This document shows, piece after piece, positions 1-64,000 of a DNA stretch of 64,000 nt. The stretch is from assembly GCA_964188305.1 (NCBI GenBank), contig OZ076892.1. One strand, 5' to 3'. The notes under the pieces are model-generated. The model did not search any database. It was not told the DNA's origin and saw only the letters and a program-made list of their open reading frames with translations. Positions within the stretch are counted from its first letter, which is position 1; each line of letters begins with the position of its first letter. The translations under genes and the position numbers were made by a program. Origin of the DNA: Podarcis bocagei (taxonomy: Eukaryota).

Positions 1-2124
1 CCAGCTGAAGTAGTGTGGCTTGCATCAGGCACCAAATTTAACTGGCACACACTGGCAAAGGAATAATCAGGAGCCTTACTGCATCCTCCCAATTATCCCT
101 TTGTGAGTGTGGTTCACATCTGGCACTCTTTGAAAAGGGGAGCTGGTGGGACTACTGCACCTTGAAAGAGTTGATCAGAAGGGAGGGGAAATATTTAGAA
201 CTTACCCTCAGAGAGCTTCAGCACTAAAACATTCCATGGACAAATTTGAAGAGTCATTGTCACAAGCGATGTACACAACATTTAGGCCCATTGCTTGCTA
301 TAGGCCAAAACCTGCAACCTGGGGGTGTCCGGGTGAAGGAGGCAGTGGAAATATCAAGCTCTAAGTTACTGTAAAAGGACCACAAAAACTGGAAGAACAC
401 GTCGTGCAGCAGGACCAGGGTGTGACTTGAGTCCTGCCCCACTGTGCCACACAGGTACATGGTCTCCATCACTTTGGAACGGCCACAGCCCAGTTAAAGT
501 AAAACTGAAACAGAATTCACAAGGGCAGGTAATGCTCTACTACGGCCCCTTTGCAGAGGCTACTGGAGCAACTCTGAGAGGATTTACTGGCTTTTTGGGC
601 TGAGGTATAAAAAGGGGTGTTGGCATTGCAAAGTGTGTCGATGTTAAATTTGGATGTGAAGTCACTGGTATTCTTTCCTTGAGCTGTATGCTCCCTTAAA
701 TGTTGATGTAGAAATTACTGGGTTGTTGTTGTTTTTAGCAATGTAGCTAAATTATACTTTTCATTATGTTATTGTATTACTTATTTAGACTTTGCTTTTA
801 TGTTAACTGTTTTTGAATGTTTTTACACGAAGCACTTTCAGCATTGAGGTAGTTGTGGAAAATGTGGCGTGTAAATAACCTGACTATGACTTCTTTTGGC
901 AAATGAACTTTTCCCCACCCCCTGCATGACAACCGGCTCCTTGGTTAAAGATAGAGAAGTCCAATCCTTCAATGCATTCAGGCCCCTTAGTACTGGAAAG
1001 GCACTTTCCAAGGCATGTGTGCAATAGAAAAGGCAAAGGAAGCCAATGTGTACTTTAATATTTGTGGAGAACAGGGATTTTTCACAGGTCATGCAAGGAG
1101 TCACCCTAGTTCAAAAATGAGAAGCTTGAGTTCTGGCATTCCCTGATGGATCTTCCCAGTCTTGGAGGAAACAGTTTGGCCTCTGGGCTTGAGAAGGAGC
1201 CATTTAAGGCAAGGGTGCAGATGTTGCTGAACTAAAACTCCCATCAGCCCCCATCAGCATGGCCAAGGGACAGGGTTGATGAGAGTTGCTAGGGATTCAA
1301 TCTGGGACCCTTTGAGTCACAGTCCCTCCCTCAATGCATTCATACAACCACTTGATATAAGGCAGGTACCGCTTTTAATCCTGAGGTAACCTTTCTTTCT
1401 TCACCAATTTCTTCAGACCTTTTCACGTGACGCCTTCACAAACTAGGTGGTTGTCATTCATCACACACCTGCATGACCGTGTGAATGCATTGGCAGATAC
1501 AAAAAACAGATTCTAGCCAATGTTATGTTCTTGATGAGGTGTGGGTTTCACCCTCGGCATTTCCCAAATACAGCAATATGGCTGTGTGATACTTCAATGA
1601 GCAGTATAGGTTAGGACGGCCATTCTGGATTATAACATACCTAAATCACACTGTTTAATGTGACCCTTTCTGGATTATTTTTCAATGTGAAATCAATCCA
1701 GATCTCATTTTTGGACCATGGTCACCAAATTTCAACAGGTGTCTGAATTACAATCCAACATATCCTAGCCTTGCCAACTTTGAGCAACATTGTGTGGTTC
1801 ATGTTAGGGTTTCACTGTGTAAAACCAAACCAGAAATGGCTGTGTGAACTAGCTATAAACCTTGAAGCACTGTAGGCAGGAACGTATGTGCCCCCCTGTT
1901 CTGCAGCCACATAGGACATCTGCAGAAATTGTGGGCACAGATTTTGGCATTCAGATAATCTTAACATTCATCTGTTTTAAAAAATGCAACTTTCTGGACC
2001 GTTTTGCTGCAAAGACAGAATTGAAAGTACTTGATGAAATCTCAGAAGCTCCGAAGCTCTATAGATAGCATAGAAGGGAATGCTTTCAGGTTGTGAGGCA
2101 TACATGAAAAAGACTTGGTTACAG

Positions 2125-2187
2125 AATAACAGAACTGTAAAGTTGAAAGGGACCCAAGGGTCATCTAGTCCAACCCCCTGCAATGCA
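2125..2187 (-). mobile_element. Isolated SINE/CR1 3' tail
   Basis: gttgaaagggacccaagggtcatctagtccaaccccctgcaatgca is the reverse complement of the shared tail. Confidence 0.75.
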
Positions 2188-3209
2188 CTATATGTGAGCG
2201 AAACTGGAAGGATACCTCTATTCCACCTTGCTTGTGCGTTTATAGCTCTCTGCATTTACACTCCTCTTCTGGCTGTCCACATTTCTGTCCTCATCTTTTT
2301 TCATACTCATCTGCTTCTTCACATACACACAGAGTCCTTGTTGTCAGCACATTTTTACTATTTGCACTTTCACACTTGTCTCTCCTTTTGCAACAGCAAA
2401 CACTGTTTGTTCTCCTTAAATTCTGCCTTAAACACACATGTGTCATACATGCCTTAAGTCAAATAAACCTTCCTCAACACACTAGTGCTAGTTTCCAGTT
2501 TCCCAAAGCACTCAGATCTTCACCAGCTCCAGCCTCCCTACACATGCAGAACCATGTGTGCAGAGAAATCAGCAGCCGTGGGGATGGTCTTTAAAAATGT
2601 GTGTAGCTGGGACAGAAGGGAATGTTTTGATTTTGCTATCATCTTTTTTTCCCGTTTGCTCTACTCCGAGTGCGCTCCCACTGCTGGTTTGGGAAATGGT
2701 TGTACACACAACATTAGCCAAAATCCATATCTCTCCTGTCGTTTCTTATGAAATACTGCGTTTTGATGTGTTTTCCCCCCAAAGCAGCTTCAATCTGAAT
2801 AGAGAAAAAGAACCACTTAGCGGAATTTTTAACTGGTAATGTGTACACAGCCTGGGATAGCTCTTTCCTATGTGGTCTTATTTGGTTGTTGTTTTCCTTT
2901 TAAAATACTCCTCCTCTTGCTTTTTTCGTCCTTTGATATCTCTTTTGTTTTTATAAATCTTAAAAAATAAATAAGGGAGAAAGCAAATCACCACATTTGT
3001 ATGAATGCCTTTTTAAAAAGAATATTCTTGTCTCCCTCCCATCTGTGCCTTGCCAACAATTACAGCAGAAGCATTTGGACCATTTTTAATTTCTGTGTGG
3101 CACTTCATTTATTTTATGCACTATAAATAACTGATTGCAAGGAAATGAACTCTGTGAGCGTATTTGCAGCTGTAGTTGTGGGATGCGTGTGGAGGGGTAA
3201 TTTTAAAAA

Positions 3210-3454
3210 GGGCTTGTCCACACAGGACCAAAATGTGGATTTGCACCTGCCTCTCTCCCCATTAATGTTGGGGCATCCACATGACATCCTTCCCATCCCA
3301 GTGCTGTCCTGGACATTTCCCTTTTAAATTGTTGGGTCCCCCCCCATTCTTCAAAATTCCAAAAAGCCCAGAACTGAAAGACCCTGCACTTAAAGGAGGA
3401 AAGGTCCAGGACAACAAGACAGGATCCACATTTTCCTTCGGTGTGGATAATCCC
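3210..3454. mobile_element. Second, internally deleted copy of the GGGCTTGTCCACAC MITE
   Basis: gggcttgtccacac...gtgtggataatccc; shares tctccccattaatg and ttcccttttaaattg with the 7413 copy. Confidence 0.7.
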
Positions 3455-3840
3455 CTGGTCTAATCAGAGCCAAAGCTCAGCACTCTTGTTTCAATGCCTA
3501 GGCTCAGTAATGTAGCTTGATTCTGATCATGTGCAAAGTGCCTGTTCTAGCACCGCTAAAAAAGCCCGAAGCTCCCTCTAAATATCTGAATTTAGAGGGC
3601 AGGGATTCAATAAATCAGACACACCAAGCAAATCCCATGCCCATGGTAACAACATGCCAAAGGCCCAGGTAGTCCACAGTGGGTCAGGGAGAAATCATGG
3701 ACTCAGGGCAGGAAGCAAAGTCCATGCAGCAGAATCCTGTGCAAACCCTCTTGCTCCGTAATCCTGCTTTCTTCCTTTCATTGCTTCACATGCTTTCAGT
3801 TATGTGCCAATGCTGTGCCCTTGTCTAAACAAGGTCCTTC

Positions 3841-4100
3841 ATGGCTTAGTTGGTTAGAGCAGTGTTTCCCAACCTTGGGCCTCCAGCTGTTTTTGGACTA
3901 CAACTCCCATCATCCGTAGCTAGCAAGACCAGTGGTCAGGGATGATGGGAATTGTAGTTCAAAAACAGCTGGAGGCCCAAGGTTGGGAAACACTGGGTTA
4001 GAGCATGGTGCCGATAATGCCAAGGTTGCAGATTGATCCCCATATGGGATAGCTGCATATTTCTGCATTGCAGGGGGTTGGATTAGATGATCCTCAGGGT
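3841..4100 (+). mobile_element. tRNA-Ile-derived SINE with CR1-like tail (interrupted by MITE)
   Basis: gcttagttggttagag[MITE]catggtgccgataatgccaaggttgcag..gatcccc resembles tRNA-Ile; tail ctgcattgcagggggttggattagatgatcctcagggtcccttccaactcta. Confidence 0.85.
3860..3995. mobile_element. 136-bp hAT-type MITE inserted in a tRNA SINE
   Basis: TIR cagtgtttcccaacctt/aaggttgggaaacactg; 8-bp TSD ggttagag at 3852-3859 and 3996-4003. Confidence 0.92.
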
Positions 4101-5316
4101 CCCTTCCAACTCTACCATTTTAAATGCTCAGTATCTAACATCACTTTTTTCAAAAGGGGGAAAGGATCCTGCTTACTCATTCAGGCATACATTTGTGCTG
4201 ATGTTTGTAATGGAAGCTTGGGGTGCTTACTTTTGATTAGCTCTGCTAGCAGGTTTGAAAATGCAGGAAACTCCCTTATGAAGATGTGCTACAAACATGA
4301 TGAAACTTTATTTAGATGCAGGCAGAAATGGGCCATGAAAGACAATTTAAACTGAATGTTTGTGCGAGCGTGTGTAGGAAAGGGGGGGGGGACACAAGCC
4401 TTTTCAGCTTGTGAAGTTCATTTTGATTATTTATACTTTCTCCTGCAATTAAAAAGTATCATCAAGCTGAACTGAAGCGTCTGTGAAATAGAGAGACATA
4501 CACACAGAGAGAGAATGTTTGCCAGTTAGTATTCAAGTGTAAAAGTGTGTTTTGAGCAGATTTATGGGGAGAAAAACTAGGGTGAAAAAGCCCAGAAATA
4601 AAATTATAAGGCACAAGCATGTGAGATGAAGCATTGATTCATGTTCAGGATGACGTGTACACAAACGAGTAGGTGCACATGATGGTGGAGTTAAACATGA
4701 AAGAATATAAGATAATGAATAGGGAGTGTGGCTTAATAAATATGCCTGCATGTGAAAGTAGAAGCACGCATCAGAACTGATTCACGCAACTGCTTTATTG
4801 CTCATTTGCGATGTGGGAAGCCAAAGCGAGCTCCCTTTGCTACATGACGGAGCGTGCTTATGGGAATCTTTCAACACCCATTTCAACAACTCAGTCTCTG
4901 GATCACTTGGAACTTTTCTAAGGATGAAGGAGAGGTGATCTGGAGATGGGGTTGCAATAATCACACAATCCTCTCGTCCTGCTGAGAAGTCAGATGGGCT
5001 TCTAATCACAAATTAGCCAAAAATGGTTGCATCGGCCCACGTTATGTATCCGGGATTGTGAGAGAGTAGCTACCACAGAACACCTCCTCTGTATGTGCAT
5101 GGTGTACAACTGCACACTTGAGTATTTCCCTTCACCTTCCACTCACATCTCCAGATTTCTCCTTATGAAATATTTCAGAAACTGTTCTAAGTGCCCACAA
5201 AGCTTCTGTTCCCTTTTGTCACCCCCAGTCTGGGACACAAGTCGTGATCCAGCACCTGAATCCCAATACATGGTCCAGCACGATAAACCATCAGTTAAAC
5301 TATATATAATTCTCAC

Positions 5317-5356
5317 TCGGACTGCGATCAGGACAGAACAACGCCTGGCAATACAT
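5317..5356 (-). CDS. Candidate proximal alternative first coding exon (MYCQALFCPDRSP, phase 1)
   Basis: CCACCATG start at 5356, in-frame upstream stop at 5395-5393, 40 nt to donor CGA|GTGAGA (ctcac 5312-5316); lies downstream on the minus strand of the CpG-rich patch at 5880-6250. Confidence 0.35.
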
Positions 5357-5879
5357 GGTGGGGGGAGGTGGTACATATACTGGGACTTTTCCTCAATTTT
5401 GATATGGGTTTTGTACACTGGGAATTATTCCCAGACACCAAACCCATGCTCACGCCACCCCCAATATCACTGAGAATCACATTTAACCCATAAGCGTACA
5501 TCGAAAGGGTGAAAAAGAAATCCTGTCCTCTTTGCCTCTCTTTAACGGTCCTGGCTGCAAGAAAGGAGGGATATCTAATCTGTGTTAAGGGGTAACTAAT
5601 CCATGTTAAGGGGTCTGGAGTATGCCCCCTATGATAAGGGAAATTTGAGAAACGGGTGTGTACAGGGGGGGAGCTTCCGATGAACAATGGTCCCCTTCAA
5701 CAAACTACAAAGAAAAGAAAGGGTGGGGGACAGGGGGCAGAAAGGGAGAGGAATAGGGGACACTGGAATTTGCAGTGAGATATTATTTTGGAGGGATAAA
5801 ACTGAAGCAGGGATGATAAATAGGATTAATATGATGGGGTGTGGGGAACCAGCCCCCAAGCTGCAGCATCCCTTCCCAT

Positions 5880-6250
5880 CCCCCAGCGGCTGCGCTTTGT
5901 TGGGGGGGGGCATCCGTCAGCCCAAGCGCCTGACAATGAAAATGGTTTCGAGCCACGGCTGCCGATCGATACTGTGCAGGGGGAGAGAGGGGGGCTGGAG
6001 CTACGGCAGGGCCAGGCCTCTCGCTCACTCGCTGGCTCTCTCGCCCTCCCCCCCACCTTTTCCACCCGACGATTTCTCCCTTCTCCTCGCTTCAGACGCA
6101 TTTCATTTTCTTTCCTATTCCATTCCCTGGTTTCTGCGTTGCAGCAGACTGGGGGGTGGTGGAATGGTGGGGGGGGGCAGGTGACATCCCCACCCTGTCT
6201 AGTCTCTCTCTCTTTCTCCTCTCCCTCTCTCTGTGTCACGATTTCGCAGT
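5880..6250 (-). promoter_or_regulatory. CpG-rich candidate proximal promoter
   Basis: Local CpG enrichment and GA/CT-rich tracts upstream of the 5356 candidate exon. Confidence 0.4.
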
Positions 6251-6940
6251 TCTCAGCATGCCTTGGCAAAGCTATAATAGTAATAATAATTTTTTTCAAC
6301 AAAAAAAAGCAATAACAGCAGCAAAACCTGGGGGAACAGCTGGACTTATTTCCTTCTCCCCCCCCCCCACCCTACACCATTAAACTAAAACCTGGACCAA
6401 GAACCAAGAAGTGACCAAAATCCCTTCTCTCTGGCCTCCAGAAGCCACTTACAAAGAGGCAGGTACCTCCACCGCCATCCTCAGTGGTGCAGGTGGGAGG
6501 AAGACTCCCTGCCAAGGTCACACAAATACAATGGCTGAGCTGGAAGCAGCGGCACAAGTCCTAATTCCCACCCCTCTCTCTAGCCCCACACTGTGCCACA
6601 AACCCATGGGTTTAGCTAGTCCACTGAAGACCCCATTCGCTCTCCTAGAGGTGGGAACAGCCCCCAAAGGTCAAGAGCTGAATCCCTGTCTTAGACAGGG
6701 ACTAGGCCAAGTTCTGCTTCCTTAGCAAACCCACCCGGCTTACCACAGTGTTCTCCACCAGTCGTATTTGCCCAGGAGTCTGATGCTGTCTCTTCTTCCC
6801 TAAATCCCCTTTTCCATCTTCCTACGTATCTGATCTTGGGCACCTTTATCTCCTTCTCCATCTCCCATTCCCCTAATGCCTAGTGCTACATGTATTCCTC
6901 TGCCTTCAACTACACACCTCCTCTCTCTATATAAACCCAC

Positions 6941-6984
<44 letters not shown>
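6941..6984 (+). repeat. (TTTC)n microsatellite
   Basis: Seen directly. Confidence 0.95.
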
Positions 6985-6986
<2 letters not shown>

Positions 6987-7412
6987 CTCCACATTCCACC
7001 TTCTGCCTCCCTTTGTCTTCAAAGCATTTCCCTAAGTCCATGTCTTTCCACTTGAGTCTTCCCTATACCCCGTCCTCACAAGACATCAGCCAGCCCTCAA
7101 ACTCACCTCCTGCCCTTCCCAACTAGTGTGGCTGTGTGTACACATTACATGCTTGAAAGGCTGCTCTTTGTCTCAATTCGGATCAAAGCCGGATTGGGAG
7201 GAAACGCATCAAAATGCAGTCTTTCATGAGAATCGGCAGAATAAATATGGATTGTGTCTAACATTGCGCATATACCACTTCCCAAACCAGCGGGGGGGGG
7301 GGAGGTGTCACTGGATGAAGAGTAAATAGGAGGGTATGCACAGACTGTATTGGTGCACACAGTATTCCCATCCTCACCAACAACCTTGTGAGGCAGCTTA
7401 AGCTCAGAGAGA

Positions 7413-7733
7413 GGGCTTGTCCACACCGCAACGATATGTGAATTTGTGACTGTCTCCCCATTAATGCAAGGGCGCAGTCACATGACATTCTCCCCATGCC
7501 AGTGTTTCTCACACCTTTCCCTTTTAAATTGCTGGGTGTTCTTTTGCAATCCTTAGAAAGTCTAAAATACCCAAGAACAACAAAAAAAAACCAAACCTGA
7601 ATTTAAAGGGGTGGGGGAAGGTCCTGCACAACATTAGGGTGGGGAGGACATAATGTTGGACACCCGCCAACATTAATAAGGAGACAGGTAGGTGCAAATG
7701 CACATTCCACTCTTGTGTAGTATGGACAAGCCC
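7413..7733. mobile_element. Palindromic MITE (PIF/Harbinger-like), TIR GGGCTTGTCCAYAC
   Basis: gggcttgtccacac...gtatggacaagccc; internally similar to the copy at 3210. Confidence 0.7.
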
Positions 7734-8479
7734 ATAGAATCTTGCCCCCTTCCAAAGAGTTTTGTGGCCGAGTAGGCATTTGAGCTTGGGTTTCCCACAT
7801 CCAAATCCACTACACCACATTGGTTTACTCTACAGTAGGTTGAAAGCTCTGTACTGTGCAGCAAGAGTGAGCAGAAGATAAATTGGGATCTACTGACAGG
7901 CTTTTCGCAGTAGAGCAGCAAGTGTTTCTGGCTCCCAGTTATTTAACAAGAGCAACAACAAAATGAGCCCCCCTTCCCACAGTTGAACTGCTGAAATGAA
8001 CAAAGCTTGGGGTCACTAGGAACAGATTTTTGTGTGGAGGGACTGTGAGTTCAGCTCAGTTCTGAAACTCAAAACGAATCCATTAGCTCGGCCGTTGTTC
8101 AGAGGCACCATGTTCTTTAATTCTACATCTTCTGCACCTGGTTGCAAAAGGTGGGTTTGCGGCTGCTAGTAAAACGCAAAGTAGATCCCATACTGTAAGT
8201 CTAAGGCCTGCCCTTCCCTGTTGTCCAGCACCCAGGACATACTGCAGCAGAATTAATATTAATGTCAGCTGCCCACCTTCTGCTTTTGCCCACCCACCCT
8301 GGGCCTCAAACCTCTCCCCGAAAGAATTTTGCAATCACAATGGCAGGCTGTTCACAACACTGGAGCCAGAAGACAGAATGTGTCGTTTGGGGAAAAGGTG
8401 GCTTCCTCTCTGTTGCCTATTGTGGGTTCAGGTGTTACCCCTAAAACAGGCTCACAACAACATGATCTCAAGCAAGCAC

Positions 8480-8580
8480 CTCTTCTCTCAATTTCGTTTC
8501 CCAGCTGTAAAATGGGAAGAGCGGCAACCCATCTTGCAGGGTTGTTGATGTGCAGATCACAAAGGCTGCAAAGTACTTTA
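8480..8580 (+). mobile_element. Ancient MIR/CORE-SINE remnant
   Basis: tttcccagctgtaaaatggg...cttgcagggttgttg resembles the MIR core. Confidence 0.5.
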
Positions 8581-8841
8581 CAAATCGTATCACAGCCACC
8601 AGTCACTTCCTTCTTTTCAGCCCGGGACAAAACACAGCAGAAAAGGAAAGATGGAGACACAGGAACCATGGGAAACCGAGGTGGGTCCAGTAGCGCCATC
8701 AGAGGCAGAAGTGCACAGGAGTACCTACAGATGCAGCAGGGTCTGCTTGCCACGTATCAAAGTAAGTGAAGCATTACCAGCTTAAGAAATCCCCCCGCCA
8801 TTATAGAAGAAGACCACAAAGTCCAAAGTCTAAAAATCCAA

Positions 8842-8990
8842 GCTGTAGCTCAGTGGCATCTACTTGGCCTACAGAAGGTCCCAGCCTCAATCTCTGGTGT
8901 CTCCAAATAGGGCTGAGATTGCCCCCTGCTTGAAACCCTGGAGAGCTGCTGCCAGTCAATGTAGACAATACTGAAGTCAGTGGGCCAATG
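8842..8990 (+). mobile_element. Squam3-like squamate tRNA SINE
   Basis: gctgtagctcagtgg...cagaaggtcccag...tgaaaccctggagagctgctgccagtcaatgtagacaatactga matches my recollection of the Squam3 consensus. Confidence 0.7.
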
Positions 8991-11710
8991 ACACCCATGG
9001 GACACCCATGGATTAGCATGGGGCCCGCAACCCATTGGGGCGTTCTCCAGCACAGCCTCATTTAAAGGAACAGGAGCTGTGTAAGAGGACTACTCACATT
9101 TTATTTCAGTTGGACCTAGGTGAGATAGCTTGCCAGAAGATTTCCCTGTCACTCTGCCACCTTTGGTGACTTCCCACATCTACCACCCAAGACAGCCACT
9201 TAATAGGGTTGTCCTCCCCTGAAGCCTGGGCCCGTTCCCCAAATTCTCCCCATGACCAGTCTCATCTGTAGGCACTCGTCACACAATGCACTCAAGAGGA
9301 GACACACCCTTGCACTGAAATGCATCTGTGCCCTGTTTTGCAAAGGACATAGAGACCTGGAGGGTGGGTGGCCATGCCAGCCAACGCATAAGTGTTTCTG
9401 CCAGTGGAGCATGTGCACCAAATTCCCTGTGTACATGTGATAGTGTGGTTTCTCTGTGCCAAGACGAGGACCTGCAAGGCGCTGGCCCTTGCTGGCTTTC
9501 GGCGACTGGGCCTCATGCTCCACCTCCTCCACACAATTTGCCCGATTGCCAGACCTGTCCGTCAGGCCCGCGTCGGCCGCTAGGAGCCATGCTGCGAGGT
9601 GGGGACGCTGCACCCTCAGGGGGTCGAGAGTAGGGTCGGGGGGGTCAAGGCAAACCCCCTCCTAAAACAAAGGGGGTAGTCCTATCTCTCCCCCCACCCC
9701 CCGTGCCAGAACAGGGAGATTTCCAATGTCTCTGTCTTGGGGTGGAAGGGGGGAAACACCACACCTGCTCTAACCACTAGGAGAACAACCCTCCACACAA
9801 AACCATATAAAGTGAACTCTAACTCATGTCAGACAGAACCTGGATACAACTCAGACCTTATATATGTGTGAGGAACAGATGCAGCAGGAAACAAACTTTC
9901 TGTCCTTGACTAGGGGGGAAGGCACACAACTCTCTGGGCTTATGGTTGCCATCTCCTCCTCACCCCTTGTCCTGGGTCTGCTCCCATGCCACTAAAAGCA
10001 GGCTGACACACAACACCCGCAGCTCTACCTAACACTCATCTCTATACCAAATGGAGCTTCACCTGATATATTTCAATGTATCAGGTTGCCATGAAATGCA
10101 CAGGAGTAGCAACCAGAAGAAAAGGTGGCAACCCTGCTCAGATCCACTTCCCATCCCAATGAACCAGCAGTTTCCCTTTGACTTTGGGCTGCGAGCAAAG
10201 CCCACCTGCCTAAACCTGCTAATTCCCATTCTCTGGATTTTCCAAGGCAAGCGCTGAACACCAGGTGCTCGGTGCTGACAGAAACTGACCCCCAACTGAC
10301 AATATGTGGGGAGAAAAGGGGGATATGAAAGCAGAGCTTTCAGGGAAAGCAGAGCAATAGCCTCCCAGCCATAGAGTCACTGCTGCTTAATGGGAGGGGG
10401 AAGCAAGAAGCAAAGTTGGGGCTCCCCCAGTGCTTCCACCTCCCTCCCCCCCCCCTCCCGCTGCCGGCTGCCCAAGATCCAGCCTTTTTTCTGAGGCTGG
10501 CAAGGAAGCAGCACCCCCCATCACTCCTGCTGGCGGCCAGGCCTGTCCTAGTAGAGCAGGCTCTGAGTTGCCAGTAATTAAAACCCTGTTAAACTTCATT
10601 AAGCAGCTCCACTTCCAACCTCATTAAATGATGATGAGGGGAGAGAGAGAGAGAGCGAGCAGGAAAGAGCGTGCGTAAATGTGATCACTCTCTAAACCTC
10701 AGCTTGATCAATCGCTTATCTGCTCTTTCTTTCTTTCTTTCTTCTTTCTTTCGTTCTTTCCATTTCATACCTGGGTCCTTTATTTTGTCCCCCTCTTAAT
10801 ACAGAAGCTAGGAACCCACATGATCTAGCCTCATTGTGTAATGTAAAGAGGATTAAAGCTTCACACAATAACTGAGTATAGGGTGTGTGTTTAAATAACA
10901 TGCTGTAGTCTAGAACAGGCATGGGCAGGATTGATTTTGGGGTTGGGGGGTTGCCTAGACCCCCGCCCCTAGTGTCGACCAAGCAAAGCCACCTGTGTGG
11001 TGGCAGCTCAGCGTCAGAGCCTCTTAATGATCCACATCACCCCTTACATCTCGTGCCTACAGAAGCAAAAACCTACATCTGAGCTACTAAAAAACAGAGA
11101 TTTTAACAGCCTGTTGGGTTTTGTTTTTTTAAGTATTTCTTCATTGTTTCTGAGTCATAAAGTGTTCCCAAATTACATCAGATAAGCCAATGATTTACCA
11201 TTAATGTCTGTAAGGGAGCATTTCAAAACTCCACAGTTCTTCACAGTGGCCCTCCCACCCACCACTCCCAACATACCAGCATGAAAACGTTCCAGCTCCA
11301 AGATTCTTAACCACAAAACTTCCCAAAGTGTCAGATTCCAAAGTTCTAAACTAGGAGTAGACAACCGGTGGGCCAGGAACTTAATCTGACCCCCTGAAGC
11401 TTTCCATCTGGCCCCCTTTGCCAACACAAAAGAGTGAGTCAGTAGCCCTCTTCAACCTGTTCAAAGGACACTGTGGGAATAAACTATGGAGGTCCTGGGC
11501 ACTGGCCCTGCCCTCAGTACTGCAAGGGTGGTGTGGCTTTGGCAGACCAGCACCAGGTTCATTTGCAGCAGACAACTGTAAAAGCAACTGGACCAGTCTT
11601 CCCTGTTTCTACCCCCATCCCCACTTACTACATACCCACCCACCCACCATGGGATTAGTTGCATGTTTGGCTGAATACACGAAGAAACCTTCTGGCAATC
11701 AGGAATCCTC

Positions 11711-12496
11711 TGTGGAGGATTCCCTGGTCCTGAATGGGGTAACTGTGCCCCTGAAGGACCAGGTGCGCAGCCTGGGAGTCATTTTGGACTCACAGCTGTC
11801 CATGGAGGCACAGGTCAAATCTGTGTCCAGGGCAGCTGTTTACCAGCTCCATCTGGTACGTAGGCTGAGACCCTATCTGCCTGCAGACTGTCTCGCCAGA
11901 GTGGTGCATGCTCTGGTTATCTCCCGCTTGGACTACTGCAATGCGCTCTACGTGGGGCTACCTTTGAAGGTGACGCGGAAACTACAACTAATCCAGAATG
12001 CGGCAGCTAGACTGGTGACTGGGAGCGGCCGCCGAGACCATATAACACCGGTCTTGAAAGACCTGCATTGGCTCCCAGTACGTTTCCGAGCACAATTCAA
12101 AGTGTTGGTGCTGACCTTTAAAGCCCTAAACGGCCTCGGTCCAGTATACCTGAAGGAGCGTCTCCACCCCCATCAGTCTGCCCGGACGCTGAGGTCCAGC
12201 GCCGAGGGCCTTCTGGCGGTTCCCTCACTGCGAGAAGCAAAGCTACAGGGAACCAGGCAGAGGGCCTTCTCGGTAGTGGCGCCCGCCCTGTGGAACGCCC
12301 TTCCAGCAGATGTCAAAGCGATAAACAACTATCTGACATTCAGGAGACATCTTAAGGCAGCCCTGTTCAGGGAAGTTTTTAACGTGTGACATTTTATTGT
12401 ATTTTTGGTTTTTATGGAAGCCGCCCAGAGTGGCTGGGGAGGCCCAGCCAGATGGGCGGGGTATAAATAATAAATTATTATTATTATTATTATTAT
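11711..12496 (+). mobile_element. Young 5'-truncated L2-clade LINE (ORF2 C-terminus + 3'UTR + (TTA)n tail)
   Basis: Translation VRSLGVILDSQLSM...SRLDYCNALYVGLP...LQLIQNAAARLV...HITPVLKDLHWLPV...RAFSVVAPALWNALP is typical L2 ORF2; uninterrupted to TGA at 12389; 3' stem-loop and (TTA)n tail. Confidence 0.95.
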
Positions 12497-12900
12497 CTGC
12501 ATGCAGGGTTCCCAAATCACAATCCTCACAAGAACAATTCTAAGCATATTCAGAAAAATGCATGAAGACTCTGGTGAGAGTAGAGCTGGAGAGCATAGCC
12601 CTACACACACCTTCCGTGGCTGATGCCCACATACACTCTTGCATGACTCAAGAATGCTACAAGATAGAGCCAGTGTGGTTGACCTTCAGCTTCCACGCCT
12701 TAATTCAAAATATATCCCCCTATTCAAAAAATAAACAAAAATAAGCCACTGAACATGTTTTTTAGACACAAAAATGTTCAAATCCAGCATTTCCAACTTC
12801 CAGGCCTTACATCCAAGGAGCTGTGGCTTAAGTTTACCCTTTCTTCACTAAGACCTTTTCAGCCTGAACTTTCCAGTGACACTCTGCCAATGTTCTATCC

Positions 12901-13151
12901 CAGGGATCAGCAAACATTTTCAGCAGGAGGCTGGTCCACTGTCCCTCAGAACTTGGGGGGCGTCAGACTATATTTTTGGGGGGGGGAATGGACAAATTCC
13001 TATGCCCCACAAATAACCCAGAGATGCATTTTAAATAAAAGTACACATTCTACTCATGTAAAAACACGCCGATTCCCAGACCGTCCGTGGGCTGGATTGG
13101 GAAGGCGATTGGGCCGGATCCGCCCCCCGGGCCTTAGTTTGCCTACCCATG
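12901..13151. mobile_element. 251-bp non-autonomous hAT-type element
   Basis: Imperfect TIR cagggatcagcaaac/gtttgcctacccatg; 8-bp TSD ttctatcc at 12893-12900 and 13152-13159. Confidence 0.85.
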
Positions 13152-14339
13152 TTCTATCCTTTCTATATATTACATTGGTTTTCTGTCCATCCTCCAAGGA
13201 GCACAGGGTGGTTTGCAAAAGAAACCATGAGCTGCAACCAAAGTTTGTTTTTGGCTTACTGCTCAGAGTTTGTTTAGAGGAAGCAAACCATGAGTCCAGG
13301 CTCTGGTGTAATGCTGTGCCAAACCATGGCTTAGCACCTAGCAGTGTGGCAGCAGCAGAAACAGGTGAGTAGTGAAGAGGACACTGTTTTCTTCCTGTGC
13401 ATGAGCATGCTTGGTTTTTCATGGTAAGTCATTGTTTTGCTTATTGTGACGTGCCAACAGAGCCGATGGCGAGCCCAAGGTCACCCAGTGTGGTTCATGG
13501 CTGAGAAGGCTTTAGACCTGGAACTAACAAAGCCAATTGTATATCCATCACACCACTCTCACTATTTCTGCACTCCCCTTTCCTTGACCTGTAGAGTGAG
13601 TTACAGCCACGCCTGTACTAATTCGCCCTCCCTGAGTAAAAAATTAACTACCTCCAGAAGAACCACCTGATTTGTTGCACCATGGAGTTGGGAACTTGAG
13701 TCCCTCATATTACCAGTTGGGCTTTCATAGTCCCTGGCCATCAACCATGCTGATAGAGCTGGACCACAGGTTCCCCAACCTAGCATGAGCCTGCAATACT
13801 AGGTACGTTTTACTTGGACGTTGCTGGAATTAAACCAGATTCACAAAGCGAACAAATTTCAAACAAAGGTATTCTAATATTTGATACTACGGAACAGCCT
13901 TCAACAACCTGGTGCCCTCTAGATAGTATGGATCAGGAGTTGTAGTCCAAAGCATTGGCAGGTGGGGAAACCAGGCTTGCAAGGGTCCTGTAGATATTTA
14001 TATGCACCATTTTTGCTGTGGAACTTTCCCCTTCCTCCCTCCCTCCCTCCCATCCCCCACCCTGGATCTTGCTCATCACTGCAGCAATCTTGTTTCACAC
14101 CTACACAGCTAGTCATTAGGCATCAATGGTAACCACACTTCAGGAAAAACAGAACCGTTGCCATAGGGGGCAAAGAAGTTGCGTCTGTGAATGAGACCCT
14201 TTGCTTCAATGATTTGGCCATAAAACCTGTCAACCTCACAAACCGTCTGCAAAACTTTCTAGCCTTCAAGCAAATCTCTAGCCACATTTTGAGCATTTGC
14301 CTCCCAGTTTCCCACTTTCTACACACACATCCCTGTCTT

Positions 14340-14660
14340 CTGTCCATAAGATGGTCTTTGAAAACCCTGCTCCAGGCACACCGGGATTAGGCAAGAGGTG
14401 ATCTGGAGCGGAGCCTTCTCTGTGATGGCTTCCAGACTGTGGAATGCCTCCCTCAGAAACATTTATTTACCATCCTTTCTTCTGCCCTTTAACAGGAATT
14501 AAAAACAATTTTCTTTGCCTGGACTTTTTGACAAATGACGATGCTCTCTATTTTAGTTGTGGCTTTTATCAGATTATATTGGCAGAGTGTTTTGATTTTG
14601 GGAAGCTGCATTGAGGTTCTGATAGTAATGGAAAGGGCCAAGATATAAATGTTTTAAACA
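14340..14660 (+). mobile_element. Old degenerate L2 3' end
   Basis: gccttctctgtgatggcttccagactgtggaatgcc encodes AFSVMASRLWNA, the L2 ORF2 terminal motif, followed by a T-rich UTR. Confidence 0.65.
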
Positions 14661-17600
14661 ACTGATGCAATAAATCCTTGCTGTTTCTATCTAATGGGCA
14701 AGGTACAAAGTCCTAACATCCTCCACTGCAGCTTTCTTCCCTAACTTCCCTCCTTTACATGTCCCTGTAAGTGGTTACAACAGGGTTGGGATGTGTCAGA
14801 AGAATAATACCAACACAGGTGTGGTTTCACCTGAAGGCAAAACACACAGTACCAAAACTAAATTTGCTAAAGTAATACAAATGCAGGGAACACACTTATA
14901 AGGAAAATCAGTGGGTAAAAAAGGGGGTGCGTCTACTTTACTTTGTTGTTTTTCCTCTACCTGTTGATTTCCCTCTCTGCAAATGAGTCCATTTTCCCTC
15001 CAGGCTCCCAGAGGCCAAGTGGGAAGGGATGAAGGGATGGAAAAGGATGGAAGCAGCAGGAGATCTCTGCAGAAGAGAATCAACAGGCGCAAGAAGTGCT
15101 GAGCAGCCCCCATGCGTGGATTTCTCCTGCAAACATCCTTTCCCCCTTTGCCTTACCAGGCAAACACGAGAATGCTGTGTCTGCTTCATAACATGGAGAT
15201 CCACCCAAAGGCAGCAACCCTACGCGTGCTTATTTGAGAGTACAGTTCCACTCTGCTAAGTGGGATTTGGCTCTGCATAGGATTGGGCGGAAAGTGTATA
15301 TGAAGAAGAACAGGGGTTCTGGAACATAAAAGCTGTTCCTTTTTGCCCACCTGCAGAGCGACCCATTAGACTAAGTGCACCATTTACACTACTACTACAT
15401 GCCTTACTACCTGAATTCCCCAAAGTGCTCCATTCCCATTTGGTCACAACGTTGCGATATAGGACAACTTGACATTATAGAAATTATATTCACTCATCGT
15501 TTATGCGTGACTTTTAACGAGCAAAGCCAATCTTCATCTATTCCACGTTCACAGCGCCACTCATGAGACAAGCTACTATGGCTCACAGTGCACAGATGCT
15601 CAAGCAAAAAAGGCGTTTGCGCATGATGTGAGAGTGGAGACAAAAGATGTGCAAAGAGGGACCATGCACACCTTTCCTCCACCATGTGTCCCCTGGAGGA
15701 AGAGAAGCATGCAGATATAAAAGCCAGTTGATGATCAAAAGAAGGGGAAATCAACCTTCTTTCCTCTCAAGGGCCACATTCCTTCAGGGGTAATCTGTCG
15801 GGGCCAACATGCTGGTGGTGGGTGGAGCCAGAGCCAATGGTGGAAGGAGCCAAAAACAAAAGTGATCTAACTAACCCAGGGTGGAGGTATGCCTATGGAG
15901 GCAAGCTTGGCTCCCTCCCAAGAGCAGGGAGCAGAATTAGCCCCTATCCCAGTTATTATGCCTTGATTCAACTCCTTGCTTTCTCCAGCACACATGAACA
16001 GTTGCCATTCACTCCCATAGGGGATAATAAAGTACTGTACCTGGGGACAGTTCTGTGTTGAGGGCAAAAAAGCCCTATCCCCTTGCTTCTGAGTGGCCTG
16101 GCCTTCAACAACAGGGAACCCATGGTGTGTACACATTACAAAGAGAAGCACTACTATCCCCCCATGAGTCCTTGCAATATGCAAGTCCTCTCTCCACACA
16201 AACACACATGCCACCTGTCATAATGACTTCCTAGTAAATAAACAATCACAATGTTATCTACTGGACCATACTGTCCCTGACTTGAAATCAAAACAGAAAA
16301 CCCTTTAACTATTTGCTGCGGGAATTCTATTCTACTAAGCAGTCCATACGCGTTCCTACTCTCGGTGGTGATGTGCAAACCCACAGCAGGAATTGTGTTG
16401 CAAATTTCTCCCTTTGAGTTGCAAACCACCGATTTCTGAGAAAATCCATCTGCCTTCTTCTGTTCTGGCTGGTTCCATCTGTGCAACAACTATTCCTTCA
16501 GTTGCCCACTTCAATTAAAGCCTACATGTTTCTGCATATGCTGGCACTCACAGGCACAGCATATCTTGAACTTCATCATCTCAAGGCTGCTAAAATGTTC
16601 TGCTGTTCATACACAAAGGACTTCACTCTGACATAACAGGATTGGATAAGTTTGTGGAGGATGGTTTGGAACAAAACAAAACAAAGGTTCCAACACTGTG
16701 AGAATGCAAACACTCGCTAGCCACATCAATAAGGTAATCTGGAGGCACATTAAATAAAAACCGTGTATTTCCAAAAACTTGAATGCACAGTCACCCCACA
16801 ACGATTCACACACACATGACCAACTCTACCATAAAGACCAGCACATGTAGCCATGCAATAATCCAACAGTTGTTCTGCAACTGTTCCACCAGAGCACCTT
16901 GTACATTCAATATGGTTTTCCAGCAGCAAGTGGCATCGGCAACCGGCTGTCCAATAGCCATTCGTGCACATACTCAACCCAAGAGACTCAGCCTACAGTG
17001 CACAGCCACCCTTCCACAATGCTCAAGGAGATATCCCACACATGCCACACGTGTTCTGCAAGAATCTGTACAAAGGATTGTATGTGTTTTTGTACTCACA
17101 GAATCCCATGCAATCTGTGGTCATGCAGTCACATATTCCTTCCATTTCCTCCAGAGCTGGAGTAGGCAGACCTCAGACTTGCTTGCTTGCTTTTTACCTG
17201 AAGTTCACCAACTAGAGCCTGGCGTAAAACTGAAGCGCAGGTAGGCAGACATACAGTAAGAACTGAGGAGCAGGGTGTCTCTGAGCATATGCTCAGTCCA
17301 GGAATTTGCAGTCAGTACCTGAACCAATCTGATAAGTCCACTCACATGAAAACCCACTGCTGGTCACACCCACCCACCTCTCGGTTTTTGTTTCAGCAAC
17401 GTAATTAGGGTAAGGAGGTGGGAAGCTTTTTAGTTATTGCTATTCTTAAAACAACTGGGAGTCAGAAACTCTTGCTAATATACTGCAAATCACCAAAAGA
17501 TCTACCAGAAGATCCTGAACTAATTTCTGCCCACCTTTGCTCTAGTCTGGAGCATAGTTAGATCCTTTCTTGTTTTAAAAAATCTATTGGATGTATGCAC

Positions 17601-20600
17601 AGAGGACTCACTGTCCTCAAGTCACCCCCACAACATGCTATGAGCTTCATGGAAGTTCACAAAACTCATCTCACATGTGAGCAATTTGTAAATGATTCAA
17701 ACAATATGCATCTACATGAATCCCACCATTAAGACACATGTGCATCAAGTTCTATAGGATAGACTATACAAGCAGCCATTCACTGCTATGGGGAAAAGGA
17801 AAGCACTGCATTTGGGTACAGTTTTGCAACTTTTCCTCAAAACACACTTATAAGATGGGCCACTATTTTTATCCCCTATAATACATTTCAGGGAGGGGAG
17901 TGAACCTAAGAGACAAAAGGCCCCTTAGGACACCATTCGGGCACATGATGGTATCAGGGCAGTTACACATGATTTCAATACTGTTTGCACCTGCAAGAGT
18001 TTTGTGATGGCCTTACTGCTTCGTTTCCAATCAGTGCATGTCCTGCTGTAATATACCACTGAAATCCTGTAACTTTTTAATAGCACAAATTTTCTAGGGT
18101 TTGGGGTGGGGGTTGTCCCACTTTTGTGCACTATAGCCCCTCCAGGTAGTAGCAATGCAGCAGCATTGAGGAAGTATCACAGAACACTCAATAAAGAGGA
18201 ACAATGTGTGGATGGTCCTTTGTAAATCCACCACTAATGCACTGTTATTGCATCAACGACATGTTGCAGAATACGCTGGTTGAAAAACAAACCAACCACG
18301 AGTTTGTCTAAAACCAGGGTTTGGGTATCAGTCTCAAGCTGGCTAACCCAGTAGCTGCTCAATGTGCTTATCCATATGCTGCTCTCACTGCCACTAGTAC
18401 ACACACCAGCCTAGTGACAGCTCTCATGCCCACTGTTGTACAGCAGCCATTTTACCTTAGCTATCAGAATTAACATCCCCTGTGTCCAGCCTGTGACAGG
18501 GATGAAGAGAGAAAAAGAACAGAAAAAGGGGGCTACAGGGAGAGTTTTGGAACGTGAAAATTGCAAGAACTGGTGAAGGAGACCCACCAGGCTGAACAGA
18601 AAGGAGGACTGCAGAAAATTGGAAGAAGTAGCAGGATGGGAAATGCAAGCAGATGCAGAGATCAGAGAGGGTTCCTGACTCTGGGAAAGGTGTGCTGTCA
18701 GCAAGGCACAAGGTACCGTAATAGGGAAGATTCAAAGTAGGAGAAAGTATTGGTGCAGGCAAATATCTGCTCCTGGTGATTTCCTGGGTGAGCCATCACC
18801 CTGAAGCAACTTGCAGCCACTGTATTGTCGTCTCTCGCTTGCTCGGTCAACTTGGCAGCTTCCACACAAAATGTCAACAACCTGGCACACTTTGGGGCTA
18901 GGTGTGGGTGTTTTCTGTGGTGCTGCATCTGTTCTGAAATAGGTGTCACCCCAGAAACCTTTATTTGTAGCAGCACGGGAGTGAGGGGAAACAAGCTGAA
19001 ACAATTCCAGGGTAAGGGGAGAGAAAAGCATGAAAGCCAAAATATTTGGAATGAAGAGGAAAGAACTCAAGAGATGAGAAACTGATGCAGCTGGCAGGGT
19101 TGCACGTTCGGGCAAAAAAGAACAAGGGAAAGATCTGGGGACAAGGAGAGTGGAAAGGCTTGTACAATAAGGAAGGCAGATGAAATGGGAAACATAGTGT
19201 GGAGGTGTTAGAGATGAGTAGGGCACTTTACACAGGCCAGGAGGGCAGGATATTACCAATAGGTAGTGAAAACTGTGTAAGGTGTGCATGGGGATTGTAG
19301 AAGTGGGGAAAACAGGTGCACCCTCTGCAACATTGGCTTACATCCCAAAGCCAACACAATTTTTAGTGACACCAGGTCGACACATATATGTGTGGGCGAC
19401 TTCAAGGTGCACCCACCTCACGCAGAGATCTTCTCCAGGAGGAAAAGACAAAAAGAGATATGGATGGAGGAAGGTGGACAGAGACAGCAAGAGGAAGAGA
19501 GGAAAAGAAGCAGGCAGAGGCTAAGGGGTCGGGGACGGTGGAAAAGCTGTCTCTGCAAGAGAAGGTTTTTCACCCTGCCCTCATCTCCCCCCCCCCTTCA
19601 TACACAGAGACACACACACATGAGCCTCAGCACTGACCCCCCCTCCCATCACCAATGGCCAGTCCCTTGGGAGGCCTGTCCTCCTCCCCCCCCCAATCCT
19701 GCTGACCCTGGCGCGTGGCTGTGCCCGGAGGCTCGGCTGGAACAAAGGGCCCAGAGCTCGGCCAATCAGGGTGTGCAGCTCTCCTGCCGCTGACCTTTTT
19801 ATGATTATTATTTAAGGGAAAAAGCAGAGGCGAGGAGAGGAGAAAGGAGGGGAGGAGGCAGCAAAGGGAGGCGGGGGGGAGAGGGGAAGAGGACCGGAGC
19901 TTTGCAAAGACAAGCCGGCCCTCCTGCAGCCACTGTATAGAAATACCCCCACATGCACTAATCATCTCCCATCCCCCTTGCCCAGGCTCCTTATGAGTCC
20001 ATATTGTCTGGGATCAGCTAGGGCACAACCCAGCAAGGGGCACATCCCTGTCTGCCCGTGCCATAAGAAGAAACCGCTCTGCCCAGGATCTGAGCACAAC
20101 TGGATCGAGAGGTGTTGGAAATGACATGGCGATTCAGCCCCGGATACCATAGGAGAGCGAAGACACTATCAAGCCCAGTGCCATAGCCATCACTTGCCTG
20201 CATACATAACCCCACGCAGAATCCCCACCATACCACATCAGTTTGACTGTCCCATCTCACCAAATATCCCTCTTCTAAGAGAGGACCATTTGCAAGGGCT
20301 TCTAAGCACAGCTATCGAGCCTAGAGGGAAAGATCTGCCCACGCGGAGGAAGTAGGAGATTTAGGTATCGTATACAGCCATGCCTTTTTTTGACAAGTTT
20401 AAGCAGTTGCACCCCCTGAGTACGAACGTTAGTTTCTCCTCCATCTGTTTGCCTATCCTTTCTCTTTTAACCCAGTTATTTGGTGGCAGTCATTCATACA
20501 CACATCATAAAGGCATGTACCATGAGCTATTACCATCAGTTGTGCATGGTTAAAAATAAAGCACTTGCAAACATACAATGTCCACGAGAACCAAACTGTG

Positions 20601-20718
20601 GGTATGGCAGACCTGAGTTTTGCACTCACCTCAACCACAGACTTCTTGGGGAAAATGGCATGTAAAAATCACCATGAGGAAGATGCCATGAAATTCCTGT
20701 GATGTGAATGGTCTACTC

Positions 20719-20854
20719 CAGGCACAGGCAAACTCCGGCCCTCCAGATGTTTGGGACTACAATTCCCATCATCCCTAGCTAACAGGACCAGTGGTCAGGG
20801 ATGATGGAAACTGCAGTCCCAAATATCTGGAGGGCCGGAGTTTGCCTATGCCTG
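20719..20854. mobile_element. 136-bp hAT-type MITE
   Basis: Near-palindromic, TIR caggca(c/t)aggcaaactc; TSD gtctactc at 20711-20718 and 20855-20862. Confidence 0.92.
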
Positions 20855-21759
20855 GTCTACTCAGCTGACCAGCTTCTGGTCAAACAAATAGCTATATATC
20901 TGGTTTGAACGGATACATATCAGAGCATTCATAAAAGGCCTCTCACCATGTCAAAAAAAGTCAAATGTTTGGTGGTTTCACAATGCACTCCTTACAATGA
21001 AAATGGCTACATGCATCGACTGCTACCGGCACATCCTAAACAAGCTATTGTCCATCCGCTTTGGTGTTTAGGTTCTCAATATATGAAATGGAAATAAGAG
21101 CAACCTCTAAAGTACTTAGGCAGTAAAGTAGAGATTGCATAGCACTTTATGATGTGCTATATTATAAAATAATAAATTTCAGTCCAAAATAATGCACATT
21201 CATGGAATTTTTCCTTCCTTTCAGAAACTTTGTCCTTGAAATCCACACTCATTGAGGGCCTAGTTTGCTATTAGCAAATGTATTACTTGCCAGTGTCAAC
21301 TGGGTATATGGGAATTCAGTATATAACTTGTGCTCAGATTTTTTGACAGGTGCCTGCTTTGATTTTAATCAGCCCACAAAGCAAACTAAACGAGCTCCCA
21401 GCTACCAAAGCAATGTAGCCCAAATCAAAGTTTAGCCAAATGAAAGATTCAAAGCTGAAGTTCTCCATGGGTTTGAATCAAATCCCAAAAGCCATCAATA
21501 GGAATGGATGCTCAAGTCTGAAACGGAATCCGAAATACACTGTGGAGGCTCAGGGTCAGCTTGGGGGTGGCTTGCCTATTGAGTTACAGTGCCTTTCCGA
21601 ATTCTGCCATCCTGCGCTGGGTGATATCCAAGTCATAGTCAAAGCAGAAATGATTGAAATGATTGGACTTGGCATTCAGGACAGACAAAAGGAAATATTT
21701 ATCCACATTTATTCACATGGTTCAAAGATGGAGTTTCCTACTGTAACAGCCAACTTGCA

Positions 21760-22010
21760 TGGTTTTTAAAAAAGTTTAGATGCATTCATGGAGAATAAGG
21801 CTATCAATGGCTACTAGTCATGGTGGCTGTGTACTACAACCAGAATCCGAAGTGGTATGCCTCTGAATACCAGTTGCTGGGGAGAATATTTGGAAAAAGT
21901 GCTGTTGGGCTTGCGGGCTTCCCATAGTCATCTGGCTGGCTACCATGTGAAAAGGATAATGGTTTATTTGGGTCTTTGGTCTGATCCAGAAAGACTCTTC
22001 TAATATACTT
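21760..22010 (+). mobile_element. CR1 LINE 3' end
   Basis: ttagatgcattcatggagaataaggctatcaatggctactag (LDAFMENKAINGY*) followed by a UTR ending ggtctgatccagaaagactcttct. Confidence 0.75.
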
Positions 22011-24996
22011 AAGTCCACTGATTTCACCGGGTCTACTCTGTGTATGACAAACACTGGATATCACCCAATACATCTGGGGAGTTTAAATAAAATCATAGCA
22101 ACCTTCATCACTGCCAAATTCTTTCTCATCTTTCTGGCACTTAATATTACAAAGACGGGTGCCTACTGTCTGAAGAACAGCTCTGACCAGCTCAAAAGCT
22201 TGCAACCTTATGCCATCACCAAAACTGGTGAAATGAAGGTATTACCTACATGGATCTTTAAAGTTTCCAAAGACAACATTAAAAACTAGAAGCAACACAC
22301 TAAAAAGGCATGTTCCTAAACCTTAAAAAAAATCTTTTTCAAAATGTATTATTTTTTTGAATAGAGACATCACAATTTGAAATGCATGTTCTATCTACCA
22401 TGGGTTCTTTTATTTGACTTATGGAGCTAGGTAATGCTAAAAATGCAAAAGCAGCCTAGATCACAGCCTAAATCACAGGCAAAAACATGAACTGGATATA
22501 CGTGTCACTGTAAACAGACCACAAGACACTAAGGAGGCAGAACCTTGTGTAGAGATACCAGTGGCAAACACTCCTGCAAAAAAACACATTCACACATTGC
22601 ATGCAGGAGGGCATGGTGTAACTATCCTACAGCCACGGGATGCTTGTCCAACCATCTGGGCCTCTGCCTCCCACTCAGCTGACCAAGTACATATTATCAC
22701 GCCCAGAAAAGAAAAGGAAAACTGATTCCCAATAACGTTAAGTTCCCCTGAATTGATCTTAGTACCTAAAACCTTGATGGCTGCCCCATGGAGTTTTACT
22801 TTATGGTTATTTTGCCAGTGCACAACACAAATGTAACATGCCAAGACAAGGTCCACAATGCGCATTTCCCCCTCGTGCACAGCCATCCAGGTTCCACACC
22901 CACCACGAAAAGAACTTTGGCTGGCTTTGTGCCATCCCACGACACCCCACATCCAGACCTAGATGTAGAAGGCGCCAAGGATGGAAGGATGGACACACAC
23001 CAAACACACTGACTTCTCTGACCAGAGAGAGAGAGAGAGAGAGAGAAAGAGAGGGAAGGAAGGAGCATGAGAGGGTGGAGGTGGGGGCAGTTACTACAGG
23101 CTGGAAAATCGATTTCTGCCTCTGAACAAGCTTCGCTTCCCAGATCTCCGGGTTCATTAGCACGGACTGGGCTTGACACCAATACAATTTCCACACCGCG
23201 CTGGCTGCAGCAGAGCAGGGGGGGAGGGGTGTGCATGCAGGGCCAGCTCTGCAAAGCCACTTCTCTGAACCCCCACCACCCACCCGCCAGCCATAGAACG
23301 TGTCAGAAACAGATTATAAAACTGCCTCCTGTCGTTCCCCCCTCCCTTTGGGTCGCCCCGTTCTTGCCTTTACCCTTTCTCAGGGGTTGCTTCTCTTCCT
23401 ACCCACTGATGCACCAATGCCCACATTTCTCTTCATGCCCTGACCCTTCCCTATCCCTGATACTCCTAAATCTCCAGCTGTCAGGTCTACCAAGGAAAGG
23501 AAGCTCTCCCAGAGTATAGTTGGTTAGAGTAGGGGAAATCAGTCATCAGGACGCCTGGGTTCTCTCCCATGAGGTGGGGAGCGGGAGGGGAAGGGGAAGA
23601 AGGAGATCTACCAGTCAGCGGTTATTGCTAAATTTTTCATTAATAAGCATCCACATCCCACCCCAAAAATATCACTGCCGTCCCAGTTCTTACCCAGATT
23701 CTTACCCAGCACATTCCATATAATCCACTGCCTCATAATTTTAGGAGGCAGAAGAGAATTTTCCCCCAAGGTCACCTAGAAAAGCCCTTCATAGACCTCG
23801 GGAGCCCCAGCTCTGGAGACAGCCCTCCCCTACCTCCCTTCTCTAACTACTAGACCCCCATGCACCCCCCTCTCCCCTGTTCTGAAGGCCCACCACTTCA
23901 AAGGAACACATCCCCACTTATCATTTGAGTTCACCGTCCATAGTCTAATGGTCGAGAGGTGCAATCCAAAAGTCTATTTTTAAGATGCGCCCAGACATAA
24001 TAGTGAGGTGTGTAGATGGGGGGGAGCATAGCAGAATGAAATAGCTTGACACAGGGGGGCCAGAGGAACTATACATCTTACGCTGACAACAAACAGTAAC
24101 TAGAATACAGAGGAAATGTCTAAAATCGGAAGAGGGGAGCAGTGAGCCACAAAGCAGACCCCAAATGCTGTGGGGTGTTAGGGGGGACATAAATCCCCCT
24201 TAAACACAAGGCAACGGTCCTGTTTCATTTCCCATCTGAAGCACCCCATCTCAAGGAAGACAGAGAATCTGAACTATTCACAATTCCAGAATTTAACTTG
24301 CAGAATTGGTGGGTGGAGGAGGGTGGGCATAAGCAGACACGGGGTGGGGGGAACTAGTCAAACTTCAACAGGAGCTTATTGTTAGAAGCATTTGACTAGA
24401 TGTGGGGAAGATTTGGAGGGAGGATCTGAAGCATAAAACCAGAAAATATTGGTGGGGTGTTTGGCATGATTGCACTAGAGTAACCATTTACCAGGGTTGC
24501 ACCTGAAACTCGAACAGGATATTATTGGGGGACAATTGATGAAAAGGGGTACTTATGGGAGGCTGTGAACAATTTGACAGAACTGGCTGGCATTGGAGAA
24601 GAGGCAGGTGGGGTTATTTGGGGGCACCTTCCCAGACTGGATCTCACAGGTGCTTTCTGCCCACCCCCACCCCCTAATTCTCTCTGGGCTAGAAAAATCC
24701 TCCCCCACCAGCCCACCACCTGCCTAGCCCTAAACCTTACTTGGTGTTTCCCATATACCGAACAGAGGAAGAACCTCATAGGGAAATAATAGCAATATTA
24801 TAAAAATAACTTGATGATTGGGGTGGGAGCAAAGGCTTCACCGGTTCCCCCCACCCAGCAAAAGTGAAAGTGGGGGGTCTCTCTTTTCTTTTTTTCCTCC
24901 CCCTTTCTTTTTTCTCTTTTTTGCCCAGTCTTCTTCCACCGGCGTCTGCGTGCTGTTGGTTTCGGCGGCTGCCTTTGGCTTCTTTTCCCTGCTTAC

Positions 24997-25120
24997 CACC
25001 CACCCCCACCGACCCCCACCCCCTCCGTCTATCGACCGCAGGATGCCGGCGCCGGAGGTTCGATACGGAGCAGTGACACTCCGGATCAATACCGCATGAA
25101 TAAAAACCCCGCTCGCCCAT
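24997..25120 (-). CDS. Candidate alternative first coding exon (MGERGFYSCGIDPECHCSVSNLRRRHPAVDRRRGWGSVGVG, phase 1)
   Basis: Strong Kozak context GCGGAGATGG at 25120; 124 nt open to donor GTG|GTAAGC (cttac 24992-24996); same phase as the 25341 exon; CpG-rich. No homology recognised. Confidence 0.35.
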
Positions 25121-25340
25121 CTCCGCTTTCTTCCTCTCCCTCTTTCCCCTTTTTCTCCCCTCCTTTCCCCCTCTTTCTCTCTCTCTCTCTTCTCGCCTGC
25201 AAGAGTTGGTGGCATCTCTCTCATTCTCTCTCTCTCGTCTTTTTCTTTCCCCCTTTCCCTTCCTTTTCCCCATTATGTTCCTTGCTGACTTGCCGGCTGC
25301 TTTCTTTCTCTTGCCGCCCCCTACACCCCCTTCTTCTTAC

Positions 25341-25440
25341 CGTTTGCAGAGCGCAGGGCGAGCGGCGACTTGAGGCGCCATCCGTTCTCCGGGCCGGCGG
25401 ATCTTTGGAAGACCAAGGGGACCGGCAGTGGGATGAACAT
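25341..25440 (-). CDS. POU2F2: Alternative first coding exon of POU2F2/Oct-2 (33 codons + 1 nt; MFIPLPVPLVFQRSAGPENGWRLKSPLALRSAN)
   Basis: Seen: ATG at 25440, open frame to a strong donor ACG|GTAAG (cttac at 25336-25340), phase 1 ending in G, inside a CpG-rich patch; possible acceptor CAG at 25452-25450. Recalled, not searched: teleost pou2f2 isoforms begin MFVPLPVP..FQR...WRLKSPLA.RS and then (D/E)IRMSKP, and the human first-exon/exon-2 junction is also phase 1 (G|AA ATA AGA ATG). Octamer clusters in the window fit a POU2 locus. Confidence 0.75.
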
Positions 25441-25855
25441 GTCGGGGACCTGTGAGTGACACTCCGCATAACCCCACGGAGGGAAAAAAATATAAATATA
25501 TATATAAAAGGGTGGGTGGGTGAGTGGAGAGAAAGGGGTGGCGGGTGGGCGAAGTGGGGGGGGACACATACACACACACGCTGGACAGGTGACGATCGAC
25601 CGAGGATGACAATCAACCCAGGGTGGGGGGGGAGTGGAAATCTCTCTCTTCTCTCTCTCTCTCTCTCTCCCCCCCCCCTTCGACACACACTGCTCCGCTT
25701 TCTGCACTTACACACGTGCGTGCATGGGTGTGTGCACGGGCAAGTGCGTGTGTGTTTGTCCGTGCTGCAAGGACGTGTGAGGTTTGGGCACTACAGCCGG
25801 ACAGTGTGCATCGTTTTAAGGCTTTTGCAGAAAAGGAAAAGGGGGTGCGAGTGCG

Positions 25856-25860
<5 letters not shown>

Positions 25861-25892
<32 letters not shown>
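25861..25892 (+). repeat. (GT)n microsatellite
   Basis: Seen directly. Confidence 0.95.
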
Positions 25893-25896
<4 letters not shown>

Positions 25897-28180
25897 CACT
25901 GCGTGCCCCCCCCGACAGTGCCTGTGTGTGTGTGTTGCCCCTTTTCACTAGATCAACGGGGGTCCCTGAGCTCCGTCCGAATCTTTCTCTCCCCCCCACT
26001 TCACCTCGCCCCCCTTTTCCATCACACACACACACACAGCCTACGATTCCCACTTTATTGTCTTCCCTGTTATCTCCCCCCCCCCTTGCTTCTACCTCCC
26101 CTCTCTCCTTCCAACCACCCCGCTTTGACAAATGACATCCGAGCCAGCGACTTGCCGTCCCTCGCAATCCCCCCCGCGGGGGGCTCCGCTACCAACATCT
26201 CCCCCCCCCCTTCCTTCTTCACTCTTTGCACAAATACAGTCCACCCAGACAAAAGCAATTATTCCTTAGGTACAAGCTTAGTGTGGGTGTTGAAAGGGGG
26301 GAGGGGAAAGAGAGTATGGATGAATTACTGACACCCCCCCCCCTCAAGCAAATAATCTTCCTTCGCTTGCCTTCTTTCTAAAAAAAAAAAATTAACACAC
26401 ACCCTACACCTGACACTTCCACTATCCCTCTTTTTCCAGGGCTAAAAATAAACCCCTTAATCAGCTTCATAAGGCTCCTCCATCCCCTTACTTAAATTAA
26501 TGTGTGTGTGTGGCCCCAAACCAGGCACTCAGCGCTCACAGCCCCTTCCAGGTTTATTATTAGAAGAAGAGAGATTTACACAGATAATTACTACTAGGCA
26601 CTGTAATAATAAAGGGGTGACCTTCCCCACCCCCAAAAAATAGCCCATGGGATATATAATGAGGCCAAGAGAGTTTCTGTAATAACTCTTTGACTTCTCT
26701 CCAGGAGACTCACTTTCTTTTACTTTCCTTCAAGGGGGAAAGCAGAGGCACCTGTCTGTTCATCCCCTCGTCTCTCTCTATAAGGCTTTGGGGAGGGACG
26801 TGTGTGAGAAAGCGACCTCTTCTGTGATCACTTTGGTTCCTGGCTCAGGATCACACCGTGCTTCTCTCCCCACCCAGGCCTTATCACCCATTGAAGGAAT
26901 TGGCACATTTTTTAAAAAATGCACATGCATTCAGATGTTGCTTCTCTAGACGATATTGGTTTCCTTATTTTCCCCCAACCGCCTTCCCCCAACAGTGTCA
27001 GGTCTGTGTAAGCTGCAGTTGGGGTCTCAACCCCAGCCAGCGCTGCTTCCTCGGAACTGGCAGGGTGGCAAGATTTGAGACAGACAATAGTTTCAAAAGG
27101 GAGTTCACCAACATGGATCGCTAAAGGCTTCGTCGCCTGTCATCGACACACAAATTTCTCCTGCACCCACCCTGCTGCCACGCTCCAAAGGGGTTTGGTA
27201 GGATTTTGCAACAAGGCTGGGGGGGAAAGCCCTGCCAGCCCTGTCTAACTAGAGGACCGCTTTTCCGAAGTGACTTCAACCCTCTGGAGTGGAGGGATGC
27301 TACAGGCTAGTTGGTACCTCTTTCTCCTGCTACTACTAACCCTCACTGAACCCCATCCGCCATACTTCCAGTTTGGTGTTTCTGCATCAAATCAGCCCTT
27401 GGAGAAACTGTTGTGTGGATGAGCTGTGAGTCACAGCTAGAGCCAGCCAAACCCCAAAACTTGAGTCCTGCCCCAATATTGCAGGATATTTCTTTTTTCC
27501 CATTTACTCTCTGGGTGCAGTTGGATTCTTCTCCCCACCTCCATGCACATATCCCTTATTACTCTATTATGATCTTGCAAGTCCTGTTCAACTGCATTTC
27601 AAACAAGTGGTCCAAAAGGAGATCAACAGCAGATACCATTATCTGTGTCCCATTGAACTCTCTTTTCATGTATCATTTGATTCCCCCCCCCCCTTTTTTT
27701 TTTATTCCAACAGCCCTGGAAACATGGAGAGAAAGTAGATAGAGGATGGATGCAAAGATAGAAATGTGTGGGGAGAGAGCGCGGAGTGGAAGATAGACAG
27801 ACAGACAATATATGAAAGGGAGGGGGAGAGAGAGACGGAGAAAGGGATGGACAGAGAATGGGATGGAAATATATTAGTGAGAGGCAGAAGGAGAGAGGAG
27901 AGGTGTATATATGGTGTAATATAGATAGATATCAGATTGATGGAGGGGCAAATAGATGAATATGCATGGGGCAGAGAGGGAAGGAGAGAGGGGGGGAGAG
28001 AGAGAAAGAAGAGGAAAAAATAAGAGTTGGTGGGATAGAAAGAGTGCAATTATTTGATTCAGTACCACAGTGCTGAGGTCAGAAATTAACTGCCGCTAGC
28101 CTTAAAGTGGGGGTGTTAATATGTTTTTTTTCTCTCTCTCCTTTTCTCCCTGTCTCTAGGTCACAGAAGATGGAATGTAC

Positions 28181-28188
<8 letters not shown>

Positions 28189-28224
<36 letters not shown>
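28189..28224 (+). repeat. (CA)n microsatellite
   Basis: Seen directly. Confidence 0.95.
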
Positions 28225-28226
<2 letters not shown>

Positions 28227-31200
28227 ACCAACCAACCAAGACTATTATAGTAGACATTTTCCAAAATAATAACAAAAGCCAAACTGGGGATGATGGCTGT
28301 TTTTGGATAGTGTTTGATCTCACCTGAAGAAATTCTCTTTCTGGAGTGAAGCTGGAACAGGGTACATGTGCACCCCATTTCAGCCTTCAAAGGGAAAAGG
28401 AAGGTCTGTAGATGCTAATAATAAACCACCGTAGGAAAGAGGAGCTGAGTTAATCACAAATCCACCCATCCAAAGAAACAAGGCAGTCACCTAACAGGAG
28501 GACTTGGTTCGTTTCCAGGAGAGCTGCTTCAGCCTGCATTGGAATTGCCCACCAAATGTAAATCCTGAACAGGCTACCTTGAAAATTACTCCTTTCCACG
28601 TTCTAATCTGCATTTAACAACGCTTAAAAGTATTGCTTTGTAGATGAAAGGGAGTTCTTAGCAGCACCTGCGAAAATGCCCTTATAACCGCTGGTCCAAT
28701 GAGGTGTTGCCCCCTCTTCTATTTCATCCCAAACAAACTAAAAGAAACACACTGCTCTTTAAAAATGTGCAGCATGGATATGCCATTTCCAGTCTCCACC
28801 CTTTCTGCACCAGTATCTACTCTACTGGGCATCAGAAGGATTGTTTCAATGTGATTTATTTTTATATTGTAACTACTCTAAACCAATGGGAATTGGGTGG
28901 GGTGGAAATAAAAAATATTCATCCTAAATACATCGCTAATCTCAAATTTAATTGCTGGCAAAAGTATTTATTGTTTTGTTTATTTATTGTTTCCATTGTT
29001 TCCACCTTTCTACAACAGAACTGGTGCATGGAGTAAGAGGTTTAAACAAGGAGACGTGGAACAGAAAAGTGTATGGAATAATGAGTAAACAGAGGAAGGC
29101 TTTATCCCTATAAGCCAGCATCCGAAGAGTTGAGCTCAATGGCTTGTGGGTGGGTCCCTGCTTGGATTCTGGACTACAGTATTTATTTCTTGAAACAGCA
29201 AAATTTTCTCCTCCGTGTCATATTACAAACTATTTAGTTTCAAAAATGACTTCTTTCTAGCATGCCAAACTTCCTTGGGTAAGAGGATCCAGTTGTGCCG
29301 TTCTATGGATGTTGGCCTTAATTTCTCTCTGTAGACAGATCATATAGATGTGTGCATACACCTGTTTGCTTTTTCTTAAATAATCCAGCTTTTACATCGC
29401 TATTTGTGCATTCAAACTTCAAATATAATGGCACGCAATTAATTAGCATGCAGGTAATAGCTACGTGCAGACTCCAAGTAAGGGGTGGGCATTCTACGTT
29501 TCCATCTGCATCACACAAGATGGATGGGAAGGAATATCCTATCCACACCACACAGTGCTAATGCGGATCCAATCAGCAATGAAGCGCTGGGCACTGCATG
29601 CATGATTCCCAATCCAGTATCTGGAACTGTATGTATAGCTGGGTGCTGGCATCCAAACAAAAGATCTGCTCATGTAGCAATTTTGTAGCGTAAACAGATC
29701 CTGATCCAGAAGATGAACCTGCATTATGTATGGATACTTCTTGCTGGATTGGTTAAACTTGTATATCCTTTTTCTGTGAACTGATTAATCCAGAGCAAGT
29801 AGCACCAACAACTTAGATGGATAAGAATCATCACTAAACATGCATACACACTCTTTGGTCACTTCAACCATGCAGATTACGTGTACAAAAGGTTAATTGA
29901 AATGAGAGAGAGAGAGAGAGAGAGAAGCCATTCTCTATTAAATATTATTTAGAAAACATTATTGCTATCCTGCAATGTACAAGATGTTACTTTGCAGTTC
30001 TAGAGTTAGATACGGTATGTCTTTTGCATGTATTAAGATACTTCCTGTCTTCATTTAGAATTAAAAACTGGGAAACAAGAAATCTCTTTCTACCCCTACC
30101 GTATCATATTTGTTTACCATTTAAAAGTTTATTGTAAAAAGATGTGCAATTTCAGCCTTTCCTCCTGTACAACTTAGCATCCTTACTACAACCTGGGCCT
30201 ACTTCAAAGAAATGGAAGGATCTAAAGGACTATGATGCCGTGGCTTACAAGCTCAATACAAAAGAAATAAAGATTTGGAAGAAAAATTCAATAAGTGATC
30301 TAATAGAGCAATTAATGGACCCTGTGAAAAATTACCAAGAAATCTGGAATGAACACTCTTTTCCAGTTTTTCATTCCAAATCTTATTAAGATTTGGTTGG
30401 TTCATTTTATCTTTTTAAAATGCAATTTGCTAATTTGGAGGCAATAGTGGGGAAATCTAGAAAGAGGTTTGGAGGAGGTGATAATTTAAAGAGAGAAAGA
30501 GAGATTGAGATTTAATCAGAAATAGTTCTCCTCCTACAGAAAGTAACATACAATTAAAAGAGGAAATAAAAGGAACAAAAAGAATGGAAGATGGGATTTC
30601 TTTGTTGCTGCGGAACTCTCGCTGGGATATCGTCAATGAATGGGGGGGGGCATCATTCTTTGGCTGTCTTCCACTCTATCTTCTTTTAGGGGATAGGGAG
30701 ATACCTGCAAAGCGTTTTAGCCTCATTCCCCAGTTCCTAAAAAAGGGAAGGTAGGAAAGTGGATGTGATATTTGCAAAAAGATTGCTGTAGTGGGAAACT
30801 AGTAAATATACAGAGGAGTTTTCTCATGTAAGACATGAAAGAGAAAATATTTGGGGTAAGCTTTCATCAATAGGGGGCCGGGCCTCCATGTTCAACTTTG
30901 CTTTATCCCACACATGGGCAATGAGATCAGCTTGGTTTTTTTAGAGTGATCCTTTATGACTTTTGGGGAAAGGTGTCATCCTGAATTTTTCCACCGAAAT
31001 TCCACTGCAGTAACCTGTGCCTTTTAACATGATCAGAAATTGTACAGTTTGATGCTTTACACATTAAAAAAATGTTCAACGAAACAATAAAGCCAATTTC
31101 AACCCACCCTGAAAAATAAGTAATCGGAGACTGTCACTTATTTCAAAGTACAGTATTGTGGATTCAGTGGGCCTTGTTAAGAAGATAAGACAACATGCAC

Positions 31201-34200
31201 ACCAGAATCACATTCATAGGTATGTTTCACCTAGTCCCTCCAGCCCTGGATTAGAAGAAAACAGAGGCCAAATCCATTTTCCTTGCCACTTTGTAGAAAA
31301 TGTAGACATTTGGCCTGATTGTACAAAGATCTGTTCTTGCTCCCTGCTCCTCTAACTTGAACTATTAGCAGCAGGCAATAGTGAAAATGTATGAATAAAA
31401 TCCCATGTCACAGAATCAAACATAGCAGTATTTTTTTTGTATGATGATGTATTTGGCACTTAGGTTCCTTACAGTTTCTGGCCAGCAAGCGAAGAAGGGG
31501 CAGGTATGTTCAGGAAGAGGGGAAATGCCAGCACTGCAGCAGCTCTCACCAGTGAAATATCAAGCCACCGTTCACTTTTTTAAAAGAGGCTTCTCCCATT
31601 GTCAGCAAAAACAGCAAGTAAAACTACCTGTGTGGGGGGTCCATCTCCTGCATGCATATATTTGGACCCTACCCCTTTAGCTCTTTCATCTTCCCGAGTT
31701 CATAACCCTGCAAGGTTAAGTATTATAATTCCCATTTTACAGACATAGCAACTTCTCCAGTGCCAGCCAAGGCACCCACAGATAGATACCGACAGCATCA
31801 AAATTTCACATGCCTGGCCAATCAAATAGCCAAGACTTCTCCAGACTTCATTGTATGTGCTTAAAATAATATAACGGTCCTGCCACCTACAATATGCTCT
31901 GCTCCTGACACAGGACACAGGTTAAGATCCCTTGGAAGAATGCAGGCAAGACTGCCAGATGTCACTAAGCATGTCCCCATCTTCAGCCAGAACTCACAGT
32001 GATGCCCATGAACCATCCCTGCCCATCAGCTTGCCCAGAAAGTGAGATGGAATCAAAAAAGAGACAGTGGGATTCCTCTAAGGGTCACACGAACAGTCGG
32101 TGAGCAGCAAGGACAGAGTCTACCCACAAGGCACTTAGTCAAGGCTTGCCCACCCATACATATTTTGGTTATTTTGGTTTCCTAGCTGTGTGCCCTAAAA
32201 TCAAAGCATTAATTTCCCTCAGGAAATTTAGAAATCTGGGTGCTGAAGCTATCCCTGTCCTAAAAGCAAAATACCTCTGTCTGCTTATCTTGCTAATAGT
32301 TTAGACCCCAACTAGACATGATATTGGAGTGGCATTAATGCATCTCTCAGCACCTTTTTCCTTTCCAGGTAAGTAGCAGCTGTGGGAAAAGTCAGTTGGG
32401 GCTGCAGAACAGCGGGAAGGGAATTAACCCTCTGCATGCCAGGTGCTGATTTCACCAATGAAAACCTCATGCACACACCTACTGCTATTAGCTGCCGGGG
32501 GGGGGGAGGAAAGTACCTATATTATACCTCCTACATGGCTAATAGCTACTCTTGGGATAGGGGTAGGGGCAGGGGCAGGAATGCAATTTGAATCTGGGTA
32601 GAAGTGCAAGGAGAAAGGGTTAAAGGGCCATACTCCTGTAGTTCTACACTGAATCAAGACCCCCAAGTGGCTGCTCTTAGAAGAAGAAAATTATGTCAGG
32701 AAATCCAATCGCTGATCATCCAGTTAGGCTTTTGGGGTCAGGGTTAGCCTCAGAAAGTTGGAGCACGTGCCTCTGTATTTATTTCAATAGGATGGCCTCC
32801 TTCATTCACACTCCAGTGATATTTCCATACATAAAATGTCCGGTGTATCTACACTACAAATTTTGGTTTCGAAAAAGTCCCTTTGTTATGGCTACTCCCA
32901 CAGAATCCTGGGAATTGTGATATGGTGATGGGGTTGGCAGTTCTTCCTTGGAATTTCCTAGTTCCCCTCACAGTACAGTTCCCAAGGGAGAAAGAAAGAC
33001 CCTGGAACCAGCTTACGCTTAAATTGGTGCATACCTTGAAGAAAAGCCTACGTTGGCCATACGTGCTTTTCCTTCCGTATTCTACCCTGCATTAGTGATA
33101 TTTACAGCGTAGATTCACACTGCATGCATACGTGGGTAACAAGAGTCTGACAACTAACTGTTTCGCCTAGGGAAAAGCCAACTTTTGGATGGCAATTTTT
33201 GAGCAGAGAAGTGGCAGGGGTGTGCTTAATCCCTTCCCTGCCTGTGGCTCCAAATCACACACACACCCTCAGCCCCTGCAGAGAGCATGCACGTTTTTGG
33301 CACCGGAGGTGCACAGGGCTGGCTTGGAGCGGAGCAATTTGGAGTGGAGAAGTAGCAGCCGAGAAAGGATTCGGCACACAAGGCACACTCAGCTGCTTCT
33401 CTGCTCGAAACCACCCCCTCCCCAGTGCTGCTTTTGCCCAAGAAAAGCAGCCATCTTTTGATAAAGGCCTGTGCATGTAACATGTAGTTCTGCCGCTGCA
33501 TCTGTCACTAATACAATGAGAGAGTTCCAAACGTGGTTTTTAGTGACTTTTTCTCGTTGATTTTTCTTTACGGGTGGGGAGTCAATTGCCTCCCCCCCCC
33601 CCGCTCACACGCCCCAGAAACAAACTTTGCAGAACTACTGACCTTTCAGGCAGAAGTGGCAGCTGTAGTACATTCACTCCAGTCCAGTCCAGAACCTGAG
33701 GAGAGAACAGAGTGTCAGAAAAGGCCTGGGATGACAACACCACTCTCACGGGCACATGTCAAAGGAACAGCAATGTATGCACAAATACTGCACAACTTGC
33801 ACACAAAGAAATGAGATTTCATTGAATGCTCAGTAGGGCCCACTGGAAGCAGACGTTTTTAAAAGCGTTATTAAAAAGTATCTTTACCTCAGTCGGGGAC
33901 ACACACTCACATTTATTTTGCCTCACTGTCATCTCCAGTCAAACAGACTTTGAAAGGTTTTCCAAAAACCTGCACAACCTGTTTGATCGGATATGCTAAT
34001 AGCACAGGAAAAGCAAATCTCCATAACCAGAGAAAACAGTGGTTCTCTCCAGCAACCTTTAACCATCTGGGAACACATATATAATCTGTTTTTAAGCTAG
34101 GCAAAACATTAAAGGTGCCACCTTCTTTCCCCCGCAGAACAGAGCCTGCGTCTTACGAGACTGTGTGGTCTCTTTCTAGTCTGCCTCACCTTAGCTCTGT

Positions 34201-34704
34201 GTTATGGTTTGGGGATTTTCCTTGGTGTTTGTTTGTTTTTTTAACTCAGACCACTCTCCACAATGACTCAAGACAAAAATGGTTTGAACAGTGGTCTGTC
34301 CCAATCATGTATAAAGCAGGGGTGCAGCCATTTTCTAGAGCAAAGCGATATGTGGACGAGGGGAGCTGAATCCTTACCCGCCCCCAATCTGCCACATATC
34401 TCCTCATAGCATCTCGCCACAGACGCTTTTCTCTCTCCTGAGCTTACTTCCATGGTTGTTGCCCAGAAGTGGGGAGAAGTGACTTCAGGAAAGAGACTGT
34501 GAGAAGGGAAGATGCGTTCCTGAGGTAGAAGGTTTCTCAACAGCTTTGAAACGCACGCCCCCCCGACCTCATGCCTCAGAAAACCAACCCCCGCTCCCCC
34601 ATTTCAAGGGTGACTAAATCAGGCCTAGATTTAAACACAGGCACTGTTCACATGGAGTTGAGCCTCAATAAAACTCAGGCCGCACTTTCACCCCACTAAG
34701 ACAC

Positions 34705-34945
34705 TACTGTAAACAGCAATGGCTTCCCCCAAAGAATTCTGGGAGTTGTCATTTGTGCTGAGAGCCGTTCCCCTCACAGAACTACAATTCCCAGATTTCC
34801 TCCTAAAGAGGGATTAAATGTTAAACCGCTCTGGGAATTGTAGCTCTGTGAGGGGAATAGGGTGTTTCCTAACAACCCTTGGCACCTGTGACAAGCTACA
34901 GTTCCCAGGATTTGGGAGGGGAGGGGAAGTCATGGCTGTTTAAAT
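34705..34945. mobile_element. Palindromic MITE-like repeat
   Basis: aaacagcaatggcttcccc...ggggaagtcatggctgttt termini; internal inverted arms cccctcacagaactacaattcccag/ctgggaattgtagctctgtgagggg; related remnant at about 32885-32990. Confidence 0.65.
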
Positions 34946-36119
34946 TGGTACCAAGGTGGTGTGCATTTGTGGCCTCCTTCTCTGACAGTTTCATTCCTGG
35001 ATGCCTCACACTCTTCTCCCACAGAACCAATCCTGCACAATGGTGCTTAATGGTGGGGTCGGCCATGACAGGGCCTGTTACTAAAGCAATTTAACTTTGT
35101 AGGTATACCCCCCCTTTCTGGCAAGGGGGCCACATATCGAGAGATAGTATGCACCTTTCCCCAAACGCCTCAGAGTGGAGTTGCTTCCATCCTATGGAAA
35201 TGCAAAGGGTGTAGGATCATAGTGTTGCAAAACAGCAAGGCAGAGAAAAGGCCCCGGCTAGCTCTATGCCAACCACAGCTGGGTCTTCCTGTTTTTTTAT
35301 CTGCGAGTACCACAAACCTCTGGTGCCAGCACCATTGAGCACCTATGCCAACAGTAGCCTTTGTCAAACTATATGTGCACAAGGATAGAAAAACCCAGAC
35401 TCTCCATACCTAAAATAGCAGACCTGCAGACGTCAGAAAGCAGGATACTCCTATAAAACTTTGATGGATCCTAAGATTCCCCAATGCCCTTCATTACACA
35501 GAACATAGAAAGGTAGGCGCACTCATAGTGAGCTACTGCAGCGGAGAGGCACACAAATTCTGCAATCCACAAACGGGCCTCTTCCAAAGTTGTGTTTATC
35601 CTCCCTTGTGGAGAAACAGGGGGAAGCTAAAGATCCACATTAATTTTTCGGAATCGGTACTTGAGAAGAATAAGCAGAAATGCAACGCTATGGATCTTTC
35701 TTCAAAAATACACACGGATGGTCAATTCAGATGAAACATTTTCCTCCGAGCATTTTTTAAAACAGGGCTCATAGTGAAGAATTCCTTTGTAGAGGAATAA
35801 ACGCTGTTGTCAAAACAGGGACCACCAAAAAACGGCCTTGCATTTGCAAGAGCTCACTTGCAAACACCCAACCCATCTCATAAGGCCACACCCAAACTGT
35901 CCGACCACAACTGTCCTCTTAGGACCCCCCACACCTCTTCCAGAGTCCTGGCTCGTAGCTTGTGGCATTCCTGCTATGGCCCACTGAAGCCACTCCCCAT
36001 TCCCAGTGCCGGAATCCAGGTGTCCTGGTTCTCCGTACCCTCCAGAATTGACATAAAACTCCCCCCTGCCCCTCACACCCCCCACCCCTGGCTACGCAGC
36101 GTACCCACAGTTGTTCCTG

Positions 36120-36320
36120 CTAATCAGCCGATGTCATCTGCGGAGTGAAGTCTTTGCTTAAAGAGATTTAGGGCAGGAATCAATAGGAAATTTAAAAATC
36201 AATGCGGTTAGTATGAGAAAATCAATGGCGTTTAATCGGCCTGCCGATCCCCAGTCACAACAATTAGAAGGCTGGGATGTTCTACATCCCGCTACACACC
36301 ATTAGCGTCAATATTTGTGT
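36120..36320. promoter_or_regulatory. Candidate enhancer with three AATCAAT (Onecut/Cut-type) sites
   Basis: AATCAAT at 36178, 36197 and 36220 within a CpG-retaining non-repetitive stretch. Confidence 0.45.
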
Positions 36321-36974
36321 AAGTGATGGCAGGGGGCAGTTGGGGAGGGGAAAGGGGGGGGAACCCCAGTCTGGCACGAAAGCACTTGAAAGCTAGAGGA
36401 AGCGTGTGCGGAAAAGGCGGGGGGGGGGATCCCGGCATCTTCTGCTCGCTGTTTCCCTTTGGGAAGGAGCTCCGCTTGTTGCGTTTCTTATTCCTGCTCG
36501 CTGAGTTCTTAGCATGAGCTTCCTCTCCGTGCCTTTCTGGGGTTGCAGATTTGGGGTTTGGGGGTTCTACGCCTACCTCCTGGTGTGTGGACTGGGAACA
36601 TCCAGCATCACGACGGCTCGACTCTTTTCCTGCAGCCCTAGAAGGAGCTGCAGACGCCGTAGTTAGGTGGAGGAGATGAACTGGCCTTGCCAACAGCTGA
36701 TCCGGAGGGTCGGCCACAAAGGCACTTTTTCAGCCCCCTTCCCCTGTGGCCGCTCGATGCATGGGCCTAGGAACAGCAGGGCTTAGGGTGTTGATTCCCA
36801 TCTTCCACACCACTGTTCAAGGTGCAAGAACCATATCCTCTTTTGCATTTGCATCGCCCAAGATGGAAGGAAGGAGGTAAGGAGGGCCTTGGCAGATGTT
36901 GGAAAGGGTGTAAGCTGTAGCAAGCAGGGCATATGCAGCGCAGGTGGGAGAATGAAAGAGCAGAAACCCCACCA

Positions 36975-37150
36975 TGGTTCAAATCCCTGCTCGGCCATGA
37001 AACTCACTGGGGGTGACCTGGAGCCAGTCACAGTCTCTCAGCCTAGCCTACCTCCCAGGGATGCTGTCTGGATAAAATGGGGTGGAAGAGTACCATGTAT
37101 GCCACTGTGAGCTCCTTGGAGGAAAAGCGGGGTATAAATCTGATAAATAA
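36975..37150 (+). mobile_element. MIR-like SINE with L2-type tail
   Basis: B-box ggttcaaatcc, core tctctcagcctagcctacctc, tail gctccttggaggaaaagcggggtataaat. Confidence 0.7.
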
Positions 37151-37318
37151 GTAAAATGAATTTTCAGGGGCAGGGAGCCTCCACTGTCAACGACGCAGTT
37201 GTTGGCCGTATTATTTACTTCTGTGGGGGCACTGTTTAGAGTTTGGCCTCAGGCACCAAAACCTCTTGGGCCTTTGCTTAGGGAAGAGGTGAAGGAAACT
37301 CTGGGATGTCCTAGTCCT

Positions 37319-37458
37319 GGGATAGCTCAGTCAGTAGAGCATGAGATCTCAGGGTCATGGGTTTGAGCCCCACATGGGCAAAAGATTCCTACTGTGCCAG
37401 GGGTTGGACTAGTTGACCCTCAGGGTCCCTTCCAACTCTACGATTCTCTGATTCTATG
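37319..37458 (+). mobile_element. tRNA-Lys-derived SINE with the same CR1-like tail
   Basis: tagctcagtcagtagagcatgaga..tctcagggtcatgggtttgagccccac (tRNA-Lys(CTT)-like) + ggggttggactag...gtcccttccaactctacgattct. Confidence 0.85.
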
Positions 37459-38625
37459 TTAGGCACTCTGAGATGCCTGAGGCACTATGTTAGGCATTTC
37501 AATACTTTGCCTCAAACTGTGAAGTGGGGAGTCAGGTCCCTCTACTGTTGCCACTTGTGGGAGACATCTGTGGCCTAGCAGTTCAAGCAAGGGATCACAA
37601 ATTGGGCATTTTTAATCCCAGCAAGTATAGCGACGACAAAACCTGGCACCTTTTATATATATATAGCTTCCCAGCCTGAGTTTGGCGCAGAGTGTGTGCG
37701 GCTGGGACAGGAAGGCAGGCCTGCAGCAAAGCGCTGACAGAGAGTTCGCTCCCGGGAGCCGGATCAATGTGTCAGCGCGGGGGTCGCTGGGAATCCCCCA
37801 AAAAATCAATGCGCTGGTGTTTCCGGGCTGTGGCCGCCTAGATTAGCCTGGTACAGAGCTGACAGGGGCACTAATCAGGCTGTCAATAACCCTGACCCTG
37901 GGCAATTAACCTATCGACAGGAACGGGGCAAGGGGAAATACATGGGCTGTGGGGTAAGAAGGTACAGGAAAAGACCCCTGTGCAGGGAAAGAGGGGGCAG
38001 GGGAAGTGAACATGTGAAAAAAGAGGCCACTTTCCCAACTCTTCGCCCTGTTGCCATATACTTGCTTAGTAATGAAGACCCCCACAAATGAGAGAGGGCC
38101 ACAGCTATAATGTGCTTATTTCAATGGCACAAGTTGTTAATAATGCTTCCATACAAAACTTCCACAACTCTGGCACTGCTTCATCACAGCCATCGTGTAC
38201 TTTCACCACATTTTCTTCTGGACCTGTTACTCTAAAACTTAGCGCAACTCATAAAATAGCACTTCACAGGAATACTTCTATCATAATATGCGAAGTGTGC
38301 TTCCTAATTTCCAGTGCTTTACCATGTCTGTCCAATTTTAAATCTGAATCTTATCTCTACCCTCCTGAGGTCTAGAAACTTGTTTGTTTGTTTCTGAACG
38401 AAACTTAGGATTCTGGAGCTTTAAGTATGCATCAATGTGCCGCACAGTAAGTCACTGAGGGGACAATCTGATGTTGCCCATTCTGGTTATATATCTGTAT
38501 CAAGGCCAGAAAAATCTCTTTTTGCAGACAAAATGGGCCGGAGGAGCTTGACTGCATGAAATACAACTGGGGCGGGGTGGTAGGTGAAGGTTTCAGATTA
38601 TGGCCTGTTTTTAAGCTACTTGCAT

Positions 38626-38793
38626 NNNNNNNNNNNNNNNNNNNNNNNNNNNNNNNNNNNNNNNNNNNNNNNNNNNNNNNNNNNNNNNNNNNNNNNNNNN
38701 NNNNNNNNNNNNNNNNNNNNNNNNNNNNNNNNNNNNNNNNNNNNNNNNNNNNNNNNNNNNNNNNNNNNNNNNNNNNNNNNNNNNNNNNNNNNN
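38626..38793. other. Assembly gap (168 N)
   Basis: Run of N. Confidence 1.
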
Positions 38794-38818
38794 CAACTGG
38801 ATACCACAACACCTGGAT

Positions 38819-38820
<2 letters not shown>

Positions 38821-38883
<63 letters not shown>

Positions 38884-38968
38884 TTATTTATACCCCGCCC
38901 ATCTGGCTGAGTTTCCCCAGCCACTCTGGGCGGCTTTCAATCAAGTGTTAAAAACTATACAGCATTAA
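38821..38968 (-). mobile_element. 3' terminal fragment of the same L2 family with (AAT)21 tail
   Basis: ttataccccgcccatctggctg...ccccagccactctgggcggct is the reverse complement of the tail at 12419-12470. Confidence 0.9.
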
Positions 38969-39495
38969 CCAATTCTGCCTTTGGATAAAATCTGTAAAGA
39001 ATTCCCAGCCGAGTGTTTGCCAGTCCATCTTCTCACACCTATCTATGCTTGCTGTTTGTAGCCCGTTGACAAAAAAGTACCCACTGCCATCCATTTTACA
39101 AAATCTTTATTGCTTGGTCACCCGCAGACAAAGCTTTAACTCGCCACAGGTAACCTTGCAAGTGCCTACTTGTAAGCCTGCTTTATCTCATCCTAAAATT
39201 CAGATAATCTGACTTCTGAGAGGCAATTAGCATGTACTCTGCATCCCATTCTGTGCAGCCGTGCTGGCCTCCGTGGTGTATTCCTTCGGAAGGGTAAACG
39301 CCACATGATGATTTGGTGCAAATATGCAGTAAGTCAAGCATCCCAAGTAACCGAGAACCCGCGTCAACCTGATGTGCCTTCGTCACTTAGAGTAATAGAA
39401 TCGCAGAATTGTAGAGTTGGAAGGAACCTCCCGAAGGCTCACTTTCAGATGTGCCCAAATACTGGTCCCAAAAGACAGCTTGACCACATTCAAGT

Positions 39496-39634
39496 GCCTA
39501 GCTCAGTTGGTAGGGCATGAGACTCTTAATCTCAGGGCCGTGGGTTTGAGCCCCGTGTTAGGCAAAAGATTCCTGAACTGTAGGGGGTTGGACTAAATGA
39601 TTGCCATGGTCCCTTTCAACTGCACAATTCTATG
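39496..39634 (+). mobile_element. tRNA-Lys(CTT)-derived SINE
   Basis: tagctcagttggtagggcatgagactcttaatctcagggccgtgggtttgagcccc retains the CTT anticodon loop, followed by the same tail. Confidence 0.85.
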
Positions 39635-40252
39635 TTCAGTGCACAACTACTGTCTACAGATTACAGGGCTCTGGATGGGGAGAGTTGAGTGGGTGTTGCA
39701 CAGCAAGCTGGAGAATGGAGATGGGTACTGGCTTTTGGGATATTGTCATCTGCAGACACCCCGGAGCCTGTTTTAATTAATTGTGTACATTGTGTGTGTC
39801 GTTCATGGTGCAGGACAGCATAGTCACACTCCAGTTTGAAGATATTAGCACATTTTATTTTTTAAAAAGTTTAACAGTGTGCTGTTGGCTTGTGCTGAAG
39901 CAGTGCATGTTCTGCTTTGGACTGGTTTGGATGCCCATATGGCTTGCAATGTAGAAGAGGGGTCATGTTTACCCTAGATCCCATTGTGTTGCCCTGCACG
40001 CCCCTCCTCCCCTCACCCCCACCTTGTGACCCCATAAATATGAATTCGAAACCATCCTGGTGAAGGTCACAAGGGCAACGAACGAATAATGGCTCGAGGA
40101 CGTGACTGGTGATGGGGCTCTGGTGTTTCCACCGGCCGCAAAATATGCCAGGGCCGAAGAAGAGAGAGGAGGAAACTGGAACCAAAGCAGTGGCAAACAA
40201 CCAAGGATGCCCAGACAGAAACAGCATCACAGCACGTAAAAGGAAAGATGTA

Positions 40253-40511
40253 CTGTATTTTTTGCTCTATAAGACTCACTTTTTCCCTCCTAAAAAGTAA
40301 GGGGAAATGTGTGTGGGTCTTATGGGGCGAATGCAGGCTGCGCAGCTATCCCAGAAGCCAGAACAGCAAGAGGGATCACTGCTTTCACTGCACAGAGATC
40401 CCTCTTGTTGTTCTGGCTTCTGAGATTCAGAATATTTTTTTTCTTGTTTTCCTCCTTCAAAAACGAGGTGCGTCTTGTGGTCTGGTGCGTCTTATAGAGC
40501 GAAAAATACGG
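40253..40511. mobile_element. Tc1/mariner-superfamily (pogo/Tc2-like) MITE
   Basis: TIR ctgtattttttgctctataagactcac/gtgcgtcttatagagcgaaaaatacgg flanked by TA; internal hairpin agaagccagaacagcaagagggatc...gatccctcttgttgttctggcttct. Confidence 0.85.
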
Positions 40512-43094
40512 TACTTCTCCTGAGACATGCAGACACGCTGGAACTGATACAAAAGCAGAGGAATTCATCCATGTTGCAAAGCATACAATGGGAAGGTATA
40601 AAACCACTGGCCAAAGAGGGTGGGGGCTGCGTTCTAACCACTCCCAAATAGGGAATAATGTTTCTGCCCTGCTGGCTTTTTATATTTTTCTTAAGATGGA
40701 TCTGGCAAATAGCTGCTTATTTTTGATAACTGAAAATGATTTGGGAGAGGCATCAGTTCCCGTCTTTTGCCTCGCTGATCAAACAGGTTTGGTAGGTTTT
40801 TGAAACAATACGAAAACCTGCCAAACCTGTTCGGCACTGGTGAAAATTCACATGACCACCAGCAGTAGCTCTTTTGAGGTGTCTCCAGCTATCTAGGAAA
40901 TCACGCAAGAGACAATTGTCAGTCTCCAGATTTAGTGAACCAAGCAAGGGGAAGAATAAAGCAGAGCAAAACTTCATGCACTTCAGGGCTGAGTTGCATG
41001 ATTTACATTTAAGAGTGCTTGAGATTTAAACGATGCTTGCTGGATAAGGCTGTGGAAACTGCCTTACTAGATCAGACAAAGGTCCATTAGATTCCAGATT
41101 CCATCCAGATTCCAGTGTTTGGCCATTGTTGGAAGCAAGATGCAGAGCTGGATGGGGTGTGCTCTGATGCAGCAGAGCTCTGTGTGCTTTCTTATGGTAG
41201 AGTCAGGTGCAGAGTACTTGGAAAGCCTTACGAGGTGCCACAAAACCTTTTCCCTTCGTTCATTAGGCACTGCAGGAATTCTTGGTGTGGGAAAAGCATA
41301 GCACTGAGCTTCATCACAGATGTAAATCCCCCATCCAGCAGGGCCCACCTTTTAAAACTGGATCTCCACACATCCAAAGAAACATTCACATGCACTCCCA
41401 AGTTGTTCTGTGGCAGGCTAAATGGCGCTCTTAGTGTCACGCATGCACACAATCATGTGGCTGTGTGCAGACTTTGTCCAAGCATGTCCGTAAGAATGGT
41501 TGAAGTATACGTAGGTTTCCTGTGAACTGTGACAGATTCTGTCAATTGTCTACAAATCTGCATTTACATATTCAGAGGTATCTTGCTTAGGAGCGCTCTC
41601 CGACGGTCTGGCCATGGAAGAGAGAACACAGCTCGTGCTAAGGCCATCAGGAAGCAAGACGAGAGGAGAAGAAACTGCCCCATCCTTGGACCCCATCATC
41701 CCCAAGCATCCTTAAGGTAAGAAAGGAGGTTAATCCATATACTTTCTTCCTACTCCCTTCTCTCTCTTCGCTTGCTGCCAAACTGCTGGACCTGAATAAA
41801 CAGGGACGGGGCAACCGAAGAACGGCGCAGCCCACCATCCCCAGTCGGGAATTGCTGAACCTGTGAAAATCTGCTTCAGAAATCCGGTTAGTGGAATCCA
41901 GTTACATTCCAACTGCATCAGGAGACTGGAAGGGCTGGTCTGGGGGAGGGGGGAGCTGAGGCAAGAGGTTTCCATGTTCTGGGAAGGGTGGGGAGAAAGG
42001 AGGAGTAGTCAAAGCACAGATACAGGTATATAAATCTGGCGTTTCTGAACTCTTGTATGATCAAAAGTTGGGGGTATTTTGGTAAGCCAAATATTGGGGG
42101 TATTTTGGCAAGCCAGCTCAGCGGAAATAGTCCTGGAATATTAACCCCCCCCCCAATGGTTTTCTATCTGTCAAGTTTTTTACATACCTTTTCATTCTCA
42201 CAGTCCTTGGGATTCCAAAAATCTGTGTTTGGGTATGTATTTATTAAGCCAACCAAAATGTCATAAAACACAATACAAGTTTTTTTTCCAGGTTTTCCAA
42301 GTTCTAATCAAGCTATACGGCAAACAAAGAAAAGAGGGCAGGGGGCAGTAACTTGGCTGACAATTAAGTTTTTCCACCAACACCCTGGATTTGTTTATCA
42401 TTTAGCATGATGAAGAGTTCTAGATAACTCTAAACCTCACACACAATTTGCTCAAGTACAGACTCTTCTTCTGGGTCAACATGGCTAAATTTTTGGGATG
42501 CCTAGATTTTGCCCCTTTGGCAACCAATAATACGCTGGGATAATTTAGGTACAGAAATTAGACATTCGGCCACAGAACTGTTCACTCTCTTATGGCAAAC
42601 GAGGACTTTGCATGGCTGTCTTTGCCTTCCATCAGCGACAGGGGTTGTGATCCTCTACATCAGAAGAGACGTGGTCCACTGGTTTGTCTCATTTGGGGGA
42701 GACTTGGGGAAAGAGTCTCTCTCTTTCTTAAGGGGGAAGGGGGGTGTTGTGAGTGGGTGGCTGGTTATTTTGCTGGCTCGTTTTAAACAAAAGCTGTCTG
42801 GATCAAAGAAGAAACTTGAAAAAGATTTTTTTAAAAAGAAGAAGTAGAAAGCTGGCCAAAGAAAAACGCAAGGATGTACGCAAATGAACAAGAAAGATGT
42901 ACAACAGCGAACACAACAGGAAAGAAAAGACAGAAGGAAGAAGAATGGGAGAGAAAATGGGAAGAAAGAAACGCGTTTGCACCAGGTCCAATCTTGCAAG
43001 CATTGCTCTATTTCCTTTCTTACCAAACCCCTGAGGCTTTCAAAGCTATTTTTTTTTCCTGCATGGGAATCTTCTATCAGGGGCAGCAGGATGG

Positions 43095-43285
43095 GGGCTA
43101 ATTATGAAATAAAACTAATTAATCACTGCAAACCACAAGGCTGGCCCAGCGGGGCACTAAAGAGATGGCTTTTCTTCCCCTCCTCGGGGCACAGAAATTA
43201 TTTGCTGCCGATGAATTATTTAATGATGCGGTGTTCATTATGTATTATTGATCAGGAAGGATGGTTATTGTCGCCGAGATAGCCC
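43095..43285. promoter_or_regulatory. Candidate enhancer rich in homeodomain/POU motifs
   Basis: CTAATTATGAAAT 43098, CTAATTAA 43115, AACCACA 43131, ATGAATTATTTAAT 43211, TATTGATC 43246. Confidence 0.4.
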
Positions 43286-44609
43286 AAGCTCTTACCTAGC
43301 CTCCGATTCACTGTCACGGATGAGGACCTGATCTTGTAAGCTCTTATTCCTCCCACTACATCTCCATTGTTTGGGGGAGACACACACACCCCTAAAATAA
43401 ATCTGCGGTTAGCATCTGGTTTATCAGCCCACGCGGCAAACACTTCGGTCTTATTCTCACCCGATGGGGCTCAGGGTTGATCTTTACACAAAGCTGCTGC
43501 ACCCATTCCAACTGCCTTTTTCATGGCCTTATCTTTACTTATTTTAAACATTTATATGCTGTTTTTCAGAGGCTCAAGACGGCTGACACCGAGACAAAAC
43601 CTGGGATATAATTCCTTCTGGGGTGTGATGTTTTTTGGGTTGGCACTGTTACCAGCAGCTTCAAAGAAAACACAATATTTGAGTGCAAGCACACAGTTAA
43701 TTTTATGCCATGCTTTTCCTGTCCCACAAACTCGCATGGGTTCTGCTATCTTTGAAAAGCTCCCCTCTTTCAAAAGCCTTCCCCTAAGGGGAACTCTCTT
43801 ATACCAAGGGTGGGCTTGCCACCACCACTCCACATCAGTTTTCCTTCTTTATTATTGCTATTTAGTTACTGCATTTATATCCCATCCTTTTCTCCCGGGA
43901 GCTCAAATCAAGAGATTGGCTGATTTTGGCCAAGGTGCTGCTTTCAGGGGCCACAAATTGGCTGGGGAATGAAGCAAGTTGCTATTATTTTAAATCACTA
44001 GGTTTATTTCTGTTCAAGGCAAGAGGAGGAAAGGTTGCCTATTCCTACAGACCAGCGGTAGCCAACATGGTGCCCTCCAGAAGATATTGGATTCCAACTC
44101 CCATCGGCCCCGGCAGCTTGAAACCAACAGCATTTCAGGCAGTCCAGCAAAAACTGGCCAGTACGTCATCAGTGAACCATGCTTTGCCTTCTTCACTAAC
44201 CCAGAGCATCACAGTCCCAGAGGGCATAAGCAGCATGTAAAAGATGTCCTTCATTTCAGACACCACCAGGGCGCAAGAGCATCCCATTATTAAATATTTG
44301 GCAGCACTGCTCAACAGTGTAGTATACCCATGGAAATAAAATGCAGGAGCAATAATACTGGGCATTACTGCAATACACGTGAAAGGGGTGTGTGCACTTG
44401 TTCATTTCACCAGTGTGCCTTTCGATTCTCACGCACACCCCACAACGGCCAGGATTTCCCAGCAATTTTGACATGCTGAAAACCAAAAGGCTGGGGAGAA
44501 TTTGAGATCCCCCCACGTCTTGAACTCCATGTCTTTGTCAGGTTGCCAACTTTCCCACTGGCTTTTCTTCTTGCCATTAAAACAGCAGCCTCACACAGAG
44601 AAATTAAGC

Positions 44610-44955
44610 AAGACAGATTCATGACAGAGAAAAGATAGTAGTTCTTTTCACAGGGCATAATTAACTTACGGAATTGACTACCACAAGATATGGTGATCAC
44701 CACTAATTCAACCGGCTTTTAAAAGGGGATCAGACAAATTCATGGAGGGCAGGTCTATCAGTGGCCATTAGTTTCGATTGCTAAGTGCAAACTTGATGTT
44801 TTCAGGCAGAATACTTCTGAACTGCCAGGTGCTGAGGACAAATAGATGACAGGGCGCTGTTGCCTTCCTGCCTTGCTTCTGAGCTTCCCAGATGCATCCG
44901 ATGGGGAACAGAATGCTGGACTGCATGGAACTTATCTGGAAGAGCTGCTCTCATG
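44610..44955 (+). mobile_element. CR1 LINE 3' end (degenerate ORF2 C-terminus)
   Basis: Encodes RFMTEKR*.FFSQGIINLRN*LPQDMVITTN..GF..DKFMEGRSISGH*, the CR1 terminal motif. Confidence 0.8.
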
Positions 44956-45069
44956 TTCAGTGGCGCCATCGGGAAAGGATTTTGGGGTGGAAGTTGAGGG
45001 ATTCCAGCCACAGAATGAGCAAGAGGCTCGCCCAAACACAGCAAGGCAGCTGACGTACCACATTTTTGA

Positions 45070-45590
45070 ATGAAGGGTAGAAGTTTCCGGCCAGACAAAA
45101 GGAAGTCATTTTTGTTCTTCTTCACACAGCACTATACTGAAAACTACAAAATCCGCAAGATGCAGAAATGACTGCCAACCTGCACAATTTTTTTAAGGGG
45201 GGGTGGACAAATTCATGGACAGGAAAGCTAACAGCAGCTACCACTCATGATGGCTATATTACCACCAGTATTAAAGGCAGTGTATCTCTGTATACCAATT
45301 GCTAAGGATCCGGTGTGGAGATTATTGTGCTCACATCCCACTTGCAGGTTTTCCATGGGCATCTTGTTGGCCACCATGTGAAGCAGGACGTTGGACTTAG
45401 ACCAAGCATAGGCAAACTCGGCCCTCCAGATGTTCTGGGACCACAACTCCCATCATCCCTGACCACTGGTCCTGTTAGATAGGGATGATGGGAGTTGTAG
45501 TCCCAGAACATCTGGAGGGCCGAGTTTGCCAATGCCTGACTTAGACAGAGCTTTGTCCTGATCCAGCAGGTCTCTTCTTTATGTTCTTGC
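45070..45590 (+). mobile_element. Second CR1 3' end, interrupted by the 136-bp MITE
   Basis: cagacaaaaggaag..ttcttcacacagc...ggacaaattcatgga...cctgatccagcaggtctcttctttatgttctt. Confidence 0.8.
45403..45538. mobile_element. 136-bp hAT-type MITE inserted in a CR1 3' tail
   Basis: Same family as 20719; TSD acttagac at 45395-45402 and 45539-45546. Confidence 0.92.
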
Positions 45591-47782
45591 ACATTACCAA
45601 ATAAAAAAAGGGAGGGTATTAGAGGCTAACATTATCTAACTGTGCCACTGGTAGGTGAAGCTTTCCCCCTCGCTATATCAACATGCCAGGAGAAAATTTC
45701 AACTGCTTAAAGCACAGGAGCAGGGCCGGTTAAAAAGCTGGCAACCCTTACACCTCTGAGGCATGCAGAGCCTCTGAATACATACTAGAGCTGGGCATTC
45801 TGCAAGCAGGTTTGCAGGCACTCAGGTGGACTTCCATAACAAAAGACAGCCAAGTGGCTAGCTGTCCATTGCATTCTGCCTTCATTTGCAAGGGTTCCCT
45901 TCGCATTCCAGCCTGGCAGGGGCTCCACTAGTGTGCCAAACAGAGGAAATACACCCTGAGAGTGATGTGCATAGATTGTGAATCCATCTCCACTGTGTGT
46001 TTTTGTCCAGGGGAACCTAATTCTGCAGAGGACATGCCATGCTGAAGTTATGAAAGCCCTACACATCAATTGTCGCGGACAGGGAAACAAGCAATTATAT
46101 CAGGAAAATGTATGTGACAATGTGCTTTCGCCCCTGGTGAAAGTGGAATTACTCGCGACAAACTTAAGGAATGGACTTTTACCATTGATGGCGTTAGGCA
46201 ACTACTTTCCCAATCTGCTGCTTCTGTTTTCTTCCCCTTTATTTGCTTGCTAAAAATCAAAAACCTCCCAGGGCCCTTGGCAGCTGCTGGCTCAATATGG
46301 CCTCAACCTTCCCCAGCATCAGAGAAATAAAATGGGGAAGGGGCAAGTCTGGGCCCCAGTTGCTAACCAAAGGCAAAAGAGGGGTGGGGAAGGAAGACTG
46401 GCTTCCAACCGGTGGTCTTCTGTTCTCAAATTAGCCCTCCAGCAAACTTTGCTACTGTCCGCATTAGATCAGTGATAATGCAATGATTTTAAAAACCCTG
46501 GATTTCCCTGGAAGCTTAGCAGGGGGTTCCTCAATGAAAAGATCAGAACTTGTGGGCAACAGTGCACTGGAAGTGGCTAGCCTGCCCCACCAGAACTTCC
46601 CCTACAATCCACCGTTGCAAGGGAGTGCTGATGTGCTCTCAGTTGATATGGGGCAATGGTAAGACCCAGTCGTGGAATATGTGTTCATCCTAGAACCACT
46701 GGTGGTCGGAGCCAGCCATCAGGGGTGGGAGGAAACTCATTCTAACTGTGTCTCCATCCATTTGCCGGCTGAGTTCTGCAATGGCAACATGGAGTTTACT
46801 GTGGAAGAAGCTGGCAGGCATCCTCTGGACTCATAAAGTAGGAAGGAAGAAAAGTGGGGGGTGGCTGAGGGCAGACTGAGATTGGTGAGGTTTCATTGCC
46901 AAAAACATTTACTAGGATCTTCCTCAGCAGGTAGCGAGTCCATGGCCAAAATTCTCCTGGGTTATCTCTGAAGATGGAGAACTTCCACAGCTATTTCCTT
47001 CCCTGGCAGGGCTTTGACTAGCCCTCGGTGGTGCAAGGAACAATAGTTTTGTCCCCTTGGTGGCATGTCCCCATGTCATTTCCAAAGAGAGAAGGAGAAA
47101 GGGGCTCCCTTTTTATTATTATGTATTAAATTTGTATACTGCCCTTCATCTGAAAATCCCAGGGCAGTTCACGAGAGAGTTAAGAGTCCCATCCTATGTG
47201 GACAGAGGTTCTTTGCTTTTCATAGCGGAGACCTGATAACGCTATCAAAGGGGGTATACCGAAAGATCAATATTACTATTTATCATTTCTACATTGCCTC
47301 TTAGCATTTTATTGCTCATGGCGCTCCTTAATTCTGAAATAATTATTCCAGACTGGCCATCAACCCCCTCTGATTCAATCTTCACGATATCCAGCATAGT
47401 TCACAATTGTCACTCAGTGCATAAGCATCCGCTGAGAAGGTGAAGGAAAGATCCATGTTTTAACAAGCTTGGCAGTGTGTACAAAAGCATAATTTAAAGT
47501 GCATTATGGTGTGTCTTATTAAAGTCCTTTCTCCTCCTAGGCAGAATCTGATGCAAAGGCTGAGTTTTTCCAAGTCCCTTACTCAATTTCCAGGGAATAC
47601 AGAGCAGCCACCGCAGTTGAGATCAGCCACTAACTAAGCAACCGGTTTTGGAGGAGAGAAATGTGAACACACCCTTAGATACTTAATGATCTCCTGGCTA
47701 CACAGCCAACTTTATTTTCAAAATGTGTTCTGGGCAGCACTGAGTTCCTCAGAAGCTTCTGATGGGTTCGTTGGTGAGATTA

Positions 47783-48024
47783 CAGTGGTACCTCGGGTTA
47801 AGAACTTAATTCGTTCCGGAGGTCCGTTCTTAACCTGAAACTGTTCTTAACCTGAAGCACCACTTTAGGTAATGGGGCCTCCCGCTGCCGCCGCGCCGCC
47901 GGAGCACGATTTCTGTTCTCATCCTGAAGCAAAGTTCTTAACCCAAGGTACTATTTCTGGGTTAGCAGAGTCTGTAACCTGAAGCGTATCTAACCTGAAG
48001 TGTATGTAACCCGAGATACCACTG
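47783..48024. mobile_element. Tc1/mariner-superfamily (Tigger/pogo-like) MITE
   Basis: TIR cagtggtacctcgggtta/taacccgagataccactg, TA TSDs at 47781-47782 and 48025-48026, internal taacctgaa repeats. Confidence 0.9.
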
Positions 48025-48061
48025 TATATCCTATACAGCACCCTTGCAAAACAGCACTGTT

Positions 48062-48212
48062 AAGACCTGGGTTTAGATCTTCACTCAGCCACAAAACTCA
48101 GTGGATGGCCCCGAGCTAGTCAATGTCTCTCAGACTAACCTACCTCTTAGGGTTGTTGTGCATTCTGCACTCTCTGGATGGAGGACACTATGAATTTCTA
48201 ATAAATAAATAA
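48062..48212 (+). mobile_element. Second, more diverged copy of the MIR-like SINE
   Basis: tctctcagactaacctacctcttagggttgttgtg and taaataaataa tail. Confidence 0.55.
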
Positions 48213-48399
48213 ATTCCAGTACCAATACAAATCTTATTTTGGACAACAACAAAAAGGAGAAATCCAGACGTATGGCTCAAAAACGTTTTCGGTGTTTGTT
48301 TGTTTTTATCTTGCCAAAGAAAAGCTCAACAACTTTTCTGTCCTGACTCTCACTGCCTGAAATATGGCAACCCTACATTTACACTTTAAATTCATTTTG

Positions 48400-48850
48400 T
48401 ACATCTATAACAGCTTTAGCATTCGGTGAAGACCATAAATGAAAACTTTGCTGTATCAGGTATTAGGCTTCTCAGTTTCTCATTTTTCCATTTTAAGTTT
48501 GCCACATTTCCATAACAATCTGCATTTTTAAAAAGTAAAAAAGTAAAATAAAACCATCACAAAAATGCATCAGCATTTTTGTGTGCATTCATCCCAATAT
48601 ACAATTTTTTGTAATCAATTTTGCACGATATAATGCACTTTTGTGAGTTGTTTTCACCAATAAATTCATTTTCACGCACACTTTTCCATAACACGTACGT
48701 TTTTTCACACATTGTTTTGTTTTAGAGAACTGCATTGCTAAATTCAGAGAATACAAATTTTGAGGACGTAGCTATTCCCGTATTGTTTCGGGAAGGGCGA
48801 ATTAGATAGGTTCCCATTAGAATGGGAACTGAATTTCTTCCCTATCCCTG
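48400..48850. mobile_element. AT-rich non-autonomous DNA-transposon-like repeat
   Basis: Internal atgcattttt/atatacaattttt-type subrepeats, ending ttccctatccctg; family not identified. Confidence 0.4.
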
Positions 48851-50526
48851 ACGGTGACAGACAGATAATACAGGAGCAATGAGCCCTGGTCTGAGAGGCA
48901 AATGTCTAGGTTAGTTCCTTTTCTCTGCTACAAGCTTCTTGAGTGACCTTGGGCAAGTCCCTTGGGACGCAACGCGGCAGGTGAATGTACAGCGTGGTTT
49001 TTTTTATAAATACGATAGCCAAGAGGTGTCAATTACATGCATTAATCAATCTCTGCATGTGGCAAGGTGTTTAAACGCTGTGTTTTGTTTCGCCAGCCCC
49101 TTCACAAAGAGCTGGGTGGGCTTCAGCTGACTTAGCTGACATGCTTAAAACATAACTCACCGGCCAACAAACCATATTTGAGACCTGCCTATCGGAGCCA
49201 CTCCCTTTCTATAGACCTTCAAGAAGGCGATTATACATTCAGGGCCAGCCACATACATCTTCGCACCTGAAGCGCAAACCCAATACACTCTTGGCGAGGG
49301 GTGGGACTCCACTTTAAACACAGTGAGTGAAATTACGTAGTGTTGCATCCTTTGCTCTGCAGCTCTGGCAACACATACATCAACTAATCGCTTGGGTAAG
49401 GCACAGGGACTCTCCTCTTTATTTATTTAAATACTGCTTGTTACGCATACCTCTCCAGGCAGCGTGCAATAATATATAAAAAACACAACGCAAGCACCAA
49501 ATATACAATATAGTTGAAACTGGAATACAGTACAATTAAGGAGCGACAAAATACCAAAAAAACTACAGTGTTTCTATTGCAAGCACTAAGAAGTAGTGTG
49601 AGCCTTTTCCCAATGTGAAATGATAGTGTGGTGATGGTGTGCTCGTGGTCACTGGTTGTGGCAATCAGGACGTCCCAATTTTCCTAGAAGGTGTGCCTAT
49701 TTTCATATATGAGCCGTATGTTCAAGTGATTGTGGCGGTGTAAAAGGTTGTCTGACTGTAAGCACCCTGCGCATGGAGAGAGAGAGAAAGGACTTAAAAG
49801 AGCTGCCAGTTTTTCAGCCAAGCATGACCCAACAGGCACTTACGAAAACTATGAAAGTGCTGTTTCTTCCTTCTCTACCCCAAAAAAGGCACCATATTGC
49901 ACACTTTTCAGGTGAGGTTACCACACTCCTTCCTCTGCCTGCAGCAACCCAGGTACACTAAGTTTACTCTTGTGGTGCGATACCTTAATTAGGGTCCGTT
50001 TAATTCCACAGCCTCCCTACTTTTAGCTCTTTGCAGGCTTCTAGTATATTTTCAAATCCCTCACAACTACAGACTTGGCTACCTTACCTAACAGCTATAC
50101 AACAGGCAGCAATTCCAAGAGACGTGCTTTTTTTCTGACCTAAAAAAGCAGAGAGGGCCTGTCCCTATAGAACTTCTGTATAGAAGCCATTAAAAAATAG
50201 CCTCTATTAAGGGTAAAAAAAAGTGGCTATGGTACCTTAAGTATAGCCATTGACTTGCAATAAAGGAACAGCCCTCATGTTTCTGATCTGCAAGGTATTT
50301 CAAAAGAAGTGCAGGCGTGGAAAGACTTTGGACTTGTGGGGTCTATTGGTTTTTTTACTAGCACCCCATGTGGTCCACCTTGGAACCCAGTGGGGCAAAA
50401 TGGTGGCTAAGGGGGATGATGCCAGATGCAAAATGGTGGTCAGGAAGACAGACAATTGCCTACTACTGCACCCCACAAGCCATACACTGCATCAGTTATT
50501 ACAGGTCACGGATATACTAACAGCCT

Positions 50527-50529
<3 letters not shown>

Positions 50530-50563
<34 letters not shown>
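50530..50563 (+). repeat. (GT)n microsatellite
   Basis: Seen directly. Confidence 0.95.
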
Positions 50564-50564
<1 letters not shown>

Positions 50565-53500
50565 GAGCAATTAGAAGTCCGAAACTGTTTCCAATCTTCT
50601 GCAAACGACCCAGAGATCTACTGACAGATCTCAATCTACTTTCTGACCACCACCCCAAATCAAAATATATACCCACAACAGAAAGGCTATAGTGAAAATA
50701 CGAGCAGAAGACCCTTGTCTACAATGTACAGAATCACTAATACTTTTCCATAGACTTAAATATCCCCATCTACCAGAGGCTCTGGCCTTCTTGTAAACGC
50801 TAGGTTGCCGCTGCGAACCCTTTTCCCTATTGTACTCCTTACTATTGTCTATATTCCTCTGCCAATAACCAATTTCCTTCCTGCCCCAGTCACATTCCAA
50901 TTGCTGGGATCTTAATCTGCAAATCCATTTAGGGTTGGGTTTTTTTTTTACTTTTTCCTTGAACACTGCCTCGTTCACGTTCTTCTCTGCTTTGCCTTTG
51001 CTCTTCCAGAGCGGTAGTTTTCAGAAATAAAGGACACCCATTATGACCAAAGAAGCAGTAATGTTCCAGAATAAGGAACAATCATTTAACGTAAGTAGTG
51101 CCCCTTCAAATAAGGGGCAAACAGGGGAGCAACCCCAGATTGTGGTGGCCCTGTTGTGCCTGTACAAAAGAGCACACCCCTTTACTGCAAATTAGCTAAC
51201 TTGGAATAACTACCACCCCTGGTTCCACATTCAAAGTCTCTAGCACAGGTTTACCATCCCCAATACGCACTCCTAAAGAGGCACAGGGAAAGGTGGGAAT
51301 TACAATTTCGGAGACTTGACTCCAAGCACCAAATGAGACTAAAGTGTACCAGCAGATAATGCTGTGTATTTGCCCATGGTACACACACACACGACCAGCA
51401 CGGACACCACCCGTTTACAGTTTTGTCTGAGGAGAAGAGAACAAATGGAAGTTAGGAAAGCATCAATTGATCAACGTTATTATTATGAACTTTAATTAGA
51501 AAGGTCTCCTCTGAAATTAGTGCACCCTCAAACCCACTCAAATCCCAGTAAAAATTAAAAAAACAAACAATCAAGGGTGATTAAAAAGTGGGGAAATAAG
51601 ATTTTTTTTTTATCCTCTCACACTGTATAGTTATGGGCAAAGTAGAATTCCAATCCACCACAGTGACTTCAAGCACACAGCAGAACTGTGATGGCTGGGT
51701 TAATTACCACAGAATACAATGGTTTGTACAAGCATGCAAGGATACTGTTTTCAACCACACAGACACACCCCCGTAAGAATCAGAGAAAACCAAAAAGCAA
51801 CACAAAACTGCATCTTCTCACAAATCATTCAGAATACAAGCCTCCGTTCAAAAGGAATTATTTCTGCTTTAAATGTTAGAAATATCAGGTGCAAGATTGC
51901 AATCAGTTCTAGCTTATTTTTTGCTGTTTGTTCTTTTGAAAAGATAAGAAGAAAAAAGAAATTTAGAGGCAGAAAGTGGGGGAGAGGCAAATCCCGAAAC
52001 AAAACAGCCAGTTACTTTTTTTAAAAAAAAAAGGTACACAAACATGAAATTTATGATTTGCAATTATTTTGTGGGGGTGGTGGAAACAAACATAAAATAT
52101 TTTGCAACACACAAAATTCAACAAGGGTAAAAGGTGGGATTATTTCACTTCATAACAAATAAAAACATGTTGCAATATCCCAAGACGGCATCCGGGGCAT
52201 TTTTTTCCTACACTATGCAGAATAAAATACCTATCAGCATTTACCTATTTCAGAGGCAGAAGGAAATTGTTTCGGTTTCAAAACCTACAGATGTACTGGC
52301 ATCAATCTGGAGCGAGGGTCTTTACTCCATATTTAAAACAGGGAGTTGGGGAGGGGGCAGCATGTAGATTAGATTTTACACTGGGCTATAATTCACTGCT
52401 ACTCACCCAATGATCTACATGATCAAATCTGGAAGGTAACATTTAATCCCAACTCTTTACAAAGACTACTGATCTAGCTAGATATACACTCAAAGGCCAC
52501 CGAATGAAGCAAAACATGTTTCTTAGACTGATCCACAAAACCAATTAATTTGAAGTACTTAGATTTAAAGCGAGCTGGTCCTATTAACTACAATGCAACT
52601 AAACTGGCGATGCCCCCGATTTAGCGAGCTTGCTTTATGTGGCTAAGTTTAAAATGGGTCTTCTAAGGTACTTTTATTCCAACTTGTCAACAAGGTCGTC
52701 AGGAACACAGCCAAGTCACTGGATCAAAATGCATGACCCATTTTTATGTTTAGCCAGGGCTGTGGTTGGAATATGAATGGGGCATGTCATCGCAAACCTT
52801 CCGAAAGTGTTTTGCACAACGTTCTGCCCGGATGTGGCCGGGCCCACAGAGGAGGCTTCGCACAACCCCCATACGTTACGTGCAAACTGCAGTCTAGGAA
52901 GGGGTAAGAATTTGCCTTCGTTGAAAGCAAGGTGTCAATTGTATAGCTGTTAGGCTTCGGGATTGTAAAAAACTGTCTCACTTCTGGTCCAATATGCTTC
53001 CCAAAGCCTAAATTGTCGACAAAAAGGGCGAGAGGGAAAGTGTTTTACAGACCCGAATTCACCGTAGTTTTCAGCGTAGGGCCACTGTCGAATAGAACTC
53101 ACGCCGTGGCGGCACAATTATTTTTCTCAACATAGCGTACAACAATCCCGTCTGCTTCCTGCGCTGGGTTCCATTAATGTTCATCATTGTTCAGAACATG
53201 GAGGCTCTTTCCTTCCTGCGCGGTGAGGTGGCAGTGGCTGTCTTCACAGCTGTGGGGAAATTTAACATACTGGTTGCCAGCCTAGCATGAGGAGCCGAAT
53301 GACTCCATTCTCTCTAAAGTAGCAGGCTGAGGGGTAGACCGGGTGGGATTATTGGGACAGCGGGGGGTGATATCTGCCTCTTCACACATCCAAACAAAGA
53401 CAAATGCAATGTCCAAAAGGTATGGACCCTCTGAATTTACTTAAAACATGTCAAAAGTCTAACAAGACCTCCACGCATCTAAATTTCACCACGGTCGCCC

Positions 53501-54383
53501 TTCCTCTAAACCAGGCTGCTGAGTTTCTGCACTCATTCCTCTCGTCCTCTCCACCTCCCATCCTGTTTTCCATTCGCACCAATCCTGTACCCCCTTTTCT
53601 CAGCCACGTACCAATAACACTGGACCCACCTCCAAAATCTTCAGAAGAACATTCCCTCTCGCACTAACAATTCATATCTGTGCAATAATTTACATATTAA
53701 TCCTGACGCAGAATGTTCAGATTAGAAGAACTGTGGAGTTTTTAGGGAAGATTAAAATAATAATTTTGTTAACTGATGAAGCCATTTTTCAGTGTATAAT
53801 TCTACAATGTAATTTTCTGAATATCTATATGATGTTTGCCCTCAATTTCCTTACACATCTGGTATTTAGCAGGTGCCCAGATTCCCAAATAAATCAGAAT
53901 CATGCCAATAAAAGATAGAAAATAAAAGAGGCACATATAAATCTTTAATTGCAGTGAACTCTGTAGAAAGGAATAATCATTACACGTCAAGGCACCTAAA
54001 GGGTTCTCTTTAAAAAACTGTATGACATACGGCTTTTCTATATATTTATGCCTTTTTAAAAAAAATTGGATCTATTGTAGCTATATATTTAAAAACACAT
54101 ACAAGTTGATTATATATATATATATAATTTAGCCGATCCAATAGAATAGATCTCCCCCCCCCCCGGCCCCATTATTCTGTATCTATGATACCTTAAAGTA
54201 TGATTTGGAACTGGGATAACTGATTATGGGTTGGACTTAATTTGGCTGTGACAGATGACAATAGATAAGAAGATAGACAGACACAGACAAGAAAGCCAAA
54301 ATAAGAGAAAGTAAAAGGAAAGAGAGACACAGTTATTAATATTGCACCACAATTTGGCAGGGGACGGCAAATGTTTCTTAATT

Positions 54384-54951
54384 ATGCAATTTGTTTGCAT
54401 CTGAAAATGTCGATGCAAATCTATGCAAACATATTTAGAAACAGAGTTATTATTTATGGCCTACCACTTCATTCCTGTTAAGGCTCTTTTTAAAAACTGC
54501 AGGCAGCGGGCCCGATCGGCTGTTTCACAATAGTCCTTTTACACTGCATAAGTGCTTTGAAGTGCTCTTGGTGTAATGGAAAATGAAGGACGCAATGTAG
54601 TGATGTATATTATTTATAGGTTTGTAAATCGATCCCTTTATATTTATTGAACTGTATTCTGGAGATAGATACCGGATATTATTGATACGGATGAATGTAT
54701 TTACTGACTGATCCTGTTATTGATAGATCCATTACAGACGCTCAAAACAAAAGACACTTTCAAATGTGGAATTATATGTAGAGTTAACTCGTTTTGTTTT
54801 CATTATTGGAGCACTGATCTTGTTTTTTACAGATGTGTTGATCTCGAGCAAGGCATCTGCTATTTAGGACAGGTGTATATATTTGCATAATACTGTACTG
54901 TACTGATAGGGAAAGGCAAACTGAGGGACTTTACATACAAATCTTCAATTG

Positions 54952-55004
<53 letters not shown>

Positions 55005-55340
55005 TAACTGCTATACCTACAATTCCAAAAGGTTCTGTTTTAAAGATACTGTACAGGCTGGATGTATCTTGATACATCCATTTACAAATCAATCTGCTGT
55101 TTACGGATTAACTGGATCTATATATTTACAAGCAAATCCATCTTTTTCTAGCTACATTTTAAAAACTTTTCAACAACTGTCATTTATAACTACCCTTATT
55201 GATTTGCAAAAAGATCGTTATATTTACATCTGGAAGATGCAGATTTAAAAATAAATTATCTAATGGGGAAATCAAGTTTTAGAAAGAGTGGTAATTAAAT
55301 TGACTGCCTCCCAGTTAACATGCATCGATTTGTAAATGAA
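54384..55340. promoter_or_regulatory. Candidate intronic enhancer: octamer quartet plus Onecut/Forkhead-like motifs
   Basis: ATGCAATT 54384, GTTTGCAT 54393, ATGCAAAT 54413, ATGCAAAC 54423, ATTTGCAT 54881; ATYGATTTGYAAA three times at 55080-55337; TRTTTAC at 54698, 55098, 55123, 55221. Confidence 0.55.
54953..55001 (+). repeat. (TA)n microsatellite
   Basis: Seen directly. Confidence 0.95.
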
Positions 55341-58300
55341 TCTCTTGGTCACACAATTACACAGACTGCACAACAGATAAATTGTACACCAGGAACAAGA
55401 ACGACGATGGGTTTTTACTAATTGTTATTGGGGCCTGCTCTTCGTTTTAAGATGTGCGGCTGCCTTTCTATCGCTCTCCTCTTCTATCTGTCTGTAATTT
55501 TTACTCTTTCTTTTAAAAATTCCAGCTGTTCAGGAGAGCCAAGGTGAACGACAGAACGAATCCTTTTATGCACCTCTTTCTATGATTTCTTCCTTTCCCG
55601 GATCCCTCTATTCTTCCAGGGCTAGAATGTGAGGCTGCTTTGCTTGTGATAAAGCAAACAGACCCCTGATTTCAGATACATTTTCCCTTTCTGCCTCCCC
55701 GATACGCCCTCACACCAACCACATCCCTGGCCTTCTGGCCACCACCACCCTAGAGAAAAATATGGTAAAGGTGTGTTTGGGGGGTGGGTGGGAAGCATCT
55801 AATTCCCACTGAAACTGACACCAAAGTGGTGCGAGGGTGGGGGGATGGAGTGTTTGATGGCTGAAGGGTATGACTGCTTTTTCTCTCTCTCCCTTCCCCT
55901 CCTCCCCAGGTGACATTCATGGAATAAATGACCTGGACTCTTTGTCGGGTGAGATGGAGCTGGCGGTCAGTTTCTTGACCAGGAAATGGCTGCTCTTATG
56001 TAGCAGTGGAGAACTAGGGATCGCTTTTTCCACTAACGCGTCATCTCTCACAATTGGGAGTAAAGCACCCCACTAAACCTAAATTAAGAGTCTGGGTTCG
56101 GATTAAATAAAAGAAAACTACTTATTTATTTTTAAAGGCTCTCTCTGTGCCACTGCATCTCACATTCTGGATTTTAGGAAAGCCAGGTCGAAAAGAGGCA
56201 CCTTCCGTTCCCAGCAGAAATACGACTTCCAGCGCGGCCTAAGGGCGAAATATAGTTTGGACAAAGGGGACCAAGTCTGATGGTATAATAGGAACGGAAT
56301 TTGGAGGGGTTTTGTCAGAGAGGTTGGGAAGGAGGTATAGCCAAAGGAAACATAAAAGGAGAGAAATGGGTGATAGAAAGGGGAGTGGATATGGGGGGTG
56401 AATAATGCAATGACAATTAGAGGGGAAAGTAGAGGAAATTAAAAGGGAAGGTGAGGAAAAAACAGCAAAAGAGCAAGAATAAAAGGTATGGCGCACAAAA
56501 CACGGAACTGGCAAAATCGTGCAGAGGTTTCAAAGAATATACGGATCATATATAAGGATGGATGGAGGGATGTGGCAAAATATATACATATATACTTAAA
56601 AGTCCTGGTGCTCAGGACAGGGGAGAACGAGGACATTATAAGGGTGTCAACATCTTGTCAGGCTGCCACACAGTTCCAGACAGACAAGGGCAGGCACCGA
56701 GAAGCTCAGAGAGCAGCGTGTATTGGGACTGGAAATGTAGGGAAATGGGGCAGCAAAGGACACCCTGTTGCCAAGGGACCGGTAAACAGGTCGCTTGAGG
56801 AAATCGCAGGCCAGTCCCTGGAAGGGCTTCCGCACTGGACCTAACCAGTAGGGTGAGCTGTAGAGGAAGACAAGGGGCAGAGGCACTGCAGCGCTGAAAG
56901 GGTTACTGAGGCACCCGCACATACAAATGCACATACACATGCCAGGCAGCAATAAAAAAAAGGTCACTGCAGAGAAATGAGGTCTCACTTGACAACAGCA
57001 GATGCACACCCAACAGAAAAAGGCAGACACACACACAAGCAACCGCACCGACCCACAGAGCAACACACAACAACAGAACAGTGCGGCGCTTCTCCTCTGA
57101 CCCTATGCGTAGCATCTAGCGGACACTGGGGGTAGGCAGGAGAAAGACAAGGCTGTACTAAATACATAAAGCAATACAATTACATCACGGGAGTCAGACA
57201 CACAGACAACACACAGCAGATGTGGGTGCCATAAAATAAAATAAAAGGACACTGATTCAACACCACACTTCTATAGGGGACGTCTCCAAATATATATATT
57301 CAGCGTTACTGCCTGCCGATACTCGTCAGCACATTGTATTGCACACACGGGGATGGTGTCCTCTTTCAATTTATACTCGTGGGTTCTAATCCAGATTAGT
57401 GATTGCAAAAACTCCAGGGGAGATTCCGCAATCATTGCGGATCAACAATCATGCAGAGTAAAGGAGTGATCTTGTGTACATGGCTTCAAGCTTTAACCAT
57501 TCTGCCTTCGCCACTAGGCCCAGCTCTCACAAAATCAGGGGCACTCCAATCCCCTCAGTCACTATGGCTCCTCATGAGAGAAATCCGACGCAGAAACGCA
57601 AATTCTAGCTCATAGCTCCCTCCTCAAACCCAGTCGGGGTTACCACCTGCAAGGAGCTGCAACTCTTCCAGATTTAAAAAAAAATCAACCCAGATTATTG
57701 GGATGTAATTTTGAAATACAGTGTTTCAGTGATAGGTCTATGAAAACAAGGCCTAGTAAACATATGTGGGGGGAGACCATGACCGGCCCTATCATGAGGT
57801 AGAGTGAAGCAGCCACCTGAGGCAGGTTTCGGATGCCAGGAAAAGGCAGCAAATTGTGAATCATTTGATTTTTTATTGTTTTATAGGAAGTGGGGGCTCT
57901 TGTGAAATATTCCAGTTAGGAGCCAATTAACTATGCACCTTGGCTTGAGAAGGGAGGGTGAGGGACATTTGCTCTTCTCCCTCCCGCAGCAAAATGTCAG
58001 GGGGCGAGCCCAACCTTTTGACAGGACCAGACCTGAAGGGGAGAATGAGACATTCTCTGCAGTTTAGGCAAAAGGAGCTCTTCCCGTGATTTGCACCCCA
58101 AACCCGAAAGGGAATAACCCTTTGCAGAATCCAAGGAAAAGGCAGTAATAGCAAAGAGATTTCGGAAGTGTCTGGTGACTAAAGGACTTGTTCCAAGAAG
58201 GACTCGCTCCATTATATCAACAGACGCACACACCACAAGGCCACGCACAAAACAAGAGGGCACGACAATGTATCGCCGCTACCGCTTGACACACTTCAAC

Positions 58301-59433
58301 AACCCTTTCGTACACACACAGGGCACACACCCATTATCACTTAATGCAGATTAATTACCCCATAGTGAGCTTTAATCACACTGTACTCACAACCCAGTGA
58401 TAAAAGGCTGGGAGGGGGGTGTTCACCCTTTCAATCCATGTTTATGGATGAAGTAAAAGATTCTAATCCACATTAGCGAACAAGGAGGTGTTAGTCCCCC
58501 CCCCCGATTAATTAATATGGAGCACAAGCGTTTGAACTTGAGTGCACAAGATTAGGGTAATGAAAGAATGATAGAAGGTTAGAGTTCTTTCCAGAGTTTG
58601 ACTTAATCTTTATACGTGTGGTGGCAGTTCCAGTCTATTTTGTGAGGATTAATCTAGGAAAATACAGGTGTTTCCCCATAAATAATCTGAACCAAAACTG
58701 TGTGGTCTTTTTTATGCGTTCAAGGAAACTTACCAGCCCCACAACTGACATGCCAATTCAGACACACAAGGAACAGAAAGGGATGCAATCTATATAGGAA
58801 AATGTAAACTCCCATAGATGACAAATAGATGGATTATGCACACCCACGGGGGCAATTTGTACACTTGCAGGGACATAAGACACACACACACACACATCTC
58901 AAATTGCAGAGGCCTGAATGGGGATATTTAAGAAGAATTAAAAGCTGTTGTGTCACCCAACAATGCAACTGGCAGGGGAAAGGACTGTTACAAAACTCTT
59001 TGCGGCTTCTGCATTTATTAGGTTTTTGCAGAACCTACTCCAGAGTAATTTCCACTTCTCCCTGTCACAAAAGTAAGACCTGTGAATTATCTACCAGCGC
59101 TGCTTACGGGTAGACTTGCAACTGCTTAAAGAAAAATGCAACAGTGCTGTTGGTGCTTTAAGCAGCCAAGAGGTGAAAATTTGGTGTCTTAAATGAACCC
59201 ACTGACAAAGCACAGGGGGGAGGTCAGTGGCAAGCAGCCTAGTATGTTGCAAGCTTCACTTACACCAGTGCCCACCTGTCAGGACTAAGGGGGTCTTTAC
59301 AGCATATAACCACTGCTCCCAATTTCCCCATGGCAATGTCCTGTAAGTGCCCAGCCCATCTCACCCCACAAGAAAAGCCCAGTTAGTCATTTCTGAACTC
59401 CAAGTAACTATGGACAAGTTAGGGAATGCCAAT

Positions 59434-59435
<2 letters not shown>

Positions 59436-59470
<35 letters not shown>
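59436..59470 (+). repeat. (GA)n microsatellite
   Basis: Seen directly. Confidence 0.95.
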
Positions 59471-59472
<2 letters not shown>

Positions 59473-61381
59473 CGCCAAGGATATGCCAGGCTCTGGGACA
59501 GCAGACCAGAAGGCATCCCTCAATTCGCTCACTCTCTAAAAACTCAAGAAACAGAAATAGCATCTGTTTTGGAAAACTGGGACGGTGTTCCAACTTGGCC
59601 TGGGAGACAGCTATCGCACCAAACCTGAATTTGGGGAGTAGGTGGCTCTGGATTTGGGGGTTCAGGACGGCTGAAGGTAACAGCCACACCCCTAGATCCA
59701 TTAATCTTAACCCTATTCTTAGGAGATGTGTTCCCTCCTATCTCCCTTCCTCACATCCCACACACGCAATTTCGAAATTTTTGTCCATCGTTCTTTTGGC
59801 TCTATCTTTCTGTCTCTCTCTGCCCCACTGAATCCAGACCACTGAACCCCCTTCCTTTACCAGGAGCTCCCCTCTCTTCTATCCAGCGGTCTCCTTTCTT
59901 TCTTACCCAACTCTCCTCCCTGCCTCAGCCACACACCCTACCCCCCCATATCCACCTCCTCTCACCTTCCCCTCATATAGGTCCCCTTCTCATACACTCC
60001 CCCACCCCGAAAAAAACACAGCCCCGTCAGAATCTGACCTCTTCACCCATCCAGCCACTACCCCAGGTCTCCCCTGCGCCCCCCCCCACGCTCCCACCTC
60101 CTCCAGATCCTGGCAATATCTCTCCCTCCACACAATAGCTGCCATGGGCTGCTAATAATTATTAATAACATTCTTCCTTTCCTCCCTCTTCTCCACCCCC
60201 ACCCCGTCCATGGACAAAAGAAGAGTCCAGTTCTCGTTGTATGTATCTGCCTCCCCCTCCTCGCTTCGGCCATTGCACCTTCTTCCCCCCCCTCCAACAA
60301 CCTTCACTTTCTCCCCCCCCCCCACCGGTTCTTTGGACAATCCAAACCATTCCATCTTCGGTTCGCACACACACACCCCGCATTATGCAACTTGAGTTTA
60401 TAATAGAGAGGGGTCTAATATACTCACTTATATCCCAATAAACACAGGACACCCCCCTTAGTGTATGAAAGCAATCGCTGCTAATGCACAGCACAACCCC
60501 CCCCCCTTTTCGGGGGCGGGCGGCGGGGGGGTTAGGAATCCAAATATTGCAACACATTTCCTAACAATATATGCCCGCTTTGCAAAACCGTAAACGCCGG
60601 AGCCACAACCCCCCATCTCCTCAGGTTCCTTCTGTCTATTCCTTCTTTTTTCCCCTCCCTTCTTTCTTCCATCGCCAGAGCATCAAAAGCCGAGCCACCG
60701 CCACCGAAAAGCAGAGAGACATTTACAGAAAATCCTCTACAGCGTTTTCTCTGTCTTCTGATTTTATTTTCATCCGTGCAAAAAAAACCTATATAGATAT
60801 ATATTTTTTAAACATTCGCTCAGTGCACAAAGCCATTTGCAAAAGGAAAGAACGGCCAGCAAATATCATTTTTTGCCATTGCAAAAAACGCCTCCCCTTT
60901 GCAATGAATAAAAATGCCCTTTAAAAACACGCCTGTATCATTTTTGCATTTTATTTGTTTTTGTAAAAAAATAAAAATAAAATGCATTTTTATATATGCA
61001 TCTCTCCGTTATTATTTTTCCCTCTTTGCAATTTTTTTTGTCCGTTTCCTTAAAGGCTGAGCCACAGACACCAGCAAAAATAATATGCCAGGGAGAGGAA
61101 AAAAAGAAAGCTCTTGGAAGGAACAATTGCAGCTGCTGTGTTGAGAGACGAAGAGAGAGAAAGGAATAGACTGCCTTGTGTGTGTGTGTGTGCGTGTGTG
61201 TGTGTGTGCAATAGACCAGCTGCTGCATTAAGCATTTTGCAATCAATAAAGAGCGGGTGAGATTTATGCAAAGCGCAGATATTAATATGCAAAGTTTTAA
61301 AGATTTTTAAATGGGAGAGAGAGGGAAGGAGACAGGGAGGAGGAGGCGGGGTGGGGGGGATTGCATAGAGACTGCACCTAC

Positions 61382-61427
61382 CTCTGCTTCCATCGGTGGG
61401 CGCAAGCTGACTCCTCCATGCGCGCAT
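61382..61427 (-). CDS. Candidate coding end of the distal first exon (MRAWRSQLAPTDGSR, phase 1); may instead be a non-coding 5'UTR exon
   Basis: Donor GAG|GTAGGT (acctac 61376-61381) just downstream of a CpG-island promoter. The ATG at 61427 gives 46 nt (phase 1); ATGs at 61419 and 61393 give phases 2 and 0. Confidence 0.35.
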
Positions 61428-61720
61428 GGGTGCAGCCCAGATACACAGGGGCTGAGGGGGAAGCAGCAGCAATAGCAGAAGCGGCGGCGGCGGCGGCGGC
61501 AGCAGTCAGAGCGCGAGCCAGGGCGCGCGCCGGATTCTCTCCATCATTTCCCCCCTCCCCTCCCCATTCCCCGGCTACGGTTGCCCGGGCAACGAGAAAG
61601 ATGCAGCAGCATCAGCACCAGGATGAAAGATGCTCAGGGCAGCAACAGCAGATGGGGATGGAGATGGGGCGCGCGTGAAAGGGAGCCCTGATTGGAGGGG
61701 GGAGCAGATGGGAGGGAAGA
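61382..61720 (-). promoter_or_regulatory. CpG-island distal promoter and first exon with CCAAT box and RFX X-box
   Basis: CpG-dense; CCAATCAG on minus (ctgattgg 61688-61695); perfect palindromic X-box GTTGCCCGGGCAAC 61580-61593; (GCG)n 61481-61500; splice donor at 61381. Confidence 0.65.
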
Positions 61721-64000
61721 AATAAGAGGAGCTTCCGAATTTTAGAGTGGGGGGGGGGCTGTTTCCAAATTTGTTAAACTGAGGGACTGGGGGGGGAGCG
61801 GGTCTTTGGCAGAGGGAGAAAGAAAAATGCCCAGAGTGTTTTCAGCTGGGGCAGGGACGGGGGGAGGGTGGGGGGCGGGGGAGAAATGAAGGAAGGGGCA
61901 ATACAGAAAGGTGAGGGTTATTTACGATCTGGAAATGAGGTGTAGGGAAGGAGGGCATCAAAGTCGGGGGCATGAGAAAGGTGCTTCTGAACTTTAAGAC
62001 GGGTGGGGGGGCGGAATTATAAGATTCAGGACAGGGTTAGGGTAAAAAAGCCTTAGGAGTTGGGTGAGAGGGGAAAGCTCTCTTGAGTCCTAGAGCAGGA
62101 TGAGCCCCCCCCCCCCCGCTTAAAATGGGAAGGAAAATAGGAGTGGGAAAACGGCAGGACTTCGGAGAGTAGGAGAGGCTAATGGCGAGGTTCTATTTGG
62201 GCATGCTTAGGATCCTGGGGTGTATTGTATGCAGTGTGTGTGTGTGTGTGTGGTCTGTAAACACCTTCCTTCCGCCCTCTCCTTATTTTTCACCTTCACA
62301 CTATCACTAAATACAAAATTAGGAAGAGTTTTAATGCTCTATGCAACTATGCAAAAGTTTTCTTTCTACGTTGCTCCCGTCTGCATAGATCTGCCTTCTA
62401 GACAGAAATGGAGAGGAAATAATTCTGTGTAGTCTTTCACAAAGGGGCCATGAAAAAGACCTGGTGATAAAGAACGTAACCTTTTATAGAAACTGAAGGA
62501 CTTGTATAGATAATCCTAATTCAGAATTTAACATTTTGTCACGCAGGGAAAACATGCTGCCCACTTTGGAGATTTGAAATATGTAATTAGTATTCTGGGG
62601 AATCAAAGGTAATATAATCTGGACAGGAACATTGCTGAAGGGGATTAGGTGTTCTTGTAGAATGTTATACTCAGGATTTCAAATTATTGTATCCTGACTA
62701 GCAAGCGCAAAAGATGCATATAAGAAGTTATTATAAAAGAAGGTAGAGTAAAAACAATAAAAACAATATATAGAACAGATGTTAAGGATTAAATGTAAAA
62801 TTTGGTTTTAAAAACTGTTTGAAGTAGATGTTGGAGTTAAAAGCATTTTATGGAATAATAGTCTATAGTGGAAGTAACATGTACAAAGCCTTACATAACT
62901 AACCTGTTAATGAATTTAAATCTGACATTTTTGAAGTTAAAAGTCATATATGCTAAAATAATTAAGAGGTTTCCATGAAGTGCATATTAAGAAGTAGTAG
63001 TGCGACAATTTTAAAAAGAGAAAGTTATGTTTTTATGAATGCTTTTGAATAGCAAGATAGTCATACACTCTAAATAAGATTTTATTTAAATATGCAAAAC
63101 AGTCTTTTAAAATGCATATTTATGATCCATAGTATTACCTTGAAATCAATGAAAAATGCAGCTAATATTAAATGCTTTATGTAATTGTTGACCCACAGCT
63201 GAAATTACATTTACTTAGATTATACAAGTTCCTGCATGCTACTTAGAATTTAAATGTAAATAATCATGTGGCAAAACTGAATAATCTGTGCATTTTATTA
63301 TAGTACAATATATAGATTATTATGATTATATATATATATTTATATATATATATATATAGGCACACAACAAAATATTTAATTATTTCATTTGCAAGCAGAA
63401 CAATATCAAATGACATTCATACAATCAGCACAAGGTGAATATTACTCATTGGAAAACAAAATTAGTGGGTACATTTAGGAATATTTTATTTTAAATAAAG
63501 GATTTTATGTTCAATATGCAAAAACATTTCATGTAAAATCTATTCAAGGTAAACAATATTATATGCAAAGCAAAAAATTGAAAAACCCAATGGTGTTAAC
63601 TTCTAAGAATTGATCTGTAAAGAAAATGAAATTTATAAGATTACATATGTCACTCCAGATATTATAGTTATATGTAAATCCAAGTAAAGTTTTTGCATAC
63701 AGTGAAAAAAGAAAAAGCATATCAAACTGCAGTAATTAAAAGCGGATTGCTGTTGATAAATGAACATAGGTATAAAATTGAGAACTTTATATTTAATACT
63801 CATTGATTAATTTTCAATTGATGTTATATGTAAAGGAATTAGCATAGATTAGATACAAAATGTTAAAACCTAACAAAGTTTAAACTACTGGAAATATATT
63901 TTCAATCACTTGATATGAAGAATTAATATGAAAATATGCAAAATATTATTCAGTTTCTTTCACCAAATCCAGAATTTTAAGAATAATTCCCAACACCGAA

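Follow-up and report, generated by a model that had tools for sequence, protein, structure and literature searches.

Candidate alternative promoters and 5' exons upstream of a probable POU2F2 gene in the lizard Podarcis bocagei

Results

The stretch of DNA analysed here, referred to as the window, comprises 64,000 nucleotides of the Podarcis bocagei genome (GenBank assembly GCA_964188305.1, contig OZ076892.1). This region had been predicted to carry four separately promoted, coding first exons on the minus strand, each running from an ATG to a GT, each near a CpG-rich patch, and each ending in phase 1. As strings, all four are present where they were predicted: the ATGs lie at 61427, 25440, 25120 and 5356 and the GTs follow 61382, 25341, 24997 and 5317, which gives units (here c1, c2, c3 and c4) of 46, 100, 124 and 40 nt, all 3n+1 nt long and all open. 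Self-comparison of the window identified no transposon copies at the four units. An assembly gap at 38626-38793, adjoining an (AAT)n run and a SINE-like tail, separates c1 from c2, c3 and c4; the nearest unit is more than 13 kb away, and no unit or frame spans the gap. Exons were read singly, by reference.

The regularity that made the prediction attractive, an array of units all in phase 1, proved to be a selection effect. Across the minus strand of the whole window, open ATG..GT units of up to 130 nt number 1277, 1317 and 1221 in phases 0, 1 and 2, and when a donor of at least 8 bits is required, using a rough scoring matrix, 15, 20 and 16 units are retained in the respective phases. Upstream of their donors, moreover, c1 and c2 each have open ATGs in every phase, and c3 and c4 each have them in two. 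Because the units had been chosen partly by phase, their common phase carries no signal; it reflects chance and the way in which the units were picked, and is no evidence of an array.

The association with CpG-rich patches holds for three of the units. With CpG islands defined as at least 200 nt of GC at least 0.5 and CpG o/e at least 0.6 over the putative start, two island-like patches were identified, one at 61231-61711 (GC 0.59, o/e 0.65) covering c1 and the other at 24835-26297 (GC 0.56, o/e 0.64) covering c2 and c3, and the only minus-strand donors of at least 7 bits within them are those of c1, c2 and c3. For c4 (5317-5356, minus strand) the claimed association applies only loosely, as the local CpG o/e is 0.48, below the island threshold, and a patch of 291 nt is found some 500 nt upstream. 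This unit also has a weak donor (5.3 bits) and an open phase-0 ATG 20 nt upstream, and is probably a chance match.

The most upstream unit, c1 (61382-61427, minus strand; donor GAG/GTAGGT), is a candidate distal 5' exon end that lies 36 kb upstream of c2, a linkage that crosses the assembly gap. It is found within a conserved, CpG-rich block (61201-61700, minus strand) consisting of a leader-like part, then c1, and a further 180 nt or so beyond the donor. Positions 61450-61201 are identical to one other lizard at 250/250 sites and to a second at 245/250, compared with 50-75% identity in the background and flanks, and c1 is identical in both, so that its start codon, open frame and length are kept in three lizards. 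The adjacent part (61700-61451) resembles a promoter and 5' leader, with a CCAAT-like box and uORF ATGs, and is 86-98% identical in the lizard that matches at 250/250 sites. Since conservation also continues for about 180 nt downstream of the donor, through a stretch with TTTGCAT-type motifs, it does not mark the exon edge here. ATGs are present in c1 at 61427 (phase 1), 61419 (phase 2) and 61393 (phase 0), at distances of 46, 38 and 12 nt from the donor.

We also identified a cassette-like internal exon of 53 nt (33643-33695, minus strand), absent from the original prediction, with a polypyrimidine-CAG acceptor and the donor AAG/GTCAGT. It is 50/53 identical in the cobra Naja naja, where the donor is retained at 6/6 positions and the acceptor is kept, against 37-62% identity in its flanks. 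The cassette stays open on entry in phase 0, and entry in phase 1 or 2 runs into a stop; the exon would fit a short, optional, frame-breaking exon between a distal exon and exon 2, a likeness of form only.

The proximal region contains two adjacent conserved blocks, both on the minus strand. Block A (25336-25496) consists, in order, of a TATA-like run (25496-25484), the 15-mer ATGCGGAGTGTCACT (25469-25455), and c2 (25341-25440; 33 codons plus 1 nt) with its donor ACG/GTAAGA. Its identity with Naja naja is 33/37 in the promoter part and 97/100 in c2, dropping to 45% right past the GTAAG, and the ATG, open frame, length and donor of c2 are all retained in the cobra. Judging from these sequence features, c2 appears to be the best candidate among the units for a coding first exon. 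Block B (24997-25135) contains an A/T-rich run, the 15-mer ATCCGGAGTGTCACT (25086-25072), c3 (24997-25120) and the donor GTG/GTAAGC. The c3 block is 117/124 identical in the cobra up to the donor and 44% identical past it. The predicted coding start of c3 fared less well: the cobra counterpart has AGG in place of ATG, a 1-nt indel and a weak donor of 2.3 bits, which suggests that c3 is probably non-coding. The choice of donors in the original prediction was nonetheless apt, with 25341 and 24997 falling exactly at the end of lizard-cobra conservation.

The 15-mer common to blocks A and B was equalled or exceeded in 2/1000 shuffles. A long tandem duplication was rejected as the origin of the two blocks, because they have nothing in common beyond this 15-mer. 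An opposite-strand gene model annotated in the cobra was likewise set aside as an explanation for the blocks: it is partial and low-complexity, has no Pfam hit and spans the unconserved spacer, and the block edges read CTTAC/C on the plus strand, as expected of a donor on the minus strand but not of an acceptor on the plus strand. Other non-exonic conserved blocks were observed nearby at 19.5-20.0, 21.3-21.5, 23.0-23.3 and 27.8-28.2 kb.

By peptide search and Pfam, neither the mammalian exon-1 and exon-2 peptides of POU2F2 nor a domain of this protein was found in the window, and a Pfam scan of its 150 longest open frames returned noise only. The peptide MVHSSMGAP, which we take to be the mammalian proximal exon-1 start of Oct-2, is matched by no minus-strand 9-mer at more than 5/9 positions, and none of those matches is then followed by a donor. 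Exon 2 of POU2F2 (EIRMSKP...), presumably entered in phase 1, is expected to the left of the window.

Discussion

Among the promoter and first-exon units originally predicted, c1, c2 and the c3 block stand as conserved, promoter-like elements, while c4 is left without support. Given that three of the four lie in strongly conserved blocks, we consider it probable, at roughly 0.55, that the window covers the upstream region of a single minus-strand gene with several alternative promoters and 5' exons, as known for mouse Pou2f2, all of the exons splicing to one left of the window. Counted against this multi-promoter reading is that the c1 frame has no database relatives other than unspliced contigs of genomic type. 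The gene itself is probably POU2F2, because the layout resembles that of the mouse gene; as the window holds neither POU2F2 coding sequence nor an exon 1 of the MVHSSMGAP type, this identity draws on layout and on the original prediction. The exact coordinates given here can serve for annotation of the gene's 5' end in the lizard.

We hypothesize that blocks A and B form twin core promoters, in each of which an A/T-rich element precedes the common GAGTGTCACT motif by about 25-35 nt, and that transcription would start in or near this motif, a placement based on motifs only. In that case the leader would be about 20 nt long, with the c2 ATG as its first AUG. The same twin-promoter model would place the c3 ATG upstream of its start site, and block B would for that reason give rise to a non-coding first exon. 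Farther upstream, c1 may act as a leader carrying AUGs in all three frames, of which the cassette would close the phase-1 and phase-2 frames. Since c1 would offer AUGs in three frames, two of them closed by the cassette, and block B would be non-coding, promoter choice could at most change the N-terminus by way of c1 (15 residues) and c2 (33 residues). The twin proximal blocks with their common 15-mer offer a compact setting in which tandem core promoters could be tested.

As for the protein, it is at least as likely that these exons serve chiefly as regulated 5' leaders and that the common exon holds the translation start. That translation begins at the phase-1 ATGs of both c1 and c2, so that distal and proximal promoters yield different Oct-2 N-termini (c3 and c4 being dropped), is possible, if on the improbable side. 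Conservation of the ATGs, open frames and donors of both units is consistent with translation, as is the position of the c2 ATG as the first AUG given the proposed start site. Moreover, the substitutions between lizard and cobra in c2 are 2 synonymous and 1 non-synonymous in its own frame, as opposed to 0 and 3 in each of the other two frames, though three substitutions are too few for a coding test (p about 0.16). The c1 ATG, however, lies in a weak context (CCCATGC), with two ATGs in other frames after it, and the phase of the next exon is presumed. Word searches among proteins of 70-224 residues for the c2 peptide and of 91-289 residues for the c3 peptide returned no protein carrying either, a blank that weighs little, since with these length filters it says nothing about full-length proteins. 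Synonymous sites are also nearly invariant, beyond what coding constraint explains (substitutions 0/46 in c1 and 3/100 in c2), which points to constraint at the nucleotide level, in DNA or RNA, and not specifically to coding. The fuller version of this idea, in which the 33 residues of c2 are a deeply conserved, squamate-specific coding start replacing the mammalian MVHSSMGAP, and promoter choice between c1 and twin TATA-plus-initiator promoters with a common 15-nt element swaps Oct-2 N-termini, appears doubtful.

The exons could also be real and yet belong to a transcription unit other than POU2F2, whether a long non-coding RNA or a neighbouring gene, an alternative that has some plausibility without being likely. 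The window contains nothing that identifies POU2F2, and the cobra annotation of this region consists of the opposite-strand hypothetical protein only, with no POU2F2 exon within 10 kb. This cobra model is itself probably spurious, because it is a low-complexity open frame laid over an unconserved spacer, and the layout here matches that of mouse Pou2f2: a late ATG in the distal exon, then a short cassette that breaks the frame, and tens of kb downstream the proximal promoter.

Another explanation, which we regard as unlikely, is that the conserved blocks are not exons at all and instead function as regulatory elements at the level of DNA (e.g. enhancers or promoter-proximal elements), with the ATG and GT being incidental. 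Nucleotide-level conservation without codon wobble is in keeping with such elements, as are the continuation of the c1 block through its donor into a motif-rich stretch and the further non-exonic conserved blocks in the vicinity. In each of blocks A and B, however, conservation breaks off no more than a few bases from a consensus donor, and the 53-nt block, with its conserved acceptor and donor, argues for minus-strand splicing in the region. Finally, that all four units are chance ATG..GT strings without function is exceedingly improbable: more than 1,000 such units exist per phase on the minus strand, but three of the four lie in blocks that are 94-100% identical across deep squamate divergence, which refutes this explanation for c1 to c3 as sequence elements and leaves it likely for c4 alone.

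We return to the preferred reading, of one gene with several promoters and 5' exons, in comparing this locus with known systems. The clustered variable first exons of the protocadherin and UGT1A genes are large, paralogous coding exons. The lizard locus has in common with these merely the idea of promoter-plus-first-exon units joined to constant exons, whereas its own units are tiny, unrelated save for one 15-mer and mostly not demonstrably coding; it is not an array of that type. It also departs from mammalian POU2F2 in that neither proximal block encodes the MVHSSMGAP start. Human TCF4 (PMC3137626) exemplifies genes in which alternative 5' exons determine the N-terminus: the first exons of its several promoters are spliced to a common exon, and some of them have an ATG of their own. 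For TCF4 the protein isoforms are documented, whereas in the lizard at most two of the four units have an ATG that is kept across species.

The nearest counterpart is mouse Pou2f2 itself. Its distal first exon, E1X, has an ATG at the 3' end and precedes the B-cell start by about 47 kb, while an optional 61-bp exon, E1b, breaks the frame (Harris et al. 2019, PMC6561314). The lizard candidates parallel this arrangement in having a distal first exon tens of kb above the proximal promoter (36 kb in the lizard, about 47 kb in the mouse), one or more ATGs near the 3' end of that exon, and a short downstream exon that closes the upstream frame (53 nt in the lizard, 61 bp in the mouse), the last being likened by layout and not by sequence. 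The proximal region differs, in the lizard comprising two adjacent exon-like blocks. The lizard locus does not represent a new kind of system. If confirmed, the layout of distal promoter, cassette and proximal promoter seen in the mouse gene would already have existed in the common ancestor of mammals and squamates, if not earlier.

Conservation and phase of the four units

The four minus-strand ATG...GT units exist exactly as the original prediction had them: c1 (61427-61382, 46 nt, donor GAG/GTAGGT), c2 (25440-25341, 100 nt, ACG/GTAAGA), c3 (25120-24997, 124 nt, GTG/GTAAGC) and c4 (5356-5317, 40 nt, CGA/GTGAGA), each open and 3n+1 nt long. Judged from sequence conservation, three of the four sites (c1, c2 and c3) are genuine conserved 5' elements, and the best reading of the window appears to be a multi-promoter 5' region of an already known kind, in which c1 and c2 may encode alternative N-termini. 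The proposal of a four-member variable cassette array is rejected, since the phase match reflects selection, c3 fails as a coding start and c4 is likely to be a chance match.

The phase 1 common to all units is uninformative. Open ATG..GT units of at most 130 nt number 1277, 1317 and 1221 in phases 0, 1 and 2 on the minus strand of the window; a donor cutoff of at least 8 bits, scored with a rough matrix, leaves 15, 20 and 16 minus-strand units. Numbers on the plus strand are similar. For c1 and c2, open ATGs precede the donor in all three phases; for c3 and c4 they do so in two. Similar counts in every phase, together with several open phases at each donor, mean that phase 1 was chosen, as the prediction had itself suspected, and the regularity is a selection artefact.

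Proximity to CpG-rich patches, also claimed for all four units, held for c1 (61231-61711) and for c2 and c3 (24835-26297), where the cover is CpG-island-like. Within these two patches no minus-strand donor other than the three belonging to c1, c2 and c3 reaches 7 bits. The fourth unit, c4, lies outside any CpG island, has a weak donor (5.3 bits) and an open phase-0 ATG 20 nt upstream, and showed no repeats in a self-comparison of the window; chance most likely accounts for it. At 6057, some 700 nt upstream of c4, a strong minus-strand donor (AAG/GTGGGG, 8.5 bits) is found within a small CpG-island-like patch (5872-6162).

Adjacent conserved blocks at c2 and c3

Word searches with the c2 and c3 peptides gave no match among proteins of 70-224 and 91-289 residues, respectively. 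The large search, for which the query was the plus-strand open frame spanning c2 and c3, had a single hit, the Naja naja protein KAG8143482.1 (hypothetical, partial), whose locus (L003) is colinear with 18.6-33.7 kb of the window via eleven conserved blocks. The cobra gene model (L003 10001-13742, plus strand), which reads the conserved blocks in antisense, is probably spurious, being a partial, single open frame that crosses an unconserved spacer and has no Pfam hit.

Lizard-cobra identity is 57% upstream of block A, the conserved stretch around c2 (25560-25497 and 25496-25336, respectively), 33/37 over a TATA-like run and 15-mer (25496-25460), 97/100 in c2 and 45% on its intron side, after GTAAG. 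Beyond a spacer at 37%, block B (25135-24997), which encloses c3, is identical at 127/139 positions (c3 alone, 117/124), and identity is 44% past the c3 donor. Both sharp conservation edges read CTTAC/C on the plus strand, as expected of a donor on the minus strand but not of an acceptor on the plus strand.

In cobra, c2 keeps its ATG, open frame, 100-nt length and donor. Its three substitutions comprise two synonymous and one non-synonymous change in the c2 frame, whereas either alternative frame would have 0 synonymous and 3 non-synonymous, a pattern at most suggestive of coding (about p = 0.16, with three changes), while 97% identity over lizard-cobra divergence implies that synonymous sites are constrained too. 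The third unit does not survive as a coding start: cobra has AGG in place of the c3 ATG, lacks the following ATG as well and differs by a 1-nt indel. The c3 donor scores 2.3 bits in cobra versus 8.1 in lizard.

Blocks A and B each hold the 15-mer ATsCGGAGTGTCACT (25469-25455 and 25086-25072, minus strand), identical at 14/15 positions, with a local alignment score reached by only 2 of 1000 shuffles. In both blocks a conserved A/T-rich run precedes it by ~25-35 nt. The 15-mer, also kept in cobra, may be an initiator-region element. We infer that the blocks are two adjacent core promoters, each starting transcription within or near the shared 15-mer. The c2 ATG would then be the first AUG of a ~20-nt leader, the out-of-frame ATG at 25469 falling at or before the start site, while the c3 ATG would lie upstream of its own start site, leaving block B as a non-coding first exon.

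Elsewhere, a block of ~140-170 nt at 19690-19830 is ~99% identical in cobra; it carries the ATTGG (inverted CCAAT) box three times alongside an A/T-rich run and is promoter- or enhancer-like. Five non-coding blocks conserved at 73-86% between lizard and cobra (21262-21524, 22990-23293, 27845-28168, 28369-28468 and 30510-30607) have edges that are not splice-site-shaped and are probably enhancers. On the plus strand, 11418-12389 encodes a 323-residue open frame resembling the C-terminal end of a LINE-encoded reverse transcriptase, without a significant Pfam hit; such a LINE remnant is in keeping with vertebrate, lizard DNA.

The distal element at c1

When the open frame surrounding c1 was used as the query of a word search, it matched two predicted open frames from Logan contigs, L001 (1125 nt) and L002 (3102 nt), both contigs being unspliced and colinear with 61716-59647. 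Their overall identity of 75-77% to the window indicates that they come from other lizards. Along the c1 stretch identity varies sharply: 61450-61201 matches at 250/250 positions in L002 and 245/250 in L001, 61700-61451 at 86-98% in L002 (mostly past the contig end in L001), and the flanks at 50-75% in both. The three c1 ATGs and the c1 donor are invariant, as are the ~180 nt past the donor (61201-61381), which are rich in TTTGCAT-type near-octamers. By this comparison c1 sits inside a strongly constrained element, and the constraint neither follows an exon outline nor shows wobble at codon third positions. Conservation extends to an acceptor-like site at 61452/61451, which would allow c1 to be a 70-nt internal exon. 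Its three AUGs, one per frame and the first in a weak context, would make c1 resemble a regulated leader.

Between c1 and c2/c3 lies a 53-nt exon-like block (33695-33643, minus strand) with a polypyrimidine-CAG acceptor and an AAG/GTCAGT donor, identical to cobra at 50/53 positions and 6/6 in the donor, with flanks at 37-62%. Entered in phase 1 or 2 it meets a stop, and phase 0 is open, so that it behaves as a cassette closing the frames opened at the first and second c1 ATGs.

The assembly gap at 38626-38793 adjoins an (AAT)n run and a SINE-like tail. All units are over 13 kb away, and neither they nor any reading frame span it, so that it bears solely on whether c1 is linked to the other three. 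The (AAT)n microsatellite and SINE-like tail that follow (38800-38960) are its probable cause. At 39496-39564 (plus strand) an Rfam tRNA match of 42.8 bits, for which ARAGORN called no tRNA, is probably a tRNA-derived SINE head.

Gene identity and comparison with mouse Pou2f2

The 150 longest open frames yielded only noise against Pfam, with no recognisable coding exon in the window, and the mammalian Oct-2 exon-1 and exon-2 peptides occur in none of its frames. The contents of the window thus do not identify POU2F2.

In mouse, spinal-cord Pou2f2 transcripts begin ~47 kb upstream of the start site used in B cells, at a distal first exon, E1X, whose 3' end contains an ATG; an optional 61-bp exon, E1b, disrupts the frame of that ATG so that the exon 2 ATG must serve (Harris et al. 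2019, PMC6561314). The lizard window differs from mammals in that the Oct-2 exon-1 peptide is absent. Its layout has the same form: 36 kb separate c1 from c2/c3 downstream, the c1 ATGs are near the 3' end of the unit as in E1X, and the 53-nt frame-closing cassette is placed between c1 and c2/c3 in the manner of E1b. This match to mouse Pou2f2, an analogy in layout as distinct from a test of homology, makes a POU2F2 identity likelier.

What the first reader, a model, noticed from the sequence alone, without database searches (positions are those of the whole stretch)
61235..63945. Dense field of one-mismatch octamer sites around the Oct-2 gene's own distal promoter: candidate autoregulatory dosage sensor
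Seen: TATGCAAA occurs 8 times in about 2.7 kb (61265, 61286, 62348, 63091, 63515, 63562, 63692 minus, 63935). Further variants include TATGTAAA (63671, 63827), ATGTAAAT (63254), TATGCTAAT (63838 minus), ATGCATAT and ATGTAATT. Six TATGCAAA fall in 62.3-64 kb, where a hand estimate at about 75% AT predicts about 0.15. Elsewhere I noticed this 8-mer only at 54.4-54.9 kb. All eight end in A or G instead of T (ATGCAAAA/G), and I found no perfect ATGCAAAT here. Known: POU2F proteins bind ATGCAAAT. Inference: a homotypic low-affinity cluster on both sides of the TSS would let Oct-2 or other POU factors regulate this gene in a concentration-dependent way.
Basis: partly seen in the sequence, partly recalled or inferred. 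Interest (0 to 1): 0.8.

Follow-up and report, generated by a model that had tools for sequence, protein, structure and literature searches.

The report
Octamer-like site cluster beside CpG island
A lizard DNA stretch next to a promoter-like CpG island really does carry far more copies of the POU-factor word TATGCAAA than chance allows, but nothing in the window shows that the gene is Oct-2 or that the sites feed back on it.

Summary
TATGCAAA occurs at all eight stated places. That is 8 in 2.7 kb against 0.3-1.4 expected, and 6 in the 27%-GC block 62.3-64 kb against 0.3-1.5 expected. It is the most repeated complex 8-mer in any 1.7-kb stretch of the window. The sites share no extended flanks, lie in no repeat visible in the window, and all eight carry the 5' T of the extended POU consensus. 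None of the ten ATGCAAA words in 1-54 kb does.

TATGCAAAA is the working Oct-1/Oct-2 site of the mouse Nos2 promoter. The field adjoins a CpG-island-like segment with a sharp GC-skew flip, which is the signature of a divergent promoter.

- No Oct-2 or POU-domain coding sequence lies in any frame of the window.
- The lack of a perfect octamer is not significant (P about 0.03-0.12).
- Conservation, binding and autoregulation could not be tested.

Best reading: a real homotypic POU-type site cluster at an unidentified promoter. This is a known kind of element, of modest interest.

The parts
61265..61272 (+). TATGCAAA site 1 (ninth base G).
61286..61293 (+). TATGCAAA site 2 (ninth base G), 21 bp after site 1.
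62340..62356 (+). Tandem doublet TATGCAAC + TATGCAAAA (site 3 at 62348)
   Evidence: D3; period 8
63091..63099 (+). TATGCAAAA site 4, followed 13 bp later by ATGCATAT (63112)
63515..63523 (+). TATGCAAAA site 5, with ATGTAAAA 18 bp downstream
63562..63570 (+). TATGCAAAG site 6
63691..63699 (-). TATGCAAAA site 7, the only one on the minus strand
63927..63943 (+). Tandem doublet TATGAAAA + TATGCAAAA (site 8 at 63935)
   Evidence: D3, D8; period 9
62260..64000 (.). AT-rich block (GC 24-36%) that runs off the window end. It holds 6 TATGCAAA, and 14 octamer matches with at most one mismatch against 6-8.7 expected.
59700..62250 (.). CpG-island-like segment. CpG observed/expected is 0.5-0.94 against 0.32 for the window. 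GC skew is -0.5 to -0.75 up to 60.8 kb and +0.3 to +0.64 from 61.0 to 62.2 kb, a divergent-promoter-like signature.
60540..61252 (.). AT-rich valley at the skew switch.
54384..54430 (+). Distal packet of octamer sites, including a perfect ATGCAAAT (54413) and TATGCAAAC (54422). A perfect site also lies on the minus strand at 54882.

Best explanation
This is a real homotypic cluster of POU-class (octamer-type) binding words of the form T-ATGC-AAA-(A/G). It is spread over about 2.7 kb that adjoins and partly enters a CpG-island-like, probably divergent promoter of a gene that cannot be identified from this window.

Each site carries the full POU-specific half-site with its preferred 5' T (TATGC) and an A-rich, imperfect POU-homeodomain half-site. 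The likely mode of action is inferred, not shown. Ubiquitous Oct-1 and/or tissue-restricted POU factors would occupy several moderate-strength sites at once. They would then add activating or repressing input to the adjacent promoter. The packet at 54.4-54.9 kb, which does contain perfect octamers, would act as a further upstream or downstream enhancer of the same landscape.

Shown here: the enrichment, the independence of the sites, the invariant 5' T, and the promoter-like composition next door. Inferred: POU binding in this species, which gene is controlled, and the sign and dose-dependence of the effect.
For: - Enrichment survives dinucleotide, Markov-3 and Markov-4 nulls and a look-elsewhere correction for the whole field.
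- It is the top complex 8-mer cluster in the 64-kb window and is absent from 7.5 kb of other AT-rich tiles.
- All 8 ATGCAAA words in the field have T at -1, against 0 of 10 in 1-54 kb (exact test about 2e-5). This fits the extended POU consensus rather than composition.
- The flanks of the six sites analysed are no more alike than random AT-rich positions (mean identity 13.5 of 40 against 12.1, P=0.08; maximum P=0.66). The sites are therefore not copies of a longer unit.
- There is no similarity to the rest of the window and there are no terminal inverted repeats.
- TATGCAAAA is the OCT site of the mouse Nos2 promoter. It was mutated in reporters and used as an EMSA probe (PMC3891534). Oct-1 and Oct-2 both occupy the proximal iNOS site, and the POU-specific domain reads ATGC (PMC4787767).
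- The adjacent segment meets CpG-island criteria and shows a GC-skew flip.
Against: - No binding, expression or conservation data could be obtained.
- No control sequence is as AT-rich as the block. A genome-wide matched background was impossible with 64 kb.
- Under the strictest null (Markov-4 plus look-elsewhere) the 62.3-64 kb subset alone has P=0.17.
- Two of the sites sit in 2-copy micro-tandems of period 8-9. That hints that slippage made some of the neighbouring half-copies.
- Seven of the eight sites are on one strand, which is unusual for orientation-free factor sites. It is partly explained by the A>T skew of the block.
Confidence: 0.45

Rival explanations
1. By-product of AT-rich sequence evolution with no function. 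The word would have been multiplied by local slippage or micro-duplication and by mutational bias inside a very AT-rich block that happens to lie beside a CpG island.
For: - TRF reports 2-copy micro-tandems exactly at two sites: CTATGCAA x2 at 62339-62354 and AATATGCAA x2.6 at 63925-63946.
- A similar doublet lies at 54413/54423.
- The strand bias is 7:1.
- The subset P is only 0.17 under Markov-4 with look-elsewhere.
- Both very AT-rich parts of the window (54-55 kb and 62.3-64 kb) hold the word, as a compositional effect would predict.
Against: - Slippage explains the imperfect partner copies, not the six dispersed perfect copies. Their flanks are unrelated and their spacings are irregular (743, 424, 47, 130 and 243 bp).
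- The whole-field enrichment is robust.
- The invariant 5' T is not expected from composition.
- Two further copies lie in the GC-richer promoter segment, outside the AT block.
Confidence: 0.3
2. The CpG island is the distal promoter of POU2F2 (Oct-2). The one-mismatch sites would form a deliberately low-affinity homotypic array through which Oct-2 senses and regulates its own dose.
For: - The cluster is real and lies beside a promoter-like segment.
- A second CpG-island-like block with the same skew flip lies 36 kb away at 24.8-25.8 kb. It has a minus-strand exon-like start and a strong splice donor, which fits a distal and proximal promoter layout on the minus strand.
- In mouse retina Pou2f1 upregulates Pou2f2, and open chromatin 47 kb upstream of the Pou2f2 promoter is regulatory (bioRxiv 10.1101/2021.12.01.470829).
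- The paralogue Oct-1 is reported to autoregulate through two octamer sites in an alternative promoter (Pankratova 2006, cited in PMC6057458).
Against: - No Oct-2 or POU coding motif occurs in any frame. The MVHSSMG start is absent.
- The candidate first exon at 25.3 kb found no relative.
- The absence of perfect octamers is not significant.
- TATGCAAAA acts as a full working site in Nos2, so 'low affinity' is unproven.
- Any POU factor, most simply ubiquitous Oct-1, would bind the same words. Autoregulation therefore does not follow even if the gene is POU2F2.
Confidence: 0.1
3. The AT-rich block is an old, decayed interspersed repeat or a matrix-attachment-type AT island. In that case octamer-like words are part of the element's own sequence rather than promoter logic.
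For: - The block has a sharp boundary at about 62.26 kb, next to a (GT)n run, and has uniform 24-30% GC to the window end.
- Earlier notes of this scan report hAT elements that carry octamer cassettes and captured CpG-island promoters in this genome.
Against: - No terminal inverted repeats bracket the island or the block.
- There are no other copies in 61 kb and no internal repeat structure.
- There is no Rfam match.
- The block runs off the window, so its far end could not be seen.
Confidence: 0.12

Closest known systems
Octamer site of the Nos2 (iNOS) proximal promoter
   Same: It has the identical 9-mer, TATGCAAAA, with A in place of the consensus final T. It lies close to the core promoter and is bound by Oct-1 and Oct-2 (PMC3891534; PMC4787767).
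   Different: Nos2 has a single site next to a TATA box. Here there are eight copies plus about ten variants over 2.7 kb, with no binding data.
Autoregulation of POU2F1 (Oct-1) through octamer sites in its alternative promoter (Pankratova et al. 2006, Biochimie 88:1323, cited in PMC6057458)
   Same: A class II POU gene with two promoters, with octamer-type sites at a promoter and feedback by its own product.
   Different: I know this only from the citation and my own recollection, and I did not read it. It involves two sites, not a field. Here the gene is not shown to be a POU gene at all.
Homotypic clusters of low-affinity or suboptimal sites in enhancers (for example PMC9452512; the suboptimal OCT4-SOX2 site in a Klf4 enhancer, PMC11441684)
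   Same: Several same-factor sites that depart from the optimum, clustered within about 1-3 kb. They are proposed to give graded or context-specific responses.
   Different: Those cases have measured affinities and reporter tests. I saw only their titles and abstracts. Here suboptimality is only assumed, and the lack of optimal sites is within chance.
Pou2f1 -> Pou2f2 cascade in mouse retinal progenitors (Javed et al. 2020, as described in bioRxiv 10.1101/2021.12.01.470829)
   Same: A POU factor raises Pou2f2 expression, and distal regulatory DNA tens of kb upstream of Pou2f2 is used.
   Different: This is cross-regulation rather than autoregulation. No cis sites are described in the text I read. 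It is relevant only if this locus is POU2F2.

Membership tests
POU-class octamer binding site (ATGCAAAT) | POU-specific half-site ATGC, preferably preceded by T | tested here: met
   All 8 sites read TATGC. None of the 10 ATGCAAA words elsewhere in 1-54 kb has the 5' T.
POU-class octamer binding site (ATGCAAAT) | POU-homeodomain half-site AAAT | tested here: not met
   The final base is A (5 sites) or G (3 sites), never T. The sites are one-mismatch variants, not consensus octamers.
POU-class octamer binding site (ATGCAAAT) | The sequence has been shown to bind Oct proteins | tested here: inconclusive
   The same 9-mer, TATGCAAAA, is the functional Nos2 OCT site in mouse. There are no data for this lizard or for the G-ending form.
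Autoregulated POU gene promoter | The controlled gene encodes the POU factor that binds the sites | tested here: inconclusive
   No POU-domain or Oct-2 N-terminal coding motif occurs in six frames of the window, and no convincing exon was found. The gene body may lie outside the window.
Autoregulated POU gene promoter | The sites lie at a mapped transcription start | not testable with these tools
Only compositional signs of a promoter are available.
Autoregulated POU gene promoter | The gene's own product occupies the sites and changes its transcription | not testable with these tools
   This needs ChIP or CUT&RUN and a perturbation experiment.
Homotypic transcription-factor site cluster | More same-motif sites within a few kb than a matched background gives | tested here: met
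   8 observed against 0.3-1.4 expected. It is the top complex word in the window and is absent from 7.5 kb of AT-rich controls. A genome-wide GC-matched control was not possible.
Homotypic transcription-factor site cluster | Sites are selectively kept suboptimal (optimal sites avoided) | tested here: not met
   Zero terminal T in 6-8 sites has P of 0.03-0.26 under local composition. T is equally rare after ATGCAAA elsewhere, 1 of 10.
Interspersed or tandem repeat | Copies share extended flanks or a regular period, and other copies exist | tested here: not met
   Flank identity equals that of random AT-rich positions. Spacings are irregular. There are no matches elsewhere in the window and no terminal inverted repeats. 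Only two 2-copy micro-tandems were found. Genome-wide copy number is untestable.
CpG-island promoter | GC above 50% and CpG observed/expected above 0.6 over more than 200 bp, with a GC-skew switch at the start site | tested here: met
   The tiles 60201-60600 and 61201-61800 pass. Skew flips from -0.75 to +0.64 around 60.9-61.1 kb. Transcription itself is not shown.

The most novel reading that the evidence does not exclude
The field is a conserved, deliberately suboptimal POU-site array on both sides of the distal promoter of the lizard POU2F2 gene. Through it, Oct-2 together with Oct-1 would set its own level in a graded way. That would be an autoregulatory dosage sensor not so far described for Oct-2.
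Probability: 0.06. Interest if true: 0.6.

Novelty: new member of a known kind. Interest (0 to 1): 0.3.

Why it matters
If the sites are functional, they mark a promoter or first-intron region under strong POU-factor input in a reptile. Together with the perfect-octamer packet 7-9 kb away, they would outline a POU-driven regulatory landscape. If the gene proved to be POU2F2, the array would be a concrete cis-element candidate for the Pou2f1-to-Pou2f2 cascade and for possible self-regulation, and its dose-response could be tested in a simple reporter series. As it stands, the result is a solid motif-enrichment finding of a familiar kind, with the gene unidentified.

Tried and rejected
- **Reads.** There is therefore no expression, start-site, splice or near-relative variation data. 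After that I sent no stretch of those places to a search tool. There were two slips. The findings tool widened my request 61319-64000 to 59819-64000 by itself. The generic 7-letter octamer core that I used as a find-term inside one paper also occurs in that place.
- **Gene identity.** Six-frame motif searches for the POU-specific domain, the POU homeodomain and Oct-2 N-terminal peptides found nothing. A scan for Q-rich segments also found nothing. Neither did a C2H2 zinc-finger regex for a neighbouring gene, or Pfam on the ten longest ORFs.
- **Exon search.** A home-made scan for splice sites plus codon usage gave only two exon-like starts on the minus strand, at the two CpG islands. The word search with the 79-aa ORF at 25.3 kb found no hits. 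I ran no further search on a 33-aa putative exon, because success was unlikely and the operators asked for restraint.
- **Fetching related DNA.** Exact-ORF look-ups for three ORFs near the island were not on record.
- **Earlier findings.** These gave no gene name and no synteny words.
- **Rfam.** It found only a tRNA-like hit at 39.5 kb and nothing in 61319-64000.
- **Transposon reading.** I rejected this for lack of terminal inverted repeats or other copies.
- **Masked N stretch (38626-38793).** Its flanks show no splice sites. I did not try to fill it.
- **Alternative factors for the word.** C/EBP (TKNNGNAAK), forkhead, CDX/HOX and SOX/TCF consensus strings, recalled from memory, fit worse than the POU consensus. 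This was not formally scored, because no matrix library is available here.
- **Literature.** I found no paper that describes Oct-2 autoregulation through its own promoter.
Full report
**Observation.** TATGCAAA occurs ten times in the 64-kb window. The other two are at 54422(+) and 54882(-). There is no perfect ATGCAAAT in 61235-63945. The listed variants are all present. The ninth base is A in five sites and G in three.

**Is it more than chance?** For 61235-63945 the expected count is 0.32 under dinucleotide-preserving shuffles. It is 0.79 under a third-order and 1.44 under a fourth-order Markov model trained on the region itself. None of 2000 simulations reached 8. The chance that any non-simple 8-mer reaches 8 is 0-1.3%.

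For the AT-rich block alone (62300-64000, GC 27.4%) there are 6 copies against 0.32, 0.87 and 1.45 expected. The word-specific P is 0.0045 or less. After correcting for all possible 8-mers it weakens to 0.35%, 3.9% and 17%.

Real-sequence controls agree:
- Tiling the window in 1.7-kb pieces, only (AAGA)n and G-run words are more repeated than TATGCAAA.
- 7.5 kb of other tiles with GC<40% contain no copy.
- The more general count of octamer matches with at most one mismatch is only mildly raised, 14 against 6-8.7. The signal is therefore specific to this word.

**Independent sites, not a repeat.**
- Spacings are irregular.
- The block and the G-rich segment have no match elsewhere in the window beyond microsatellites, and no inverted terminal repeats bracket them.
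- This scan has noted hAT elements with octamer cassettes and captured promoters in this genome, so I looked for that structure and did not find it.
- Two sites do sit in 2-copy micro-tandems of period 8-9. These account for imperfect partner copies such as TATGCAAC and TATGAAAA.

**What the word is.** Of the 23 ATGCAAA heptamers in the window, all eight in the field are preceded by T. None of the ten in 1-54 kb is. TATGC is the POU-specific half-site with its preferred 5' base, and the POU homeodomain reads AAAT (PMC4787767). The sites are therefore full POU-specific half-sites joined to an imperfect homeodomain half-site.

The very same 9-mer, TATGCAAAA, is the OCT element of the mouse Nos2 promoter. 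There it was mutated in reporters and used as an EMSA probe (PMC3891534). [quoted passage not shown] So 'one-mismatch' does not by itself mean 'weak'.

With the local frequency of T after AAA at 0.2-0.34, zero T in six to eight trials has P of 0.03-0.26. T is just as rare after ATGCAAA elsewhere in the window, 1 of 10.

**Surroundings.**
- The field adjoins a CpG-island-like segment. CpG observed/expected is 0.5-0.94 between 60.25 and 61.75 kb, against 0.32 for the window. The tiles 60201-60600 and 61201-61800 pass the usual criteria.
- GC skew is -0.5 to -0.75 from 59.7 to 60.8 kb and +0.3 to +0.64 from 61.0 to 62.2 kb. From established knowledge of CpG-island promoters, this pattern marks divergent transcription from about 60.9-61.3 kb.
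- Strong splice-donor-like sites lie at 61910(+), 61382(-) and 59966(-).
- The AT-rich valley at the switch (60.5-61.26 kb) holds seven palindromic TTGCAA (about one expected) and ten TGCAAA/TTTGCA.
- A second, similar CpG island with the same skew flip lies at 24.8-25.8 kb. On its minus strand an ATG opens 33 codons that end in a strong donor.
- The AT-rich packet at 54.38-54.43 kb and the site at 54882 carry perfect octamers.

**Gene identity.**
- No POU-specific or POU-homeodomain motif and no Oct-2 N-terminal motif occurs in any of the six frames. A published human Oct-2 primer confirms the MVHSSMG start that I searched for.
- A scan for splice sites plus codon usage found no convincing internal exon.
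- The longest ORF (11418-12389) looks like the tail of a LINE protein (my recollection).
- Pfam was silent on the ten longest ORFs.
- The candidate first exon at 25.3 kb has no relative in the word search.
- Exact look-ups of three local ORFs found nothing.
- Earlier notes of the scan name no gene here.

The window is thus essentially non-coding. It could lie upstream of POU2F2: mouse Pou2f2 has regulatory DNA 47 kb upstream. I found nothing that shows this.

**Reads.** The run search listed RNA runs of the species and DNA of close relatives. The tool states that this filter also trips by chance, so I draw no conclusion from it.

I worked beside those 56 bases afterwards. The two sites inside them are known only. 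There were two slips. The findings tool widened a request over them by itself. A generic 7-letter octamer core that I used as a find-term in one paper also occurs there.

**Conclusion.**
- The best-supported reading (0.45) is a genuine homotypic cluster of POU-type sites at or beside an unidentified, probably divergent CpG-island promoter. Binding and effect are inferred.
- A non-functional compositional or slippage origin remains a serious rival (0.3).
- An old repeat or matrix-attachment-type AT island is less likely (0.12).

The closest known cases are the Nos2 octamer, Oct-1 autoregulation through octamer sites in an alternative promoter (cited in PMC6057458), low-affinity homotypic clusters (PMC9452512, PMC11441684) and the Pou2f1-to-Pou2f2 cascade. 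This is a new instance of a known kind of element, of modest interest unless the gene turns out to be POU2F2 and the sites prove to be conserved.

Noticed in passing
window 60540-61252: Seven palindromic TTGCAA hexamers (about 1 expected, 0 of 2000 simulations) and ten TGCAAA/TTTGCA lie in the AT-rich valley exactly at the GC-skew switch. One abuts an ONECUT-type ATCAATAA at 61238-61252, echoing a TTGCAAATCAATAA composite on the minus strand near 55199-55212.
   Followed up: partly
window 24800-25800: A second CpG-island-like block (CpG observed/expected up to 0.98) has the same negative-to-positive GC-skew flip. On its minus strand an ATG at 25440 opens 33 codons that end in a strong donor (last exon base 25341). 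The word search found no relative.
   Followed up: partly
window 54384-54430 and 54882-54889: A packet of four octamer-type sites within 47 bp includes a perfect ATGCAAAT. A further perfect site lies on the minus strand at 54882. Apart from 36848, these are the only perfect octamers in the window.
   Followed up: partly
window 36842-36855 (minus strand): Overlapping ATGCAAATGCAAAA in a GC-rich stretch. It is the only perfect octamer outside 54.4-54.9 kb.
   Followed up: no
window 11418-12389 (+): A 323-codon open frame whose second half looks like the C-terminal tail of a LINE ORF2 protein (my recollection). Pfam gave only a sub-threshold chance hit.
   Followed up: partly
window 39496-39564 (+): Rfam tRNA match at 42.8 bits, but ARAGORN calls no tRNA there. 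It is probably a tRNA-derived SINE head.
   Followed up: partly
window 5500-8500: A long (AAGA)n-type microsatellite field, the most repeated 8-mers of the window.
   Followed up: no
window 38626-38793: A masked or gap N run of 168 bases, followed by a long (AAT)n run. Its flanks show no splice signals. I left it untouched.
   Followed up: no
window 61732-61758 / 62106-62132: A 27-nt inverted pair (81% complementary, 347 nt apart) built around G10/C12 runs, with similar GAGTGGGGGGGGGGC-like words four times in 61.74-62.01 kb. The meaning is unknown.
   Followed up: no
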